Virus record (IMG/VR): IMGVR_UViG_3300029286_003706
Coordinates: 1-64,000 of that record
Length of the DNA stretch: 64,000 nucleotides
Source: a virus
Direction: 5' to 3' (one strand)
Shown: positions 1-64,000 of the stretch, piece after piece
Layout: every line of letters begins with the position of its first letter
Position numbering within the stretch: position 1 is the first letter of the stretch
Translations under genes and position numbers: made by a program
Notes under the pieces: generated by a model
What the model was told of the DNA's origin: nothing
Databases searched by the model: none
Seen by the model: the letters and a program-made list of their open reading frames with translations, nothing else

Positions 1-12
1 TCATCTTTCATA

Positions 13-321
13 TTGAAATATTCACCTTTCGTTTCAAATTCAATATTTGTTGCAAATTTAAAAAGTTTCAAAATTATCACGATCATTGAATCATTTGCAA
101 CAAAGAAGATTGAAGCAAGTACAGACCCATATCTTAATCTTCCATTAATCCCACAATCATTCATTGAAAAATATGTTGAAAAACAAGGAAAGATTGATGA
201 AGTGATGATTGAACTATGTGATAGATTACTTTATGACACTCCACATGTAAGTGGAATAAAAGTTCGTCCTGATAACACAGTAATAGTATCTAGAAATGAA
301 GTTGAAATAAAAGAATGTTAA
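13..321 (+). CDS. hypothetical phage protein, probably 5'-truncated or degenerate at the window edge
   Basis: C-terminal part KIEASTD..LPLIPQSFIEKYVE looks protein-like and resembles the KIVAST end of ORF 17539; TTG start uncertain. Confidence 0.5.
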   Translation: MKYSPFVSNSIFVANLKSFKIITIIESFATKKIEASTDPYLNLPLIPQSFIEKYVEKQGKIDEVMIELCDRLLYDTPHVSGIKVRPDNTVIVSRNEVEIKEC

Positions 322-373
322 AGAAAAATAAATTAAAAGGTTAAATTTATTTTTTCCTCACTGAAAATATTCG

Positions 374-381
374 TAATTTTG
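374..381 (+). promoter_or_regulatory. Bacteroidota-type sigma-A -7 element TAATTTTG (early promoter)
   Basis: Matches TAnnTTTG, followed by TA, intergenic, about 20 nt before an ATG; one of 14 such sites. Confidence 0.7.
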
Positions 382-401
382 TAATCTAAATAAAAATACC
401 A

Positions 402-630
402 TGATACAGACAAATGAATTAAATAATGATGTCATCAATTTTGTAAGAAATCTTGGTATAATTTGTGATATTGAAATGAATATTATTACTATAAATAGAA
501 CATCAATGGTTAATTGTGTAAAGTGTTGACATTAATCAAAGAAGAATTTTCTAATCCTAAATATTATTGGATTACATTTTCAGGAAAAACAGATAATGTT
601 TATTATTTAGAAGTTTATGAAAAAAATTAA
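402..630 (+). pseudogene. frameshifted small early gene
   Basis: MIQTNELNNDVINFVRNLGIICDIE...VKC* continues in another frame as TLIKEEFSNPKYYWITFSGKTDNVYYLEVYEKN*. Confidence 0.5.
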
Positions 631-657
631 TATATAAGGGAAAAGAATTTCCCTTAT
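628..657 (+). promoter_or_regulatory. late-like promoter TAATATATA overlapping a 10-bp hairpin that covers the initiation region of ORF 659
   Basis: TAATATATA 628-636; stem ATAAGGGAAA 634-643 / TTTCCCTTAT 648-657; ATG at 659. Confidence 0.65.
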
Positions 658-658
658 T

Positions 659-1258
659 ATGTATATCAAAAGTTTCACCACATTTATAAACGAAAGTATG
701 GATAACGATAACAAAATTGAAGGTCACAGACACAAAATTTCCGATATTCAGAAAATCAAGGATTTTATTTTCGCTGGTAAAGCCATTTTCACAATTGAAT
801 CACAAGATAGTGGTGTTTGGTATACTTACCAAATGAATCAAGCAAAGAAGAATGAAAATCTTTTCTTTGTTTCCGTTTTAAGGGGTGCAGATAATCTTTC
901 TTCCTATTCTTATATGGGTTTAGTTATTAAAGAAGGTGAAAATTTCAAATTCACTTTGACCAAAAACTCCAAATATAAAATTGATGCAGTTTGTGTCAAA
1001 GCATTCAGTTTCTTCTTTACAAACATCACACGTAATTTTATACACCCGAAGATGAATTTCTATCATATGGGTATTTGTGGTAAATGTGGTAGGGTATTAA
1101 CAACGCCAGATTCAGTTGATAGGGGAATCGGACCAGTATGTGCTAAAAGTGTTATATCAGAAGAGGAAGAAATTAATATGGATCGTAAAAATAAACTGGT
1201 CAAAATGAGAAAAGAGTGGAATTACGATGATGTTAAAGCAAAAAGGAAATTAGGTTAA
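659..1258 (+). CDS. DUF6011-type zinc-finger protein with N-terminal capsid-targeting-like tag
   Basis: CGKCGRVLTTPDSVDRGIGPVCA motif; N-terminus MYIKSFTTFINES. Confidence 0.7.
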   Translation: MYIKSFTTFINESMDNDNKIEGHRHKISDIQKIKDFIFAGKAIFTIESQDSGVWYTYQMNQAKKNENLFFVSVLRGADNLSSYSYMGLVIKEGENFKFTLTKNSKYKIDAVCVKAFSFFFTNITRNFIHPKMNFYHMGICGKCGRVLTTPDSVDRGIGPVCAKSVISEEEEINMDRKNKLVKMRKEWNYDDVKAKRKLG

Positions 1259-1288
1259 TTTCTTTTATAAGAATTTATTAATTTAAAT

Positions 1289-1975
1289 TCATTGTTTTCT
1301 TTCGTTTAAACTTTCATTTTCACTGGTTGTAAATACTTCATCAAAATCAAGAGAAATAAGTTTTGTTAAATCTTTTGATAATTTATTCAAATCAGTATAT
1401 TTTAATATTTTTCCAAATTCAATGAAATTTTTATCTTCTTCATCCATCATAAAATAATAATCAATATCTTCCGTCAATTTTTCAAAACTAATTTGGGGTG
1501 TCATATTTTTTTCTCTTATGTAATAGTTTAGTGTTCTTTCAATCCATTTGAATAATTCATCACTAATTAATTTATAACCATCATAAGAATTTTTAATTTC
1601 TTTGAAAGAATTTAGATGGTGGAAATATTTTTTATCAATTAATTTTGGTATAATTTTACCATTCCTAATTAAACCACCCCTATCAAATTCAACTTCATAA
1701 GAACCCCGATTCCAATTAACATCTTCAGGTCTAACTTTTATTTCAAAAACCTCACCTTTTCTCATTTTAGCATAATTTTTGGCTTCATCATACGATGGTG
1801 TCATAAAAAATATTTCATCTTCTTTTAATCGTTCAGGTAATTCTTTACCACCATGATATAGTGTAACATAACCATCATCATCGATGTTGTTTTTGTTCAA
1901 CCCAAATGATCTCATATCTCTTAATGTATCTGACGAAATATTTTCATTCAAATATTCTGTAAAAGTTATTATCAT
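1289..1975 (-). CDS. putative ADP-ribosyltransferase-like internal virion protein
   Basis: VTLYHG...FFMTPSYDEAKNYA...SYEV resembles the ART fold motif order; N-terminus MIITFTEYLNEN. Confidence 0.5.
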   Translation of the reverse strand: MIITFTEYLNENISSDTLRDMRSFGLNKNNIDDDGYVTLYHGGKELPERLKEDEIFFMTPSYDEAKNYAKMRKGEVFEIKVRPEDVNWNRGSYEVEFDRGGLIRNGKIIPKLIDKKYFHHLNSFKEIKNSYDGYKLISDELFKWIERTLNYYIREKNMTPQISFEKLTEDIDYYFMMDEEDKNFIEFGKILKYTDLNKLSKDLTKLISLDFDEVFTTSENESLNERKQ

Positions 1976-1993
1976 AATGGTATATATAATTAT

Positions 1994-2785
1994 TCAAAAA
2001 ATAAATTCATCAAATTCTGTATAATCTTTATTCAAAATTAATAAGAAATTAAAACCTTGTTCTTTTACTGAATTTTCTTTTAAAATATTTCTTTCTTTGT
2101 GAATTTTATACCAATAATCAGATTTTATTTCTATTATTAAATTTAACTTTTCTATGTAAAAATCTGGATGATAATAACTTTTTTTATCATTGTAAAAATA
2201 TCTGATACTTTTTGGCTTTGATATCAAATCCAATATATTCATTTGAACACAATGTTCTAAGAAATCCTTTTCGTAATTTCCTTGATATAATAATCCGTTT
2301 TCCCAATAATTTATTTTAAATCCAGATTTTAAAGTTTTTTCAGAAATATCTCTGTTTTGTTGTGGATATTTATAACCACAATTTTTTAAATTTGTATCCT
2401 CTTTTTTCTTTTGGAATTGAACACATTTAGATGGATTATCAAAACCATATTTTAAAATAAAGGTGTCTTTTTTCTTTTCTTTTATAGATTCTAATTTTGA
2501 TATATTCATTCCATCTTTTATGAAACATTTATCCATTCTACATTTAGAACATGAATACAGATTGTCTTTATTATTTTTTATTATTTTCAAATAATCTTGA
2601 TATCTTATCATTTTTTCAAAATTACAGATGTCACATTTAACATTTATTTTGAGTCCACTACCCAATGTTAAATGTTTTATTGAAATTTTTAATTTTTGAA
2701 AAAGAACAGTTTTATATCCTAATTTTGTATAATATTTTATATTAAAATTACAAATATAAACATCAACATATTCATCCAATATCAT
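1994..2785 (-). CDS. free-standing homing-type endonuclease (Zn ribbon + KYG repeats + PD-(D/E)XK)
   Basis: KCDIC...CSKC, KYGFDNP, YHPDFYIEKLNLIIEIKS. Confidence 0.75.
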   Translation of the reverse strand: MILDEYVDVYICNFNIKYYTKLGYKTVLFQKLKISIKHLTLGSGLKINVKCDICNFEKMIRYQDYLKIIKNNKDNLYSCSKCRMDKCFIKDGMNISKLESIKEKKKDTFILKYGFDNPSKCVQFQKKKEDTNLKNCGYKYPQQNRDISEKTLKSGFKINYWENGLLYQGNYEKDFLEHCVQMNILDLISKPKSIRYFYNDKKSYYHPDFYIEKLNLIIEIKSDYWYKIHKERNILKENSVKEQGFNFLLILNKDYTEFDEFIF

Positions 2786-2937
2786 TCTTTTCCGATTGTT
2801 TTTAGTAATTCTTTTTCATCATATCTTCTGTGTTTTCCGGGTGTTCTGTATGATTTTATTTTTCCTTGTTTTTCCCATCTTCTTAAAGTGGATTTGGAAA
2901 CTGAAATCATTTCACTGGCTTTTTCTATATCTAACAT
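2782..2937 (-). CDS. 51-aa MerR-type/IS607 TnpA-like HTH protein (not in ORF track)
   Basis: MLDIEKASEMISVSKSTLRRWEKQGKIKSYRTPGKHRRY; ATGA overlap with the downstream nuclease. Confidence 0.8.
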   Translation of the reverse strand: MLDIEKASEMISVSKSTLRRWEKQGKIKSYRTPGKHRRYDEKELLKTIGKE

Positions 2938-2957
2938 AATTTATTATTTGTTTTTAG

Positions 2958-2980
2958 TATATATTAAGCATTAAAGGTCA
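2958..2980 (-). promoter_or_regulatory. extended late-like promoter TGACCTTT-N6-TAATATATA
   Basis: Same motif and spacing as 11941-11963, 16222-16244, 32161-32183, 54099-54121. Confidence 0.6.
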
Positions 2981-3057
2981 GAAATGGATAATTTTGGATA
3001 ATTTTTAAAAATTAAACTTTATCCAGAAAAAAATATAAAATAAATAAAAATTTACAA

Positions 3058-4266
3058 ATGATTAGAATTTTAGCTTTAAGCTCGGACACGGACGGTGTAG
3101 GTCAATGGAGAATTTTAAATCCACATCTATGTATAAATGAACCAGATATAGAAGTTGATGTTCGTTTATTTATGGATGGAACAATGAATTTAATGGATGA
3201 AAGATTTTTATCACAATATAATATACTTTTTTTTAATAAAGTGATACCTTTTAGTAAACCAGAATATGTAGATATGTTTTTTGGTTTGTGTAAAAAAATT
3301 GGTGTAAAAATAATATATGACATAGATGATTTTTGGGAACTACACAGTTCACACCTGAATTACGACACTTGGAAGAAAACTGGTGGGGATAAATCGATAA
3401 CAGATATGATAAAAAGGGCGGATGCGGTTACTACCACAACACAAATATTTGCAGATAAAATTAAAGAATTAAATCCAAATGTTTATGTTTTGGAAAATGC
3501 TGTAAATTTGGAAGAACAACAATGGGTATTTAATCGAAGGTCATCATCTAAGGTGAGATTCCTATGGGGGGGTGGAATTTCACATATTGCTGATCTTCGT
3601 TTATTGAAACGTTCAATTGAAATGTTTAATAAGGATAAGAACGGATTTTTAAAGGGTGCTCAATTATTTATGTGTGGATTTGATTTAAGGATGAGAACCC
3701 CACATGGAACAGTTCCAATTTCGGATTGGAGAACTAATCAATGGACATTTTTTGAGGATATGTTCACTTATAACAATAGATATTTGACCAATAATGAACA
3801 CAGACAATTTTTATTGAAATATGATGATAAAAATTACGGATTCAACGAGGAATTTATAGATGATTTTTATCAGAGAAGATGGACGCGCCCAATCATCACA
3901 TATGGTTATATGTATAATGAAGCTGATGTTTGTTTAGCACCATTAAGAAATAATAACAATTTCAATAAATATAAAAGTAATCTTAAAATAGTGGAGGCTG
4001 GAGCACATCATTGTCCTATAATAGCATCTAATTTTGGTCCTTATACTATTGATGATATTGAAGGTAAGAAAGATGGTAAACAAAAAGGTTTCTTAATTGA
4101 TGAAGATGATACTGAAGGGTGGCATGAAAAAATGACATTTTATTATGAAAATCCAACAATAATGCTGGAACATGGTGAAAATATGTTTGAATATGTTAAA
4201 AATAATTTGAGTATAGATGTAGTGGGTAAGAAAAGATGTGATTTATATAGAAAAATTGTTGTCTAA
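3058..4266 (+). CDS. glycosyltransferase (GT-B, GT4-like)
   Basis: YDIDDFW, ADAVTTTT, WGGGISH..DL, LAPL...FNKYKSNLKIVEAG...PIIAS. Confidence 0.85.
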   Translation: MIRILALSSDTDGVGQWRILNPHLCINEPDIEVDVRLFMDGTMNLMDERFLSQYNILFFNKVIPFSKPEYVDMFFGLCKKIGVKIIYDIDDFWELHSSHLNYDTWKKTGGDKSITDMIKRADAVTTTTQIFADKIKELNPNVYVLENAVNLEEQQWVFNRRSSSKVRFLWGGGISHIADLRLLKRSIEMFNKDKNGFLKGAQLFMCGFDLRMRTPHGTVPISDWRTNQWTFFEDMFTYNNRYLTNNEHRQFLLKYDDKNYGFNEEFIDDFYQRRWTRPIITYGYMYNEADVCLAPLRNNNNFNKYKSNLKIVEAGAHHCPIIASNFGPYTIDDIEGKKDGKQKGFLIDEDDTEGWHEKMTFYYENPTIMLEHGENMFEYVKNNLSIDVVGKKRCDLYRKIVV

Positions 4267-5349
4267 ATAATTATTTAGTTTTTCTATAACATTTTCATCG
4301 TATTTAATTCTAATTAATTTAATATTATTATTTTTACAATATTCATTTTTAATATGATCTCTAATTTTATTTTCTTCAAAGATTTTTTCACCACCAAAGT
4401 ATTCTATTGGTTCAAAATGTTGTACACCATCGAATTCAATGCAAATATTATGTTCAGGTAAATAAAAATCAAAATATAAATATTTTTTATATGAACAATT
4501 TTTAAAATTTTTTTGTTCTTTAAATGAAAATTTATTATCATTTAAATATTTTCTTATTGTTTTTTGACCATTACTATCTTTTCCACAGGAATGACATCCA
4601 CAACCTTTAGTATGATTTGAAGCTATTTGTTCAAAAATCCCATGAATCGGACATATTATTTCAATTTTAGATTTTTGATTAATATATTTTCCATTGATTA
4701 GTGAATAGTCATATTTATAATTATGTTTTTTATTGGAGTTTTCAATAAATTTATGGGAACCAATAAATTGATTTAAATTTGAACATTTTTTGCAACCTCT
4801 TCCATATAAATGTCTATCGACTCTTTGTTCGAAAACACCGTGTTTTGGACATATAATTTTTATTTTTTGTTTATTATTTTTAATATTTAAAACAAGTTCA
4901 TAATTATAATAATTATTATGAATTTTTGATGATTTTGTTAAAAATTCATTTAATTGTATTTTACAACATTTTGGACATCCATTTCCAGACATATGATCAC
5001 CAGATCTTTGTTCGAAAATACCATGTTTTGGACATATAATTTTTATTTTTGTAGAATTATTTTTATAATCAACAAGAGAATAATTATATTTATTATTATG
5101 AATTAGATTTGATTTTTCTATAAATTCTTCAGTTGTTAGTTTTTTATTGCCATTACATTTCGAACATCCTTGTCCAATGTAATAATGAGAATGTGGTTTT
5201 TGTTCAAATATACCATGATTTGGACATATTATTTTTACTTTTGTTCTGGAATTCTTATAATCAACAAGAGAATAATCATATTTATCACCATGAATTTCCT
5301 TTGACTTTTTTATAAATTCACTTCTTGTAAATCCATTCATATCCAACAT
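4243..5349 (-). CDS. homing-type endonuclease with four Zn-ribbon repeats and a C-terminal Vsr/DUF559-like nuclease domain
   Basis: Four repeats of YDYSLV.YKN...KIKIICPxHGIFEQ...H..G.GCxxC; FDFYLPEHNICIEFDGVQHF. Confidence 0.8.
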   Translation of the reverse strand: MLDMNGFTRSEFIKKSKEIHGDKYDYSLVDYKNSRTKVKIICPNHGIFEQKPHSHYYIGQGCSKCNGNKKLTTEEFIEKSNLIHNNKYNYSLVDYKNNSTKIKIICPKHGIFEQRSGDHMSGNGCPKCCKIQLNEFLTKSSKIHNNYYNYELVLNIKNNKQKIKIICPKHGVFEQRVDRHLYGRGCKKCSNLNQFIGSHKFIENSNKKHNYKYDYSLINGKYINQKSKIEIICPIHGIFEQIASNHTKGCGCHSCGKDSNGQKTIRKYLNDNKFSFKEQKNFKNCSYKKYLYFDFYLPEHNICIEFDGVQHFEPIEYFGGEKIFEENKIRDHIKNEYCKNNNIKLIRIKYDENVIEKLNNYLDNNFSI

Positions 5350-5414
5350 ATAAAATTATTTTGTTTTTGTTTGTTAAATAATTCTGAAAATTTTTTTTAT
5401 ATCACAAACCGCCG

Positions 5415-5422
5415 TATCTTTG
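5415..5422 (+). promoter_or_regulatory. Bacteroidota-type -7 element TATCTTTG driving the micro-ORF array
   Basis: CGTATCTTTGTA, about 25 nt before ATG 5447. Confidence 0.7.
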
Positions 5423-5446
5423 TATTGTCATTCAAACATACATAAA

Positions 5447-5473
5447 ATGAAAACGACAAGACCCCCACCCTGA
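5447..5473 (+). CDS. micro-ORF MKTTRPPP
   Basis: ATG AAA ACG ACA AGA CCC CCA CCC TGA. Confidence 0.6.
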   Translation: MKTTRPPP

Positions 5474-5528
5474 TCAAAAATATGGCTATAAAAATAGATT
5501 CTTATATATAAATCTTAATCCCTACGAA

Positions 5529-5561
5529 ATGAAAATAAAAACAAGACCCCCACCCCGATAA
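5529..5561 (+). CDS. micro-ORF MKIKTRPPPR
   Basis: ATG AAA ATA AAA ACA AGA CCC CCA CCC CGA TAA. Confidence 0.6.
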   Translation: MKIKTRPPPR

Positions 5562-5610
5562 AAATATGGCTATAAAATAGATTCTTATATTAGATAAAAA
5601 CACATAGAAA

Positions 5611-5643
5611 ATGAAAAAGAGACCAAGACCCCCGCCCAATTGA
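5611..5643 (+). CDS. micro-ORF MKKRPRPPPN
   Basis: ATG AAA AAG AGA CCA AGA CCC CCG CCC AAT TGA. Confidence 0.6.
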   Translation: MKKRPRPPPN

Positions 5644-5701
5644 AATGATATACTTATGATAAATTATATAATATATAGAAAAATTAATGATTTTAAAAAA
5701 G

Positions 5702-5730
5702 AAAAACCCCGAATGTATCGGGGTTTTTTT
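5702..5730. terminator. bidirectional intrinsic terminator
   Basis: AAAAACCCCGA-ATGTA-TCGGGGTTTTTTT between convergent units. Confidence 0.9.
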
Positions 5731-5731
5731 A

Positions 5732-6505
5732 TTATGTATCATTTGATGAAACGGGATTTTCAGATTGCCATTTTTCATAAAAATCACCCCAAGAAGTAAT
5801 TAAAAATTTTTGTCTTTCGGTATCAAAAACTATTGTTTTATCATAGGTATCACCCATATTAACATATAAACCTATTATATCATAATAATATTTGTTTACA
5901 AAAGCATTTTCATCGGTAATTGGTTCGACACCAAATCCATTAAGTATTTTATTTGCTTCTTCTAATATTTCGTCAACCATTTTATATTTTTGTAAAAGAT
6001 AATCACCCATTCTCATTTGTTTTTTTCTCAATGGTGATTTATCATTTATTTTTTTGTTCCAATAATATAATTTACTTTTAATTAATTCAATTTTATCATC
6101 AACAGATTCGTTTATAAATTGATCATATTTTTTGATATGTATGTTTTCATACGGAGAATTTGAATCTGACAATCCAGAACCTCTTTCTAAACGATAGTTT
6201 TTGGATAACCAATCTTCTGTTATACCACCTTCATTATATTCATTTAAATCGGCTGGTTCTTCGATAAATTCTTCTGTTTCTGTATTATAGATACATAATC
6301 CAAGTCCATCTGGATTATCATATTTACCCGGTTTTTTACGAAATTTTATTAATAACATTTCAACATTTAAAACATTCGGATCTGAAACATATCCTATAAC
6401 ATCAAAGGGTTCAAACATATCAGATGCTTTTTTTAACCCATTAAATTTTCTTTTTGGTATTATTTTATCTTTTTTTCTTTTTGGTATTATTTTATCTTTT
6501 TTCAT
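5732..6505 (-). CDS. hypothetical two-module protein with internal capsid-targeting-like tag
   Basis: Internal HIKKYDQFINES; N-terminal KKDKIIPKR duplicated in tandem. Confidence 0.65.
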   Translation of the reverse strand: MKKDKIIPKRKKDKIIPKRKFNGLKKASDMFEPFDVIGYVSDPNVLNVEMLLIKFRKKPGKYDNPDGLGLCIYNTETEEFIEEPADLNEYNEGGITEDWLSKNYRLERGSGLSDSNSPYENIHIKKYDQFINESVDDKIELIKSKLYYWNKKINDKSPLRKKQMRMGDYLLQKYKMVDEILEEANKILNGFGVEPITDENAFVNKYYYDIIGLYVNMGDTYDKTIVFDTERQKFLITSWGDFYEKWQSENPVSSNDT

Positions 6506-6516
6506 ATTTTATTAAT

Positions 6517-6780
6517 TTATTTTATTAATTCATCTAAATCATAGATAAATTTATCACTTAACATTTGTATATTGGTTAGTTGTTCTGATAATCTTTTAAT
6601 ATAATTTTGAATTGTGTATTTTGATGATTTTAAAATGTTATTTCTATATTCATCTATTAATTTTACAAAATCAATTTCCAAATCTTCCTGCCAAGGATAA
6701 TCTAAAAAACCAATAACTTTATTTTTATAATCATCATCAGAAATATTTTCGTTTAATTTAAATTCTTTTATATGTTTCAT
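6517..6780 (-). CDS. small protein with capsid-targeting-like tag
   Basis: MKHIKEFKLNENIS. Confidence 0.65.
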   Translation of the reverse strand: MKHIKEFKLNENISDDDYKNKVIGFLDYPWQEDLEIDFVKLIDEYRNNILKSSKYTIQNYIKRLSEQLTNIQMLSDKFIYDLDELIK

Positions 6781-6795
6781 GTGTGAATTTTTATT

Positions 6796-9513
6796 TTATA
6801 TATTATTTTCAAAATCTTGAAATTTAGTAATAATCGATTCATTTGATTTATAATGTTCATTTTTCCACAATTTATATAATACTTTTTCTTGATACATTAG
6901 TTGTTTATTTTTTAAAATATCAATTGGTTCAATATTTTTGTTACTACCGAGTGATTTATAATATTTAAGTGGATCTTTTCCTGCTTTTCTTAACATATCT
7001 TTTTCTGCGGAACTCATTAAATGAAGTTGTCTTTCTTCATCTGGAACATCTTCACTTTTCATATAATTTTCAATTGATATAATTTGTACATCTGATGTAC
7101 CATTCACCATTCTCCAATCTGGTACTTGTCTATCTATGGGTGTGTTTTTATCAAAAAAAACAGTTTCGATTGTCCATTTTTTATTCCAAATTTTTAGCTT
7201 TAATTTTTCTTCTAATTCATCTATAATTTTTACAAAAACTTCTCTATTTGGATAATTCCAAAAGGATATTATTTTTTTATTTAACCACAATCTTCCAGAA
7301 TAGTTACGACAATTATCATCTACCCATTTAAAACCTTTAATGGAAATTGAATCGTGGGTTTCACCACCTTCACCAATCGCTACAATTACATCATCTCCTT
7401 GTAAATGACCAATGAAAGGTATTGCGTAATCATTTTTGTAAGTTAAATTATATTTATCGATATGATCGGGTGATTCGTTCATTTTTTCCTGATACATGGT
7501 TATAAATTCAAAATATTTTTCTAATTCATTTTCAGTTTCAAAATATTTTACATCCTGATGTGGTTTATAATTTACCATTTCACGCCCTTTAATTATCAAT
7601 CCATCATATCCCAATTTTATCATTTCATCTTCAATTGTAGTATTTTCTTTAAAAAATTGTAAATCATAATATTCTTTTCTATTATTATTTTTAGAAAAAT
7701 TAATGATAAGGTTTTGTATCCAAATTTCAGCGTTATTTAACGAATCAACTATTTTTGGATGTTTGGGTATCGCGTTTATAACATAATATAATTTGCCATA
7801 TTGTTTAGTCATTATTTTATTACTTAATGGAACTGTATATAAACCTTTACCAAATGATCCATAAACATCATTATATTTTCCTAATTCTTTTATACCCCTT
7901 AATGTAACATTTTTTCTTTTCCAATCCAAATAATCTTTTCGATTTTTCATATTTTCTTGATACATCAATTGTTTATTTTTTAAAATATCAATTGGTTCAA
8001 TATTTTTGTTACTACCAAGTGATTTGTAATATTTAAGTGGGTCTTTTCCAGATTTTCTTAACATATCCTTTTCAGCAGAACTCATTAAATGTAATTTTCT
8101 TAATTCATCGGGTTGATCTTCACTTTTTAAATATTCTTCAATAGGTATTAATTTTGTGGTAATATTTTCTTTGCCATTTTTTGATGAAATACATTGAAGA
8201 TAATTTTTATCAATTGCAACTTCACCTTTGAATAGAAATATTTCTATTTTCCAACCATTATTCCATATTTTATTAGAAATATTACCATACCAATTTATTA
8301 TTTTTTCTTTTAAAATAACCTCCAATTGATTTATAATATCTTCAAAGTCTTTTCTATTTGGGTATGTCCAAAATGATATAATTTTTTCACTAATCCATAA
8401 TCTACCGGGATATTTTATTGTCAAATTCCAATTATCTTGATGGTGTATTGAAACGTGACTCGTTCCCCAATCACCCACACAAACTTTCAGTTCACTTGAT
8501 TCTATAACACAATCAAATGGTAAAGCTTGTCCATTTGTCCATTTAATTTCTTGTTCTTTATAAATTATATTATCTGGTGATTCATTCATTTTTTCCTGAT
8601 AAATGGCTTGTTTATATGCTAATGGCGTTTGTTTACCAAGTGATTTGTAATATTTCAATGGGTCTTTTCCAGAACGTACTGTAAAAGGCAATGCGTCGTG
8701 ATTTAAATAAAATTTTTTATATTTATCAATATAATCAGGTGATTCGTTTAATGATTTAGATATTTTGATTAAACAACCATTATCTTCAAAAGAATTACGG
8801 TAATCCACAAATCCGAATTTTTTGAAAAAATTATAAAATCTTCTTTGCATAACATTTTCTATAAAAAAATTCTTCTCTTTATATTTATCCAATATTCGTT
8901 TTAATATAAGTGTGAATAATCCGGTTCCTCGTTTTACAGATTCTATTGTTGCTAAATCTATAACACTTATCAATTCATTATTATATACTCTTTTTGATTT
9001 TCTAACATACATTTTAAATCCATATACATAAATCCATTTGTTTCTTTCATTACCTTTAAGAAAATTATCAAATAAATCAATAAATTCATTTACAATATCA
9101 TCATTCAATATTGATTTTTTTGATTCGGAAATAAATTCCGGTTTAACTTTCATATAATCAAATAAATGTTCTTGATTTCTGGGTATTTCCACAGCAACTT
9201 CCGGAATCCCAAGTTCTTCAGCTGCCAAAATACGATGTCTACCATCACCAAAGGAGATAATATCATTGTAAATACCAACCACACTTGGTTCAAAAATTGG
9301 ATACCTTTGTATTTTTTTAGCTTCTGGATTATTCCAATTCTTAATAATATATTCTTTCGCTCTCTGAACCCTATTTCCAATTTGATTCTTACCACCTCTT
9401 ATACTGTAACTAGGGCTATCCTGTTCTAATCTATCTAATATTTTTGTTGGTGATACAAATATTATTTTATCACCCTTGTATCTAACTTCATATCTGATAT
9501 CTCTTAAATTCAT
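6796..9513 (-). CDS. 905-aa multidomain polyprotein (ParB/Srx-like, GNAT-like, ART-like and a duplicated unknown module)
   Basis: FGDGRHRILAA; KRGTGLF; FGKGLY...GYDGLII; modules separated by (I/L/M)xES motifs; ends IITKFQDFENNI. Confidence 0.7.
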   Translation of the reverse strand: MNLRDIRYEVRYKGDKIIFVSPTKILDRLEQDSPSYSIRGGKNQIGNRVQRAKEYIIKNWNNPEAKKIQRYPIFEPSVVGIYNDIISFGDGRHRILAAEELGIPEVAVEIPRNQEHLFDYMKVKPEFISESKKSILNDDIVNEFIDLFDNFLKGNERNKWIYVYGFKMYVRKSKRVYNNELISVIDLATIESVKRGTGLFTLILKRILDKYKEKNFFIENVMQRRFYNFFKKFGFVDYRNSFEDNGCLIKISKSLNESPDYIDKYKKFYLNHDALPFTVRSGKDPLKYYKSLGKQTPLAYKQAIYQEKMNESPDNIIYKEQEIKWTNGQALPFDCVIESSELKVCVGDWGTSHVSIHHQDNWNLTIKYPGRLWISEKIISFWTYPNRKDFEDIINQLEVILKEKIINWYGNISNKIWNNGWKIEIFLFKGEVAIDKNYLQCISSKNGKENITTKLIPIEEYLKSEDQPDELRKLHLMSSAEKDMLRKSGKDPLKYYKSLGSNKNIEPIDILKNKQLMYQENMKNRKDYLDWKRKNVTLRGIKELGKYNDVYGSFGKGLYTVPLSNKIMTKQYGKLYYVINAIPKHPKIVDSLNNAEIWIQNLIINFSKNNNRKEYYDLQFFKENTTIEDEMIKLGYDGLIIKGREMVNYKPHQDVKYFETENELEKYFEFITMYQEKMNESPDHIDKYNLTYKNDYAIPFIGHLQGDDVIVAIGEGGETHDSISIKGFKWVDDNCRNYSGRLWLNKKIISFWNYPNREVFVKIIDELEEKLKLKIWNKKWTIETVFFDKNTPIDRQVPDWRMVNGTSDVQIISIENYMKSEDVPDEERQLHLMSSAEKDMLRKAGKDPLKYYKSLGSNKNIEPIDILKNKQLMYQEKVLYKLWKNEHYKSNESIITKFQDFENNI
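6884..8091. repeat. ~140-nt internal direct repeat (about 6884-7023 and 7952-8091; partial third copy near 8635-8672)
   Basis: Encodes LHLMSSAEKDMLRK(S/A)GKDPLKYYKSLGSNKNIEPIDILKNKQLMYQE twice and GKDPLKYYKSLG a third time. Confidence 0.9.
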
Positions 9514-9558
9514 AAATTAAAAAACTTTTTATTGTAATTACTATATATAAAATAAAAA

Positions 9559-9565
9559 TAAGGAG
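9559..9565 (+). promoter_or_regulatory. Shine-Dalgarno TAAGGAG before bS21
   Basis: 9 nt before ATG 9575; the only clear SD I noticed in the window. Confidence 0.65.
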
Positions 9566-9574
9566 ATAAAATTA

Positions 9575-9775
9575 ATGTTTATAGTAAAAGTAAAAGATCA
9601 AAATAGTATCGATAGAGCCTTGAAAATTCTTAAAAATAAGATGATCAAAACTGGAATGGTGAAAGAATTGAGACGTAGATCAGAATTTGTTAAACCATCG
9701 ATAATAAGAAGGGATGAAATTAAAAAAGCCATTTATATACAAAAATTACGTGACGAAGAATCAAAAAATGAATAA
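9575..9775 (+). CDS. rpsU: ribosomal protein bS21 (Bacteroidota-type)
   Basis: SIDRALKILK...KTG.VKELR.R.EFVKPS..RR...KKAIY54. Confidence 0.92.
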   Translation: MFIVKVKDQNSIDRALKILKNKMIKTGMVKELRRRSEFVKPSIIRRDEIKKAIYIQKLRDEESKNE

Positions 9776-9778
9776 TAT

Positions 9779-10285
9779 ATGAAAAATATAAAAAGTGAAT
9801 ATGTTTGGACTATTAATAATAATGATAGGATAACTGAACCAGATATTAAGATTATTAAATCTTGGGAAAATATAGTAAATCAGATAATTTACAATTTGGA
9901 ACATTCAAGAGGTTTTGATGTAAAGAAAAAGATTTTAAATAATTATCTTCGTAAGGATATATTAAATTGGTTCACTATGAATGAACAGAAAAAAGAAATT
10001 CGCATTTCACCAGTACCGGGATATTACGGTAGTTATGTGATTTTGAGAAAAGAAAAGAAACATAAATCAGAAATAAATTTTGACGAATTTAAACCATCGA
10101 AAACTTTAGTAGATAGATATTCTCTATTACTTGAAATGTTAGATGATAAAATTCCCACAAAAGTTAAATTTTTAATAAACGAATATTTAAGTGATATTAA
10201 AAAGGTTCTTCCAGATGATATTTTTGATTCTGAAAGGGAAATACTTGACAATTTTTATTTATGGGTAAAGAAAAAATATAGATAA
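9779..10285 (+). CDS. hypothetical protein
   Basis: 168-aa ORF directly after rpsU. Confidence 0.7.
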   Translation: MKNIKSEYVWTINNNDRITEPDIKIIKSWENIVNQIIYNLEHSRGFDVKKKILNNYLRKDILNWFTMNEQKKEIRISPVPGYYGSYVILRKEKKHKSEINFDEFKPSKTLVDRYSLLLEMLDDKIPTKVKFLINEYLSDIKKVLPDDIFDSEREILDNFYLWVKKKYR

Positions 10286-10346
10286 AGGCATTTAAGGCTT
10301 AACTAAATTGCTTCGTTGGAGAAGATAAAAATTTGGTTAAACACTA

Positions 10347-10640
10347 TTGTATAAAAAGATTGAAAATGTAGTTAATAACTTTATTAAATACGGAGAATAC
10401 GAAGAAGAAAACATAGAAAATGAAATAAAAACACTTATTAAAAATGATTTTGATATATCATCTTTAAGTGTTTATTATGTTCCGAATGATGATAAAATAA
10501 TAATAAGGGTTTATTGTAATTTTCCAAAAATAATAGACCCATTTAAACATAACTACAAATTCGATAAAGAAATAATAATAAATTGTGTTAGAAAAAATAG
10601 ATTAAAACAAATATTAGAAGGAGATGATAATTTTCTTTGA
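10347..10640 (+). CDS. hypothetical protein
   Basis: ORF with TTG start; ends RKNRLKQILE. Confidence 0.55.
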   Translation: MYKKIENVVNNFIKYGEYEEENIENEIKTLIKNDFDISSLSVYYVPNDDKIIIRVYCNFPKIIDPFKHNYKFDKEIIINCVRKNRLKQILEGDDNFL

Positions 10641-10691
10641 TAACAGTAACATTACCATTTGTATTTATTATGATTTATAAAATATAGAAAA

Positions 10692-11915
10692 CTATATTTC
10701 TATTCGTATCATTTTATCATTGTTGATATTATAATACATCTGATTCAGATTGAAATCTAAATCGTGGGTGAACCATACACCCTTAACTTTTTTACCGATA
10801 TTTATCGCTGAATTTAAATCACGATCTATAAACAAATCTTTTGACACTTCCACAATTCTGTTATCTAATTGACTAGAAAACATAATTTCATCGGTTAAAC
10901 AATTTTGTTGTGAAGTATAGGCTTCATTTACATGATAATGATCAATATTTACTTTTTTGGATTTATATTCCAGAAAAGTTTTAAATCTACCCAGTGCAAG
11001 GGTTGATTTAGATATTCCACTTAATTTTTTATTTTCTTTACAAATTACCTTTTTCACTTTTAAATCACCAATAATTAATGAACCAATATTATTTTCGACA
11101 CATTCGTTAACTATATATGTTGACACTTTATGTTGGAAATCAATTACTTTATTTGATAATTTTCTTTTTTGTTTCTTAAATATATCATTTATTTTTTTAT
11201 ATTTATTACTATATTTCTTTTTTTTATCTTTAATTGATTGAAGATGTTCAATAGTTTTTTCTAGTTTATTTAGTTTAAAATTTTTAATTTGAATATTATT
11301 CATACAATTTGAATAACTGGTAACAATATTACTATATCCCAAATCAATTGACATAAAATTATTTTTATTTAATTTATTGTTTGATGATTTTTCAGTATAA
11401 ACAAAAACTACATAATAATCATTTTCATTTTCACGTTTAAAAGTAATAGTTTTAATATTTTCATTATTTATTATTGAACAATATCCCGGAAGATTGATTA
11501 CTAATTTCTTAGATAAATCCTGTGATGTGTCCAAAAGATTTATAATTAATTTATCACCAATGATTTTAAATCCACCCATACCTTTATTATAATCAAGGAT
11601 AAACGAAGTAAAATATTTATATGATTTGAATTTATACGGAAATTTAGAGGTAATATCCTTTTTACGTTTTTCATAAAACGATTTAATATTATTAGTTAAA
11701 TTTTTACAAGTATTTTGTGCGGATTTACTATTTATTGTTAATTTATTTGAAGATCTATAATCAACATATTTATCGTTTAATTCTTTAAAAGTTAATGTTT
11801 TTTCTTTAATACTATTCAATAAATGATTATATAATAAACGATGTTCATTAGAAAGAGTTTCCAATTTTATTTTTTGATTATAGTTTAATATCAATTTAAC
11901 TTTTAACGATAACAT
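10692..11915 (-). mobile_element. tnpB: TnpB RNA-guided nuclease (IS200/IS605-IS607 OrfB family), no adjacent transposase
   Basis: RLLYN, RuvC-I SIDLG, IIGDL, VNEAYTSQ, RuvC-III IDRDLNSAINI. Confidence 0.88.
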
Positions 11916-11940
11916 TACAATAATTATTCTTTTGTAATAT

Positions 11941-11963
11941 TATATATTAAAGTTTAAAGGTCA
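11941..11963 (-). promoter_or_regulatory. extended late-like promoter TGACCTTT-N6-TAATATATA before tnpB
   Basis: Nearly identical to 2958-2980. Confidence 0.6.
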
Positions 11964-12100
11964 TATTTTTCATTTTTGTATGAAATTGTCTAAACATTTT
12001 AAATAATATTGATTATAATTATTATCACGGTGATAAAAAGATATTGAAAATTGGGTCAATACCTTTCGGTATCTGATATAGAAAAAACAATAAAATATGA

Positions 12101-13171
12101 ATGAATAACACAGACAAACAATATAAAGAATTAATAGAAAAAATATTAGAATTCGGAAAAATGAAGAATAATAGAACTGATATTAATTCCAAATCCATAT
12201 TTGGTCATCAAATGAGATTTAAAATGAATGAAGGTTTTCCATTATTAACTTTGAGAAAAATACACACTAAATCATTAGTACACGAATTGTTGTGGTTTCT
12301 TAGTGCATTTGATAGTAAATGGAACAAATTTGGAAACACAAACATACGATACCTTTTGCAGCAAGGAGTCAGCTTCTGGACCGAATGGCCTTATCAAAAT
12401 TATTGTAAATCTAGAAAATATCGTCCTGAATTACCAGAATTTACAATGGAACAATTTGTTGAAAAAATAAAAATTGATGATAAATTTGCTATTGATTTTG
12501 GATCAATTGGAAAAGGGTATGGTCATCAATTTTTAAATTGTGGAGGTGGTGTTGAAAGATTTCACGATGAAAAAGGCAATTCATTTATGAAAGTTATTCA
12601 AGGTGTAAATCAAATTGATGATGTCATTGAAACTTTAAAAAAGAATCCGGATAGTAGAAGAATGATTGTTGATTCTTGGAATCCAATCGATTTACCAGAA
12701 ATGTTACTTCCTCCTTGCCATATGGTTTTCCAATTTTTTACATATAAAATGGATCCAAAAGAAAGGGTCGAAGAATATAAAAAATGGTTAGTTGAAAACA
12801 ATATTTCATTCAAAGAAACTATGGATCATTATAAATTTCCTGAAAGAAAGTTGAGTTTACAAATGATACAAAGATCGGTGGATTGTGGATTGGGTTTGCC
12901 TTTCAATGTAGCCGAATACGCTTTATTACTTCATATGGTTGCACAAGTTGTCAATATGATTCCGGATGAATTCATATGGGTCGGTGGTGATACCCATATT
13001 TATAACAATCATGTAGATCAATTAAAAGAACTTATTCAAAGGGATAGTTATCCATTACCAAAATTGAAATTAAATAAAAATATTGAATCTATTTATGATT
13101 TTAGATATGAAGATATTGTTATAGAAAATTATAAATCACACCCAAATATTAAAATGGATGTTGCGGTATGA
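12101..13171 (+). CDS. thyA: thymidylate synthase
   Basis: FPLLT, ELLWF, PDSRR, LPPCH, QRSVD..LGLPFN, GDTHIY.NH. Confidence 0.97.
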   Translation: MNNTDKQYKELIEKILEFGKMKNNRTDINSKSIFGHQMRFKMNEGFPLLTLRKIHTKSLVHELLWFLSAFDSKWNKFGNTNIRYLLQQGVSFWTEWPYQNYCKSRKYRPELPEFTMEQFVEKIKIDDKFAIDFGSIGKGYGHQFLNCGGGVERFHDEKGNSFMKVIQGVNQIDDVIETLKKNPDSRRMIVDSWNPIDLPEMLLPPCHMVFQFFTYKMDPKERVEEYKKWLVENNISFKETMDHYKFPERKLSLQMIQRSVDCGLGLPFNVAEYALLLHMVAQVVNMIPDEFIWVGGDTHIYNNHVDQLKELIQRDSYPLPKLKLNKNIESIYDFRYEDIVIENYKSHPNIKMDVAV

Positions 13172-13291
13172 AAAACGATTATTTGTAAAACTATTTATAC
13201 TAAAATTGATATAATTATAAAATTAATTGGTAAATTATGAAAATTATAATTGTAGAAGATGTAAATAGTGATATGTTATCAATAGAAACAA

Positions 13292-13669
13292 GTGATGAAT
13301 GGGAATAATATGAAAACGGAAGAATTATTAGATATTATCGGTAAACATTTGAAATCAAATTCGAAAAATCTGATTAAAGAAATAGAAAAAATTCAAAATT
13401 TTTTGGATATAAATAAAATATCAATTCCAGTTATAAAGAAAACAAAACGTAGAAATACGGAAATGAAAGATAAAAATGGTAAATTTATTCGTGAAGGTGA
13501 TTCTGTTTTAATAACAACAAATGGTTTTATGGATAAACAAAAGTATAAAGTGGTGTGGGAAAATTATCAATTTTCTTTAATAGATATTTGGTCAGATGGT
13601 GATAAATATGGACCTTATACACGAAGGTTTGCTTTACATGGTGATATTTATGAAGTGGTAAAAGATTGA
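13292..13669 (+). CDS. hypothetical protein with YopX-like C-terminal half
   Basis: MKDKNGKFIREGDSV; start uncertain. Confidence 0.5.
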   Translation: MMNGNNMKTEELLDIIGKHLKSNSKNLIKEIEKIQNFLDINKISIPVIKKTKRRNTEMKDKNGKFIREGDSVLITTNGFMDKQKYKVVWENYQFSLIDIWSDGDKYGPYTRRFALHGDIYEVVKD

Positions 13670-13670
13670 G

Positions 13671-13845
13671 GGTGTCGTGACATTTAACGGAATGTTATCA
13701 TAGGGCAGTGAGAATCGGTTGAAATACCGGGTTAACGTCCTGACAGTGACGGTACAACGTTACAAGTTTACTTATGAAGATTGTACCAATATTATGAAAG
13801 TGGTAAATTAAATAACCACCGATGGTTCGAATCCATCCGACACTA
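13671..13845 (+). ncRNA. tRNA-like RNA with ~90-nt insertion in place of the anticodon loop
   Basis: Acceptor GGTGTCG/CGACACT; D arm ACAT-TTAACGGA-ATGT; stem TCATA/TATGA; variable arm GTGGT/ACCAC; T arm GATGG-TTCGAAT-CCATC. Confidence 0.75.
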
Positions 13846-13858
13846 CAAAAATAGAAAT

Positions 13859-14089
13859 ATGAAATCTTTAATTTTAACTAGTGATGATTTACGAAAGAAT
13901 TCAAAAGAAGATGCTGATATTAATAATATCAGAAATAGTTTAGAACCTGTAAGAAAATCAGAATTTGTTGTTTATTTCTACGATAATTCATGGGAATATA
14001 AAATATTAAAAAATAGATTTGATGATCAAGAAATACCGGAAGATGTTCTAAATGAAATTAGATATAGAAAATTGAAATCGATATTATGA
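13859..14089 (+). CDS. hypothetical protein (start revised from 13781, which lies inside the RNA gene)
   Basis: MKSLILTSDD...IRYRKLKSIL. Confidence 0.65.
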   Translation: MKSLILTSDDLRKNSKEDADINNIRNSLEPVRKSEFVVYFYDNSWEYKILKNRFDDQEIPEDVLNEIRYRKLKSIL

Positions 14090-14155
14090 TTGTTTTATTT
14101 GGATGATTTATCCTTTTTTGAATTTTTAACCTATCTTTTTTGTGATGGAATATTC

Positions 14156-14443
14156 TCAAATGTTCCAAAAATCTGAGCTGTATTTACCAATAAGTATATC
14201 GCAAGTATTCATTATAGATTTATAAACCTCCCATACTTCATAAGAATTAGGATCACCAAGATTATGTTCTTGAAAAAATTTCTCTATTCTATCTTTTAAT
14301 TTTTTATCACTTATTTCAATAAATTTATAAACAAGTGGACTATTTATATAATATTCTAATTTATCACAGATATCCATTCCTTCTATCCATACTGGTCCGT
14401 GATAATTTCTATTAAATGCCTCAAAAGTTTTAATCTTTCTCAT
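14156..14443 (-). CDS. small protein with capsid-targeting-like tag
   Basis: MRKIKTFEAFN. Confidence 0.65.
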   Translation of the reverse strand: MRKIKTFEAFNRNYHGPVWIEGMDICDKLEYYINSPLVYKFIEISDKKLKDRIEKFFQEHNLGDPNSYEVWEVYKSIMNTCDILIGKYSSDFWNI

Positions 14444-14460
14444 AATTTTAAATTATTTTT

Positions 14461-15051
14461 TTATTTATTTAACCCGGATTTTAATTTTTTTATTGTTTCT
14501 TTATTTCTTTTAATATCAGCAAAAAATGTACTACCTTTCTTTTGTCCACCGTGTAATAATATACCAAATGGTTCTTTACTATCAGATGAAGCTAAAGTAT
14601 CATCAATATCAATTGGAAGTTCTCTTTCTATAGCTTCTTCAACATTTACAACAACATCACACCATCTTAAATTATATTTGTCAATTAAACTATCTAGTTT
14701 TCCACCTTTTGACGCAGTTAATCTAAAATTATTTGGTATATCATTTAATCTATTAACCCAATAATCTAATGATGTAGTGAAACCATAAAATACAGTTTTT
14801 GGATTTTTTTTAGCAACTTCTAACCAAGAATCAAAATATGTTTGATTAAAAAAATCACCAGATTCATGTATTCTAAAAAATCTAGGTGGATATGGAAAAT
14901 AAAATTTAAAAGATTTTTCTATAAGTTTAATTATGTTTTCTTTAGTTCCCATAGATCGTAATAATTTATAATTATTCCAATTTCTTCTTCTTAAATTGGG
15001 ATATTTTACTTCATCAAATGCTGCATAACAACGGAATTGACCATAATCCAT
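14461..15051 (-). CDS. phage GP88-like protein, apparently 5'-truncated
   Basis: CYAA, FRIHESGDFFNQTY, FYGFT, LTASKGGK, FGILLHG; no upstream promoter or N-terminal Cys region. Confidence 0.6.
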   Translation of the reverse strand: MDYGQFRCYAAFDEVKYPNLRRRNWNNYKLLRSMGTKENIIKLIEKSFKFYFPYPPRFFRIHESGDFFNQTYFDSWLEVAKKNPKTVFYGFTTSLDYWVNRLNDIPNNFRLTASKGGKLDSLIDKYNLRWCDVVVNVEEAIERELPIDIDDTLASSDSKEPFGILLHGGQKKGSTFFADIKRNKETIKKLKSGLNK

Positions 15052-15070
15052 TTGTAAAAATCATAAATAT

Positions 15071-15394
15071 ATGAATTATAAATTAACATCGAAATATCAA
15101 CACGCTAAAGTTTTACCGAACGGAAAACGAAGAAGTATTAGATTGTATTTTTTAAATGGTATTCAAATTTTTAAACAAAAGGTTCCATTTGATGAAACCA
15201 GTGAATATGGATATGCTAAAATGAATATTTACTAAATGGATATATTTATCAGACAAGATGAGATGAAGGAAACTGGGATCAAAATGAAGGTGGTTTGGTT
15301 GGTGGTAGATCTGGGGATGTTCATTTTCCGGTATCAAAAAGAATATTTGAACCTTTCAACATACCATGATATGAAAATTGATTTAATAGAAAAA
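15071..15394 (+). pseudogene. multiply frameshifted early gene
   Basis: MNYKLTSKYQHAKVLPNGKRRSIRLYFLNG...* with protein-like continuations in other frames (EYLLNGYIYQTR, DVHFPVSKRIFEPFNIP). Confidence 0.55.
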
Positions 15395-15395
15395 A

Positions 15396-15893
15396 ATGAA
15401 AAAGAAATTAGATGAAGTTCCATTATCAGATGATTCTGATGTTCATTGGGATTATTTGTATGTAGCTGATGGAAATGTTGTACGTAGTGATATAAAGGGG
15501 ACTGTTAGAGATTTGAAAAAAGATTTAAAATCCAGAGGTATTAGTTGTAATGTTATTACCACCTGTGATATTTTTTCCAGAATAGAAGATATTAAAATCC
15601 CAATTGAAAATATAATTATAGAAAAACCAAAATATAAACCAGTACCAAGAGATTCAGATTCTTATTTCTTTATAGGAAATAATAGAATAAAATTCAAAAA
15701 GATTGAATGGTATGAAGATACTTTTTGGAATAAAGTAGTGGGTGTTTGTGGAAATTTCTTCTTTGAAATTCAAGGAATGGATAAATTTTCACCAAAAAAA
15801 TGGATTTCAGATCAAAATTATGGAGATTATTTTACTATCAGGACAACAAAAAAAGTAGATTTATCAAAGTTGAATAAAATAAATTTGGATTAA
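15396..15893 (+). CDS. hypothetical protein
   Basis: 165-aa ORF. Confidence 0.7.
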   Translation: MKKKLDEVPLSDDSDVHWDYLYVADGNVVRSDIKGTVRDLKKDLKSRGISCNVITTCDIFSRIEDIKIPIENIIIEKPKYKPVPRDSDSYFFIGNNRIKFKKIEWYEDTFWNKVVGVCGNFFFEIQGMDKFSPKKWISDQNYGDYFTIRTTKKVDLSKLNKINLD

Positions 15894-16201
15894 AGTTGGT
15901 GATTGGTAATTAAATCTAAATTATTTTCTATTTTATTACAAACTTCTGGAAATTTAACAACATCATTCATACTCAATTTAAACCATTCATTTTTTATTCT
16001 AAGATGTGAATAAAGATGGTGAAGAACCCCCTCAACAGCTAATTTATGATGGGTATGATGTTCATATACAATTTTTAAATTACCATCGTTTCCAGTTTGA
16101 AGTTGTTTAGACCTCTTTTTAGACGATTTACGGGTATATCCAATTTTATACACCGTATCATAGTCTCTTACTGATTCGATTAAATAAACTATTCCCAGCA
16201 T
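15890..16201 (-). CDS. GIY-YIG (T5orf172-like) nuclease domain protein
   Basis: VYLI...YKIGYT...R.KQLQTGN...E..LH..Y...R...EWF. Confidence 0.85.
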   Translation of the reverse strand: MLGIVYLIESVRDYDTVYKIGYTRKSSKKRSKQLQTGNDGNLKIVYEHHTHHKLAVEGVLHHLYSHLRIKNEWFKLSMNDVVKFPEVCNKIENNLDLITNHQL

Positions 16202-16333
16202 GATTTAAAGGTATTTTTCAGTATATATTTATATCTGGTGGTCAAAACGGAAAAACAAAACATAAAAAACGTTATATATAATAGTATGAAAAAATTTAAC
16301 ACATCATAATTTTTCGATCTTAGATCGAAAAAT

Positions 16334-16564
16334 ATGAATACAAGTGATTCTATTCGACTTTGGAGAGTCGAACTGGTAAACCGTAATGGCTACCAAGCCC
16401 CATCACAATTGATCGAGGCTAAAAAGAGAGATGTTCACAGTGAGGTGAGAAAATTAAATCTAAGATTATTAGATTTTCCCAAAGTGTGGAGTTATCGTTT
16501 AATCGATTTACATAAAGAATTTGATTCGAAACGTGGTAAATGGGTTGAATCGATTTGGATGTAA
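16334..16564 (+). CDS. hypothetical protein
   Basis: 76-aa ORF preceded by palindrome TTTTCGATCT-T-AGATCGAAAA and followed by a terminator. Confidence 0.65.
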   Translation: MNTSDSIRLWRVELVNRNGYQAPSQLIEAKKRDVHSEVRKLNLRLLDFPKVWSYRLIDLHKEFDSKRGKWVESIWM

Positions 16565-16569
16565 AAAAG

Positions 16570-16596
16570 AAAGGTTGTCAATTGACAACCTTTTTT
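16570..16596. terminator. bidirectional terminator-like inverted repeat
   Basis: AAAGGTTGTCAATTGACAACCTTTTTT between convergent genes. Confidence 0.75.
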
Positions 16597-16997
16597 GTTT
16601 CGCTTTGGACAATTAAATCAACATTATCTTCCGGTTTTGGTAATCTAGTTGTTAATTCGGATTTATTAACCAATGAAATTTCAGATAAAAGGGTTATATT
16701 TGGATCTTTACCAAACATTTTTTCATATAAATATTCAGCACAAAATTGATACCTAAATTTACCATTGAATTCATCTGTTATTTGCAATAATTCTTGATTA
16801 TTATCGAAATATTTTTCAATATAATCCCTTGTTTGATCCCATTGTTTGAAACTTTTTTCACTAATATGATTTATATCACATACAATTCCAACTAAATGAT
16901 CAAAAACTTTATCAACATATGTGTTATCTTCAAATAAATTATCGGTAGTAACAACAGTTTTATAATTTTCGTTTACAAAATCGTTAAATTTTTTCAT
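16578..16997 (-). CDS. protein with capsid-targeting-like tag (start revised)
   Basis: MKKFNDFVNEN directly after TAATATATA. Confidence 0.7.
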   Translation of the reverse strand: MKKFNDFVNENYKTVVTTDNLFEDNTYVDKVFDHLVGIVCDINHISEKSFKQWDQTRDYIEKYFDNNQELLQITDEFNGKFRYQFCAEYLYEKMFGKDPNITLLSEISLVNKSELTTRLPKPEDNVDLIVQSETKKVVN

Positions 16998-17048
16998 ATT
17001 GATATATATTATTTTTTTTATACCAAAAAATATTGTAATTTTGTATTT

Positions 17049-17282
17049 ATGACAAAAATAAAAATAGGAAAAGGATATTTTCAAAAAGGTTACGGTAAGG
17101 GGTTTAATAAAACAGCCACGATATATCTAATTGGTGACAAATTATATGCAAGAAATATAAAAGGTTGGCGTTGTGATTTTGAAAAACTTAATGGAGAATT
17201 AGAGGGGTATGTAAGGGTAAACTTTTTATTAGATCATTTTTTTCAAGTTTCGTTACCAACTGAACACAAAATATACAATTAA
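17049..17282 (+). CDS. hypothetical early protein
   Basis: ORF directly after TAnnTTTG promoter. Confidence 0.7.
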   Translation: MTKIKIGKGYFQKGYGKGFNKTATIYLIGDKLYARNIKGWRCDFEKLNGELEGYVRVNFLLDHFFQVSLPTEHKIYN

Positions 17283-17292
17283 AATTTAAATT

Positions 17293-17478
17293 ATGATAGT
17301 AGGTTTATATAATAATGAAGATGATTATATATTCACAACTAATGGGTGTGGGTGTTGTTCAAACACATTGTTTCTTTCAAGTGATAAAGAGGAAATTATT
17401 AAAGAGTTAAAAGAAAATATTGAGATTGTTAGAATATCCTGTGATCAGATTGGAATTAATTTTGATGATTTATTATAA
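17293..17478 (+). CDS. hypothetical protein (GCGCC motif)
   Basis: 61-aa ORF in early operon. Confidence 0.65.
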   Translation: MIVGLYNNEDDYIFTTNGCGCCSNTLFLSSDKEEIIKELKENIEIVRISCDQIGINFDDLL

Positions 17479-17538
17479 TTTTTAATACATGGAAAACTTT
17501 ATACCAAAAAATATTGTAATTTTGTAGAAACACAAATC

Positions 17539-17808
17539 ATGAAAAGTGAAATGTTAATCAAATTAAAAAATCAATATTACTTAACAAGTGATGATAAAAT
17601 AAATATTGGTGATTGGTTTTATTGTAGTGATAATACCAATTATGCACACATTTTCAAATGTATTGGATTAACTGACGACACACATCTACAAGTTTCGAGT
17701 AAAAATGGTTATGGTGATTGGGATATTGATTACTCATTCAAAATAGTCGCATCAACCAAAAAATTAAACGGAGTAAAATTTTTAAAATTTAAAGAAATAT
17801 GTCAATAA
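17539..17808 (+). CDS. hypothetical early protein
   Basis: ORF directly after duplicated promoter. Confidence 0.7.
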   Translation: MKSEMLIKLKNQYYLTSDDKINIGDWFYCSDNTNYAHIFKCIGLTDDTHLQVSSKNGYGDWDIDYSFKIVASTKKLNGVKFLKFKEICQ

Positions 17809-18097
17809 CACAAAGATCACTTCATTAATCCAGATTACGCTAACTTTGGTGATCCACCTGAAGATGATGAAAGAACAAAAAATCATAAAAAAATTCTTAA
17901 AAAAACGTACCCCGGAAACCCCGATGATTTTTTATGTACTAAGAAACACCCTTTATATTTATGGTGGTTGGAATTCGGATATAATAGAATATTCCGGACA
18001 TTGATAAACTACAATTTCCGTTAAAATATTTCCGTTTATAAATTTTTTATTTCAATAATTTTATTGTATATTTGTAAATAACTAAATAACTACACAT

Positions 18098-18532
18098 ATG
18101 AAAAGAGAACATAAATGGGATAAGGATGATACTATCATCGCCCTATATTACACAAAATTTGGTATAAAACATCTTCCGGTTAAAGATGAAAAAGATTTAG
18201 CTGAAAATATTATTGGGTCATCTTTGGATTCACTTAAAATGTTATCCACCACTTTGGGAAAAACACATGATGTGAGTTTTTCAAAAATTCAAAGGGAAGT
18301 TGTTGATGAATTCAAAAAAATGCAAGAAACTGATTTTCGGGATGTTGTTCTTGAAATCTTTTCTGATACTGAACGAAAAGTTGTTGTTGAAGAAAGAATC
18401 AAGGATCGAAAAGAAAATGAAAAAGAAGAAAAAGCAAAGGAAGAAAAGAAAAAATTGGATTCCATTTTTCGGAAAATGGGGAAAGACCCATCAAAAATGA
18501 GGAGTGTTGGTGTAAGACCTAAAGAATTTTAA
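18098..18532 (+). CDS. hypothetical early protein
   Basis: After TATATTTG at 18067-18074. Confidence 0.7.
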   Translation: MKREHKWDKDDTIIALYYTKFGIKHLPVKDEKDLAENIIGSSLDSLKMLSTTLGKTHDVSFSKIQREVVDEFKKMQETDFRDVVLEIFSDTERKVVVEERIKDRKENEKEEKAKEEKKKLDSIFRKMGKDPSKMRSVGVRPKEF

Positions 18533-20194
18533 GCTTCCAGAATCATAAATACGATAAATTTTTCTTTCTAACATGATTTCATGTTCGGTTTTATTTGGAT
18601 CAAAACCATCACGAATTAATTTATCTTTTCTAAAATTAAATCTATGTTTTCTAACACCATTCACTACATAATAGTAGTCGGGTGGTGTTTTACTTAGAAA
18701 TGTAAAACCTAATTTTTGATATAATTCACCCTGACTCCAAGAACGATCAGTACAACTAATCACTTCTTTTGGATTATAAGTTTTGATGAAATATTTAAAT
18801 AATTTTTCGGCACTACCCACTACTGATGTGTTTAATTTACTACAAAATATCAACATTTCATAAACACCATCAGAATTACTTTGTTTCATAAATTTACGTT
18901 TCGATCCAAAAGTCATTAAAGACACCAATTCATCATTGTAAAATAATCCTAATTTAATAGGTGAACCAACAAAACCCTGTAAATGGTTTTTTTCTAGAAA
19001 ACAACGAACTAATTTATTATCTATTATTTCTTTTATGATACATTTACGGGCATAAATTTTATTTGGTGTTTTTCCAAGTAAATTTAAGATTCTAGATTTA
19101 ACAATTTCCTGTTTAAATACCCAATCATCTTGAAAAATATGTATTAATTTAATATTAATACTTTCTGATAGTTCTGTTTTAATTGAATGATAATTGTTTT
19201 CTTTTTCTTTTTCATTATGCCAATAAACACCATTAAACTCAAACGCCAATTTCAAATCTGGTAAATAAATATCTAATTCATATGGTGAAATTATATTTCT
19301 TTTATTTAATTGAATTTCATTATTATAATTTTCTTTAATGAAATTTTGTAAATCTTTTTCTTGATTGGAAACTGAATCATTAAATGGATTACATATTATA
19401 CAATATGGTATTTTATATTTATATCTTTGAATTAAATTATTTATTTTTATATCGAAAATAGTTTTACATTTATCACACTTTATTGTATAAACACCTTTAT
19501 TAAAAGAAACTATTTCACAATTATATTTATCTATTGATTTTTTTAATTGTTTATCTTTATAAATATCAGATGTCATATAATTTTCAGAACCATATTTTTC
19601 AATATTAGTTTTTATCATTTTTTCTTTTATTGTGTCAGATTTAATGGGAAAATTTACACCGAATTTTTTAAAATTGGAATTTTTCATTTTTTCTTTAATT
19701 TCATTATTTAAAAAAAATGTATTATTTTTAATTTTCGTTTCTTTAATTTTATTTTTAACTTTATCAGATTTGGATGGATGACCACCATATATATATATAC
19801 AAGTATCATTTCTTTTTTGATGATTTAAATAATTTTCATTACCATATTTTTTTAACTTTGTATGTTTAGATTTTTTTATGATATCTTTATTTTGAAAAAC
19901 ATTTTCAGTACCATAAATTTCTATATTTGTTAATTTTCTTTTCTCACTTGAACATTTATTTGAACAAGAATAATAATTATATTTTTTAATATTTTTGTTA
20001 TAATTATAAAATGATATAATCTTTTCTTTATTACATACATCACATTTTGCTAAAATTTTAACACCAGATCCTTTAGATAAAATTTCTATGGGAATTTCTA
20101 TAATATCATTAAAATTAAAATTATATCCTAATTCTTTATAATATTTATAATTATTTGGATTGATTGTTATTTTTACACTGGTTGTTATTAACAT
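18491..20194 (-). CDS. Hef-like free-standing homing endonuclease (Zn ribbon, KYG repeats, Vsr-like nuclease, extra C-terminal domain)
   Basis: KCDVC, ELDIYLPDLKLAFEFNGVYWH, IYARKC, NHLQG, IYDSG; paralogue of 61545. Confidence 0.75.
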   Translation of the reverse strand: MLITTSVKITINPNNYKYYKELGYNFNFNDIIEIPIEILSKGSGVKILAKCDVCNKEKIISFYNYNKNIKKYNYYSCSNKCSSEKRKLTNIEIYGTENVFQNKDIIKKSKHTKLKKYGNENYLNHQKRNDTCIYIYGGHPSKSDKVKNKIKETKIKNNTFFLNNEIKEKMKNSNFKKFGVNFPIKSDTIKEKMIKTNIEKYGSENYMTSDIYKDKQLKKSIDKYNCEIVSFNKGVYTIKCDKCKTIFDIKINNLIQRYKYKIPYCIICNPFNDSVSNQEKDLQNFIKENYNNEIQLNKRNIISPYELDIYLPDLKLAFEFNGVYWHNEKEKENNYHSIKTELSESINIKLIHIFQDDWVFKQEIVKSRILNLLGKTPNKIYARKCIIKEIIDNKLVRCFLEKNHLQGFVGSPIKLGLFYNDELVSLMTFGSKRKFMKQSNSDGVYEMLIFCSKLNTSVVGSAEKLFKYFIKTYNPKEVISCTDRSWSQGELYQKLGFTFLSKTPPDYYYVVNGVRKHRFNFRKDKLIRDGFDPNKTEHEIMLERKIYRIYDSGSLKFFRSYTNTPHF

Positions 20195-20196
20195 TT

Positions 20197-21774
20197 TTAA
20201 AGACTAAATTTTAATTCTTCAAACGGATATCCTTGTGGAATATAAATGTCCTTTTTTCTTGATAAGAAATGATTATACAAAATCCCCTTGAATTCGTGAT
20301 GAAATTGATCAACCAAATCAAAGATAATTGCATTTTCTTTGGTGGAATGTAATCTTAGAGCCCTTCCAATGGCTTGCCTTATTATTTGATCAGATTTAAA
20401 TGAATCCGCGAAAATAAGATTTACAACAGCTTTGATATTTATACCTGTTGCAGACGTTCCAAATGATGCCACAAGTATTTTTACATTACCAGATGTATCT
20501 TCCATTTGTTTTTTGATAAGTGCCCTTTTTTCTTTTGGTGTAGAACCATCTATGTAATAGATGTCTTTGTTTGGTACATTATCTCTCAAATAGTTATATA
20601 ATTCTTTTCCATATACGATATTTTGAAATAATATCATTGAATTATTTTTGAATTTATTGACTAATTTTCCAATGAATATTCTTCTGGGTTGGGAATTCTG
20701 TGCGAATTTTTTTTCCAATTCCCAAGCCTTCCTACCATTACCGTTTTTCTTAACTGAAAAAACATTTGACGCAAAATTATATTCACCGTGATTTAAAATA
20801 ATACCTTTTATTTTACATGGTGAAATAATACCCAAATCCATTAATTTTTTAGCCCTGATGTTAAATAATAATGGACCAGTTACACTTTCAATCATAAGTA
20901 ATTCCGCACTTTCTTCACCCGGATATGTTCCACTCATTCCAAATCTTACTTTAGCATATCCAAATGTATTTCTTAAAATGGTTTTTAGAGAACTTCCTTT
21001 CGCTCGATGTGACTCATCACAACAAACAACATCAAATTGTTCGAAGAATTTAGTAGGCCATTTAACTAAACTTTGATAAGTTCCAATATAAATATTTGGT
21101 TCTTCACCATGATATTTTCTTGGATGATCACTCATAATTTCATCCATTCTAATATTTGTTATTGGATTTTTATTTTCATTATGATAACCAAAATTATAAT
21201 CATTGATTTCATTATAAAATTGAGTAACCAAATCCATTGTTGGAACAATTAATAAAAATTTAGAATTTGGATTAATATGATTTAAATAATAAAAAATTAA
21301 ACTTCCAAAAATCAAAGATTTTCCACCAGCTGTCGCTACTTCAATTCTACCAAATTTGTGTTTTAATATTCTGAAAATTGATTCTTCCTGATGTTCATAT
21401 GGAACAAAAGGTTTAGTTATATCATCCCTATCTTTATGATCTTTATAGAATTCTTTACAGAAATTTTCAATATCTTCAATTTTTATAGTTCTATCCAGTG
21501 GTAATTTATCTTTATTAATAACCTCAAATGGAAAACCATACTCTTTACAACATTTATAACATTCATGCCACAATCCGAAATCAATATATCCACCATGAAA
21601 TTGTTCGGCCTTACCGTCCCAAGGATTGGAAGAAAATTTAGTCAATTTATATTTTGCCATAAAAACATAATTCTTCAAATGTCTATTTAAATATAATTTT
21701 AATTGATTAAATTCTTCTTTGGTTGATTCCTTTAAAATAATTTTTGTAACATTTTCATCTATAATAAATTTCAT
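20197..21774 (-). CDS. uvsW: UvsW-like superfamily 2 DNA helicase
   Basis: ATAGGKS, LIVPT..LVTQF, GTYQSL, DESH, GMSGT, TGINIK, QAIGRALR. Confidence 0.9.
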   Translation of the reverse strand: MKFIIDENVTKIILKESTKEEFNQLKLYLNRHLKNYVFMAKYKLTKFSSNPWDGKAEQFHGGYIDFGLWHECYKCCKEYGFPFEVINKDKLPLDRTIKIEDIENFCKEFYKDHKDRDDITKPFVPYEHQEESIFRILKHKFGRIEVATAGGKSLIFGSLIFYYLNHINPNSKFLLIVPTMDLVTQFYNEINDYNFGYHNENKNPITNIRMDEIMSDHPRKYHGEEPNIYIGTYQSLVKWPTKFFEQFDVVCCDESHRAKGSSLKTILRNTFGYAKVRFGMSGTYPGEESAELLMIESVTGPLLFNIRAKKLMDLGIISPCKIKGIILNHGEYNFASNVFSVKKNGNGRKAWELEKKFAQNSQPRRIFIGKLVNKFKNNSMILFQNIVYGKELYNYLRDNVPNKDIYYIDGSTPKEKRALIKKQMEDTSGNVKILVASFGTSATGINIKAVVNLIFADSFKSDQIIRQAIGRALRLHSTKENAIIFDLVDQFHHEFKGILYNHFLSRKKDIYIPQGYPFEELKFSL

Positions 21775-21809
21775 GTTCTTATATATAAAACTAAAAGTGT
21801 TTTGTTTTT

Positions 21810-22034
21810 ATTTTTAAAGGACTCAAATATCGTTTATATCCAAATGATGAACAGAAAATTTTGTTGGGAAAACATTTTGGTTCGGTTCGTTTCGTATACA
21901 ATTTAGCATTAGAAACAAAAATGAATGCATATAACGGAAATAAAATAAATTTATCAAGATTTGATTTACAAAAACAAGTGGTGGATTTGAAACAAGATTG
22001 TGAGTGGTTAAAAGAAATACACCAAACATATTAA
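21810..22034 (+). pseudogene. tnpB: N-terminal fragment of a canonical IS605 TnpB (not in ORF track; ATT in place of ATG)
   Basis: FKGLKYRLYPNDEQKILLGKHFGSVRFVYNLAL...LKQDCEWLKEI then stop. Confidence 0.85.
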
Positions 22035-22064
22035 TATATAATAAAAACAAATATTTAAAAAAAA

Positions 22065-22793
22065 TTGAAAACAACAACAATAATTCAAGAATATATGAAA
22101 GAACCTGTTATAGGAACAAAGACAGCAAAAGATGTTAAATCTTTTTTTGGAACCAATTTAATTGATATTGAAGATCAAATAACGATTAATGACATTTCTA
22201 TTCAATATTCAGATACACCCACGACACATTATCAATATTATAATGGGGTATCATCTGTTAGTGAAGAAGAAAAAGAAGTTAGTATATTAAGAAATTTAGA
22301 TAGTGTTAAATTTGAAAATCATACAATTGATTTATATAAATTGTATTACACACAATATAATAATTTACAATGGAATTTTGTTTTGAAGGCTAGAAATATT
22401 CTGAAGGAATATTTATTTTTAAAATTGAAAGAGGCTAGAACATTCAAATCAATAAGAAAGGGAGAAACACAAAAAAATGACATTAATACTTTTATTTATG
22501 ACTACATCGAATTCAATTTATTGGATAGATATAATATTGAAAAAATAATATTTTATGTTCAATATATCGATGTGTTGAATATTGGAAATACAACCAATAA
22601 TAATTATACTATAAAATCCCCAACATTTAATAAAATAATTTTCAATCCTAACAATATAACCCGTGATATTAAAATTTTAACAACTGATTATTTGAATAAT
22701 TTGGGTGATGTTAATATGACCTATAATCAAATAAAAAACTCAAATCAATATACATTTTATTATTATTTTGTTATCGACTATAAAAAAATATAA
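22065..22793 (+). CDS. hypothetical late protein
   Basis: 242-aa ORF after TAATATATA at about 22032. Confidence 0.7.
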   Translation: MKTTTIIQEYMKEPVIGTKTAKDVKSFFGTNLIDIEDQITINDISIQYSDTPTTHYQYYNGVSSVSEEEKEVSILRNLDSVKFENHTIDLYKLYYTQYNNLQWNFVLKARNILKEYLFLKLKEARTFKSIRKGETQKNDINTFIYDYIEFNLLDRYNIEKIIFYVQYIDVLNIGNTTNNNYTIKSPTFNKIIFNPNNITRDIKILTTDYLNNLGDVNMTYNQIKNSNQYTFYYYFVIDYKKI

Positions 22794-22835
22794 AACATTA
22801 ATAATAAAATAAAATATAAAAATAAAAATTAGATT

Positions 22836-23312
22836 ATGGCAATATCAAAAGAAAATAAAGATATAAAAGAAACCATTGAAAATCAGAATGAAGAATTGAA
22901 AAAAGAATTGAATGAAAGAGAAAAATATTGGAATGAAACAATTGAAAATATATCAAAAAAATTAGTTAAACCGATTCAAGAAATGATACAGCTTCAAGCC
23001 GAAGTTATTAGTATTAGACAAATTTTAACAGAAGAAATAAAAAGTATATCTTATCAAATTTATAAGTTTAAACAAAAAATGAAAGTTTATGAAAAAGAAA
23101 GATTAGAATTTTATCTACTTGGTTATGTCGCTAAAACGAGTGGTGGTGAAAAGGCTAAATTGATAGAATCTGATTTATCTTTATATCAATATCGTTTAGA
23201 TATTTTTGATGTTCATGCTAATTTTTTAAGAGAAACACAAAAGGATGTTGATAATGTAAATTTTGCAATCAAAAATAAAATAACACTTTTTCAGCTGACT
23301 GAAATGGAATAA
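22836..23312 (+). CDS. UvsY-like recombination mediator
   Basis: Helical 158 aa ending FLRETQKDVDNVNFAIKNKI, close to uvsW as in T4-like phages. Confidence 0.55.
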   Translation: MAISKENKDIKETIENQNEELKKELNEREKYWNETIENISKKLVKPIQEMIQLQAEVISIRQILTEEIKSISYQIYKFKQKMKVYEKERLEFYLLGYVAKTSGGEKAKLIESDLSLYQYRLDIFDVHANFLRETQKDVDNVNFAIKNKITLFQLTEME

Positions 23313-23314
23313 TT

Positions 23315-26300
23315 TTATAATTGTTGATTTGTTTGATTAGTTTGATTTAAAATAGATTCACTATATTTTTGATTAAGTGTGTTCAATGTTACTGTTGATT
23401 CATCGAAACTTTTTGAACTGTTTGTTCTAATAAAAAAATTTCTATCCCACGGAGATTTAAAGATAAATCTATTATAATACGAATAACCATATTCATCAAT
23501 CATGGGATATACTGATGTATCTTTATCTTGATTTATTTTTAATATACTTGAATTTTCATTAACTTTCGAAAACGTAAAATTATTAATCATACCAAAATCA
23601 GATATGGTTGTATCAAACTTAACATTATTATCCATAAATATTGAACTCGTATAATCGAATAAAATTCTATTATAATAATAACTAATTGTTATATAAACAC
23701 AACGTATTTGTGGCATAATAAGTGTTACTTTTTCATTATTATATACTTCACATGTAATTGAAACACTTAAATTGGTATTTAAATCACCCGTACTCATCGA
23801 TTCAAACCCCCATAAACCAGACCCATATGAAAATTCTTGAAATGTTTCCCCCCAATTAGTATCTAAATTTGCATAATTTGTTGAAGTTAAACCGGATTTT
23901 ATAATAATAATTTCATAATCTTTAACATAATTATCAGAATATAAATTTGCATTGAAATGTCTTCTGTTTATTGTTATTGTAATTCCACTTATAATTGCAT
24001 CTATTGGTATTGATCCATCAAAATTAAAATTACTAATTAAAAGATTATTTGTTGTTATTGGAATTGTTGGTGGAATATTTATTTGTGGGTTTTGTCTTTT
24101 ATCACATAATTTATCACAATTTGTCCATAAATAATTATAATTATAATCACCATTATTACATGTATTTGAAGAGAACTTTTCTGTTATTCCTGTGGTATAT
24201 ATTTCTCTTCTTGAATAATTTGTATAATAATATAATCCACCTCTAAAAAGATTTATATCATTAAATATTGGTTCATATGGACCGGAAAATCTAAAAATTT
24301 CATTTTTAGATGGAATTAAATTTGTCGAAACACCAACAATAGATGAAATTTGTGGTTTATCATCTTGTAACGAATTAACAATTCTAGAGATTGGTTCGTT
24401 TAATGAATATCCCATTATTGATTTTGTATCTGGTCCTTTGTATGGTTCTATTTTATAATTTTTCTGTGAATTTAGGTGAATAGAATCCGGATAATCGATA
24501 TAAAGAAGAAATGGTGAAAATGGTTTTTGCCAATTTGGTATATTTACCATTGTTGATTCTGTGGTATAGAAATTATTTGTCATACCAGTATATGTTTGAT
24601 TATCATATTGTGTGATATAATAATAATTTATATATGGTTCATCTTGATATGTAGTATTATTAATTAATGTTATAAAATTATAAGCAGTTAGAAAAATCGA
24701 ATTATAATTTGATATATAACTACCATCTTTTTTCAATCCATAATATAAACCGTTTTTTTCATCGTATTTATTTAAATCATTTAAATAAGCATCATTTTCA
24801 TTATTACTTACTACAAAATTAATTATTATTAAAATATTTTTCCATTTTTCATTTAAAATTATATTTATTCCGTTTCTATTTTCAATAATAATATCATTAT
24901 TAACAATCCCATTTGTTTTTATATTTGATGATGTTTCAGAATTATAATATTCGTTTAAAATTATACTAAATTTATAATCATTAAAATTTTTATTTGTATT
25001 ATATAAAATTTTATAAATTTTATTATTAACAATATCAATATTATCAATTGATTTTATTGAAATTTTTAACCCTTTAAATAATGTTAAAGATAAATTAGAA
25101 ACATCACCAAAATTAAATATAGAATATTTATCATAATTTTGATTATATAAAATTCCACCATCTAAAGAATTCATTTTGTTTTTAAAAAAGTAAGTGAAAT
25201 AGTCGAAATCTGTATTAAAATATGAACCAATATCAAAACCCAAACCTTCCTGACTAAATATAAAATCACCATCAATATTAGTTGATTGAAATTTATAATA
25301 TTGTTTATTTATTGGGTTACTATTATAAAAATTTCCAATTCTATAAAAATAATCTAAGTTTTTTGATAAGACATCTGGATGTGTTAAAAACGGATCTATT
25401 GTTTTGTTAAATGTTCCACCTACTGATAAACTATTATTTAATTTATAATCATAATCGGAATGACTTATAGAACCCATAAACCCCCATTTACAAATGGTTT
25501 GATTTTTTCTCCATATATCAGATAATTGTGTTTGATATCTATCACCAGTTTTATAAATTTTAGAATAATTATCAATTTGTGAATTTGGATTTTGAAATGG
25601 GTATTGTTTTATTTCAAATAATTCATCATCAGCGATATATTCTGATGATACATTGCTTATTTTATATTGAAAACTTGTTCCATATTTTTCATTTTTATAA
25701 TCACGTGGAATAGAAGTGTCGGTGTAATCTATAGCATATAATTTTTCTTCCGGAGTATCAACATAATAAGTTTGTTCATAATCAAAATTTGAAAAATTAC
25801 TATTAATTCTTTCAAAATCAAAATCTTTTATATCCGAAAATTTAATTTTATAAATGTTAAATTGTAATGGTTGGCTATCTTTTGATTCCGTTTTTAATGA
25901 TCTATAAAATTCCGAATTTTTCCCATTTATCCAATATTCTAAATTTTCTGAATTACTATTAATTCCCCAATCAGTCTGAATGTAATATTTATTGATTACT
26001 TCATTTTTATTATTAAAATTAAAATCAGAATATGTTATTCCTGTTCCATTTTTTAAAACATGAAACATTCCATCAATTTCAATTAAATATAAATCACCAT
26101 ACATATAATTCATTGTTTGCGTTTGTCCGGAAATTGGGGAATTTTCATAATACCAATCAATTTGAAAATCAGTTGAATAATTTGTTAAAATATTAAAATT
26201 TTGATATTCTATATTACAAGTTTTTATATTAACTCTTTGTGGGTGATATTTTAAACTGGTGATTCCAGATGGGTCACCAATTGGATCATCCCATATTTTA

Positions 26301-27481
26301 TCCATAATATCATCTGATATTATTTTAAAAACTTGAACACCATTTTGAATTACTTTTTTAACAGGATATAAACCAGATATTAATTTTTTCCTATAAAAAT
26401 CATTTGTATTATCTAAAAAAATATAATAATTTTTGGTATCATCCCAATTCTCAACAAATGGATTTATAGATGGATATTGCCATTGATACGAATCTGAATC
26501 ATAAGAAGTTGTACCAGTTGAACCAGATACTATGATATTATTAATCAACCACAATCCGGATTTTATTTCTGGTGTAATATATGATGTTATACTACCAACA
26601 AAATCCATAGTTTCTGAATAAAATCCATAATATCTATTCATTGAATATTTTTTCAAATTGTTTGGTGTGGCTGGTGTATCATCAAATAAAAATTTCAAAT
26701 TTAAAATATTTGGAAATATTAATTTGTTATTTTTATATCCTTCTGTTATAAGTTTTTCCATTCTAAAATGTAGTTGTTCAATGGATAATGTATCTTCTAA
26801 ATAAAAATCTTTTTCAGTATAAATTCCAGAATCGTAATCCATACCATACCATTTTGAAAATTCAGTTTTCCTAACATCAAAATAAAATGGTACTGTTGGG
26901 AATCTAGAATTTGATGTATAATTTTTATCTAAAAATTTACCAAAATTTGATTTAGTAGTTAAATCAAAAACTTTAATACATTTCCACTTATCTATAATTT
27001 CAGAATAAAAATTATTTTTATTTAAAGTAGATAATTCAAAATTATTATTATTATCCAAATTATAGTTTGATGGATCGTCACATCTTAAAATTATAAAATT
27101 GGATGGTAAAGAAGTGTTTCTTATATATAACGGTGCAAAATATTCAAATTCTTCTTCATACCAAGTATCTTCAACTTTATTTGCACCAGATAAATAAGTT
27201 GTATCAAACTGATATGAATAATCACTATAAGTTGAACTTGCATCATTATCATATCTAACATAAAATGCCATATCCGATGGTAGTTTATCATAAAATTTTG
27301 GAATTTTATCTTCTAAATAATCGTTTTTATTTATTGAAAAATGCTTAAATTTATTACTACTTAAATCTGATGAACTATTAAAACTTTCTAAATATAATTT
27401 ATCTAAACTACTAACAACTAATTTTATATTTGTTGTTAGTAATGGATTTGTTCTTATCAATTGGAAACTTGTTCTTATCAT
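23315..27481 (-). CDS. large virion structural protein (baseplate/tail-associated, inferred)
   Basis: 1388 aa, N/S/T/Y-rich, last gene of a late-promoter operon. Confidence 0.6.
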   Translation of the reverse strand: MIRTSFQLIRTNPLLTTNIKLVVSSLDKLYLESFNSSSDLSSNKFKHFSINKNDYLEDKIPKFYDKLPSDMAFYVRYDNDASSTYSDYSYQFDTTYLSGANKVEDTWYEEEFEYFAPLYIRNTSLPSNFIILRCDDPSNYNLDNNNNFELSTLNKNNFYSEIIDKWKCIKVFDLTTKSNFGKFLDKNYTSNSRFPTVPFYFDVRKTEFSKWYGMDYDSGIYTEKDFYLEDTLSIEQLHFRMEKLITEGYKNNKLIFPNILNLKFLFDDTPATPNNLKKYSMNRYYGFYSETMDFVGSITSYITPEIKSGLWLINNIIVSGSTGTTSYDSDSYQWQYPSINPFVENWDDTKNYYIFLDNTNDFYRKKLISGLYPVKKVIQNGVQVFKIISDDIMDKIWDDPIGDPSGITSLKYHPQRVNIKTCNIEYQNFNILTNYSTDFQIDWYYENSPISGQTQTMNYMYGDLYLIEIDGMFHVLKNGTGITYSDFNFNNKNEVINKYYIQTDWGINSNSENLEYWINGKNSEFYRSLKTESKDSQPLQFNIYKIKFSDIKDFDFERINSNFSNFDYEQTYYVDTPEEKLYAIDYTDTSIPRDYKNEKYGTSFQYKISNVSSEYIADDELFEIKQYPFQNPNSQIDNYSKIYKTGDRYQTQLSDIWRKNQTICKWGFMGSISHSDYDYKLNNSLSVGGTFNKTIDPFLTHPDVLSKNLDYFYRIGNFYNSNPINKQYYKFQSTNIDGDFIFSQEGLGFDIGSYFNTDFDYFTYFFKNKMNSLDGGILYNQNYDKYSIFNFGDVSNLSLTLFKGLKISIKSIDNIDIVNNKIYKILYNTNKNFNDYKFSIILNEYYNSETSSNIKTNGIVNNDIIIENRNGINIILNEKWKNILIIINFVVSNNENDAYLNDLNKYDEKNGLYYGLKKDGSYISNYNSIFLTAYNFITLINNTTYQDEPYINYYYITQYDNQTYTGMTNNFYTTESTMVNIPNWQKPFSPFLLYIDYPDSIHLNSQKNYKIEPYKGPDTKSIMGYSLNEPISRIVNSLQDDKPQISSIVGVSTNLIPSKNEIFRFSGPYEPIFNDINLFRGGLYYYTNYSRREIYTTGITEKFSSNTCNNGDYNYNYLWTNCDKLCDKRQNPQINIPPTIPITTNNLLISNFNFDGSIPIDAIISGITITINRRHFNANLYSDNYVKDYEIIIIKSGLTSTNYANLDTNWGETFQEFSYGSGLWGFESMSTGDLNTNLSVSITCEVYNNEKVTLIMPQIRCVYITISYYYNRILFDYTSSIFMDNNVKFDTTISDFGMINNFTFSKVNENSSILKINQDKDTSVYPMIDEYGYSYYNRFIFKSPWDRNFFIRTNSSKSFDESTVTLNTLNQKYSESILNQTNQTNQQL

Positions 27482-27496
27482 TTATATAAAATTAAT

Positions 27497-28948
27497 TTAT
27501 GCTGTACTAGTATTAGTTATATTATTTGTATTATTTGTATAATTTATTCCTTTGTAATAATTTCTATAATTGGAAATGTTAAAAATTAATAAAAATTGAT
27601 AAATTTTACCATCGTTGGATTCAAAATAAATTTTTATTTTTCTTGTTTTCTGTTGATGAATAACACTATTATCAACTATATATTCACTACCGTTTGCAGA
27701 ACTACCATTAAGTTTAAACCACAATTTAGTACCTATAATAAAATTATTTTTTGGTCCTATTATTTTGGTTTTATCTTGACCAGTTTCTACAATATTTGTT
27801 AAATCTGAAAAATAAGGATGTAATGTAACCAATAAATTAGTAGATGACCCTGACCAAAAATTCAAATTATTTATATTTGCAATTGGTAAATATAATTGAT
27901 TTGTAGAACCAGATGATCCCAAATTATATTCTTGTGTATTTAAAATATATGGTGCACTATTTGTTGTCATCCCACTACTTATATTTACACCAGCATCAAT
28001 ATCCATAAACCAAATAAATTGATTATTTTGTTGAGGATATAAATCATCATTATAATCTACTAATAAAATTTGATTAAATGGATCATTATAAAATATATTT
28101 GTTCCACCAGATGTATAATTTCTATTTGATAATAATCCCAAATTACCATTTTGTGCTATATTTGATAAAATAATTTTATAATCATCTATCATATATACAC
28201 TATTAATATATCTTCTAGTCCCACCAGTGGATGGAAGAACATAATCTTCACATTCTATTTTTATTTGTGTTGTTGTATTATTTATTATTTCTTTTATTAA
28301 TGTATCATCTTTATATAAATATATATGAAGTTCACCTTGAATTTTATTTATAATTTCTTCAAGTGATTTAATTCTATCGGTTAATGATCCCAAATATTCA
28401 AATAAATTTAATGTATTATTCATATCACCTTTATAACTAACAGCAATATTTTTATCTATATGTTTATACAATATGTTATTAACATAAAATTGATCGTCTA
28501 TATGAGAATATACACCTTTTGTATTTAGTGTCGAATCCATGTTTACGACACTTTGATCTAGTGCGGCCTCAGATATAATCAATCCGTTTTCACTTAATAC
28601 ATCATTAATATTATCTGGAAAATCAATAATGGATATGTTACTCCATTCTGATTCTAATATGGAATCAGGCCAACCAACTTCGGAAATAGCAGAAATTCTA
28701 ATTTCAACTCGTTCATTTTGTTGTATTGGTATATCTAATTGATTTATGTTTGGTGTATCAGCATCTTGAACATCTTCTACTTTCCAATACCAAACACCTG
28801 CCTTTTCATCCCAATATCTTTTACGTACATCACTCAAATAACTATTCCAATTAGAAAATTGTGCAGTTATAGTCTGATTTGTTGTACTTTCAGAAATTGT
28901 TGATACTTGAGTACTTTGAATAACTTGTTTATTTTTTTGTTGTGCCAT
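27497..28948 (-). CDS. putative virion structural protein
   Basis: 483 aa, co-oriented in the late operon. Confidence 0.6.
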   Translation of the reverse strand: MAQQKNKQVIQSTQVSTISESTTNQTITAQFSNWNSYLSDVRKRYWDEKAGVWYWKVEDVQDADTPNINQLDIPIQQNERVEIRISAISEVGWPDSILESEWSNISIIDFPDNINDVLSENGLIISEAALDQSVVNMDSTLNTKGVYSHIDDQFYVNNILYKHIDKNIAVSYKGDMNNTLNLFEYLGSLTDRIKSLEEIINKIQGELHIYLYKDDTLIKEIINNTTTQIKIECEDYVLPSTGGTRRYINSVYMIDDYKIILSNIAQNGNLGLLSNRNYTSGGTNIFYNDPFNQILLVDYNDDLYPQQNNQFIWFMDIDAGVNISSGMTTNSAPYILNTQEYNLGSSGSTNQLYLPIANINNLNFWSGSSTNLLVTLHPYFSDLTNIVETGQDKTKIIGPKNNFIIGTKLWFKLNGSSANGSEYIVDNSVIHQQKTRKIKIYFESNDGKIYQFLLIFNISNYRNYYKGINYTNNTNNITNTSTA

Positions 28949-28967
28949 ATTTTAATATTTTTTATTT

Positions 28968-30686
28968 TTAAACATTTGTTGTATTTGATATATTGGTGGT
29001 TGATGTTGTTGACGATGGTGTTAATTTATACCCCTCAGTTGGATTCGAATTACCATTTTTTGTTGTATAACGATATTGAATTCTAAATTGAACAATATGT
29101 TGGGGTGCTGTTTGATCGGATAAAATTGGATCTGGTATATTCCAAAATCCCCTAATTCTATATTTTGGTTCAATAGAATTTGTGACACTATTAACACTTG
29201 TTAATTGAGAAATTATAGTAGATAAGTTTTTTGTTTGTAAATCTAAATCCAATTTTAATTTATTCAATTCAGTATTAATGGATACTTTTTCAGCTTGTGA
29301 TAAATTTCCAGAATTTAAATTTTTTAATCTATCTTGTATCGAATTTTGTATTTGAGATATTTTTGTTTTTACGGTATTTTTTTCAGAATGTAATTTTCTT
29401 ATTAAATCTTGGTTTACACTGTCAGTTAAATGTTTATTTATTTGAACCACTTTAAAATTTTCTGATTGTAATACGGGGGAATTTGGTTTGGTTCCATATT
29501 TAGTTGGTATTTTTTTTAATATTATATCTTTCAAAATTTCACCATAATCATAAACAGTATCAATATAATAATTTGCCAAATTTATATTATTATCAGTATC
29601 TAAAACCAAATCATTCGCGAAAAATGACATCCCCTTTGACCACAAAGACCCGATAATATTATTATCTGTATTTATTGGTTTTACAAATAAAACATTAAAT
29701 TCATCAAAACCAACTGTTATTTGAACGGTTTTATTCTCTGCGATATTACTATAATATTTTAAAACATTAGTTCCTATGGTAATTGGGTCATAACCCTCTA
29801 CTATTTCAAGTCTAACTTTATTATTAGAATAATCAGTATTAACTTCTGCAATTTTATATCTGGTAGAACTATTTAACGCATTTATAATAAGTTCATCACC
29901 AATCGATAATGTTTTAATAGTTCCATCTTTTCCATAATATTTTAAATCGGTAAGATGATACCAAATTTTATTATTGATATCATCAACTTCTGTTTTTATA
30001 ACTGAAAATGTACCATAATAATTTAATTCTTTAACCGCGAGACTAAATATTTGTTCATCATATGGTGAAACAACATTTGTTATTACTCCAATATTTAATG
30101 GATTTTCCAACCAAGATATAAAATCATTGATATTAATATCATTTCTATTTAACCAATTTGTGACAAAATCATTATATGATATGGTTCCATTACTTGTTAG
30201 GGTTCCATCATTATTTTTTTCAAATTCTAGAATATATCTACGGGATAATATTTTATTTACATCATGTGTGATTTTATCGGTTAAATCTATATTTACAGCC
30301 AACATAGGATTCATCAAGGATTCAAAAAAACTATTATTTATTGTTGTGAAATTTGAAACTTTATTAATATCTTGGATTGGAACCGGCTCCCTGTTTAGAT
30401 CACTAGTTATTATTTTCTGAACACTTTGACCATTTGTAATGAATGTAGACCCATTAATTGATGACCAACGTTTCATGTTCTGATTTAAAACTTCAATTTG
30501 TGTTTTTAAAGAACCAACAGTGGGTAATGAGAAACTTTGTGTTGTTCCAAAATCATCATAATTAATTTTAACAGTAGATTGTTGTGATGATACCAAATCA
30601 TTTATTTTTGTGAGTATTTCAACACAATTTTTGTTCAAAATTGTAACTTTTTCTGCCAATGATACGAATGAATTAACTTGATCCAT
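28968..30686 (-). CDS. putative virion structural protein with coiled coil
   Basis: 572 aa, TAATATATA upstream. Confidence 0.6.
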   Translation of the reverse strand: MDQVNSFVSLAEKVTILNKNCVEILTKINDLVSSQQSTVKINYDDFGTTQSFSLPTVGSLKTQIEVLNQNMKRWSSINGSTFITNGQSVQKIITSDLNREPVPIQDINKVSNFTTINNSFFESLMNPMLAVNIDLTDKITHDVNKILSRRYILEFEKNNDGTLTSNGTISYNDFVTNWLNRNDININDFISWLENPLNIGVITNVVSPYDEQIFSLAVKELNYYGTFSVIKTEVDDINNKIWYHLTDLKYYGKDGTIKTLSIGDELIINALNSSTRYKIAEVNTDYSNNKVRLEIVEGYDPITIGTNVLKYYSNIAENKTVQITVGFDEFNVLFVKPINTDNNIIGSLWSKGMSFFANDLVLDTDNNINLANYYIDTVYDYGEILKDIILKKIPTKYGTKPNSPVLQSENFKVVQINKHLTDSVNQDLIRKLHSEKNTVKTKISQIQNSIQDRLKNLNSGNLSQAEKVSINTELNKLKLDLDLQTKNLSTIISQLTSVNSVTNSIEPKYRIRGFWNIPDPILSDQTAPQHIVQFRIQYRYTTKNGNSNPTEGYKLTPSSTTSTTNISNTTNV

Positions 30687-30770
30687 GTGATGGTATTTTT
30701 ATTTTTATATATTAAAAACAGTAATACCTATTTTGAAAAAATAATATATAAATAAAAAACAAAAATAAAA

Positions 30771-31214
30771 ATGAAAAATCTAAAAACGTTTGAAAGTTTT
30801 AACGTTAAAAAACAAGAACAAAAAGGATTTACAAGTAATATAGAAAATGACACTTTGAAAAATGATAATTTTAGAAAAGTGTTATATACGAGTAAACATA
30901 TGCAACTTGTATTAATGAGTTTAAAACCCGGTGAAGATATTGGAAAAGAAACACATACTAATGTTGATCAATTTTTTAGATTTGAAGCTGGTAATGGTAA
31001 ATGTATTGTTAATGAAAATGAATACTTAGTAAATAATGGTGATGTTTTAATAGTACCATGTGGTAGTACACATAATATAATAAATATCGGAAAATCAGAT
31101 TTAAAAATATACACAATATATACACCACCTAATCATAAAGATGGAATAACATTCGGAACAAAATCCGAAGCATCTAATAGTAAAGAAAAATTTGATGGAA
31201 TAACAACCGAATGA
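30771..31214 (+). CDS. cupin-domain protein with capsid-targeting-like tag
   Basis: QLVLMSLKPGEDIGKETH..VDQFFRFE.G.G; VPCGSTHNI; LKIYTIYTPPNH; N-terminus MKNLKTFESFN. Confidence 0.85.
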   Translation: MKNLKTFESFNVKKQEQKGFTSNIENDTLKNDNFRKVLYTSKHMQLVLMSLKPGEDIGKETHTNVDQFFRFEAGNGKCIVNENEYLVNNGDVLIVPCGSTHNIINIGKSDLKIYTIYTPPNHKDGITFGTKSEASNSKEKFDGITTE

Positions 31215-32146
31215 TAACAAAATTTATTCAATACATAAAAGAAAATGATGATTACGATGAAAAACTTGTCAGAATAATGGCTTGGTTATTTATGTCATAT
31301 GTATATGATAATAATGATGGAATGAAAGAATCAAATTGGATTAATGATAACAGAATGGGAATATCTTTTAAATTGGCAATTAAATATTTATCTGAAAATG
31401 GTTTTGTTGAATTTATAAATGATAAATGGAAAATAACAAAAAAAGGAATAGATGAATTATTTTCATTTTTTAAAATTCCCACAAATAGAGATGAATGGTT
31501 GAATTATGATAATAGTTGGTTGAAAAAATATGATACTGTTCAATATCCAATTTCTAGGATTCCAACTGAAATATTTGAAAGAGAATTTGAAAAACACACA
31601 TCAGAAAATATTAAATATATACTTGAAAAAAGTGAATATTATGATATTGGTAAATGGTGGTATAAATATCAAAGAGGTACAATAGGTTGGTGGACAAAAA
31701 TGAACAAATATCTTGGTTTAAAAGGAGATTTAATGCCAGATGTTGATTCACTAATTTTATATAGGGGTATTAATTTAAAATGTGGTTCACCAGATAATGA
31801 AGAATATTTTAATAAAGAAATTTGTATTGGAATAAAAAATGGTGAAATTAAAAAAGGTGATAAAATAAAATGTAATAAATCCAGTTGGTCATTATCATCT
31901 AGTGTAGCTAAATCTTTCGCTAGTGGTAAAAAGGGTTTATCGGATCCAATATCAATGAAAGACACCGAAATCGGTATTGTTTTAAAAAATGAATTTAAAT
32001 CTTCTGAAATTTTATTAGATTCGGATTGGGTTAATAATCATAAATTTTTAAAAGATAAATCTGTATTTCCAAGTGAAATGGAGGTAATTATTCAACCAAA
32101 AACGAGATATGTTGAAATAATTCATATTTTTGATAATAAAAATTAA
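31211..32146 (+). CDS. putative R-S-E ADP-ribosyltransferase with capsid-targeting-like tag
   Basis: LYRG...SSWSLSSSVAKSFA...GIVL...SEMEVII; N-terminus MITKFIQYIKEN. Confidence 0.65.
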   Translation: MITKFIQYIKENDDYDEKLVRIMAWLFMSYVYDNNDGMKESNWINDNRMGISFKLAIKYLSENGFVEFINDKWKITKKGIDELFSFFKIPTNRDEWLNYDNSWLKKYDTVQYPISRIPTEIFEREFEKHTSENIKYILEKSEYYDIGKWWYKYQRGTIGWWTKMNKYLGLKGDLMPDVDSLILYRGINLKCGSPDNEEYFNKEICIGIKNGEIKKGDKIKCNKSSWSLSSSVAKSFASGKKGLSDPISMKDTEIGIVLKNEFKSSEILLDSDWVNNHKFLKDKSVFPSEMEVIIQPKTRYVEIIHIFDNKN

Positions 32147-32160
32147 CTAAATTAAATTTT

Positions 32161-32183
32161 GGACTTCCACTAATTAATATATA
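32161..32183 (+). promoter_or_regulatory. extended late-like promoter GGACTTCC-N6-TAATATATA with no downstream ORF
   Basis: Same spacing as the other four sites; precedes a structured non-coding region. Confidence 0.6.
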
Positions 32184-32263
32184 TTTGTAGTGTTGTTCTT
32201 TGATATTTGGTTCCGGACTAAAAACTTAGTTCGGGTAAAATCAATAAAGTAAAAATAATTTTC

Positions 32264-32454
32264 GGAGCCTACCATAACAGGATGTGCCAACCGTATATAA
32301 ATTATACTGACCGATGGAATGTCGGTTGTTGAACGTGGAGGCCGGCTCTGTGGACGAACGTTTCATTTCGGTGAAACCTAAGAAGCATCTTGTCTGTGAA
32401 ACGTTAAAAGAGACGAGTTGAAAGACCCAGAAACCACTATTTAGTGGTCATTCA
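32264..32454 (+). ncRNA. orphan IS200/IS605 right end / TnpB omegaRNA-like scaffold
   Basis: Eroded GAYHNR(D)V codons, ACCGATGGAATGTCGG hairpin, GTGGAG...GTGGACGAACG...CCTAAGAAGC...GTGAAAC, terminal hairpin ACCACTA-TT-TAGTGGT then TTCA. Confidence 0.65.
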
Positions 32455-32496
32455 TAATGTTCATCTTTTACCAAAAAATCAAAAGAATAAATTATT

Positions 32497-32522
32497 AAAA
32501 AACCCCGAATTCGGGGTTTTTT
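32497..32522. terminator. bidirectional intrinsic terminator
   Basis: AAAAAACCCCGAATTCGGGGTTTTTT. Confidence 0.85.
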
Positions 32523-33702
32523 AGTTATTTTTCAAATGTTTTTCAAATATTTCTTTTACTTTATCACGATATTTAACAGGATATATTATTGAATCATGAA
32601 CAGTAAAAATTTTGATATCTTTAATTTGTTTATAAATATCATTTACGACCTTTCCAAATATAAAATCACTTTCCATTCGCATTAGAACGTGACTCAAATA
32701 TCTATAATCACCCTTTGTTTTTTTAATTTTTACAATGAAATCAAATATTTTTGGAAATAATTGTTGAAACATTTGACATTGAATTGATTTTATATTGTTA
32801 TGTCCAAAAAGAACTTTATATGTTAATATTTTAACTAAACTTCTATTGTTTTTTTGATTGAAATAATTTGGAAAATGATAAATAATATATTCATAGAACA
32901 TACCGTTTTCAACAAGTTCTGTAAAAAGTTTTAATTCTTTATCAGAAACATCCATTTCATACCTTAATAATCTGGAAAGAAAAAATGGTTGTGAATTCGG
33001 TAAATCTATTTCTTCAATTTCTTCATCGTCTATTTTGAGATAATTTTTTCGAATTTGTTTTTTAAGAACAGTAAAGTTTGTATGAAATCTACCATAACTA
33101 TCAAAAATGAAATATAAATTTGAATTTTTGATATGATTTATTGAATAGAAATTTTTAAAATATTTTTCATTTGTAATTTCATCACTAGATTTTAAATCAC
33201 TGATACATTGTAAAGATTTCTCACTATTTATAGATACATGCTTAAGATCATCAACCAATCTTTTTCTAATATTTATATCAATTGGACTATCACTATAAAG
33301 TATATTTCTAAGATAATCTTTACTAACTCTTTTATTAATAATATTATCATACACAGTAACTCTTCTGATTTTATCTATATCAAACCAATTGAGGACATAT
33401 GTTCTGGATTTTTTACCAACACAATAATTAGATGTCATTTTCATAAAACCATTATCAACTAAAAAATCAATATAATACTTATAAAATTTACCATATCGAC
33501 TTAATAATATTTTACTAAATAAATTAAATTCATAATCATCAACATCATAATCATTTGCATTTAATTGAAATTTAATAATTATATCGTTAATAACATTTAA
33601 CAAATTAGATGTTTTTAACATTTTTCCATTATATTCGATAAATGGTGTTTTATTTAAAAAAATGAATTTTTCTGGACAAAAGAATTTCATTCCCTTTTTC
33701 AT
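32521..33702 (-). CDS. protein with family-A polymerase palm-like motifs
   Basis: YGRFHT, EIDLPNSQP (motif A-like), R.LVK...Y..LFG (motif B-like), TVHDSI (motif C-like). Confidence 0.55.
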   Translation of the reverse strand: MKKGMKFFCPEKFIFLNKTPFIEYNGKMLKTSNLLNVINDIIIKFQLNANDYDVDDYEFNLFSKILLSRYGKFYKYYIDFLVDNGFMKMTSNYCVGKKSRTYVLNWFDIDKIRRVTVYDNIINKRVSKDYLRNILYSDSPIDINIRKRLVDDLKHVSINSEKSLQCISDLKSSDEITNEKYFKNFYSINHIKNSNLYFIFDSYGRFHTNFTVLKKQIRKNYLKIDDEEIEEIDLPNSQPFFLSRLLRYEMDVSDKELKLFTELVENGMFYEYIIYHFPNYFNQKNNRSLVKILTYKVLFGHNNIKSIQCQMFQQLFPKIFDFIVKIKKTKGDYRYLSHVLMRMESDFIFGKVVNDIYKQIKDIKIFTVHDSIIYPVKYRDKVKEIFEKHLKNN

Positions 33703-34526
33703 ATATTTTTTTTATTTATCGTGTCGGTAATATATTTACAAATAGCATCGGTTGATAAAAAATTATTATAATAATTTACATTTTTTTCATAATAAGAATC
33801 AATATTGTTTAAAATATTTTCAATGAATCTTTTATTTATTTGTTCATAATTACTTATAAAAATAGCTGGACTATCTCTATAATACCAAATATCTTGATTT
33901 TGATGAATTGGAAAATCTGTTATAACAACACAACCAGATTCAAACGATTCCATATAACGAAAACTTTCGGGTACTACTTTTCCAAGTGGGACAAAAGATA
34001 TTTTTGTTTCATTCATTATTTTAAAATAATCATCAATTGGAAATTCGGTCCTAAAACCATTTGTTTCCCTAAAAATACCGTTAAAATTTGAACCACTTAT
34101 TGATTTTTTAATACTATTTATAAATGGAATTCTATTGGGTGAAAATTGGCCACTATAAAAACAATCATATTTTCGTTCACTTAATTTCTTTTTTGGTTGT
34201 TCCATTTCATATGTTACAAAATCTGGCATTACCAAACCAAGTGGTATTGGAAATATTTTAATATAATCAAAATTACCTTTTCTGGGATAAGTTCTGAATA
34301 TTAAATCAACTTTATTAAACCAAGTTTTAACAATACCATATTCATCACTTATATAAATAACAATATTTTTTTTATCTGGTTGAAAAAGTGGTAAAGTGTT
34401 ATCATCGTAATTTGTTATAATAAAATTATAATTGTCATCTAAATAATAAAGTTTTTCCATTATTTTTTGAAAAAATTTTCGTTCACAAAAATTTGGAACA
34501 ACTTGTTCCGAAAAATTCCATATCAT
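33699..34526 (-). CDS. glycosyltransferase, exostosin/GT47-like
   Basis: RKYDCFYSGQ...R, Y..IMNETKISFVPLG...ESFRYMESFESGCVVI. Confidence 0.7.
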   Translation of the reverse strand: MIWNFSEQVVPNFCERKFFQKIMEKLYYLDDNYNFIITNYDDNTLPLFQPDKKNIVIYISDEYGIVKTWFNKVDLIFRTYPRKGNFDYIKIFPIPLGLVMPDFVTYEMEQPKKKLSERKYDCFYSGQFSPNRIPFINSIKKSISGSNFNGIFRETNGFRTEFPIDDYFKIMNETKISFVPLGKVVPESFRYMESFESGCVVITDFPIHQNQDIWYYRDSPAIFISNYEQINKRFIENILNNIDSYYEKNVNYYNNFLSTDAICKYITDTINKKNI

Positions 34527-34626
34527 ATAAAAATAATTTTTATATTTTTAAAGTTAAAAAAATAAAAAGTTTAATAAAACACATCAGTGATATTTGTCGT
34601 GAATAAATTTTATGACAAATGATCTT

Positions 34627-34878
34627 TTAATCCAGTAAAACTTCTAGATTTTTGATAAAAGATTTTTTAATTTTTGATCCTTTAATATGAGAAAATTCAT
34701 CATCCTTAATAATGTTGATAATATTTCTCAATTCACTTTCACATAATATAATGTTATCTGTTTCTTTATCATTATGATAAATACCAATTTTTATATTATC
34801 TTCATCAATTATTATACATTTATACGATACTATTATATCGTTTTCATAAAATTTCATACTAAGTACTGGTTCTTCCAT
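34627..34878 (-). CDS. hypothetical protein
   Basis: 83-aa ORF. Confidence 0.6.
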   Translation of the reverse strand: MEEPVLSMKFYENDIIVSYKCIIIDEDNIKIGIYHNDKETDNIILCESELRNIINIIKDDEFSHIKGSKIKKSFIKNLEVLLD

Positions 34879-34909
34879 AAATCTTTATATAAAAAATAAT
34901 TATTTTTGT

Positions 34910-35236
34910 TTAAATCGAAAATTCATCTTCTATTAATCCTTTAAGATTTTTTAAATTTATTTTTAATTCCGGTTCTGATGATTTCAATAAACTTTTGAAG
35001 TAAGAAAATGGTGGTTTTTTCTTACTTAGACTGTCATTTAAGATTTTATTTGTTTTTAGAATATCTAAAACTAATCTATATTTTCTTAGATTTGTTTGAT
35101 ATAATTTTTCTAATTCATTATAATATATTTCTTGCAACTTTTTCTCTAATGGTTCAAAATCAGATTCCATATCGTAATATTTTTTATCAACGAAATGTCT
35201 ATCTTCATTCAAAAAGTCTTTAAATTTAGTTATCAT
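34910..35236 (-). CDS. protein with capsid-targeting-like tag
   Basis: MITKFKDFLNED. Confidence 0.7.
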   Translation of the reverse strand: MITKFKDFLNEDRHFVDKKYYDMESDFEPLEKKLQEIYYNELEKLYQTNLRKYRLVLDILKTNKILNDSLSKKKPPFSYFKSLLKSSEPELKINLKNLKGLIEDEFSI

Positions 35237-35523
35237 TAAGTATAAGTGATTTCAACTACAACTGTTTCATATCCAAAAGTATTATACCATTGACCAGTTA
35301 CAGTGTCCCAATAATTATAGGTTCTACCACCATCGTTTGAACATCTGGAACCAATAATTGGATCTCTAACATAACTAGTAAAAGTATGACCAGAATAATT
35401 TTGAAGCATATATTGAGTTACAGATGCATCATCACCCCTCATTGGTAATTCTGGAAAATATAAAGTGTTAATATGAAGTGTGTCATCAAAAGCTCTCACC
35501 GTTGGACTATCTATTGTTGGCAT
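35236..35523 (-). CDS. small putative virion protein
   Basis: TAATATATA upstream; T/G/Y-rich; contains SGHT. Confidence 0.65.
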   Translation of the reverse strand: MPTIDSPTVRAFDDTLHINTLYFPELPMRGDDASVTQYMLQNYSGHTFTSYVRDPIIGSRCSNDGGRTYNYWDTVTGQWYNTFGYETVVVEITYT

Positions 35524-35560
35524 AAATTAATTGATTATTTTTATTGTATATATTAATTTT

Positions 35561-35749
35561 TCAAACACTATTTATATATTTTTCTAAAAAAGGTTTTATT
35601 GTAGATTTATCTGTTGTATAAAATTCATTATCCAACCAATCTGAAATGGCGTTTTTTAAACCATCTTTGGTTTTCATATACTGATTCGTTCTAAAATAAT
35701 TTAAAATTTCTGCAGTGTGGTCGTAAATGTTTACCATAGTTCTCCCCAT
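35561..35749 (-). CDS. hypothetical late protein
   Basis: TAATATATA upstream. Confidence 0.6.
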   Translation of the reverse strand: MGRTMVNIYDHTAEILNYFRTNQYMKTKDGLKNAISDWLDNEFYTTDKSTIKPFLEKYINSV

Positions 35750-36162
35750 AAAATTATTATTTAAACTAAATTTTTTTTGGTATATATTAATTTCAACAAA
35801 TGAATTTTTTTTTAGAATATATATAAAATAAAAAATAAAGTAATAATACTATCTATGTAGATATTTCAAAAAATAATAACTGAAAAAATGGTAAAAAAGA
35901 CTGCTTTCACTGTATCCGTTTTAGACCTAAAAAAGGTAATATTTGTTCCGTTACTAGAAATAAAATAAATGAATACCACAGTTATTGTTGTGAAGATGAT
36001 TTTTTGGAAGATCCAATCGTTTTAAAATTGAATGAAGAAGAAGAAATTAATTGGGATCAATCTAAAAAACAAAAGACAATTATTTGAATTTCTATCTTTT
36101 TCATTCATTTTTTTCATACATTATATATTGTTTTTAATAAAAATTTTTAATATATAATATTT

Positions 36163-36711
36163 ATGATAACCAAATTTCAAATATATGAAGCTCAAATTAG
36201 AGATTGTATTGAAAAAACTAAAAAATCTAAATATAAATCTAATCCAGATATAGAATCTTATATTAATAAAAGTGCTAATCGAAAATTTGAAGATGATTCA
36301 CCTTTATTGTATACTGTTTATTTGGAAGATTATGATATAAATTTAAATTTTGAATACTATGATACTCCATCTCATAGTATAAAAGAGAAAATAAAAAATA
36401 GAACATCACTCAAAAGTGTATCAGAATTTAATGATGTTTTTGAAAAAACTATAAAAACTATAATACCAGATAAATTAGGAATTGGAATAGATAAAATTGA
36501 TAAAAAAGGTTGTTATGCTCTTTATTTAATGGAAAATAAATTTTTTATTTTAATAGATATTGATCCAAATTCTTTAATCGAAGGTTATTTTATTGATAAA
36601 TATGGTAGAAAAACTACAAAAAAATATCATTCCTTTGTTATCACAATACACGATAAATCTAGCATTGATAGATATTATAAAATGTTTGATATAGATGATA
36701 GTAATTTTTAA
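36163..36711 (+). CDS. protein with capsid-targeting-like tag
   Basis: MITKFQIYEAQ directly after TAATATATA. Confidence 0.7.
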   Translation: MITKFQIYEAQIRDCIEKTKKSKYKSNPDIESYINKSANRKFEDDSPLLYTVYLEDYDINLNFEYYDTPSHSIKEKIKNRTSLKSVSEFNDVFEKTIKTIIPDKLGIGIDKIDKKGCYALYLMENKFFILIDIDPNSLIEGYFIDKYGRKTTKKYHSFVITIHDKSSIDRYYKMFDIDDSNF

Positions 36712-36777
36712 AAATTTACTATTAAATTTTTTTATTAACAAAAATCATCGTATCTTTGTATTTCAAAAATAAAATAT

Positions 36778-37017
36778 ATGGAACTCATCGAAAAAGTAAA
36801 AGAAATGTCACAGTTTATAGGACTTTCCGATAATAAACAGGAATATTGTATGTGTGATGGTATCGTTGAATTTCATTTTATTGGTGATCCTGATCTTGAA
36901 ATAATTATCGAAAAACTTCATAATTTAACCAATTTTTTAACCCAAGAATTGAAAAGTGGAAATATCGAAACTTTTTTAGATAGAGATTTTGAAACTGATG
37001 TTTGGTTTACATTATAA
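36778..37017 (+). CDS. hypothetical early protein
   Basis: After TATCTTTG at 36751-36758. Confidence 0.7.
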   Translation: MELIEKVKEMSQFIGLSDNKQEYCMCDGIVEFHFIGDPDLEIIIEKLHNLTNFLTQELKSGNIETFLDRDFETDVWFTL

Positions 37018-37025
37018 ACTAAAAA

Positions 37026-37259
37026 TTACGTTGTTATTACCGAAACTTGTTGTTTTGCTAAATTTATGGTGTTATCTGTTGCATGTAGTGGGTCTTTATA
37101 ATCATTATTTACAGTAGAAACATTGGCAACAATTTCTTCTTGTTGTTTCTTTCTGGATTTTTTCCTACCTTTCTTCGTAAATTCTTTAAAAGTCTGAGTT
37201 TTACCACCACCCCAATTACTTTCAACGTTTTCTAATAAAAATTCTTTATAATTTTTCAT
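37026..37259 (-). CDS. small protein with capsid-targeting-like tag (start revised)
   Basis: MKNYKEFLLEN directly after TAATATATA; second copy TFKEF internally. Confidence 0.7.
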   Translation of the reverse strand: MKNYKEFLLENVESNWGGGKTQTFKEFTKKGRKKSRKKQQEEIVANVSTVNNDYKDPLHATDNTINLAKQQVSVITT

Positions 37260-37368
37260 AAAAGTATATATTAAAAACAAAATGTGAAAATCGGATTCTA
37301 AAATTCCTTCGTAGGATTTTTACTATCAAACAATAATTCACATTTCCATCCTTTATGATCTGTTTTTT

Positions 37369-37989
37369 CTATACTGACCTTAAACCATTTCTCCATAAAT
37401 GATGTTTCAAACAAAATTTTTGAAACCCTCCTGTTATAATATATTCATTGCCAATTGGGTCTATTATTTTATATTTTTTATAGTTGTGATTTTTATCTCC
37501 TGTTTTAGATAATCTAATTTTTTCTTTGGTTTTATCACTATGACCAATACCATATAACGGATGTTTTTCACCAGATATACTTTTACTCTGTTTTTCTTTT
37601 GATTCTTGACTTCTTTTTTTACCCATTAACGACAAAGATATTTTATCTCTTATTTCATTTGTTCTACAATAAAAACCACCATCTCCACCATCCCCACCTT
37701 GAGTCATGTTATATCCTTTTATAAAAGATTCATATTTATCAATGAAAAATATTTCTTTTTCATTGAGTTTTTTTTTATCATCACAAGTGTATAAAATTTC
37801 CCATTCAAAATTTTCTTCACCATATTTACGAATAGCATTATAAAAGATTCTGGGATGACACCCCTTTTTCAAATCATATCCATTTTTAGCTGATCGAATG
37901 TGTATATGTTTGTATTTTTCGAAGTCCTGAATAGTTTTACCTATATACATTTTACCATTTAATTTGTTTTGCACTTTATATATTATCAT
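37369..37989 (-). CDS. GIY-YIG homing endonuclease with NUMOD3 repeats; C-terminus appears frameshifted
   Basis: IIYK...MYIGKT, AIRKYG.ENF, GYNMT.GGDG, HSDKTKEKIR; HKGWKC tail lies in another frame. Confidence 0.88.
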   Translation of the reverse strand: MIIYKVQNKLNGKMYIGKTIQDFEKYKHIHIRSAKNGYDLKKGCHPRIFYNAIRKYGEENFEWEILYTCDDKKKLNEKEIFFIDKYESFIKGYNMTQGGDGGDGGFYCRTNEIRDKISLSLMGKKRSQESKEKQSKSISGEKHPLYGIGHSDKTKEKIRLSKTGDKNHNYKKYKIIDPIGNEYIITGGFQKFCLKHHLWRNGLRSV

Positions 37990-38107
37990 AATCTGTGAAA
38001 TGGTTTTTTATTGTATCATCCATTGATACTAAAAATATATATTAAATCTGTGAGATGATTTTTTTATATCATAAAAAATTTATATCTTTGTAAAAAATAA
38101 AATAGTT

Positions 38108-39532
38108 ATGTTAGAAATTAAAGGAAAATATACAACTGCTAAAATTATGACTGATGTTGTAGAACTGTCAGCTTTAACACAAATTTATAATATGGTATCA
38201 CATCCAGCATTTACTAATGAAATAGTTATGCAAATAGATTTACACGCTGGTGCTTCAGCACCAATAGGATTTACGATGCCTTTATCTGAAAAAATTGTCC
38301 CGAATACAGTATCGGTGGATATTGGATGTGGGGTTTTAGTCATTTGCATGGGTGAAAATTTCACTACTAACAAAGATAAGTTATTGAAAATGGATGAAAA
38401 AATTAGGAATATTGTTCCAATGGGTAATAATATCCAAGAAAAATCAGTCATTCCATCAAAATATTTTGAAAAGAATTTTCCTTGGAAAGAAACTAATGAT
38501 ATTGTTAAAAAATTCATTATTACATATAACAAAAAATTCAATACTAATTTTAATAGTATAGAATTTACATATGACTGGTTTTTGAAAAGACAAAAAGAAA
38601 TTGGAATGAAACAAGATGCTGAATTGGCAATAGGATCACTCGGTAGGGGGAATCATTTTATAAGTATTGAAAAATCAGTTAATTACAATTCTACTTGGTT
38701 ACTTATTCATTGTGGTTCAAGAAATTTTGGTAAAATGATTTGCGAATATCACATGAAAATTGCTAAAAAGGATTTAGACAACAAAAGAAATGTTGTGTTA
38801 ACAAAAAAAATTAATGAAATTAAATTAAATTTTTCTGGTGATATAATTCCATCTAAAATTAAGGAAGCAAAAAAAGATTTGGGTATTGATTTTGAAACAA
38901 ATATGATTGGAATGGAATATCTTGAAGGACAACACGCTATGGATTATTTCATTGATATGGTATTTGCACAAAAATATGCTCAATTTAATCGTTCAACTAT
39001 TTCTAATAATATTCTTAAATCCATTGGAGAAAAAGAAACTGATAGAATTGAATCTATTCATAATTATATAGACTTTTCAGATTTGATTCTTAGAAAAGGT
39101 GCAATTCGTTCATATATTGATGAAAGATTAGTTGTTCCAATTTCTATGGCTTTTGGTTCTTTTTTATGTAAAGGTAAATCAAATCCGGATTTTAATTATA
39201 GTGGGCCTCACGGTGCAGGAAGATTAATGAGTAGGGGGGTTGCATCCAGATCAATTGATATGAAAGATTTTGAATTTCAAATGAAAGGAATTGTATCAAC
39301 ATCAGTAGTAAAAAGTTGTTTAGATGAAAGTCCAAATGCTTATAAAAAACCAAAGGATATTGAAATTGGAATAGAACCTACTGCTGAAATTATTGATCAT
39401 TTGATTCCACTCTTAAATATTAAAGATAAAAATGAAACTACCAATTGGAAAGAAAGAAAAGAGAAAGAGAAAAGAGAAAAATCTGAAAGGGTAAATCATA
39501 AGGAAATGAGAAATGCAAGGGGTAAATTTTAA
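38108..39532 (+). CDS. rtcB: RtcB RNA ligase
   Basis: VDIGCG, GSLGRGNHF, HCGSR, HNY, RKGA, HGAGR, DESP.AYK. Confidence 0.93.
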   Translation: MLEIKGKYTTAKIMTDVVELSALTQIYNMVSHPAFTNEIVMQIDLHAGASAPIGFTMPLSEKIVPNTVSVDIGCGVLVICMGENFTTNKDKLLKMDEKIRNIVPMGNNIQEKSVIPSKYFEKNFPWKETNDIVKKFIITYNKKFNTNFNSIEFTYDWFLKRQKEIGMKQDAELAIGSLGRGNHFISIEKSVNYNSTWLLIHCGSRNFGKMICEYHMKIAKKDLDNKRNVVLTKKINEIKLNFSGDIIPSKIKEAKKDLGIDFETNMIGMEYLEGQHAMDYFIDMVFAQKYAQFNRSTISNNILKSIGEKETDRIESIHNYIDFSDLILRKGAIRSYIDERLVVPISMAFGSFLCKGKSNPDFNYSGPHGAGRLMSRGVASRSIDMKDFEFQMKGIVSTSVVKSCLDESPNAYKKPKDIEIGIEPTAEIIDHLIPLLNIKDKNETTNWKERKEKEKREKSERVNHKEMRNARGKF

Positions 39533-39535
39533 ATT

Positions 39536-39895
39536 ATGAAATCGTCTATTGGATATTTCGAATTTAAATATAAAAATGGGTTTAAACAAATTAAAGAACT
39601 CATATCGATTTCTGATTTCAAAGAATATCAAAAACTACGAAATCAGAAAATCGAAATTGAAAACAAAGTAAAAGGTAAGAAAAAAGATCCGGAAATGGAA
39701 GTTGTTTTAAAATCCATTAATGAAGAATTAAAACAATTTTCATTTCCATTTATAGTTGAAAAATCACCAATGTCGGATGCAATTCAAACCGGAATAATTG
39801 AATTACCTAAAAGTCAGGGTGGGAAACATCCGGTTAATGTAAATGTTGTAAATAAATTAATTGATTATAATATAATTGAAGAATATGATAAATGA
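39536..39895 (+). CDS. hypothetical protein
   Basis: 119-aa ORF after rtcB. Confidence 0.7.
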   Translation: MKSSIGYFEFKYKNGFKQIKELISISDFKEYQKLRNQKIEIENKVKGKKKDPEMEVVLKSINEELKQFSFPFIVEKSPMSDAIQTGIIELPKSQGGKHPVNVNVVNKLIDYNIIEEYDK

Positions 39896-39934
39896 AAGTT
39901 TTTTTATTTGAAATAATTTTGTAAATTGTAAAAT

Positions 39935-40150
39935 ATGGCAAGAGGAATAAAATACCCGTTCGTAATTAGAACAATTGAAGAAAGATTGATTTTAGAAAAC
40001 AAGTATCTTGAATTGTTTAAGAAACATCGTAATGAAGCTCCAGATTGGGGTGATTCAAATATTCACAGTTGTGAACATAGAATTGATGAATTGAAAGAAA
40101 GTATTGAATTTTTAAAAACAATTGTTTCAGATGATGAAAAAAGAAATTAA
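39935..40150 (+). CDS. hypothetical early protein
   Basis: After TAATTTTG at 39914-39921. Confidence 0.7.
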   Translation: MARGIKYPFVIRTIEERLILENKYLELFKKHRNEAPDWGDSNIHSCEHRIDELKESIEFLKTIVSDDEKRN

Positions 40151-40442
40151 AAGAAAAGAAATTTTCAGGAAACATTATGATGGAATTAGAACCGGATTTC
40201 TTTTTTCTGATTTACCAACCTATATTTTACCCACCGATATTATAGATTTTGAAAAAATTGAGGGTTTTTGGAGTGAAAATAATAGTTGGGATGATCATTC
40301 AATTTTAAAAGTTTATCGTAAAATAGAAGAAACTGATGAAGAATTTGAAAAACGAAAACTTTTTTGGGAACAAAAAAGAGATGAAAGTAAACAAATGAGA
40401 TATGAACAATATCTTAAATTAGAAAAAGAATTTGGAAAATGA
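40122..40442 (+). CDS. hypothetical protein
   Basis: Overlapping operon gene; true start probably a few codons downstream. Confidence 0.65.
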   Translation: MFQMMKKEIKRKEIFRKHYDGIRTGFLFSDLPTYILPTDIIDFEKIEGFWSENNSWDDHSILKVYRKIEETDEEFEKRKLFWEQKRDESKQMRYEQYLKLEKEFGK

Positions 40443-40678
40443 TTTACGGCAACACAGCAATTTGTCCTTTTTGTGGTGAATTACAAAAAGTGTGTATGGG
40501 ATTTTGTATAGAAAAAAATATTTCTTGTGATGAACCTTTTGATTCAGAAAAATGGTTCAGAAAAAACATAGTACAAGAAATGACGAGAAGTGAATTGGAA
40601 AATCGGATATGTGAATATCACGAAATTATTTATCAATTAAGAAATGAAATTACTAAATTGAAAGAAAATGGAAAATAA
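40439..40678 (+). CDS. small Cys-rich protein
   Basis: CPFCG; ATGA overlap. Confidence 0.65.
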   Translation: MIYGNTAICPFCGELQKVCMGFCIEKNISCDEPFDSEKWFRKNIVQEMTRSELENRICEYHEIIYQLRNEITKLKENGK

Positions 40679-40943
40679 TATCGAGTATAAAAAAGATGAT
40701 AATGGTAATCATTTCTACAAAAAATTACCAGATGGAACATATTTACATGTTTCGGTGTTTAATCACGATGTTGTAAGTGAATATAAAACTGGAAAATTTC
40801 TTGTGTCAAGTAAACATTTAAAAGGTGATTGTTGTATTAACAATTTACCACATATCAATCCACATTTTTTAGAACTAACTGATTCTACCCAAGAAGAATT
40901 TGAACAAAAATTAAATGAAGCTATTGTTGAACTTGGTATTTAA
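40668..40943 (+). CDS. hypothetical protein
   Basis: Operon gene. Confidence 0.65.
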   Translation: MENNIEYKKDDNGNHFYKKLPDGTYLHVSVFNHDVVSEYKTGKFLVSSKHLKGDCCINNLPHINPHFLELTDSTQEEFEQKLNEAIVELGI

Positions 40944-41217
40944 CATCGAAACAAACAACCATAAGGGGGAACTTTTGAAAAACGAAGAACAAATAAAAAT
41001 AATTTTAAAAAATCTACTTTGTAAAGAAGCTAGACCGGAAGGCCTATTGATATTAAGTAAAGCATCAGAAGGACAGATGAAAGAATTTTTAACTTATTAT
41101 CAGGAAGATAAAGAAAATGTTTGTTGTTTGGTATTGGATTCTATTAAGATGAAATTGGTAGAATCTGGTGAAATGGAAATGAAAGAAGATGATTATTTTG
41201 GTAAACCTTTTATTTAA
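40915..41217 (+). CDS. hypothetical protein (start uncertain)
   Basis: Fills the operon gap. Confidence 0.5.
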   Translation: MKLLLNLVFNIETNNHKGELLKNEEQIKIILKNLLCKEARPEGLLILSKASEGQMKEFLTYYQEDKENVCCLVLDSIKMKLVESGEMEMKEDDYFGKPFI

Positions 41218-41229
41218 AAAATTAAAATT

Positions 41230-41767
41230 ATGGATATATTAATGTATATTTTTACTTACGGTTTCTTTTGGTTTAGCTATCTTAACCGCTGTTTTAATTT
41301 ACACATCAATATTTAGAAAAATATTTGGAACTATTGTTATCACAATTGGATACTGGTCAATAACTTTTATTTTAATTTTTATTTTGGATTCGATATTATG
41401 GGAAATATCGGATAAAAAAGAAACGGTTTTAAAAACAAATATTTACGGTATAAATAAAGAAACAACCACTACCAATAATAGATTTATTATCGGATGTGGA
41501 TATATTAAAAACGAATATCGTTATTCTTATTATGTACGATATGGAAAACAAAGTTATAAATTAGATGATGTATCTGCAACCAATTCGGTGATTATAGAAG
41601 ATGAAGAAGTGAAACCATATATTATCAAATGGAAAAATGTTGAAGTTGTAAATAAAAACAAATGGAAAAATTGGTTATTATTACAAACAAAAATAATTGA
41701 TGTTGATGGTATTGAAATACATGTTCCGAAAGGAACCATTGTTCAAGAATTAAGAGGTAAATTATGA
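41230..41767 (+). pseudogene. frameshifted membrane-anchored protein
   Basis: Hydrophobic MDILMYIFTYGFFWF... start is out of frame with the 41384-41767 ORF. Confidence 0.5.
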
Positions 41768-42333
41768 AGAAAGAAATTTTATTTCTTTGTGCAACCGAAT
41801 TGGAAAGTGATGGTCTGATGATTTTAGATCAGTTGGTTCATATTACAGGTATTGGTAAAATAGCAGCCACGATGACCACAACATCATTGATAATGAAATA
41901 TAATCCCGAATTGGTCATTAATTTTGGTTCTTGTGGAGGATTACAAGATAATCATAAAGTAGGTGATATTTTAAGAGTTGGTATTGTTCATAATGATATA
42001 GATACAAGACCATTTTCGAAATATGGATTTACACCATTTAGTAATATTGGACCGTTTGTTTTAAGTGATACTAATATTCAATGTTTTAGTTCTGATTATT
42101 TTTATCATAAAACAAGAACTGATTATTCTGATAAATATAAAGAAATGGTTCATAAGTGTAATATTATTGATATGGAACTTTATTCTATAGCTCAAGTGTG
42201 TTCTAATTTTAATATAAAATTAGAATCTTACAAATGGATATCGGATGATGGTAGTTCAACAGATTGGACTGAAAATGTAAAAATAGGATTTAAAAATTTT
42301 AAAAATAAAATAATGAAAAAATATTCGGAATAA
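41764..42333 (+). CDS. MTA/SAH nucleosidase-like purine phosphorylase family protein
   Basis: TGIGKIAA, INFGSCGGL, SSDYF, DMELYSIAQVC, KWISD. Confidence 0.85.
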   Translation: MKKEILFLCATELESDGLMILDQLVHITGIGKIAATMTTTSLIMKYNPELVINFGSCGGLQDNHKVGDILRVGIVHNDIDTRPFSKYGFTPFSNIGPFVLSDTNIQCFSSDYFYHKTRTDYSDKYKEMVHKCNIIDMELYSIAQVCSNFNIKLESYKWISDDGSSTDWTENVKIGFKNFKNKIMKKYSE

Positions 42334-42344
42334 TCATTAATTTT

Positions 42345-42887
42345 TCATTTTTTTATAAAATTTACGATATTTTTTAAAACTTTTTGTTTTTTATTAAGTC
42401 TAATAAAAGAGAAATCAACAAGACCTATTTCATGCTCTTTTGTATAAAAAATAATTTTATTTACAATTTCAGGTATGTCTTTTAAATTCAAAAATTTTTC
42501 AAAGTTATTAATCACTACCGTTTCTTTACAAACTATGTTTGTAATTATCAATATGATTTGTAATGAAATAGATATTCTTTTTTTTAATATAATGAAATTT
42601 GGAATTGAATTTATCAATTCATCATGTAACAATTTTGATTTATTTAAGTCTAATTTGAGTTTTTCAGCTAAAATATGAATTATTATTAATATAAGGTTAT
42701 CATCTGTTATTTGTGTATTATCTTTTAGTATGAGTTTTTTAAATAATTTATATATAGTTGTCAAAGGAATTATTTTAGTTCCAAGAATACTTGATTCAAA
42801 ACCACATTTTTTAACTAATCTATTATGATTAGAAATATATTGGTTATATTTTTTTACAAAATCAGTGAATTTATCAACTTTTTTCAT
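42345..42887 (-). CDS. hypothetical late protein with weak capsid-targeting-like tag
   Basis: MKKVDKFTDFVKK. Confidence 0.6.
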   Translation of the reverse strand: MKKVDKFTDFVKKYNQYISNHNRLVKKCGFESSILGTKIIPLTTIYKLFKKLILKDNTQITDDNLILIIIHILAEKLKLDLNKSKLLHDELINSIPNFIILKKRISISLQIILIITNIVCKETVVINNFEKFLNLKDIPEIVNKIIFYTKEHEIGLVDFSFIRLNKKQKVLKNIVNFIKK

Positions 42888-43031
42888 TTATGATGAAAAG
42901 TTTAATGATATATATAAAATTCTTCATTGATATTTTTTTTATTAGTAATAATTTAGTATATTGAATATATCATAATCTTTTACGTTTTGAATTAAAAGAT
43001 TGAATAAAAATAAATTAAGAAGGGTAAATAT

Positions 43032-43880
43032 ATGGAAAATTTATTGGAAAGGAATTTTAATGAAAAGACAGGATTGGAATTTAATAAGTGTTATAAGGAA
43101 TTTATGCCAAAAATTACGTGGTATTTGGCTAGTACATGGTTAGTTAATAATGTTGAAAAGGCAGAAGAATATGCACATAGGTCTTTCATTCAAGGTTTGG
43201 AAAAAATCGATACGTTCGATCCAGAAAAAGCACAATTGATTACATGGTTAACTCAAATATCAAAGAACTTGGTCATTAAAGATTATAAGGATGCACTAAG
43301 ATTCGATTCTGTTTCACTTGATGCTGAAATTGACGATACACCGGGAATTATTAATATCATTAAATATGAAACTGGTGAAGTTGAAAATGAAGAATATGAA
43401 GAAAATTTAAAAAAATGTGAAATTATTAAAAATACAATAATGACACTACCACCAAAATATAAAAAGGTGATGATTTTAAGGGAAATTCAAAGAATGCCAT
43501 ATAAGGACATCGCTGATTTTATAAAAAAGGAAGAAAAAACCATTTTGGGAAAAAATGATAAGATAAGATTATCTACACCGGAAGATTTTTATTCTTTATT
43601 TATTGATAACACCAAAGGTAGTGGTGATATTAAAATTCATTTTTCAAATGGAAAAAACGAATTTTCAAGGGTTGTAAGGACGGGTAGTAACACAACCATA
43701 GTCAGGGAAGAAATAGAATGGGATCGTATGTCTGGGGATAGATTTGATGTGTTTTCTGATAGTAATTACTGTAATATGATTTATATTACGACAACAAATC
43801 TATCAACTGTAAAATCCCAAATAAAAAAAGGTAGGAGTTTAGTAAAAAATAAGGTTTATCGTAAATTTAAACAAATTTAA
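43032..43880 (+). CDS. ECF-like sigma70 factor with ~90-aa insertion in region 4
   Basis: Region 2: AEE....SFI......FDPEKAQLITWLTQISKN; region 4: LPPKYKKVMILRE...YKDIA...STVKSQIKKGR. Confidence 0.85.
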   Translation: MENLLERNFNEKTGLEFNKCYKEFMPKITWYLASTWLVNNVEKAEEYAHRSFIQGLEKIDTFDPEKAQLITWLTQISKNLVIKDYKDALRFDSVSLDAEIDDTPGIINIIKYETGEVENEEYEENLKKCEIIKNTIMTLPPKYKKVMILREIQRMPYKDIADFIKKEEKTILGKNDKIRLSTPEDFYSLFIDNTKGSGDIKIHFSNGKNEFSRVVRTGSNTTIVREEIEWDRMSGDRFDVFSDSNYCNMIYITTTNLSTVKSQIKKGRSLVKNKVYRKFKQI

Positions 43881-43908
43881 CCCATTAAAATTAACTATAT
43901 AGTTATGT

Positions 43909-44208
43909 ATGGAAAATAATAGAATACCAATTGGACCGACTAGTGTAATAGAGGATTTATTTAGTAATGAATTAAATACTTTGCTAGATGAACTGATGAA
44001 AAAAATAACATTGAAGGATTATACACACCCAGTTGGTACAGCGTGGATTTTAGTGAATGTTAGAAACAATGATTATAATCCAGTAGTTTTAAATGAAGTT
44101 AAACGCAGATATTTAAATGAGGGGTGGGGTAATGTTTTTTATAATATTATTGATAATGGAACAATTACCTTTCAACTTTATTTTCCACAAACTAAGAGTG
44201 TGTTATGA
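43909..44208 (+). CDS. hypothetical protein
   Basis: 99-aa ORF. Confidence 0.65.
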   Translation: MENNRIPIGPTSVIEDLFSNELNTLLDELMKKITLKDYTHPVGTAWILVNVRNNDYNPVVLNEVKRRYLNEGWGNVFYNIIDNGTITFQLYFPQTKSVL

Positions 44209-44549
44209 AAGTTTTAATGTTATATTCTGGAAATTGGAACGATGAAATCGATGTCGATGGATTTGTTATAATGGAAAAAAGTTTTGTTTCTTATATGAAG
44301 AAATTTTTAAGAGATTTTGAATATACTATATCTGTTGATATTGGTTTTATTGAAACAATAGATTATGACAATGGAAAAGATTTACTTCAGGAAATTTCAT
44401 TTTCAACAATAACCAATGATGAATCTAATATTATTTCTAAATTTTTTGGTGAATCAAATGATTTTGGTGATAATCTTTTATTATCAATAAAAAGATCGTC
44501 AATTGATAATGGTAATGAGGAATTCAACTTTGAAAAAAATAATAAATAA
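44205..44549 (+). CDS. hypothetical protein
   Basis: ATGA-coupled ORF. Confidence 0.65.
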   Translation: MKVLMLYSGNWNDEIDVDGFVIMEKSFVSYMKKFLRDFEYTISVDIGFIETIDYDNGKDLLQEISFSTITNDESNIISKFFGESNDFGDNLLLSIKRSSIDNGNEEFNFEKNNK

Positions 44550-44550
44550 T

Positions 44551-44829
44551 ATGTTTCAAAAATATTATGAAATAATTTTAATTGATATCAAACAAATATC
44601 CAATAAGGATTCATCTGGTAATGATTTATATGATGGTGAAGAAGTTGTAAGATATAGTGATGCTATAATTCCACTTGTGGGTGATGTTATTCATTTCGAT
44701 TGTGGTTCTTATATTGTACAAGAAAGACATCATTCGGCAGAATGTAATAAAAAAGTTTTATTGGTGGAAAAAATTGAAGAGAATGATCAAAATTTAGTCG
44801 CTGATGATAAATTGACAATCAACGATTGA
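44551..44829 (+). CDS. hypothetical protein (start revised to ATG 44551)
   Basis: MFQKYYEII... Confidence 0.6.
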   Translation: MFQKYYEIILIDIKQISNKDSSGNDLYDGEEVVRYSDAIIPLVGDVIHFDCGSYIVQERHHSAECNKKVLLVEKIEENDQNLVADDKLTIND

Positions 44830-44861
44830 AATAAAAGTAAACAAATTAAAACTATAAAATA

Positions 44862-45236
44862 ATGATTTGGTATAAGATAGTTGATATAGAAAAAGGTAAC
44901 GTAAAAACCCTTTTTCATGGTGTTGGAGGGTCTAGAACTCTTCCATATAACAAATGGTTAACTGCGGAAAAAAAGATGGTATCTGATGGTAAAAGTACTG
45001 AATATTTGTCAGGGTTCCATGTGATACCATCACATGAGGAAAGTGTAGATTATTTGATCAAATTTAAAAATACGGAAAAAAAGGCAATAATTCCGGTTTA
45101 TGTTGATGGAGATGTTAGAAAAAAGGAACATAGTCCATCTAATGTTTGGTTGGCTGATAAAATATTTATACCAAATGGGTTTCTTTTTTCTGATTTACAA
45201 ACTAATATTTTATCAACGATAAATGAAAGAAAATGA
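44862..45236 (+). CDS. hypothetical protein
   Basis: KTLFHGV.GSR, YLSGFH motifs. Confidence 0.7.
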   Translation: MIWYKIVDIEKGNVKTLFHGVGGSRTLPYNKWLTAEKKMVSDGKSTEYLSGFHVIPSHEESVDYLIKFKNTEKKAIIPVYVDGDVRKKEHSPSNVWLADKIFIPNGFLFSDLQTNILSTINERK

Positions 45237-45492
45237 ATTAGAAAAAATGAATAATTTCGTAAAAGAATTTTACGAAAAATTCGGAAAAGTCGATGTATCT
45301 CAATTAACTGGTCAGTTGAAAAAAGATTTTTTAAATGTCAAAAAAATGGTAGAGAAAACAGAAATTCAAATAAAGATTGCTGAAAATATTTTGGATACTT
45401 TTAGTATGTTTGATGTAAATTCCATCGAAATGGGTAGTAAAACCTATTCGAAACAAATTGTACCTGATAATAATTTTGATGAATTAGTATGA
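45223..45492 (+). CDS. hypothetical protein
   Basis: Operon gene. Confidence 0.65.
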   Translation: MKENELEKMNNFVKEFYEKFGKVDVSQLTGQLKKDFLNVKKMVEKTEIQIKIAENILDTFSMFDVNSIEMGSKTYSKQIVPDNNFDELV

Positions 45493-45633
45493 TAAAAACT
45501 TGGTATATTCCCATTATGGATAAAAAATCATATTCTGTAGGATATTGGAAAGTTAGTGACAAAACATATAATAAAATTTTTCAAACAGTAAATAATTATT
45601 TCATTAAATTCAATTTTGAAATGAAAACAATGA

Positions 45634-45882
45634 ATGATAAGCAAAGAAAAAGTCACTAAAGAAGAATTCGTGGACAAATTAAAAAAGTCTAAATATTTGA
45701 TTTTTAGAACGGAATTTGATGATGTAAAAATTTTCATCAGTGGATTTGGTAATAAATTTAAAATTGTAAAAGTAAAAAATGGAAATGTAAAAACAAGTGT
45801 GGATGGGTTTAATGGATATAGAAATATGGATGTTAATTTTTTGAAATACTGGTTTGATGAATATAAATTAATAATTGAATGA
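45634..45882 (+). CDS. hypothetical protein
   Basis: Operon gene. Confidence 0.6.
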   Translation: MISKEKVTKEEFVDKLKKSKYLIFRTEFDDVKIFISGFGNKFKIVKVKNGNVKTSVDGFNGYRNMDVNFLKYWFDEYKLIIE

Positions 45883-46286
45883 AAACTATGAAACTACTAT
45901 CATATAAAGATATTTATGAAACATATAATATCGGTGATGTTTTTTATGATAAAAATTTAAAAGATTTTTATTTTATATGTAGATATCACGAACAAGATGA
46001 TAAGGTAATAATTTTTACTGATACTTCTGGTAAAGAAACAATAATTCATTATTTAACATTTGGATCTAGATTATTACTTGTTATCGGAATCAATAAAATA
46101 AAAATATCAATTCACTGGGATAAACCATTGTTTTTTAATAAAGAACAGGCTGATATTTTGAAAAGTATTAACATGGATAATATTATTGATGAATATGATA
46201 AATTTTTAAAAGATGGTTTAGAAAAAGGTATCATAACCGAAGAAGAATATAAAAACCCACAACTTATGAATATTCCACCTAAATGA
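45879..46286 (+). CDS. hypothetical protein
   Basis: ATGA-coupled ORF. Confidence 0.65.
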   Translation: MKTMKLLSYKDIYETYNIGDVFYDKNLKDFYFICRYHEQDDKVIIFTDTSGKETIIHYLTFGSRLLLVIGINKIKISIHWDKPLFFNKEQADILKSINMDNIIDEYDKFLKDGLEKGIITEEEYKNPQLMNIPPK

Positions 46287-46352
46287 TAGAAATTAACGTT
46301 TCATGAATATGGATTATGATTTTAAAACACCCTATGAACTATTGATACCCAA

Positions 46353-47144
46353 ATGATAAACATTATTATTTTCAGCAAAAATCGAGCATGTCAATTAGAG
46401 TTATTAATTCGTTCAATGAAGGAATTTTTCAAAGAATTTAGTGAATGTGAAATTAAAATTTTATATACTTATTCCAATTATGAATATGAAACCGGATATA
46501 ATAAATTAAAAATCATTCATTTTGAGCCGAACATCAAATATGTTAAGGAATCAAAATTTCAGAATGATTTAATATTTCTATTCGATAAATCACAACCATT
46601 CACTATATTTTTTGTTGATGATAATGTTTTTAAAGAACCATTTTCATTAGAAGATAAGGAATTCAAAACATTTTCAAGTAGGAAAGATATTTTGACATTA
46701 TCATTGAGATTACATCCCAGATTAAATTACTGTTATCCGGCTAGATTAAGACAAGTATCACCACAAATGGATACAGATGGTGTTTATAATTGGTTTGGAA
46801 AACCGGGAGATTTTGGATACCCGATGTCATTAGATGGCCATATCTACTATACGAAGAATATCCAGTATTATTTTTCCAATTATCGTTTTAATGGACCTAA
46901 TGATCTAGAAAGTCAAATGGCAATGAATCCGATTCCAATCCCAAATATGATGTGTTACAATAAATCTAGAATAATTAACTTACCAGTTAATAAAGTTCAA
47001 GATTTTAATAACAATGTTCATGGAAAAATCCCAGCTAAATATTTGAATGAACAATTTTTAACTGGGAAGATAATATCAATGGAAAATATCAGGGGAATTG
47101 ACAATACTAGTTGTCACCAAGAGATTGAAATTCTCTTACATTAA
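46353..47144 (+). CDS. glycosyltransferase, GT-A/GT2-like
   Basis: IIIFSKNRACQL..LI.S, FFVDD, YPMSLDGHIY. Confidence 0.65.
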   Translation: MINIIIFSKNRACQLELLIRSMKEFFKEFSECEIKILYTYSNYEYETGYNKLKIIHFEPNIKYVKESKFQNDLIFLFDKSQPFTIFFVDDNVFKEPFSLEDKEFKTFSSRKDILTLSLRLHPRLNYCYPARLRQVSPQMDTDGVYNWFGKPGDFGYPMSLDGHIYYTKNIQYYFSNYRFNGPNDLESQMAMNPIPIPNMMCYNKSRIINLPVNKVQDFNNNVHGKIPAKYLNEQFLTGKIISMENIRGIDNTSCHQEIEILLH

Positions 47145-47289
47145 TCTGACCAAAAACTATCACTATTTTTACAAATTTCTTCACCTTCTAATGATATACT
47201 TACTTCGATTACAGTGTATTCATTATCATAATCACGTTCTTTACTTGTTGAAATTTGTATAGTCAAGTTATCTTTTAAAAAACTACGCA

Positions 47290-47826
47290 TTACTTTCCTT
47301 GAAACAGTTCAAATGTTCCGTCTTTTTTATTAATTTTCATCACACCCCTACGTGACTTATCATTATCATATGCATTATCTAGAAAAAGAAAATCATCTGA
47401 TTCCATGTGAGTATATGATTGACAATACAGAAACCCAGTTTCAATGTTATAGTAGTTATTATCAAGATGATAGATAACACTATTCTTTATCAAGTACGGT
47501 GATTTGAAATGATCACAGATAACCTTTTCATCACCATTCTTATTTAAGATCACCCAATTGCCTTCTAGGTGTTTAGGATCTTTACTTCCTGACATTTTAA
47601 GGATATCTTTAGGATAAAATGCTTCTGTATATTTCAAAATTGCGAAGTATTCATCAATGTTGAGTTTTGGTGTACTCATACCACCAATTCTGTAAAGAGT
47701 ATTTCTTATGGGTTTACCATCCCGACAAAGTAATATAAAATCATTACAATGTTCATTCCACTCTTTTCTGTATGATTCATCAATCTGAATACTACCAAAT
47801 TGTAACTTGCCTATATTATTTTCCAT
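47290..47826 (-). CDS. hypothetical protein
   Basis: 178-aa ORF. Confidence 0.7.
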   Translation of the reverse strand: MENNIGKLQFGSIQIDESYRKEWNEHCNDFILLCRDGKPIRNTLYRIGGMSTPKLNIDEYFAILKYTEAFYPKDILKMSGSKDPKHLEGNWVILNKNGDEKVICDHFKSPYLIKNSVIYHLDNNYYNIETGFLYCQSYTHMESDDFLFLDNAYDNDKSRRGVMKINKKDGTFELFQGK

Positions 47827-47859
47827 AGTTGTTCTTTTGGTTTTATGGTTTTATTGTGA

Positions 47860-48378
47860 TTACGATGCTTTTTTATATTCGTTAAGAAAATTTGAATTCA
47901 ATTTAAAATCCGGTTTTAATCCACTTTTCAAACTCAATTTAGCTACGGTATCAGCTATTTCGTTACCATAAATACCTATGTGTGCTTTTATCCAACGAAT
48001 TTCAACATTTTTATTATGTTTTAAATCTTTACATTTGTTGGCTATTTTTAATAAGAGATTGTTATCTTCGGTTTTATTTTTTTTCTTACATTTACATTTT
48101 TTATTCAATAACAAAAAAACGTGAAGATTGTCGGTATAAATTACCCTTTTTTCTTTTTTCTCTTTTTTATTATTTCCTTTAATAAATGATAACGCTTTAT
48201 AAATCGCGTAACATTCACCAATGCTTGTACTGGATTTTTCGTTTGAAGAATTGAATTCACAATTTAGATGTTCGGTACTGGTTTTAAATCCAAATATTTC
48301 TTCGTTATCATCATTTAATATGACGAAAGAAACCCCGAAATCGTTTAATGAACCTGCACAATCAGTATAAATATCCAT
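47860..48378 (-). CDS. rnhA: ribonuclease HI-like (start revised)
   Basis: IYTD, GECYAI..AL, IYTDN, WIKAH.GIYGNEIAD..AK; follows TAACTTTG promoter at 48397-48404. Confidence 0.85.
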   Translation of the reverse strand: MDIYTDCAGSLNDFGVSFVILNDDNEEIFGFKTSTEHLNCEFNSSNEKSSTSIGECYAIYKALSFIKGNNKKEKKEKRVIYTDNLHVFLLLNKKCKCKKKNKTEDNNLLLKIANKCKDLKHNKNVEIRWIKAHIGIYGNEIADTVAKLSLKSGLKPDFKLNSNFLNEYKKAS

Positions 48379-48441
48379 ATATATTGAATTGGAATACAAA
48401 GTTACGATTATTTCTGGAAGAAAAAAATTATATATACAAAC

Positions 48442-49011
48442 ATGAAAAACTTCAATCAATTTTTATTCGAAGAAATAATATCAGATCCAAAATCACTTTT
48501 AGATAGTATTAATGCTAAAAAAGTATCTACTAATATTTTTAATATAAATATTAATGATTTTAAGGATATAGAAGATTTGTTTGAAGATGAAAAATTTAAT
48601 AAAGAATTGATTAATGGTGAATTTAAAAAAGATAATTTAGAAAGTACAAAAGAATATGAAACTTTTTTAAAAAATACCTTAAATGTTAAATATTTTTTAA
48701 TATTTAAAGATAATCAAAATGAATTGGAAAAACCAAAATATATTTTCATTCAAATAAAAAAAGATCAAAAGTGGGGAACAATACAATTTTATAAAGTTAA
48801 TTCGAATATGAAGAATTTCTATGATTTATTAACGAATAAGAAAATAGAAATAAAATCAAATGGAAAAAGTTACATTTATGTTACTACAAATGGTGGATTT
48901 GATTGGACACTTCAAAATTTACAAAATCAGGATTCATCATTTAAAAATATAATGAGGAATGAAGATATTAATAAAATACTTCAAAATTCCATTGTTCAAG
49001 AAATAGATTAA
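48442..49011 (+). CDS. protein with capsid-targeting-like tag
   Basis: MKNFNQFLFEE directly after TTATATATA. Confidence 0.7.
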   Translation: MKNFNQFLFEEIISDPKSLLDSINAKKVSTNIFNININDFKDIEDLFEDEKFNKELINGEFKKDNLESTKEYETFLKNTLNVKYFLIFKDNQNELEKPKYIFIQIKKDQKWGTIQFYKVNSNMKNFYDLLTNKKIEIKSNGKSYIYVTTNGGFDWTLQNLQNQDSSFKNIMRNEDINKILQNSIVQEID

Positions 49012-49076
49012 ACTTTTCAATTTTTATTAAATACAACCAAACAATTAGAATATATAAAAATAAACGGAAATTTTTT

Positions 49077-49538
49077 ATGAAAAAATACGAACTTTTAAGA
49101 ATTAATGATGTTTTAGTAAAATCCATCAATTATCAAAACCATGAATTTGCTTATGCAATCTTTAAGAATAAACAAATAATAGAAAATGCATTATTGGAAG
49201 TTGATTTTATGAATGATGTTGCACCAGAATATGTGGAATATGAAAATAAGAGAATAGATTTGTGTAGAAAAACTTGTAAAAAAGATTCTAACGGAATGGA
49301 TATTGTTAAAGATGGTCGATTTGAAATTGAAGATACTGAAACTTTTAAAAGAGTTATGGAAGAACTTAGAGAAATGTATAAACTTCATATTGATAAAAGG
49401 GATGAACAAATAAATCTTTTTAATCAAATAATGCAACAAGATATAGAATTACAATTTGTTATGGTTGAAAAGAAAGATTTACCAGTTGAAATAAAAACAG
49501 CAACTGAAATGTTTGAATATGGATTTATGATTTTATAA
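49077..49538 (+). CDS. hypothetical protein
   Basis: 153-aa helical ORF after a late-like motif. Confidence 0.7.
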   Translation: MKKYELLRINDVLVKSINYQNHEFAYAIFKNKQIIENALLEVDFMNDVAPEYVEYENKRIDLCRKTCKKDSNGMDIVKDGRFEIEDTETFKRVMEELREMYKLHIDKRDEQINLFNQIMQQDIELQFVMVEKKDLPVEIKTATEMFEYGFMIL

Positions 49539-50030
49539 TCATCCTTGAAAATTCGAATTTATCATCCTGATCGGACGAACATATGACCAAGCATTTTTCC
49601 ATAAAATGTGTTCCCAACCATTAACAAAATTGATTGTATGAACCATATCAACTAAATTTCCCTGTTCAGTGGAACTCCAATATATAGACATTGGTTCGTT
49701 TGATTCATTTAATTCAAATCCACCTATAATAGTTCTTTGTTTATACATTTCTCGTAGTTCATTAAGTGATGGTAAAAACCAATCTGTATATCCACTTAAT
49801 GTTAAATCTGAACAAATTTTGGCTGATATATTAGATACGTGACAACCATTTATAATATTAACTGTATTACCAGAACCAGACCCAATATCTGATGAAGTTC
49901 CTATTAAAATATTTGGACATCCCCATTGATAAGATCCAAAAATATCATTTTGGGCAGCTATTAAACCACTATCTCCAGAATCCCACGTATAAAATACAGT
50001 ACCACCACTTAAAACATCACCAATATTCAT
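49539..50030 (-). CDS. DUF1566 (Lcl C-terminal, C-type-lectin-like) protein
   Basis: GYTDWFLPSLNEL..MY, YWSSTE, F.NG......K.....VRPIR. Confidence 0.8.
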   Translation of the reverse strand: MNIGDVLSGGTVFYTWDSGDSGLIAAQNDIFGSYQWGCPNILIGTSSDIGSGSGNTVNIINGCHVSNISAKICSDLTLSGYTDWFLPSLNELREMYKQRTIIGGFELNESNEPMSIYWSSTEQGNLVDMVHTINFVNGWEHILWKNAWSYVRPIRMINSNFQG

Positions 50031-50080
50031 TTTAATATAATTTTTTTTATTATATATTAAAAATGATAATTCTTAAAATT

Positions 50081-50713
50081 CTAATATTGATAATTCTTTG
50101 TGCTTTTACGGCATTTTATTTGTGCAAGATTATTTTTTTCTCGATCCCCTTTTTCTAATCCAAATTTTTTCTTTTTTAAAACCAACCCCTCAATCATGTC
50201 TATTTTTGTTAATTTTTCCCAAATTGAATCGAATTCAGTGAAAAATGATTTTACCAACCAAACGTTTTCAGTTATTTGATAACTATATTCATTTTCACCT
50301 ATGATCTGATCCTTAAAAATATCGTATAAAAGTTTCCATCTATCTTCAAATGTTTTTCCAAGAAAATAATCATCATTAAAAACAAGAATATCGAATATAA
50401 CAAATTTATGGTTGAATGTTTTATTTGTTTCATCTTTCTTTGATTTGTCCATGTATTCACCCACCACAACATTCCAACCATCGTTTTGAAATAATTTACG
50501 TAATTCAGACGGATCTAATTTCCATCTTGTTAACGGTTCGTTATGACGATTCATTGGTAGAAATTTTTCGGAATTGAAAAAAATCGGACCACAATCACCA
50601 TTGAATTTTGGTTGAGCTAAAAATGAACCATCATCATATTCTCTAAGAACTGATTTTGGTATTTTTTTTTCCGGACGTGGTGGATAAATGTAACGATAAG
50701 ATTTATATTCCAT
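50081..50713 (-). CDS. minimal ATP-dependent ligase (adenylation domain only)
   Basis: AQPKFNG, VVGE, FVIFDIL, IEGLVLK, KCRK. Confidence 0.75.
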   Translation of the reverse strand: MEYKSYRYIYPPRPEKKIPKSVLREYDDGSFLAQPKFNGDCGPIFFNSEKFLPMNRHNEPLTRWKLDPSELRKLFQNDGWNVVVGEYMDKSKKDETNKTFNHKFVIFDILVFNDDYFLGKTFEDRWKLLYDIFKDQIIGENEYSYQITENVWLVKSFFTEFDSIWEKLTKIDMIEGLVLKKKKFGLEKGDREKNNLAQIKCRKSTKNYQY

Positions 50714-50937
50714 AGATTATTTTTCTTTCAAATATGATTTTAAAATAACAATTCGTTTCAGTCGATTTTTACAAAAATGATTAGTACCGTGTTTGATAAT
50801 TGATTTTCGACATGATAATTCTAAATATTTTATTTTGGATAAAGCTTCTACTTTAGTTAAATTTTCCATATTTCCATTATTTTTCAAATACAAAATTACA
50901 ACTTTTTTTAATTAAAAAAAATTTTATATATATCTTT

Positions 50938-51912
50938 ATGATAAAAAAATTCCATTTATTTGAAAAACAACTGCAACTTTTTGATTTACCAAAAACAGAT
51001 AAGGATGTTATACACCAAGTCATAACCAAACATCAAACAAAACCAGTACCAGTAAATATTAAAAGGGGAAATAAATTACAAGATGATTTGGATAAGTGGA
51101 CGAGTGAAGAAATTATAAACAAAAAAATTTATGATTATTTGAAAAATAGTGATTTTGGTGGTGATTATATGGATTTATTATCGAAAAATCTTGAAGTTTT
51201 ATGTGATTACGTGGAAGAAAAACCAGAAATGATTTCTAATAGTTATAAAAATTTACCAGAATGGCCAAAAAATGAACGGGGAAAAGAAAAAACTTTATCA
51301 GAAATAATAAGGTCTGATGATTATTGGTTTTGTCATGTAGATAATTACGTTGAAGATGAAGACGATTTTAAAAATTATTTTTTGGAATCCACAAAAAATA
51401 ATTTATATCAACTTTATGACGTAGAATATTTATATGATTTGAAAGATGCTATTTATGATTCAAAAGACCCATATAGATTGAAAATTTATAGGGCTATAAC
51501 ATTACCAAAGAATGTCGAAGAGTTGGACGATTATAATGGTGTCGGTGTTTATTGGACGTATGACAAAGAAAAAGCGGAGGCTTATTGGTCCAAACATAAT
51601 AGAGAATTTATTTTAGAAGGATGGGTTTATTCTAATGGAATTGATTGGGAAGAAACGGTTTATAAGTCTATTTATATTATGAAAGATGAAAGGGAAATTT
51701 TTTTATATAATGAAACACCAATTGAATTGACTTCGGTTTATATGAAAAGTATATATAATGAATTTAGAGAAATTAATTCAGTAATTGATGAAGAAAAACG
51801 GATTATTAAATTATTTGGTTTGAAAAGCGATCAAATTTCAAATTATTTAATAAACAAACACAAAAATATGTCTACGATTATTTTTGATGAACCAATCTGG
51901 GTGAAAGCATGA
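50938..51912 (+). CDS. putative ADP-ribosyltransferase-like internal virion protein
   Basis: KIYRAI...GVYWTYDKEKAEAYW...DEREI; N-terminus MIKKFHLFEKQ. Confidence 0.5.
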   Translation: MIKKFHLFEKQLQLFDLPKTDKDVIHQVITKHQTKPVPVNIKRGNKLQDDLDKWTSEEIINKKIYDYLKNSDFGGDYMDLLSKNLEVLCDYVEEKPEMISNSYKNLPEWPKNERGKEKTLSEIIRSDDYWFCHVDNYVEDEDDFKNYFLESTKNNLYQLYDVEYLYDLKDAIYDSKDPYRLKIYRAITLPKNVEELDDYNGVGVYWTYDKEKAEAYWSKHNREFILEGWVYSNGIDWEETVYKSIYIMKDEREIFLYNETPIELTSVYMKSIYNEFREINSVIDEEKRIIKLFGLKSDQISNYLINKHKNMSTIIFDEPIWVKA

Positions 51913-51939
51913 AAAAAGGTGATAAATATCACCTTTTTT
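51912..51939. terminator. bidirectional intrinsic terminator
   Basis: AAAAAAGGTGATA-AA-TATCACCTTTTTT. Confidence 0.85.
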
Positions 51940-51970
51940 CAAAAACATAAACAACCAAAAACAACCAAAT

Positions 51971-52588
51971 TTATTTTACATTTTCACCAATTTTGGCGTT
52001 TTTCAGACCAAAAATCGGACGAATATCAGAAATATATTCTGAGATATTTCCTTTTCCGATGGTAATTGCCCGATCAATAGAACCCTTTTTTACTATCATC
52101 ACGGTCTTGGCCTTGATCAAACGATCCTTTTCATCAGTAGGAATATCCTTAATCTTTTCAATGGCCTTAGAAATCAAATCACCATATTTCTGAATGAGTT
52201 CAGTATCGAGTGAAAATTCGGTAATTTCTTCTGTTACTTCACCATTGTATTTTTCGGTGAGTTCGGTGAATGTATCCTCAGTTGGTTTGATATACTTATC
52301 CGATGGAATCAACATTACCGATGATCCACTTTCAGAAGTAAGAATGAAAGAATCCGGGTTTACTCCGGTTTTCTTGTATTGTGAGTTGAAAACATCAATA
52401 CAGGATGGTTTAAAGTCAGCTTCCACCATTTCTAACTTTGCCTTGATGTTGTCCATCTCAGCTTTCAATTGTGCATACTTAATTAAATTCTGATCGAAAT
52501 CAGTTCCGTCAACCTTGACGATAACTTTTTCGGATTTCTTGGTTGAAGAACCTGTAGCTTTTGCTTTTGATTTGTCGAATAAGTTCAT
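51971..52588 (-). CDS. hypothetical early protein
   Basis: Own promoter TACCTTTG at 52625-52632 and terminator; more C-ending codons than its neighbours. Confidence 0.75.
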   Translation of the reverse strand: MNLFDKSKAKATGSSTKKSEKVIVKVDGTDFDQNLIKYAQLKAEMDNIKAKLEMVEADFKPSCIDVFNSQYKKTGVNPDSFILTSESGSSVMLIPSDKYIKPTEDTFTELTEKYNGEVTEEITEFSLDTELIQKYGDLISKAIEKIKDIPTDEKDRLIKAKTVMIVKKGSIDRAITIGKGNISEYISDIRPIFGLKNAKIGENVK

Positions 52589-52660
52589 AATTTTTTGTTT
52601 TAGGGTTTATTTAATTTGACTGTACAAAGGTACGAACATTTACAATATAAAAAAAATTTT

Positions 52661-53095
52661 TCACAAAATTTTTGATATTTTTTTTACTTTAGTTAATTCG
52701 TCATATAAAACACCATAGTAATTTTTGGTTGGTCTATCATTATCAAATTTTAAAAAATTCAATTTAATTCCCTTAGATTTTAATAAATTACAAAATTCAT
52801 AATCACAACATTCTGGATAAAAAGTTAAACCAAATGTAAATGTAAACATATCAGATGACATTTCTATTTCTTCCCTACATTTAAAAGATTTCAAATCATC
52901 AATATATTCGTTTTTTGGATTAGTATATATTGTAAAATGAAACATTTCATCTTTTAAATAAAGATGATAAAATATTATATAATTGTGTGGAATATTAGTC
53001 TTACCGAAAAGTAAAGTTTTATTAGATTTGTTTTCTAAATCTTCGATTTTTATTTTTGATTTTCTTGTTAGAATTTCTAATTGTTTCTTATTCAT
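52661..53095 (-). CDS. hypothetical protein
   Basis: 144-aa ORF after prs. Confidence 0.7.
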   Translation of the reverse strand: MNKKQLEILTRKSKIKIEDLENKSNKTLLFGKTNIPHNYIIFYHLYLKDEMFHFTIYTNPKNEYIDDLKSFKCREEIEMSSDMFTFTFGLTFYPECCDYEFCNLLKSKGIKLNFLKFDNDRPTKNYYGVLYDELTKVKKISKIL

Positions 53096-53101
53096 AGTTG
53101 G

Positions 53102-54043
53102 TTATTTTAAAAATAATGAACTTAATGATTTATTTGTATCTATTTTTTTAATAGCTTTTGCCAACATATCGGAACAACTTAAAACAATAATTTTCGATGA
53201 TTGTTGTTTTAATGGAATGGTATCAAGAACAAATATTTCTGTTATTTTTGATTTTTCTAAATTTTCATAAGCATTTCCAGATAAAACTGGATGTGTTACC
53301 AAGCATCTTACACTTTTTGCACCTTTATCCATCATAAGATCAGCAGCTTTACATAAAGTTCCACCAGTATCTATCATATCATCTATAATAAAAACATCCT
53401 TACCAGTTACATCCCCAATAAGAATCATTTTATCAATTTCATTTTTCTTTTTACGTGTTTTGGAACAAATAACATAATCAACATTAAATTTATCAGCATA
53501 TCTAGACATACGTTTCACACCCCCGTTATCAGGGGCTGCAAATTGTAGATTTTGAATTATACCATCAGTTAACATTTTCTGAATGTGTGGCCAGAAAACA
53601 TATGTACCAAATAACTGATCAAAAGGAATATTAAAAAAAGCCCCAATCTGATCAGCGTGTAAATCAATTGAAACAACGCGAGTTGCCCCAGAAATTGTTA
53701 AAAAATCAGACATTAATTTGGATGCAATACCAACCCTTGGTTTATCTTTTCGGTCCTGTCTAGAATAAGAAAAAAATGGAATTACGGCGATGATTTGATT
53801 GGCACTCGCTCTTTTAGCGGCATCTATCATCATAAATAATTCTCCCCAATTGTCGAATGGTGGATTGGTTGATTGTATTAAATAAACATCTCTACCTCTT
53901 AAATTTTCTTCGAATGTTGGTTGAAATTCACCATCAGAAAATATCACTTTTTTAATCTTCCCCAAGGGAACACCCAGATTAAAGGCAACTTTTTCTGATA
54001 ATTCTTTACTAGCCGAACCGGAAAATATTTTTATTTTTCTCAT
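53102..54043 (-). CDS. prs: ribose-phosphate pyrophosphokinase
   Basis: FSDGE, YSRQDRK, DLHADQI, APDNGG, DDMIDTGGT. Confidence 0.97.
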   Translation of the reverse strand: MRKIKIFSGSASKELSEKVAFNLGVPLGKIKKVIFSDGEFQPTFEENLRGRDVYLIQSTNPPFDNWGELFMMIDAAKRASANQIIAVIPFFSYSRQDRKDKPRVGIASKLMSDFLTISGATRVVSIDLHADQIGAFFNIPFDQLFGTYVFWPHIQKMLTDGIIQNLQFAAPDNGGVKRMSRYADKFNVDYVICSKTRKKKNEIDKMILIGDVTGKDVFIIDDMIDTGGTLCKAADLMMDKGAKSVRCLVTHPVLSGNAYENLEKSKITEIFVLDTIPLKQQSSKIIVLSCSDMLAKAIKKIDTNKSLSSLFLK

Positions 54044-54143
54044 ATTTTATGGACTTTTTACAAAGATATAAAAAATTATTAATAAATAAAAATAAAATGG
54101 ACTTTTATTTATTAATATATAATAAGAAACAATAAATAGTAAT

Positions 54144-54296
54144 ATGAAAAAAGTTTTTAGTTTTTCAATAGATGAAAACATTATAAAAAATCTTGATAAA
54201 TTCTGTAAAGATGGTTTGATAACAAAATCAAAATTGATTAATAAAATTATACAAGATTTTATTGAAAAAGAAAATAAGAAAAATGATAGTAAGTGA
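54144..54296 (+). CDS. 50-aa ribbon-helix-helix protein (not in ORF track)
   Basis: MKKVFSFSIDENIIKNLDKFCKDGLITKSKLINKIIQDFI; overlaps nuclease start; promoter GGACTTTT-N6-TAATATATA at 54099-54121. Confidence 0.75.
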   Translation: MKKVFSFSIDENIIKNLDKFCKDGLITKSKLINKIIQDFIEKENKKNDSK

Positions 54297-55425
54297 TATT
54301 ATTCAAATTACAGTAAGCACCAAAGATATTTCTAGATTAAAAGAATATTATGGATTACTTAAAGTTGGAGATATTCAAGATATAAAAATTGATTATTTAT
54401 CAAAAAATAGTTCCAGAAAAATTCTTGTAAAATGTGATATTTGTGAAAAAGAAAAAAAATTATCCTATGGTAAGTATAATAAAAATATAAAAAAATATAA
54501 TATTTATAGTTGTTCTAATAAATGTTCAATAATAAAAAGAGAAAAAAGTAATTTATTGAAATTTGGATGTAAATATTATTCTCAAACGAATGAATATAAA
54601 GATAGATATAAAAAAACATGTTTAGAAAAATATGGTGTTGAAAACTATTTTCAATCTGAGATAGTAAAAAGTGAAATTAAAGAAGTTAATTTGAAAAAAT
54701 ATGGTGTAGAACATCCCACACAGTCAAAATCAATAAGAGATAAAATCAAAATAACGAACGAATCGAAGTCTGATGAAATTAAAAATGAAATGAAAGAAAA
54801 AACAAAACAATCCAATTTAGAAAAATATGGTGTTGAATATTCTTTTCAATCTGATATAGTAAAGAATAAAATTAAAGAAACCAATTTAAAAAAATATGGT
54901 GTTGAATATAGTTCTCAAAATAAAGACAATAGATCAAAATACAAAATTACTTGTTTGAAAAAATATGGAGTTGATAACGTATCCAAATCCGATGAAATTA
55001 AAAAATTAAAACAAGATGTTTGTTTAGAAAAATATGGTGTAAATCACACTTCACAAGTTCCTGAATTTTATATTAGTCAACAAAAATCCGGTTATAGATT
55101 ATTTTTTCACGACAATACAAAACTTAATTATAGGGGAACTTATGAAAAACATTTTTTAGATTATTGTTTTGATAATAATATATTAATTGAACGGGGAAAA
55201 AGAATAAAATATTTATTCGACAATAAGGAACATTATTATTTTTCTGATTTTTATTATGAACCAAAAAATTTGATTATAGAAATCAAAAGTGATTGGACAT
55301 ATAATAAATATAAAATTATCAATGATATAAAAAGAGAAAGTACAGAAAAATTAGGATATAATTATATGTTCATTTTTAATAAAGATTATAAAGAATTTGA
55401 AGAAGTAATTAAATTAAATATATAA
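54283..55425 (+). CDS. free-standing homing-type endonuclease with KYGV(E/D) repeats (start revised)
   Basis: KCDIC, six LxKYGV repeats, YFSDFYYEPKNLIIEIKS; paralogue of 1994. Confidence 0.78.
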   Translation: MIVSDIIQITVSTKDISRLKEYYGLLKVGDIQDIKIDYLSKNSSRKILVKCDICEKEKKLSYGKYNKNIKKYNIYSCSNKCSIIKREKSNLLKFGCKYYSQTNEYKDRYKKTCLEKYGVENYFQSEIVKSEIKEVNLKKYGVEHPTQSKSIRDKIKITNESKSDEIKNEMKEKTKQSNLEKYGVEYSFQSDIVKNKIKETNLKKYGVEYSSQNKDNRSKYKITCLKKYGVDNVSKSDEIKKLKQDVCLEKYGVNHTSQVPEFYISQQKSGYRLFFHDNTKLNYRGTYEKHFLDYCFDNNILIERGKRIKYLFDNKEHYYFSDFYYEPKNLIIEIKSDWTYNKYKIINDIKRESTEKLGYNYMFIFNKDYKEFEEVIKLNI

Positions 55426-55444
55426 GAATAAATAAAAATATTAA

Positions 55445-56647
55445 ATGACACAAGAAGAAATATCTGATTTGTTATCATCGATGAATGGTTTTAGCACCAG
55501 TTCAGAAAATTTAACAAAATCAATAGTAGATGTGAAAACTAAATCATCTCTCATTCCACCTGTTATTACCCCGGAGGATTTTGAACCGAAGGGTAAATTC
55601 CCATTTATGACAGAAAATCAAATATTAAAAAGAATTATGACTATCGATGCAGGTACAATGCCCGGTATAGATGGTATAAATACACCAAAAGTAACAGAAG
55701 AACAAGCTCATTTGATAATATATGGTAAACCACCAATTTATGATTCTAACGGGAAAATGATAGATAATGAAATAACAAATCCGGAATGTGTTGACCCAAA
55801 TAGAAAAATACCCGATAATTTCAATCTCAAGAATAAAATAAAAGATATGAAAAAAGAAATTAAGGATTCTATAATGCAGGTTCAATTTAAAGCCAGTGAA
55901 TTAAGTGAAGCATTCGTTATGTTAATTGTTAAATTAGGATTGGGAATGGGTGTTATGATAGATTGTTTAACGACAATACCAAAACCAATTATAACTGTTG
56001 CATTGGCTGCCTTACAAGGGATGTTATTGGATATTAGTAATTTTGTATCAAAAACAATGGAAATTACACCATTTTTATTACCATTGTTGTCATTGGCATA
56101 TTTTTTACCTAGTATCTCTATGATTAAAACCATTTTTGTTTTAATAACAGTTCCGGTTGACTTATTAAATGGAATTTTACAAGGGGTTTCAAAAATATTA
56201 ATTTTAAAAGAAATAATTATGAGTTTAATCGGGGCTTTAATATCGGTGGCCACAACTACAATGGTGAATTTAAATCAAACAAATGAAGAAATAAAAACAT
56301 CATATCCAACATTTGTCGATAACGGAACAGATAACAATCTTATTTATTTGGAAAAAGAATTAGTTCAAGAACAAATTAAAACACCAGTAGATGATCAAAA
56401 AGTAGAAAAGTTAAATAAATGGATAAATGATATAAAAATAAATCAAACCCAAATAAAAGAACTTACAAATATTGATAATTTAAAAACAGTCAAAAGGGAT
56501 CAATTAAATAATAATTTAACATCTATCAGTACAATAAATGATAAATTATATAAAAAGATGGAAGATGATTACAATAAAAAGCAACAAGAAATAGAACAAT
56601 TTCTTGTTCTAAAACTTCAAAAAAATACTTATGAAATTTGGGATTAA
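55445..56647 (+). CDS. late protein with extended hydrophobic central region
   Basis: Several hydrophobic helices, roughly residues 155-270. Confidence 0.65.
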   Translation: MTQEEISDLLSSMNGFSTSSENLTKSIVDVKTKSSLIPPVITPEDFEPKGKFPFMTENQILKRIMTIDAGTMPGIDGINTPKVTEEQAHLIIYGKPPIYDSNGKMIDNEITNPECVDPNRKIPDNFNLKNKIKDMKKEIKDSIMQVQFKASELSEAFVMLIVKLGLGMGVMIDCLTTIPKPIITVALAALQGMLLDISNFVSKTMEITPFLLPLLSLAYFLPSISMIKTIFVLITVPVDLLNGILQGVSKILILKEIIMSLIGALISVATTTMVNLNQTNEEIKTSYPTFVDNGTDNNLIYLEKELVQEQIKTPVDDQKVEKLNKWINDIKINQTQIKELTNIDNLKTVKRDQLNNNLTSISTINDKLYKKMEDDYNKKQQEIEQFLVLKLQKNTYEIWD

Positions 56648-56655
56648 ATCATATT

Positions 56656-57579
56656 TTAGAATAAGATACTAGAATTATTATTCCACCTTGTATATAATTT
56701 GCAATCTGGTCTGAGAATAAGATATTTAATATCTTCTTTTACATCTTCGATATTTTTTGTTTCCCCCATACAATTATCATCAACAACAGTTGATAACCCA
56801 TCAACGGAAAATCTTACAGCACCAAATGATAATCTTTCAAGGGGATTACCGTTCTTTAAAATATAATCGTTTATTTGTTTCATATATTCATCAGAACACC
56901 TATTTTCAAGAATCCAATTGTTGATTTCTTTTTCTTCATCTGTTTTTGGATTGTTGACATAATATAGAACCCTGAATGTTATTTGATTTGCACTCAATTC
57001 TTTAGCTTTCTGAAAAATTTGTTTCGGTGTGATGTCCAATCTTTCATAAAGATTTGTCATATTAATAGACAATCTTAATGTAAAATTATATTTCTTGATG
57101 GCCTTACATGTTTCAGTAATATCAACGAAAGCCTTTTTGTTTTTATATAAAGAATTGTTTTCTGAATCAAAAATATCAAAAAGACTAAGTGATATGATTT
57201 TAATTCTCACATAATTTCTCAACCAACGTAAGTTTTCTTCACCCCCGTTATCAGCCTTATTGAGTAAAAAACAACCACTTGTTTGAAGTTCACATTTAAC
57301 AAATGGACTTGGGAGTGATTTGTTGATTTCAACAACAGTTCCCATAAATTCCTTATTTATTAAACATTCACCATTTTCTCCAGTGAAAATAAGGTCATTA
57401 CAATCGTTATCCCGAGCGTATCTTAAAGCATCCTGATAATCTCTTCGGTATAAATCTTCAAATTGTAAATTTTTTCCCAATTCATTTTTATATGGACTAT
57501 CGTGAAGTTTAGATACACAACACGCACAATTGTTTGGACATCCACCGGGAACTAAAATTGATAAACTTTGTGGTTTCAT
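56656..57579 (-). CDS. radical SAM protein
   Basis: CPNNCACC (CxxxCxxC), FTGENGE, ELQTSG. Confidence 0.85.
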   Translation of the reverse strand: MKPQSLSILVPGGCPNNCACCVSKLHDSPYKNELGKNLQFEDLYRRDYQDALRYARDNDCNDLIFTGENGECLINKEFMGTVVEINKSLPSPFVKCELQTSGCFLLNKADNGGEENLRWLRNYVRIKIISLSLFDIFDSENNSLYKNKKAFVDITETCKAIKKYNFTLRLSINMTNLYERLDITPKQIFQKAKELSANQITFRVLYYVNNPKTDEEKEINNWILENRCSDEYMKQINDYILKNGNPLERLSFGAVRFSVDGLSTVVDDNCMGETKNIEDVKEDIKYLILRPDCKLYTRWNNNSSILF

Positions 57580-57582
57580 AAA

Positions 57583-58497
57583 TTAATTCTTGTTTTTATT
57601 ATCATAAAAAGTAACCGCTTTGTATATTCGTTCTGTATCTTTCTTACTACAAGGATATGTGTGATCCCAAATATAAAACCCATTGACAATTTTTAACCAG
57701 TTGAACGGATATGGTTTAGATAAAATGTAAACAACCGATTCACTCACATTGTAGAGTTGACAAAGTTTAGAAAAATCGATTGAAATTCCGTTGGCAATTC
57801 CATTTTTCATATATCTCTTATTCAATTGAAGTTTTCCGGTCAAATCAATGATAAAATTACGATAATTTTGTATTTCTTCACTTTCTGTTAGAGCAACCCA
57901 TTGATTAGGATTAATTTCCTTTGATTTTACCCTTTTAATTTTTTGTGATTGATTCCTTAATTTTCTACTCAAATAAATACAATCTTGCAAAATCAATTCA
58001 TTGTCGTAGTTCCATTTAAATATTTCACAACCACCATAATATCTTCCAACTTTTATTGTTGTAATGAAATTGTTAGATTCTAATATAGATGTAGTCAGTT
58101 TAACACGACTATTTTTCAATATATCGTGAATGAAGTGTGATTTTACCCCATCGTTTAAAGAAATTTCACGAACTTTAATAAGGGCTTTTAAAAACCTTTT
58201 CGCTTCATTTTTTTCTCTTTGTGTACCTTTCAGTATGACATAATCATGAAGAAAAAAATCATGTAATTTTTTAGCGTGTTTTATAGTCGGTTTATCAACC
58301 AACCATCTCCAAGATTCACCATCCCATTTAACAAAATCAAGACCCCGATATAAACAAGTACCCATGACCGGGGATGCATTGTGTTCCAAAAAGATTTCCT
58401 TCAATCTTTTTTGAGGTAATATTTTACCATCTGACTGTTCAAAATAAATTTGATTTAAAACATCAAAATATTTTAAATCCTTTTCTTCGTTTTTCAT
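57583..58497 (-). CDS. hypothetical early protein
   Basis: After TAATTTTG at 58518-58525. Confidence 0.7.
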   Translation of the reverse strand: MKNEEKDLKYFDVLNQIYFEQSDGKILPQKRLKEIFLEHNASPVMGTCLYRGLDFVKWDGESWRWLVDKPTIKHAKKLHDFFLHDYVILKGTQREKNEAKRFLKALIKVREISLNDGVKSHFIHDILKNSRVKLTTSILESNNFITTIKVGRYYGGCEIFKWNYDNELILQDCIYLSRKLRNQSQKIKRVKSKEINPNQWVALTESEEIQNYRNFIIDLTGKLQLNKRYMKNGIANGISIDFSKLCQLYNVSESVVYILSKPYPFNWLKIVNGFYIWDHTYPCSKKDTERIYKAVTFYDNKNKN

Positions 58498-58551
58498 ATC
58501 ATTTTTTAAATCGAATACAAAATTACGAATTATTAATGAATTAAAAAAATT

Positions 58552-58860
58552 TTAAGATAAATCGGAATAACAATTAGGACATGTTTTATCTATTAATTCA
58601 TCTTTGTTGAAATGTTCATCACATTCATCACAATAATAATAATGTGTCCAAACATAAACAGCATTCACAACCATTCTTGCATTTTCTCTATCATAAAGAC
58701 ATCCACTTGTCCAACATTTATTATTTCTTACATCAGGATCATCCTCAAATTCTTTTTTCATTGGATAAATTGAACATGTTAAACATGGACATATTTCATA
58801 ATCCCATATCATTTCTTTACCATTGAAAGATATTTTATTTTGTTTTATTTTATTTTCCAT
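58552..58860 (-). CDS. Cys-rich zinc-binding protein
   Basis: CDEC...CPNC. Confidence 0.65.
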   Translation of the reverse strand: MENKIKQNKISFNGKEMIWDYEICPCLTCSIYPMKKEFEDDPDVRNNKCWTSGCLYDRENARMVVNAVYVWTHYYYCDECDEHFNKDELIDKTCPNCYSDLS

Positions 58861-59084
58861 TTTAGACTTTCTTTATGAATGAATGATTTTTCAAAACATT
58901 TCGGACATTCAAAAACAGTAGCCATTCCACCTATATTATGTCCTATTCTTACAACATCATATATGGTTTCACAATGTATGTTTTCAGTTTCCATATCGTG
59001 ATAACAATAAGGACATTGTAAAGGCATATCTTGTTCCCGTAAATCCGACAATTCAAAAAATTCTATAAATTCAATTGTTTTCAT
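58845..59084 (-). CDS. small zinc-ribbon protein
   Basis: CPYC...ECPKC. Confidence 0.7.
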   Translation of the reverse strand: MKTIEFIEFFELSDLREQDMPLQCPYCYHDMETENIHCETIYDVVRIGHNIGGMATVFECPKCFEKSFIHKESLKWKIK

Positions 59085-59439
59085 TTTTCACTGGTTTTTC
59101 TTTCCTATCAATGGCATATTCTATCATTTGTTTCTGTATTTCATAAAATTCTTCATCGATGATCGGATGTAATTTTACATAATTTTCTTCCTTTTTCTTA
59201 TTTGATTTCTTTGATTCAAGAATACAAGATATTCCCCCTTTTCGAAAAAATATCCAATTACAAATTTTTAGTTCGTGTTCACCCCTTCGAAAAACGACAT
59301 TATCTAATTTCCTTTTACCTAAATATTCACCATAAAATGCATAAATATCAGTTTCATCTTGATCGAACTCAAATGAAATACCAACTTTTTTCAAATCGGA
59401 TAAACACTTTTGTAAAAATTTATTTTGTATATCTATCAT
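59071..59439 (-). CDS. hypothetical protein
   Basis: Operon gene. Confidence 0.65.
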   Translation of the reverse strand: MIDIQNKFLQKCLSDLKKVGISFEFDQDETDIYAFYGEYLGKRKLDNVVFRRGEHELKICNWIFFRKGGISCILESKKSNKKKEENYVKLHPIIDEEFYEIQKQMIEYAIDRKEKPVKNENN

Positions 59440-59858
59440 AATTTTTCAGATTCTTGTTTCCACTTTTTTATTTGTTTTGGTATTTCTACTTCATATAATG
59501 GACTTACTCCATTTTGCAAATTGTAAATTTTGTTATGATAATATGTTACCGCTTTTGGATTGTACCATATAATAATACCCCATTCACGAAAATCTTTTTG
59601 AGGAAACAACCAATTCATAAATTTGATATGGGATTTCAACCCTTTGTTTGAATATGAAAAATTTGGATGAAATTTACCCCAAGAATCAAATTGTCGTTCA
59701 TAGTAATATTCTTTTGATTGTAATAAAATCAATTTTTGAATATTAGAATTTGATTGGTTATCCTGATTTTCAATTGTTATTTTCTTATACCTATATTGAA
59801 TTATCCTTATATGAATAATTGCAAATGGTATTAGAATTTTATTAAAAAAGTTATTCAT
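59436..59858 (-). CDS. hypothetical protein
   Basis: Operon gene. Confidence 0.65.
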   Translation of the reverse strand: MNNFFNKILIPFAIIHIRIIQYRYKKITIENQDNQSNSNIQKLILLQSKEYYYERQFDSWGKFHPNFSYSNKGLKSHIKFMNWLFPQKDFREWGIIIWYNPKAVTYYHNKIYNLQNGVSPLYEVEIPKQIKKWKQESEKL

Positions 59859-59860
59859 AG

Positions 59861-60061
59861 TTATTTCTTTTTTTCAATTGTTTCGAAATCATCACATTTA
59901 TTCCAACCCCATTCAACCATATCCATACTTTCTATATAATCAGGACCATCCCACCACCCTCTATGGCAAAAACAATTTATAATAGAAGTTTTCTTTTTAG
60001 GATTTTCTAAAGTCCCCAAATCTAAACAGGATTTACATTTTAAACATTTAATCATTTCCAT
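59861..60061 (-). CDS. small Cys-rich protein
   Basis: CLKCKSC...CDDF. Confidence 0.65.
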   Translation of the reverse strand: MEMIKCLKCKSCLDLGTLENPKKKTSIINCFCHRGWWDGPDYIESMDMVEWGWNKCDDFETIEKKK

Positions 60062-60073
60062 AAATTTAATTTT

Positions 60074-60850
60074 TTATATATTTAAAATTAATAATTCATC
60101 TGATACTTGCAAACAATCAATAAAAGTTACACTTGTATCATTTTCTTCTTTTCCAAATGATTTATGTGTTATAATATTTGGAACATTACTATGTCCTACA
60201 ATTTGATGAAATCCAAATAAAGGTTTTTCATAAATTTCTTGTTTATCCGACCAAAGAGGACCACCCACTTTTCTACCCCATCCACCTTTTGTTCTGGCAG
60301 CTGAACACATAAATATATCATCATCTTGAAATTCCCACATCATATTACAAACATCTGAAATTGTTTCATTTCCATTCAAATATTTGTGAAATCTATTTTC
60401 TTTATTACCTTTCATTTTTGGTCTAACATAGTGTTCCCACCACCCTCGATGAATTCCGGCGTGTGTCCAAATATAATTTTCATACTGATATGAAAATTGA
60501 AACAATCTGTAATTGGTTCTAAATATTTGATTCAAATCATGTAACATCTCATCTCTTGATCCGGTGACATTATCTCTACCATAATTCATAGTATAATAAT
60601 AAACATCATGATTACCCCACAATAGAACAACCTTATCTTCGAAATCTTTTTTGAATTTTATGATTTCTAATAAATTTTCAACAATTGGTTCATCAGTATC
60701 ATATGAATCCACATAATCACCCACAAAAACAACTTTATCGTATTTCTGCATAGTTATATTGATAACTTCTTTTGTTGGTGTAGTTGTACCAAATAAGAGA
60801 AGTTTCCAACGATTTGAACCGTGAATATCACCAATTGATATAAATTTCAT
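60074..60850 (-). CDS. calcineurin-like metallophosphoesterase
   Basis: GDIHG, GDYVD, GNHD, THAG, GPLW, QIVGH. Confidence 0.92.
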   Translation of the reverse strand: MKFISIGDIHGSNRWKLLLFGTTTPTKEVINITMQKYDKVVFVGDYVDSYDTDEPIVENLLEIIKFKKDFEDKVVLLWGNHDVYYYTMNYGRDNVTGSRDEMLHDLNQIFRTNYRLFQFSYQYENYIWTHAGIHRGWWEHYVRPKMKGNKENRFHKYLNGNETISDVCNMMWEFQDDDIFMCSAARTKGGWGRKVGGPLWSDKQEIYEKPLFGFHQIVGHSNVPNIITHKSFGKEENDTSVTFIDCLQVSDELLILNI

Positions 60851-60866
60851 ATTTTTCTTTTTTTAT

Positions 60867-61043
60867 TTAACTATCAGAATATTCCCACGACCCACAATTT
60901 AAACATTCATAAGCGATTCCACTTTTAGCTAAAACCATTCTTTTTCCACAACAATAAGAACCATCACCCTCATCTTCTTCTAACGATTTAAATCTTTCCT
61001 TGTCGGTATCATCGAAATTATCAATATTATTTTCTTTTACCAT
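60867..61043 (-). CDS. 58-aa zinc-ribbon protein (not in ORF track)
   Basis: MVKENNIDNF...YCCGKRM...YECLNCGSWE. Confidence 0.6.
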   Translation of the reverse strand: MVKENNIDNFDDTDKERFKSLEEDEGDGSYCCGKRMVLAKSGIAYECLNCGSWEYSDS

Positions 61044-61432
61044 TTTATTTCAGTTGTAGTTGTTTTGAAACCATAATTTGCCGAATACTTCCATATATAT
61101 CTACATTCATTCAATACTTTTTCTTCTTTTACTGTTAATTCTATACTTTCATCATCGGAATGTAACGGAAGAATATCTCTGATGAAAGTGGATAATTTTA
61201 AAATTTCAGGGATTATTTCATCATTTTCATCATCGATTTCATTATTTTTCAAAAAATCTGATACATCATTTATAATTTTTTTATATTCCATACTAATCAT
61301 TTGATCCAATGTTTCTTGGGATCTTTGATGAATCAATTTTTTAACTAATCGAAATGGTTGAACTTCCAATTTAAGATAACTAATATCCAGAATGATTGAT
61401 TTATCGTTCCAAATGTTAAAATTTCCATTCAT
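61037..61432 (-). CDS. hypothetical early protein
   Basis: After TAATTTTG at 61459-61466. Confidence 0.7.
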   Translation of the reverse strand: MNGNFNIWNDKSIILDISYLKLEVQPFRLVKKLIHQRSQETLDQMISMEYKKIINDVSDFLKNNEIDDENDEIIPEILKLSTFIRDILPLHSDDESIELTVKEEKVLNECRYIWKYSANYGFKTTTTEIKW

Positions 61433-61544
61433 AATATGTATTTTTTAGAATTATGATACAAAATTACAAATGTTCAATGATAAAAAAAAATTTTAATGAA
61501 TAAAAAACTTTCAACTTTATTAATAAAAAAAATATATACATAAA

Positions 61545-63080
61545 ATGATATTAACAAAAAATATAAAAGTTGGGATATGTTTTAATAATATTAATCATTA
61601 TAAACAATATTTTGATAATTTAAAAATTGGTGATAAAATAGAAATTCCAATAGAAAAATTATCACCGGGTAGTCATTTGAAAATTTTATCCAAATGTGAT
61701 ATTTGTGGTGTAGAAAAAAATATTCCATATAGAGATTATTTAAATAGTTTTAATAACGGAAATTATTTCTGTTGTAATAAATGTGCATTAGAAAAAAGAA
61801 GAAAAACTAAATTGGAAAAATATAACGATGCAGGATATCATAATATTGAAAAAATGAAAAAAACCAATTTAGAAATATATGGTTTTGAAAACGTTTTCCA
61901 AAACGAAGATATTAAAGATAAAATAAAAGAAACTTGTTACAAAAAATATAAAGTTAAATTTACATCTCAAACAAATATTGTCAAAGAAAAAACAAAAGAA
62001 ACTTGTTACAAAAAATATAAATACCATCACCATTTAAAAAATGTAGAAATATTAAATAAGCTATATAGTACAAATTTAGAAAGATACAAAAATAAATTTT
62101 ATCTTAAATCAACTATTTATAAAAATAAAAGAGTGAATTTTTTGTTGGAAAATTATAATTTAAATGTTATAAATTTTGATAAATCTGTTTATACAATAAA
62201 ATGTGATATTTGTAATAAAGAATATAATATAAAAAATAGTTTGATGCTTCAAAGAATTTTATATAAAACAAAAATGTGTGTTTTGTGCAATCCGATTAAT
62301 TCTTATTGTGAAAGTGGAAAAGAAAATCAACTATCAAATTTTATTAAAAGTTTTTGTGATAATATAATATTAAATGATAGACATTTAATAAAAGAATTAG
62401 ATATTTATTTACCGAATTTGAAATTGGCATTTGAGTTTAACGGAATATACTGGCATAGTGAATTAAATGTTGATAAAAATTATCATCTAAATAAAACTGA
62501 ATTATGTGAACAACATGGGATTCATTTAATTCATATTTATGAAGATGATTGGATATATAAACAAGAAATAGTTAAATCTAAAATACTCGATTTATTAGAT
62601 AAAATACCAAATAAAATTTATGCTAGAAAATGTGAAATTAGAGAAATAATAGATAATAAATTAATTTACTGTTTTCTAGAAGAAAACCATCTACAAGGTT
62701 TTATTGATTCACAAATTAAACTTGGGTTGTTTTATAACGATGAACTGGTTTCTTTAATGATTTTCAGTGAACAACCAGATGGTATTTATGAAATGTTTAG
62801 AGTTTGTAATAAAAATTATATATCAGTTATCGGGGGTTTTAATAAATTGTTCAAATATTTTGTCGAAAAATATAAACCAAAAGAAATTATTAGTTATGTT
62901 GATAGATCGTGGAGTAAAGGCGATTTATATTATAAATTAGGATTTACTTATATTAGTAAAACATCACCCAATTATTATTGTGTAATTGATGGTAAGAAAT
63001 CAAATGGTGATATAATAGACGAAAGAAAAAATTATCACATTTATGATAGTGGAAATTTAAAATTTGTTTATTTTATCTAG
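61545..63080 (+). CDS. Hef-like free-standing homing endonuclease
   Basis: ELDIYLPNLKLAFEFNGIYWH, IYARKC, NHLQG, IYDSG; paralogue of 18491. Confidence 0.75.
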   Translation: MILTKNIKVGICFNNINHYKQYFDNLKIGDKIEIPIEKLSPGSHLKILSKCDICGVEKNIPYRDYLNSFNNGNYFCCNKCALEKRRKTKLEKYNDAGYHNIEKMKKTNLEIYGFENVFQNEDIKDKIKETCYKKYKVKFTSQTNIVKEKTKETCYKKYKYHHHLKNVEILNKLYSTNLERYKNKFYLKSTIYKNKRVNFLLENYNLNVINFDKSVYTIKCDICNKEYNIKNSLMLQRILYKTKMCVLCNPINSYCESGKENQLSNFIKSFCDNIILNDRHLIKELDIYLPNLKLAFEFNGIYWHSELNVDKNYHLNKTELCEQHGIHLIHIYEDDWIYKQEIVKSKILDLLDKIPNKIYARKCEIREIIDNKLIYCFLEENHLQGFIDSQIKLGLFYNDELVSLMIFSEQPDGIYEMFRVCNKNYISVIGGFNKLFKYFVEKYKPKEIISYVDRSWSKGDLYYKLGFTYISKTSPNYYCVIDGKKSNGDIIDERKNYHIYDSGNLKFVYFI

Positions 63081-63840
63081 CCATTCTAAACCAAGAAACT
63101 GTCGTTTGACCCTTTATTTCTTCGTTAACTTTATCTACCATAGACTGACCACCACTTATAATATCTTGAGCATTATAGTTGAAATTACCCGGCATATTAA
63201 AATTAAAACGACCAATCTGTTCGCCCATTCTAACTCTACACAACCCAATACAATATCTTTTAAACATTTCAAAATCAAACAATTCTTCTTCTTGAATTCT
63301 AACCCACACTTCTAACATATGATTGGATTCACCGGGATATGATTCTAAACTACCCAAAAAATTAAGTTGTTTGTTTATTGGGTTAAAACTAAATTTAACA
63401 GTATCTTTTGTCATTTTATTTATTTCATCGGAAAAATAACTGATTACTGAACGATAGAGTGCGAGGTCCCCCGCAGTGGTTACAAAGCTAGTTAAGAAAG
63501 GCTGATTTGTAACCCCCAAATTAATAGATAGATTTGGTGCTTGAATACCAATTCTAAATAAAGATAAATCATTTATTTTTATAATTCTTGTTATATTTTC
63601 AACTTCTTCTGGCATGATTAAATATTTGAATCTAGAATATGTGTCCCTCAACAACATGTCTTTTTTCATAAAATAATAAAATTTTTGAAGAGAAAATTGA
63701 TAATTTTTATAGAAATATTCTAGGGCTAATTCTTTCACTACACGTTTTACTTCTTTATCAACCAAAACTTTTGGTAGTGCACCAGAAAACGTCAAGTCGG
63801 CTTGTATGATGTCTATTAATTGTTCAATTGTTATTGACAT
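63073..63840 (-). CDS. neck/head-completion protein, T4 gp13-like
   Basis: C-terminal FKRYC.......MG..IGRF.FNMPGN..YN...I resembles the gp13 LPGG region; late promoter upstream. Confidence 0.6.
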   Translation of the reverse strand: MSITIEQLIDIIQADLTFSGALPKVLVDKEVKRVVKELALEYFYKNYQFSLQKFYYFMKKDMLLRDTYSRFKYLIMPEEVENITRIIKINDLSLFRIGIQAPNLSINLGVTNQPFLTSFVTTAGDLALYRSVISYFSDEINKMTKDTVKFSFNPINKQLNFLGSLESYPGESNHMLEVWVRIQEEELFDFEMFKRYCIGLCRVRMGEQIGRFNFNMPGNFNYNAQDIISGGQSMVDKVNEEIKGQTTVSWFRMAR

Positions 63841-63892
63841 AAACTTTAAATGTTTTTATTTATATATTAATTTTATAAAGACAAAAACTCAA

Positions 63893-64000
63893 ATGATATT
63901 AGATAAGGAAGTAAAAATAACAATTAATCCAAAAGTAGATAGGACATATTTCAAATTGGATTATTATGACATTAATATTGTGAAAGATCCATTTCAAATT
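63893..64000 (+). CDS. 5' end of another endonuclease-family ORF (runs off the window)
   Basis: MILDKEVKITINPK resembles MLITTSVKITINP (18491) and MILDEYVDV (1994). Confidence 0.5.
   Translation, partial: MILDKEVKITINPKVDRTYFKLDYYDINIVKDPFQI

Follow-up and report, generated by a model that had tools for sequence, protein, structure and literature searches.

The window analysed here comprises 64,000 nt of a 78-kb contig, which covers about 11% of the genome (~700 kb) of a huge phage from lake water. The GC content of the contig is 25%, and Lys, Asn, Ile, Phe and Tyr are common in its proteins. About one sixth of the contig genes carry a tag, a leader of roughly ten residues at the N-terminus. 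The strict form of the tag was defined as [FY]xx[FY][LIVMF]xE in residues 1-16 and the short form as KFx[LI][FY]E. In the window, 13 of the 91 called genes are tagged (seven strict, two short and four looser variants, the latter in the genes at 6780, 14443, 30771 and 42887), and the part of the contig from 64 to 78 kb contains 8 further tagged genes. The preliminary description of this DNA had proposed a window-wide N-terminal tag from 13 peptides, all of which were confirmed in position and strand, each beginning with the first ATG of its ORF:

659..1258 (+), 199 aa, DUF6011 body; MYIKSFTTFINE followed by S, tag at nt 659-694; strict
1289..1975 (-), 228 aa; MIITFTEYLNE followed by N, tag at nt 1943-1975; strict
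6517..6780 (-), 87 aa; MKHIKEFKLNE followed by N; variant with a single aromatic and an LNE site
14156..14443 (-), 95 aa; MRKIKTFEAFN; variant KTFExF with no in-register aliphatic-x-Glu
16578..16997 (-), 139 aa; MKKFNDFVNE followed by N; strict, TATATA upstream
30771..31214 (+), 147 aa, cupin; MKNLKTFESFNVKKQEQ followed by the cupin body; looser variant
31211..32146 (+), 311 aa; MITKFIQYIKE followed by N; strict
34910..35236 (-), 108 aa; MITKFKDFLNE followed by D; strict
36163..36711 (+), 182 aa; MITKFQIYE followed by A; short form (I-Y-E), TATATA upstream
37026..37259 (-), 77 aa; MKNYKEFLLE followed by N; strict
42345..42887 (-), 180 aa; MKKVDKFTDFVKK; variant with the aromatic pair, no Glu
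48442..49011 (+), 189 aa; MKNFNQFLFE followed by E; strict
50938..51912 (+), 324 aa; MIKKFHLFE followed by K; short form (L-F-E), TATATA upstream

The tags at 16997, 37259 and 48442 have the same spacing as the capsid-targeting sequence (CTS) of phage T4, MKTYQEFIAE (PMC8442874). At 16997 the aromatics occupy positions 4 and 7, Val position 8 and Glu position 10, and the tag at 37259 is the nearest of all to the T4 peptide, with M1, K2, Y4, E6, F7 and E10 identical and Leu in place of Ile at position 8. In the T4 CTS, residues 4 and 7 are needed for targeting, and residues 8 and 10 for processing (PMC9026906); the four conserved positions of the tag coincide with these four functionally mapped positions (4/4), in agreement with the likeness to T4 drawn in the preliminary description.

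The cargo domains named there fared unevenly. The cupin (Cupin_2, 49.7 bits) and DUF6011 (45 bits) were confirmed by Pfam, while the 'ART-like' assignment is weak in the window: the 31211 gene gave no Pfam match, and an Atlas search returned a sub-threshold, DRAT-like lead only (score 0.81). Outside the window this assignment is borderline, with the tagged gene at 70508 just above the cut-off for Tpt1 (26.3 bits, cut-off 26) and below it for PARP (25.7 bits, cut-off 26.7), and the tagged gene at 66395 reaching 18.6 bits for PARP. The 1289..1975 gene had no Pfam match.

Enrichment and portability of the tag

De novo motif discovery on the N-termini by EM captured just the initial Met in one run and only a diffuse K-K-[FY]-x-x-[FLY]-[LI] model in a further run; explicit patterns with controls were used instead. 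The strict motif occurs in 12 of the 111 contig genes, compared with 0.33 expected from the internal rate. Among control windows starting at an internal Met, 1 of 349 fitted, and shuffling of each N-terminus over 1000 rounds gave a mean of 0.30 strict matches and a maximum of 3. In four genomes pooled, motif starts per 1000 positions amounted to 4.72 within residues 1-10 and 0.34 beyond residue 50, i.e. the N-terminal rate is 14 times the internal rate.

In the strict tags of the contig, the Glu falls at residues 10-13 and P3 is always L, I or V according to the codon count. The [FY]xx[FY] pair is found in ~19 of 21 tags, the tag at 6780 having one aromatic and the short forms another spacing. 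All 12 strict tags have an aliphatic-x-Glu, as do the short forms at 36163, 50938 and 73089; 4-6 of ~21 tags (four of the 13 in the window), among them those at 14443, 30771, 42887 and 69954, have none in register and, by the T4 rules, might be targeted yet uncut. Charged or polar residues alternate with aromatics and the Glu stands at the end; the helical hydrophobic moment of the tags is high, and Pro and Gly are nearly absent from them. An uninterrupted hydrophobic core after a basic N-region, as in Sec, Tat or lipoprotein signals, was not found in the tags.

The preliminary description considered the tagged proteins to be unrelated to one another, and by BLASTP their bodies are indeed mutually unrelated, with the exception of one weak pair. 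Exact DNA matches between the starts of tagged genes are no longer than those between untagged starts, and the codons vary at the conserved tag positions. F and Y, as well as L, I and V, alternate within the tag, as expected for selection at the peptide level. Together these data support a real, portable tag that acts as a peptide. Natural grafting is seen in the cupin, whose bacterial homologues (132 aa, 67-73% identity) begin exactly after its 17-residue leader; in the AlphaFold2 model, residues 1-17 have a pLDDT below 50 and the barrel spans residues 34-118. Some other homologue pairs are also tagged on one side only. The homologue of the 42887 gene in the 735-kb relative LR756501 begins with MVQISKYEDFKK, and that of the 48442 gene (47% identical) is tagged as well, with a different sequence, MRIKGYNKFVKED. 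The grafted tag may be functional on foreign bodies. The tagged proteins are not basic: their median pI of 6.8, versus 6.2 for untagged proteins, is no different between the groups.

Two further tag-like peptides had been taken as non-terminal use of the tag:

6104..6139 (-), internal HIKKYDQFINES, residues 123-134 of ORF 5732-6505, with no ATG or TATATA before it
6808..6834 (-), C-terminal IITKFQDFE, residues 894-902 of the 905-aa ORF 6796-9513, preceded by SNE and then S

Both peptides exist as described, but as a class such copies do not rise above chance. Internal copies outside the scaffold are not in excess, and motifs in C-terminal tails are not enriched in the four genomes (5 found versus 8.7 expected; 12 versus 6.6 with a looser pattern), so that IITKFQDFE may be a remnant or a chance match. 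ORF 6796-9513 also contains repeated (L/M)NESPD linkers, which resemble multiple cut sites.

Relatives, head genes and scaffold repeats

When the explicit pattern was applied to relatives, as the preliminary description had suggested, a tag excess was found in all three complete relatives examined: 51 of 965 genes in LR756501 (2.6 expected), 15 of 508 in LR745206 (1.8 expected) and 19 of 472 in LR756500 (1.2 expected). Overall, the count in LR756501 ranges from 51 to ~117 of 965 genes. This phage also carries a second widespread peptide, DPYGEE-W, on 92 proteins. AT-rich control phages showed no excess (0 of 400 genes in Lak-B1, 26% GC; 2 of 283 in PTm1, 30% GC). In T4, the same pipeline gave three pattern matches among 244 called genes, namely ipII, ipIII and gp61.1. 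The T4 gp23 site, FGSFLTE followed by AEIGG, fits the tag pattern as well, and we take the cut to lie after its E.

The preliminary description placed most tags behind a late motif, and the association with the late-like TATATA motif holds. On the contig, TATATA stands upstream of 12 of 20 tagged versus 23 of 91 untagged genes, and in LR756501 upstream of 58 of 117 tagged versus 187 of 848 untagged genes (p 1.5e-9). In LR756501 the motif is also found before the portal, protease and capsid genes, and the tagged genes may be expressed late; since a helicase and a transposase gene carry TATATA too, its 'late' role is putative. In addition to the genes marked in the list above, the motif was found upstream of the 659 and 1289..1975 genes and of 6517..6780, where it overlaps the stop codon of ORF 6796-9513. 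The 31211 start overlaps the cupin stop and both genes form one operon, whereas 34910..35236 sits downstream of 35236-35523, to which the TATATA belongs. Only 14156..14443 lacks the motif both on its own and on an upstream gene.

No protease, scaffold or capsid gene could be recognised on the contig itself (no PF03420 match in its 78 kb, and no head genes by PHROGs among the large window proteins). All three complete relatives encode Portal_T4, a fusion protein of an S77-like (gp21-like) protease with a scaffold, and Gp23, in the T4 gene order. The sole PDB match of a profile of their protease domains was 5JBL, the T4 gp21 protease (E 9.5e-8), while the whole LR756501 protease-scaffold, searched against the PDB as a single sequence, gave no useful match. 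The motifs DHP and SSRAAG are conserved among the three aligned phage domains; their His and Ser are presumably the catalytic residues, as in gp21.

In the tag-bearing relatives the scaffold consists of 14-residue repeats (YSEYIAEN...) that fit the tag pattern, and the repeat region is predicted to form one long helix. LR756501 has 14 scaffold matches (of 62 internal matches in the whole proteome) and LR745206 has 11, numbers that represent few independent observations because one repeat was amplified per lineage and the lineages are related. The scaffolds of PTm1 and Lak-B1 contain no match. Among the best 80 IMG/VR relatives, every complete scaffold has 2-16 matches, with tagged genes nearby. 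Sites of the type aliphatic-x-Glu-small are 5-10x enriched in the scaffold parts. A matrix built from the scaffold repeats alone places 6.2% of the N-termini of G000, 4.5% of those of LR756501, 3.2% of those of PTm1 and 1.1% of those of Lak-B1 past the 1% control cut-off, a modest enrichment indicating that the tag shares the scaffold pattern and is not a copy of it. The scaffold uses Y..YIAE and the tags prefer ..F[LIV]NE.

A probable capsid-targeting propeptide and its alternatives

We consider it likely that the tag is a T4-type propeptide for head loading and trimming, i.e. a capsid-targeting sequence, greatly expanded over a large and variable protein set; from the pattern match to T4, dozens of unrelated proteins are probably packaged in the head of this phage. 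Tagged genes would be expressed together with the head genes. The first ~10 residues would form a short amphipathic helix, whose two aromatics dock on the helical scaffold during prohead assembly, and the docking surface would be the scaffold part of the protease-scaffold protein with its 14-residue repeats of aromatic-x-x-aromatic-aliphatic-x-Glu. The gp21-like serine protease would then cut after Glu in scaffold repeats and tags according to the aliphatic-x-Glu rule, scaffold fragments would exit, and the trimmed cargo would remain in the head and be released into the host with the DNA. Since the tag-bearing clade is uncultured, we infer packaging, cleavage after Glu and injection from these sequence comparisons. 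Points that weigh against this reading are the tags with no aliphatic-x-Glu in register, the non-basic cargo, the modest enrichment given by the scaffold-repeat matrix and the small number of independent scaffold observations.

The closest known system is T4, in which the CTS is found on IPII and IPIII (Mullaney and Black, 1996, reviewed in PMC9026906) and gp21 cuts after L/I-X-E (PMC9026906). Both tags are extreme N-terminal peptides of ~10 residues with aromatics three apart and an aliphatic-x-Glu, attached to unrelated bodies; the phage family shares the gp20 portal, gp21 protease and gp23 capsid protein with T4, and tagged genes cluster in variable regions. The differences are the scale (12-21 of the 111 contig genes and 51-117 of the 965 LR756501 genes, compared with two proven carriers in T4), the cargo, which is not basic in contrast to the T4 internal proteins, and the fusion of protease and scaffold, the latter repeating the tag pattern. 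In T4, none of the long frames that could be gp22 contained a match to the pattern. Cleavage after Glu by an S77-type prohead protease, predicted here, is also known for the propeptides of T4 gp23 and gp24 and of head and ejection proteins of the giant phages phiKZ and SPN3US, which process many head-internal proteins. However, sites of the phiKZ type are defined by S/A-X-E alone, and their propeptides are long and do not resemble one another (PMC9026906), unlike the short common leader described here with its aliphatic P3 and two aromatics, which is reused on many proteins. The tag also differs from the terminal tags MNWYK... and MNRYDIALGKKPPP of huge phages, which are other sequences from other clades. 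Encapsulin cargo peptides are likewise short and portable and direct unrelated enzymes into an HK97-fold shell; most of them are C-terminal, and they bind to the shell protein itself and remain uncleaved, without scaffold or protease. No description of such an expanded tag was found in the literature searched.

An alternative that we regard as unlikely is that the tag docks proteins to a shared partner other than the prohead core, such as a phage chaperone, an unfoldase or a late assembly or compartment. The non-basic cargo with ordinary-looking enzymes such as the cupin would fit this idea, and DPYGEE-W in LR756501 implies that such phages may run several address systems. Against it stand the agreement with all four T4 determinants and with the gp21 cleavage rule, the repetition of the pattern in the head scaffold, seen only in relatives with the tag, and the enrichment of tags behind a motif that also precedes head genes. 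Improbable, too, is that the tag is a removable propeptide or scaffold-like core element whose proteins are degraded, expelled or activated by cleavage and not retained as injected effectors. The T4 core proteins gp22, gp67 and gp68 are indeed cut up and then leave the head (PMC9026906), and both the abundant aliphatic-x-Glu sites in the scaffold and the linkers of ORF 6796-9513 are compatible with such a fate. Yet folded, diverse, enzyme-like bodies, some of them from bacteria, suit cargo better than scaffold, and the T4 proteins that carry this very tag are retained in the head and then injected (PMC9026906, PMC8442874).

A very small probability is assigned to an N-terminal amphipathic helix that sends late proteins to the membrane. 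The hydrophobic moment, the richness in Lys and aromatics and the scarcity of Pro and Gly agree with such a helix, but its length of just ~10 residues and a conserved Glu at constant distance, with a small or polar residue behind it, are not expected of it, and the resemblance to both the T4 CTS and the scaffold repeats would be left unexplained. That the pattern is a by-product of AT-rich codons, of selection on start regions or of a repeated DNA cassette boundary could be suspected in a genome of such low GC content; this explanation is effectively refuted by the shuffled N-termini, the AT-rich controls and the codon and DNA-match tests.

The reading as a T4-type capsid-targeting propeptide can be taken further, and we put this forward tentatively, as somewhat short of an even chance: 50 to >100 proteins per genome (5-18% of the genes) would be loaded into the head through a tag that mimics one 14-residue scaffold unit, so that cargo would join the scaffold during assembly and be released by the protease tethered to it. 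A head loaded with 5-18% of all gene products would be unprecedented, which counts against the propeptide reading; if true, no larger set of packaged and injected proteins would be known. The T4 CTS has been a textbook curiosity confined to a few proteins; the likeness of tag and scaffold repeat would give a concrete, testable docking model and the first structural explanation of how a CTS is read. Injected proteins would then be predictable from sequence and could be listed by a simple rule, and a large share of the coding capacity of huge phages that is so far unexplained would be accounted for by proteins that enter the host with the DNA, among them enzymes acquired from the host lineage.

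A shared N-terminal peptide on the contig

The virus record comprises 78,010 bp at 25% GC, the window being its first 64 kb, and its estimated completeness of 11% implies a genome of about 700 kb. A 9-kb test stretch was almost fully present in three lake-water metagenome runs. Among the complete genomes of the phage collection, LR756501 (735 kb) comes closest, with 47% identity across a 1388-aa protein. It ranks among the largest of the 'Mahaphage' clade, in which genomes exceeding 634 kb have Bacteroidetes as their predicted hosts (PMC7162821). Homologues in LR756501 were found for 45 of the 111 contig genes that were called by simple codon usage (coverage 89%), namely for 6/20 tagged and 39/91 untagged genes. 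Two window ORFs jointly match one 1094-aa LR756501 protein (462896+), which indicates a gene split in the window with a 19-nt gap:
27497-28948 (-), ORF of 483 aa
28968-30686 (-), ORF of 572 aa

Genes of mobile-element type are dense in the window:
10692-11915 (-), transposase-family protein (PHROGs)
15890-16201 (-), GIY-YIG or T5orf172-type nuclease-like start (judged by eye)
18491-20194 (-), HNH/homing endonuclease (PHROGs)
37369-37989 (-), GIY-YIG or T5orf172-type nuclease-like start (judged by eye)

All N-termini quoted in the preliminary description were recovered, each beginning with the earliest ATG of the respective ORF; 13 of 91 genes in the window carry the tag, and the 64-78 kb part of the contig adds eight. 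Twelve of the 111 contig genes match the strict pattern, [FY]xx[FY][LIVMF]xE located in the N-terminal 16 residues, where its frequency inside proteins predicts 0.33; among windows beginning at an internal Met, 1 of 349 matches. Shuffling the N-termini one by one in 1000 trials gave a mean of 0.30 and a maximum of 3 strict matches. When the four tag-bearing genomes were pooled, strict-pattern starts numbered 4.72 per 1000 positions at residues 1-10 versus 0.34 beyond residue 50. Adjacent tagged pairs exceeded expectation in LR756501 (30 vs 14.1) and on the contig (7 vs 3.5). Stripped of their first 16 residues, the tagged proteins showed no mutual match save one weak pair. The codons at the conserved positions differ (TTT/TTC/TAT; ATA/TTA/TTG/GTA) and exact DNA matches among tagged gene starts are no longer than among untagged starts, so that the conservation is at the level of the peptide.

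Pfam names few of the tagged bodies. The proposed cupin and DUF6011 domains were confirmed (Cupin_2 in 30771, DUF6011 in 659), and, as regards the proposed ART-like bodies, Pfam gave borderline PARP/Tpt1-type folds in two genes, both beyond the window (66395, 70508). Internal and C-terminal use of the tag had also been suggested; both quoted cases exist, at a frequency not above chance. The internal HIKKYDQFINES in ORF 5732-6505 has neither a start codon nor a TATATA ahead of it, and the C-terminal IITKFQDFE of the 905-aa ORF 6796-9513 stands behind SNE/S and runs into the TATATA of the next gene. We would not build on these cases. The latter ORF (- strand) contains a duplicated module of about 190 residues and three near-identical linkers (L/M)NESPD, which resemble aliphatic-x-Glu protease sites, so that its product is a possible polyprotein.

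A second shared peptide, DP[YFW]GEE, occurs in 92 of the 965 called proteins of LR756501, mostly as (E/D)LDPYGEE(N/D/E)W and very often in the final ~10 residues or directly behind an N-terminal tag, on unrelated bodies of 55-1179 aa; it is absent from the 78-kb contig.

Likeness to the T4 signal and control genomes

The capsid-targeting sequence (CTS) of T4 internal proteins is MKTYQEFIAE (PMC8442874), and its residues Y, F, I and E at 4, 7, 8 and 10 correspond to the four conserved positions of the tag. In T4, residues 4 and 7 are the main determinants of targeting and residues 8 and 10 of processing, the prohead protease gp21 cuts after L/I-X-E, and Asp at residue 10 blocks cutting with targeting kept (PMC9026906). 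Three window tags have the exact T4 numbering (MKKFNDFVNE, MKNYKEFLLE, MKNFNQFLFE), and the short forms MIKKFHLFE and MITKFQIYE retain a P1 Glu together with an aliphatic P3. In most tags the Glu is followed by N, S, A, E or D. Four window tags depart from the pattern (6780, 14443, 30771 and 42887), and going by the T4 rules some of these proteins might be targeted yet uncut. The T4 gp23 site FGSFLTE/AEIGG, with the slash at what we take to be the cut position, matches the tag pattern as well.

The same gene-call and pattern pipeline was applied to other genomes.

Strict tags in the contig and in other phage genomes
Genome; GC; strict tags/genes; expected
Contig (78 kb); 25%; 12/111; 0.33
LR756501 (735 kb); 32%; 51/965; 2.6
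LR745206 (first 381 kb); 29%; 15/508; 1.8
LR756500 (first 381 kb); 24%; 19/472; 1.2
Prevotella phage Lak-B1 (first 381 kb); 26%; 0/400; 0.65
Tenacibaculum phage PTm1; 30%; 2/283; 0.7
T4; 35%; 3/244; 0.66

AT-rich composition as the source of the tag is ruled out by these controls, Lak-B1 and PTm1 being relatives that are as AT-rich and have head genes of the same type. The LR756500 tags read MKYIKEYEEFLxE, and in 18/19 of them residue 13 is the Glu. The three T4 matches are the proven carriers ipII and ipIII and the hypothetical gp61.1 (AF158101, 18966-19130 (-)), whose 54-aa product begins with the CTS-like MKTFKEFIKED and whose gene adjoins the primase gene.

Protease-scaffold proteins of the relatives

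No head genes were found in the 78-kb contig. In LR756501, an 807-aa protein encoded at 73913-76336 comes after the Portal_T4 gene (236 bits) and before the Gp23 capsid gene (90.6 bits), and its first ~170 residues resemble Peptidase_S77. This order is the same in LR745206, LR756500 and PTm1. The PTm1 counterpart carries the annotation 'prohead core scaffolding protein and protease'; in Lak-B1 the protein is present, but distant from the capsid gene. The sole PDB match to a profile from three protease domains was the T4 prohead protease (5JBL, E 9.5e-8), and the three phage sequences share the motifs GE-DHP and SSRAAG, which by analogy with gp21 presumably contain the His and Ser of the active site. 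In 4/4 proteins the protease domain is followed by an aliphatic-N/S-Glu-Ser/Ala site, and the density of aliphatic-x-Glu-small sites in the scaffold parts is 5-10 times that of the proteomes, as expected if the scaffold is digested like T4 gp22. LR756501 also encodes a stand-alone second S77-like ORF of 178 aa (11314-11850 (-); 24.7 bits, below the family cut-off), distant from the head module and ending in LDPYGEENWSE.

The scaffold part of LR756501 holds 14 of the 62 internal strict-pattern matches in the 965-gene proteome, 12 of them spaced exactly 14 residues apart (YSEYIAENLDKSI...). In LR745206 the protein contains 11, ten with this spacing, and LR756500 has a decayed version of the repeat with two; the protease-scaffolds of PTm1 and Lak-B1, genomes without tags, have zero. 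Of 521 confirmed IMG/VR relatives of the protease, the best 80 (46-92% identity) were compared; each complete scaffold among them has 2-16 matches, and 31/848 (3.7%) of the genes neighbouring these loci carry a strict tag, e.g. MKKVRLYEDFIAED. Close IMG/VR relatives differ from one another in repeat number, always in whole steps of 14 residues (-14, +28). Another LR756501 protein (21458-26533 (-), 1691 aa) has seven repeats with a period of ~58-61 residues, each with AIGTFVKYIIEIQK fitting the tag pattern.

The repeat region was predicted as a single continuous helix of ~215 residues (core pLDDT ~90), and the helical hydrophobic moment of the tags exceeds that of shuffles by 3.4 sd. Pro/Gly occupies 1/231 positions in the tags versus 53/990 in untagged starts. 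The tag may dock on the scaffold by mimicking its repeat. We keep this as a model because the preferred residues differ (scaffold Y..Y[IL]AE vs tags [FY]..F[LIV]NE), a matrix from the scaffold repeats alone enriches N-termini modestly, and the tandem repeat is about one event per lineage.

Portability, timing and proposed role

The cupin (30771-31214) has thousands of homologues. Those of 132 aa, which are 67-73% identical and include one bearing the name of a Chitinophagaceae genome bin, start exactly where the phage body starts behind a 17-residue leader; other metagenomic homologues have different leaders, some tag-like (MKKFNEFIQKE, MEKIISFSIFE). AlphaFold2 left residues 1-17 unstructured (pLDDT <50), with the barrel from residue 34. 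Two contig/LR756501 homologue pairs (48442, 65775) are tagged on both sides with differing sequences and three on one side (70439 and 71545 here only, 57579 there only).

Most of the tags had been placed behind the late motif, in agreement with TATATA ≤45 nt upstream of 12/20 tagged versus 23/91 untagged contig genes (p 0.006) and of 58/117 versus 187/848 in LR756501 (p 1.5e-9), where TATATA is likewise found ahead of the genes for portal, protease-scaffold and capsid. All tagged genes without TATATA except 14443 lie directly 3' of a gene having it. Late timing is what we infer for the tagged genes, and it stays at that strength since TATATA also stands upstream of one helicase and one transposase gene on the contig. 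No convincing host-type TAnnTTTG promoter was seen directly before tagged genes. A recurring ttgtaattttgta element of this type, which we take to resemble the Bacteroidetes -7 box and which may be a host-type early promoter, precedes untagged genes at 17049, 17539, 50869 (-), 58497 (-) and 61432 (-).

The tag is real and, judged from sequence, is in pattern and context the T4 capsid-targeting signal. The best-supported mechanism, which we regard as probable, is that the tagged proteins are loaded into the prohead and trimmed by a gp21-like protease; that all tagged cargo would be retained and injected is less certain and somewhat doubtful. Our literature search found no paper describing the tag in these huge phages, and the share of genes bearing it in the clade of the contig is unprecedented.

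Follow-up and report, generated by a model that had tools for sequence, protein, structure and literature searches.

A 382-nt spacer (5350-5731) in a fragment of a huge freshwater phage carries three tandem mini-ORFs, all of which begin with ATGAAA and end in Arg-Pro-Pro-Pro followed by a stop codon either directly or one codon further on. Judged from its sequence, the array is a dedicated promoter-to-terminator transcription unit of ~300 nt on the plus strand. Our best explanation, which we hold tentatively, is that the mini-ORFs are three translated minigenes that would stall ribosomes at RPPP and act in trans, in the manner of CreT or the lambda bar minigenes.

The DNA that was analysed (the window) makes up the first 64 kb of a 78 kb IMG/VR record with a CheckV completeness of 11%, and its G+C content is ~25%. 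The sequencing runs that contain the sequence are lake-water metagenomes, with no RNA run among those listed. The closest GenBank matches are to uncultured huge phages (LR7565xx) and Lak megaphages, and arise only via a homing endonuclease gene. The standard genetic code fits the window, in which stop-to-stop ORFs of at least 100 aa cover 85.5% of the sequence; recoding of TAG or TGA was considered and dropped, and reading TAG as Gln adds almost no ORF coverage. The spacer lies between two minus-strand genes. One encodes an HNH homing endonuclease (4243-5349; PHROG 559, E = 3e-88), such that the array is directly upstream of it in the opposite orientation, and the other encodes a 257-aa protein to which no family was assigned (5732-6505). 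The endonuclease gene contains an internal 121-nt direct repeat (5007-5127 and 5199-5319, 192 nt apart, 83% identity), which corresponds to repeated treble-clef/zinc-ribbon modules (Pfam DUF4379 and DUF723).

The three mini-ORFs of the preliminary description, together with their coordinates, peptides and TGA/TAA/TGA stops, were all recovered from the sequence. Mini-ORF1 (5447-5473) encodes MKTTRPPP and ends with the codons AGA CCC CCA CCC TGA, mini-ORF2 (5529-5561) encodes MKIKTRPPPR and ends with AGA CCC CCA CCC CGA TAA, and mini-ORF3 (5611-5643) encodes MKKRPRPPPN and ends with AGA CCC CCG CCC AAT TGA; all are on the plus strand. The stop is therefore zero or one codon beyond PPP in 3/3 mini-ORFs, with ORF1 reading PPP-TGA and ORF2 and ORF3 having one additional codon (R and N, respectively), and R-P-P-P, which is an Arg-x-Pro-Pro module, is present in all three. 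The exact 82-nt period claimed for the array holds for the ATG-to-ATG distances (82 and 82 nt), whereas the C-rich boxes are 85 and 82 nt apart. In the 64-kb window there are three copies of the C-rich core GACCCCCRCCC, compared with 0.10 expected from shuffled sequences, and none of 100 shuffles reached three. In ~2 Mb of four other huge-phage records there were no matches to AGACCNCCNCC. These features of the array are well beyond chance.

No credible long ORF is present in the spacer on either strand. The plus strand offers only a 47-aa ORF, in line with the earlier statement that the array strand has no long ORF, and the minus-strand ORFs over the array were rejected as TTG- or GTG-started, AT-rich junk running across the terminator. 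The ATGAAA start of the mini-ORFs is also that of many genes of the window. No Shine-Dalgarno sequence precedes the mini-ORFs, the leaders of which are A-rich and contain no GGAGG; the window genes are also without one, except for the bS21 gene. In a start-site matrix built from 57 window genes, ORF3 scores in the 98th percentile of all ATGs, which is typical of genes, and ORF1 and ORF2 reach approximately the 80th percentile, a level at which only the lowest-scoring real starts are found. The ATGAAA starts and the gene-like context of ORF3 favour translated minigenes. The contexts of ORF1 and ORF2 count against them, as does the lack of a Shine-Dalgarno sequence, although almost no window gene has one.

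As 82 equals 3n+1, each mini-ORF is in the +1 frame of the preceding one, and every PPP opens with CCC-C. A +1 slip in ORF1 would lead to stop-free reading into ORF2 and a 37-aa product ending in RPPPR; between ORF2 and ORF3, two TAG codons close the corresponding route. The +1-frame arrangement of the mini-ORFs is probably a coincidence.

Transcription signals and RNA structure

The array is preceded on the plus strand by a two-part promoter (5393-5424) consisting of the upstream element TTTTTTATATCA (5393-5404) and the Bacteroidota-type -7 box TATCTTTGTA (5415-5424). The preliminary description had placed a host-type promoter at 5415, and the TATCTTTG promoter box does begin there. The composite TTTTTTATATCA-N10/11-TATCTTTGTA is found twice in the window, at the array and before rtcB (38060-38092), with no occurrences expected, and the two promoters share the same build. 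Exact copies of TATCTTTGTA number four in the window, and each is followed after 15-22 nt by an ATG: those of rtcB, the PRPP synthetase gene, a 79-aa ORF and mini-ORF1, the last being 22 nt past its box. Because this holds for 4/4 exact -7 boxes, the ORF1 ATG occupies the slot in which this promoter type normally puts the start codon. The rtcB gene (38108-39532, plus strand; Pfam RtcB, E = 3e-53) and the bS21 gene (9575-9775) are both present in the window, as had been noted earlier, and the PRPP synthetase gene is at 53102-54043 on the minus strand. The exact -7 box shared by the PRPP synthetase gene, rtcB and the mini-ORF unit suggests a common, possibly early, regulon. The 79-aa ORF (36778-37017, plus strand) is unannotated; it starts 17 nt behind its exact TATCTTTGTA box (region 36751-37017) and is flanked by the genes at 36163-36711 and 37369-37989.

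Promoter classes were derived from the upstream regions of 65 window ORFs, and two promoter-like classes were found. In the first class the -7 box is extended to TAnnTTTGTA, which shows ~6-fold enrichment over the 60 nt that precede genes; the shorter TAnnTTTG, which lacks the final TA, shows none upstream of window genes. The second class is a phage box, (A)ATATATAA, which is ~12-fold enriched upstream of genes. There are 37 copies of ATATATAA in the window on both strands, 13 of which are within 60 nt upstream of genes compared with 1.1 expected. The (A)ATATATAA box is upstream of at least 13 genes (for example those at 10692, 22065, 28968, 36163, 49539 and 63073), mostly within ~25 nt of the start, and is probably the phage's own middle or late promoter. 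At the bS21 gene it occurs together with a TAAGGAG Shine-Dalgarno sequence. One such 'late-like' box is located within the array (5504-5511, plus strand), 17 nt before the ORF2 ATG. This is a typical distance, and ORF2 and ORF3 may therefore also be independently transcribed.

The unit closes with a bidirectional intrinsic terminator (5700-5730) that has a 13-bp stem with five G-C pairs, an A-run before it and a T-run after it, in keeping with the strong terminator first described. A terminator scan found two compared with 0.2 expected, with 5700-5730 scoring on both strands. This terminator ends the mini-ORF RNA and, on the opposite strand, the 5732-6505 gene. Because the composite promoter is rare, an ATG follows every exact -7 box and the terminator is strong, we take the array to be a real transcription unit, which is a point in favour of stalling minigenes. 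The terminator apart, the predicted RNA fold is not significant relative to shuffled sequences on either strand (z of -1.1 and -0.95), and the terminator hairpin alone is predicted, with no antiterminator alternative fold. No Rfam family reaches its threshold over the array; weak leader matches fall only on the terminator (20-31 bits compared with cut-offs of 47-59).

These data bear on two kinds of regulatory RNA. The preliminary description had offered as its alternative a type III toxin-antitoxin-like repeat RNA, acting as a pseudo-antitoxin or decoy, and the array does consist of tandem direct repeats followed by a terminator. A ToxI-like antitoxin, however, has structured (pseudoknotted) repeats and a downstream toxin gene on the same strand, both of which are missing here: neither strand has significant structure or an Rfam match above threshold, there is no plus-strand gene downstream of the terminator before 9575, and no toxin-family match was obtained with PADLOC among the neighbours, for which the sole match was a weak one between the endonuclease and the candidate family PDC-S69 (E = 8.5e-05). 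The units are moreover 82 nt in length, not ~36 nt. This alternative is largely refuted and hardly credible. An amino-acid attenuator needs a terminator/antiterminator pair and a downstream operon, both likewise missing, and a classical attenuator was rejected on the grounds that there is no alternative fold and no downstream plus-strand gene. With neither a downstream plus-strand gene nor a toxin match, type III toxin-antitoxin action and classical attenuation therefore do not apply.

A minus-strand TATGTTTG box (5440-5433) faces the plus-strand -7 box at a distance of 10 nt. The homing endonuclease gene may be transcribed from this box, which would give it a leader of ~77 nt, and the plus- and minus-strand promoters would then exclude each other. 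This arrangement would suit a cis sensor, in which stalling on the mini-ORFs would report the state of Pro-tRNA or EF-P and alter the fate of their own transcript, either by interference with the candidate endonuclease promoter or by terminator read-through to give an RNA antisense to genes 5732-9513. Leader-like ORFs with a run of codons for one amino acid do precede the terminator, and the genes beyond it are all on the opposite strand. We nevertheless consider a cis sensor to be quite improbable: the RNA has no antiterminator fold and folds no better than shuffled sequences (z of -1.1), 57 nt separate the ORF3 stop from the hairpin, there is no gene on the same strand before 9575 and TAnnTTTG is enriched ahead of genes only in its TA-extended form.

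Conservation and codon choice

Within the unit, only the block that begins at the ATG and ends with the last Pro codon is conserved in all three copy pairs (81-92%), and the divergence elsewhere is a mosaic. The first and second copies are 92% identical in the ATG-to-PPP block, 40% in the leader and 94% after the core; the corresponding values are 92, 70 and 59% for the first and third copies, and 81, 55 and 61% for the second and third. The 14-nt core has 13-14 of 14 matches in every copy pair, and the 13-nt C-rich box is nearly invariant, with one change in 39 nt. Conservation reaches 5' of the C-rich box, with AAAATGAAAA in 3/3 copies, and the copies differ freely in the residues that link MK to RPPP. 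The indel within the ORFs is of 3 nt, ORF2 being longer than ORF1 between the ATG and AGA, so that the frame survives the length difference as originally claimed, and the indels in the otherwise near-identical spacer of the first two copies are of 1 nt.

The restriction of conservation in all pairs to the ATG-to-PPP block, with an indel of 3 nt in the ORFs compared with 1 nt in the spacer, favours stalling minigenes. The copies are paralogues, however, and the conservation of ATG and frame is in part a matter of common descent. In the case made earlier for selection on the peptide, the single CCA>CCG change and the differing stops are real, but the argument from them is statistically weak. Common descent together with chance would account for all of the ORF features if the array were a functionless tandem duplication in a mobile-element-rich spacer. 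A homing endonuclease, TnpB and IS-like elements are found near the array, which is an orphan in all of the collections searched, among the matches listed, and is absent from a distant syntenic relative (locus L126). We consider such a duplication to be quite unlikely, since the flanks have decayed to near-random identity with the ATG-to-PPP block intact in 3/3 copies, the array is bracketed by an rtcB-type promoter and a strong terminator, and at 25% GC there is very little chance that drift would create and then maintain a C-rich run.

The C-rich codons of the array are unusual in this phage, as had been recognized at the outset. The 63 long ORFs of the window, 17,219 codons in all, contain PP only 12 times and PPP not at all. 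The Pro codons of these ORFs (n = 478) comprise 65.5% CCA and 7.9% CCC, whereas in the array CCC is used for the first and third Pro of every PPP (6/9 PPP codons). This CCC anomaly fits a nucleotide-level constraint and, equally, a deliberate choice of the slowest codon. Elsewhere in the phages scanned, CCNCCNCC is almost always CCACCACC. Another C-rich cluster, at 69560-69576 of the record, was set aside as a run of poly-Gly codons on the opposite strand.

A nucleotide-level constraint is the basis of the main rival explanation, in which the 13-nt C-rich box would itself be functional as RNA or DNA and the ORFs would be incidental. The boxes could be three protein-binding sites (for a phage or host protein), three unpaired sRNA seeds for G-rich targets or Rho-loading sites. 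Such roles are consistent with the near-invariance of the box, the use of C where the codon usage of the phage would give CCA, a very high information content at 25% GC, the predicted unpaired state of the C-rich boxes in A-rich RNA and a spacing of 85 and 82 nt, which corresponds to ~8 helical turns. Near-perfect box identity and atypical CCC codons are equally expected under this constraint, which reduces their weight as evidence for stalling minigenes. The conservation of AAAATGAAAA in 3/3 copies extends beyond the box on its 5' side, however, the indel between the ATG and the box is of 3 nt and the distance that stays constant (82 nt) is that between ATGs, not that between boxes. In addition, a complementary G-rich site or reverse complement is absent from the 78-kb record, and PPP would be expected by chance in only one reading frame of three. 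A functional C-rich box with incidental ORFs is possible, but we regard it as rather doubtful.

Stalling motif, precedents and proposed action

Among the XPPP variants tested in E. coli in an NlpD context without EF-P, RPPP gave the strongest stalling; it was grouped with the strong stallers in a CadC context, and E. coli contains it less often than expected (PMC4176338). Among the Pro codons, CCC is read most slowly, and the sequence CCC-C favours slippage into the +1 frame (PMC8129111); RxPP is a minimal, sufficient arrest module (PMC10951233). These studies support the view that the predicted motif of the array (R at -1, PPP, slow CCC and a stop zero or one codon on) unites the E. coli features for the strongest EF-P-dependent stalling (PMC4176338, PMC8129111). 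The fit of RPPP and CCC to the stalling literature, together with the absence of PPP and the rarity of CCC in the window genes, favours stalling minigenes.

In the mechanism that we propose, a ~300-nt phage RNA would be transcribed from the host-type promoter, which is built like the rtcB promoter, and possibly also from the internal late-type promoter before ORF2, and would end at the stable terminator hairpin. Each minigene of 8-10 codons would be translated, with the ribosome being driven into R-P-P-P with slow CCC codons. The stop would follow zero or one codon later, and the ribosome would stall at Pro-Pro bond formation and/or at termination after Pro; as an alternative to stalling, it could drop a short peptidyl-tRNA(Pro). 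The RNA would thereby act in trans as a sink for ribosomes, for Pro-tRNA (especially the CCC reader) and for EF-P. The phage genes in the window would be little affected because they contain no PPP and few CCC codons, although a global ribosome trap would also be costly to the phage, which counts against the proposal.

Two precedents favour the proposed stalling minigenes. The first is CreT of the Pseudomonas aeruginosa type I-F CreTA, a small RNA which has a Shine-Dalgarno sequence, an ORF of five codons in which the stop comes straight after two Pro codons, and a GC-rich 3' hairpin that its stability requires, and which arrests translation both in vivo and in a cell-free system in a Pro-codon-dependent manner (bioRxiv 10.64898/2026.06.02.729485). 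Similarly, the Pro codons of ORF1 are immediately before the stop (PPP-TGA), and the unit ends in a GC-rich 3' hairpin (5700-5730) that may have a stabilising role. Unlike in CreT, one further codon separates PPP from the stop in ORF2 and ORF3, which weighs against the stalling reading, and the array lacks the Shine-Dalgarno sequence of CreT. In place of a single 5-codon ORF, the array also has three, each 8-10 codons long and each with Arg ahead of its three Pro. CreT is located in a CRISPR locus and is repressed by the CreA guide, whereas the array is phage-borne and has no CRISPR context, with no CRISPR-like repeat at the array and with the homing endonuclease and unknown phage genes as its neighbours.

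The second precedent is provided by lambda bar and by engineered rare-codon minigenes, which inhibit protein synthesis in trans through sequestration of peptidyl-tRNA; peptidyl-tRNA drop-off is favoured for nascent chains of fewer than ~7 residues (PMC8012679, PMC2490762). The 8-10-codon ORFs are compatible with such an action, the ORF1 chain being 6-7 residues long at the predicted PPP stall. The bar minigene differs in being AUG-AUA-UAA with no Pro motif and in being toxic only in Pth-deficient hosts, and it has neither a tandem array nor a dedicated promoter-terminator unit, both of which are present here. No tRNA genes and no Pth gene were found in the 78-kb record, which at ~11% of the genome is too small a share for their absence to carry weight. 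The Arg and two Pro residues of the arrest module of the ApdA/ApdP RxPP/RAPP arrest peptides are common to all three mini-ORFs (PMC4176338, PMC10951233). These arrest peptides form the C-terminal ends of long leader proteins through which a downstream gene (such as sec or yidC) is regulated; the array is unlike them in that each whole ORF is of 8-10 codons, with no downstream gene and no N-terminal regulator module.

The dedicated unit, the conserved mini-ORFs and the stalling-type motif agree with the ribosome-directed device envisaged in the preliminary description, but its suggestion of PrAMP-like peptides found no specific support. In that version, the 8-10-residue Arg/Pro peptides would be released and would act as inhibitors by exit-tunnel binding or release-factor trapping. 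The peptides are basic and Pro-rich, and the RPRPPP of ORF3 presumably resembles the core motifs of PrAMPs (Bac7, oncocin and apidaecin). They are much shorter than active PrAMPs, however, and are without defined C-terminal motifs; the sequence that separates MK from RPPP is freely variable between copies, and nothing favours the peptide itself over the act of translation. We regard released inhibitory peptides as very improbable.

The stalling-minigene reading can be extended to a broader proposal, which we consider to be unlikely when taken as a whole. In this proposal, the RNA would be co-regulated with the RtcB RNA ligase and would jam host ribosomes, drain CCC-reading Pro-tRNA and EF-P, and skew translation towards the PPP-free, CCC-poor phage messages. 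The host would be Bacteroidota-like, and the array would be one of a wider, undescribed class of Arg-Pro-stop minigenes in large AT-rich phages. The purpose, we infer, would be selective host shutoff that spares phage genes. Phages are known to commandeer translation by means of proteins, of tRNAs and of ribosomal proteins, bS21 being one example. In the literature searched we found no report of a phage RNA whose sole job is to be badly translated, and a phage-borne proline minigene array such as the one predicted here appears to be undescribed in that literature, its principle being known from minigenes and proline-codon RNA toxins. If the stalling-minigene reading is true, the proline-codon toxin principle, which has so far been described only for a Pseudomonas module that guards CRISPR, would also apply to attack by phages, the scarcity of CCC and lack of PPP in the genes of this phage would be explained and a compact, portable ribosome-stalling tool for Bacteroidota would become available.

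Relatives and a second array

Pattern scans of IMG/VR found no homologous array, the matches listed being either unrelated GC-rich or coding sequences or the contig of a second array described below. The nine matches in a JGI metagenome pattern scan and the 120 rows returned by a GTDB genome pattern scan were all noise, and blastn of the spacer against GenBank phages gave chance AT-rich matches only. When five records were scanned for RPPP or RP-stop arrays, these were present only in G002 and were absent from Lak-B3, LR756504, LR756501 and G001. Among the matches listed there was no homologous array in which ATG, frame and codons can be compared between genomes, so as to tell selection on the peptide from selection on the nucleotides, which weighs against stalling minigenes. 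The distant syntenic relative L126, which was found through the 257-aa neighbour, has neither the endonuclease gene nor the array, and its divergence is too great for an insertion boundary to be placed. The neighbouring gene has closer relatives in P0002 (89% identical) and P0003 (70% identical).

The array search suggested in the preliminary description thus gave no homologous array among the matches listed; a different pattern led to one RPPP-stop analogue. The back-translated MEVRPPP-stop pattern is found in a single IMG/VR contig of 157.7 kb (IMGVR_UViG_3300031760_000005; locus L287), which carries a minus-strand array of mini-ORFs encoding MEVRPPP, MIRD, MIRDRP and MIRDRP (7420-7701) with spacings of 93, 86 and 92 nt. 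As in the window, the carrier is an AT-rich large phage with tandem units (of ~86-93 nt), here with ORFs of 4-7 codons, the intact ones of which end in Arg-Pro(-Pro-Pro)-stop. The two arrays differ in that there is no nucleotide homology between them and the L287 spacings are not 3n+1. The first L287 ORF is 11 nt after the stop of the upstream gene and not behind its own promoter, and the L287 array is followed by other non-coding sequence, whereas that of the window is directly followed by the terminator.

The RPPP-stop codons are CGA CCT CCG CCC TAA in L287 compared with AGA CCC CCA CCC TGA in the window. At the level of sequence, what the two arrays share is the predicted peptide ending and the tandem layout, not the DNA word. 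Because the same peptide end is encoded by different nucleotides, a function at the codon or peptide level is favoured, and the likeness, which is one case only, would argue for stalling minigenes and against a functional C-rich box. The last two L287 copies differ by synonymous changes only (ATA>ATT and CGA>AGA). In the MIRD copy the fifth codon has changed from CGA to TGA, and each of the L287 units is preceded by a repeated GATAATTTGTAAGATAT element.
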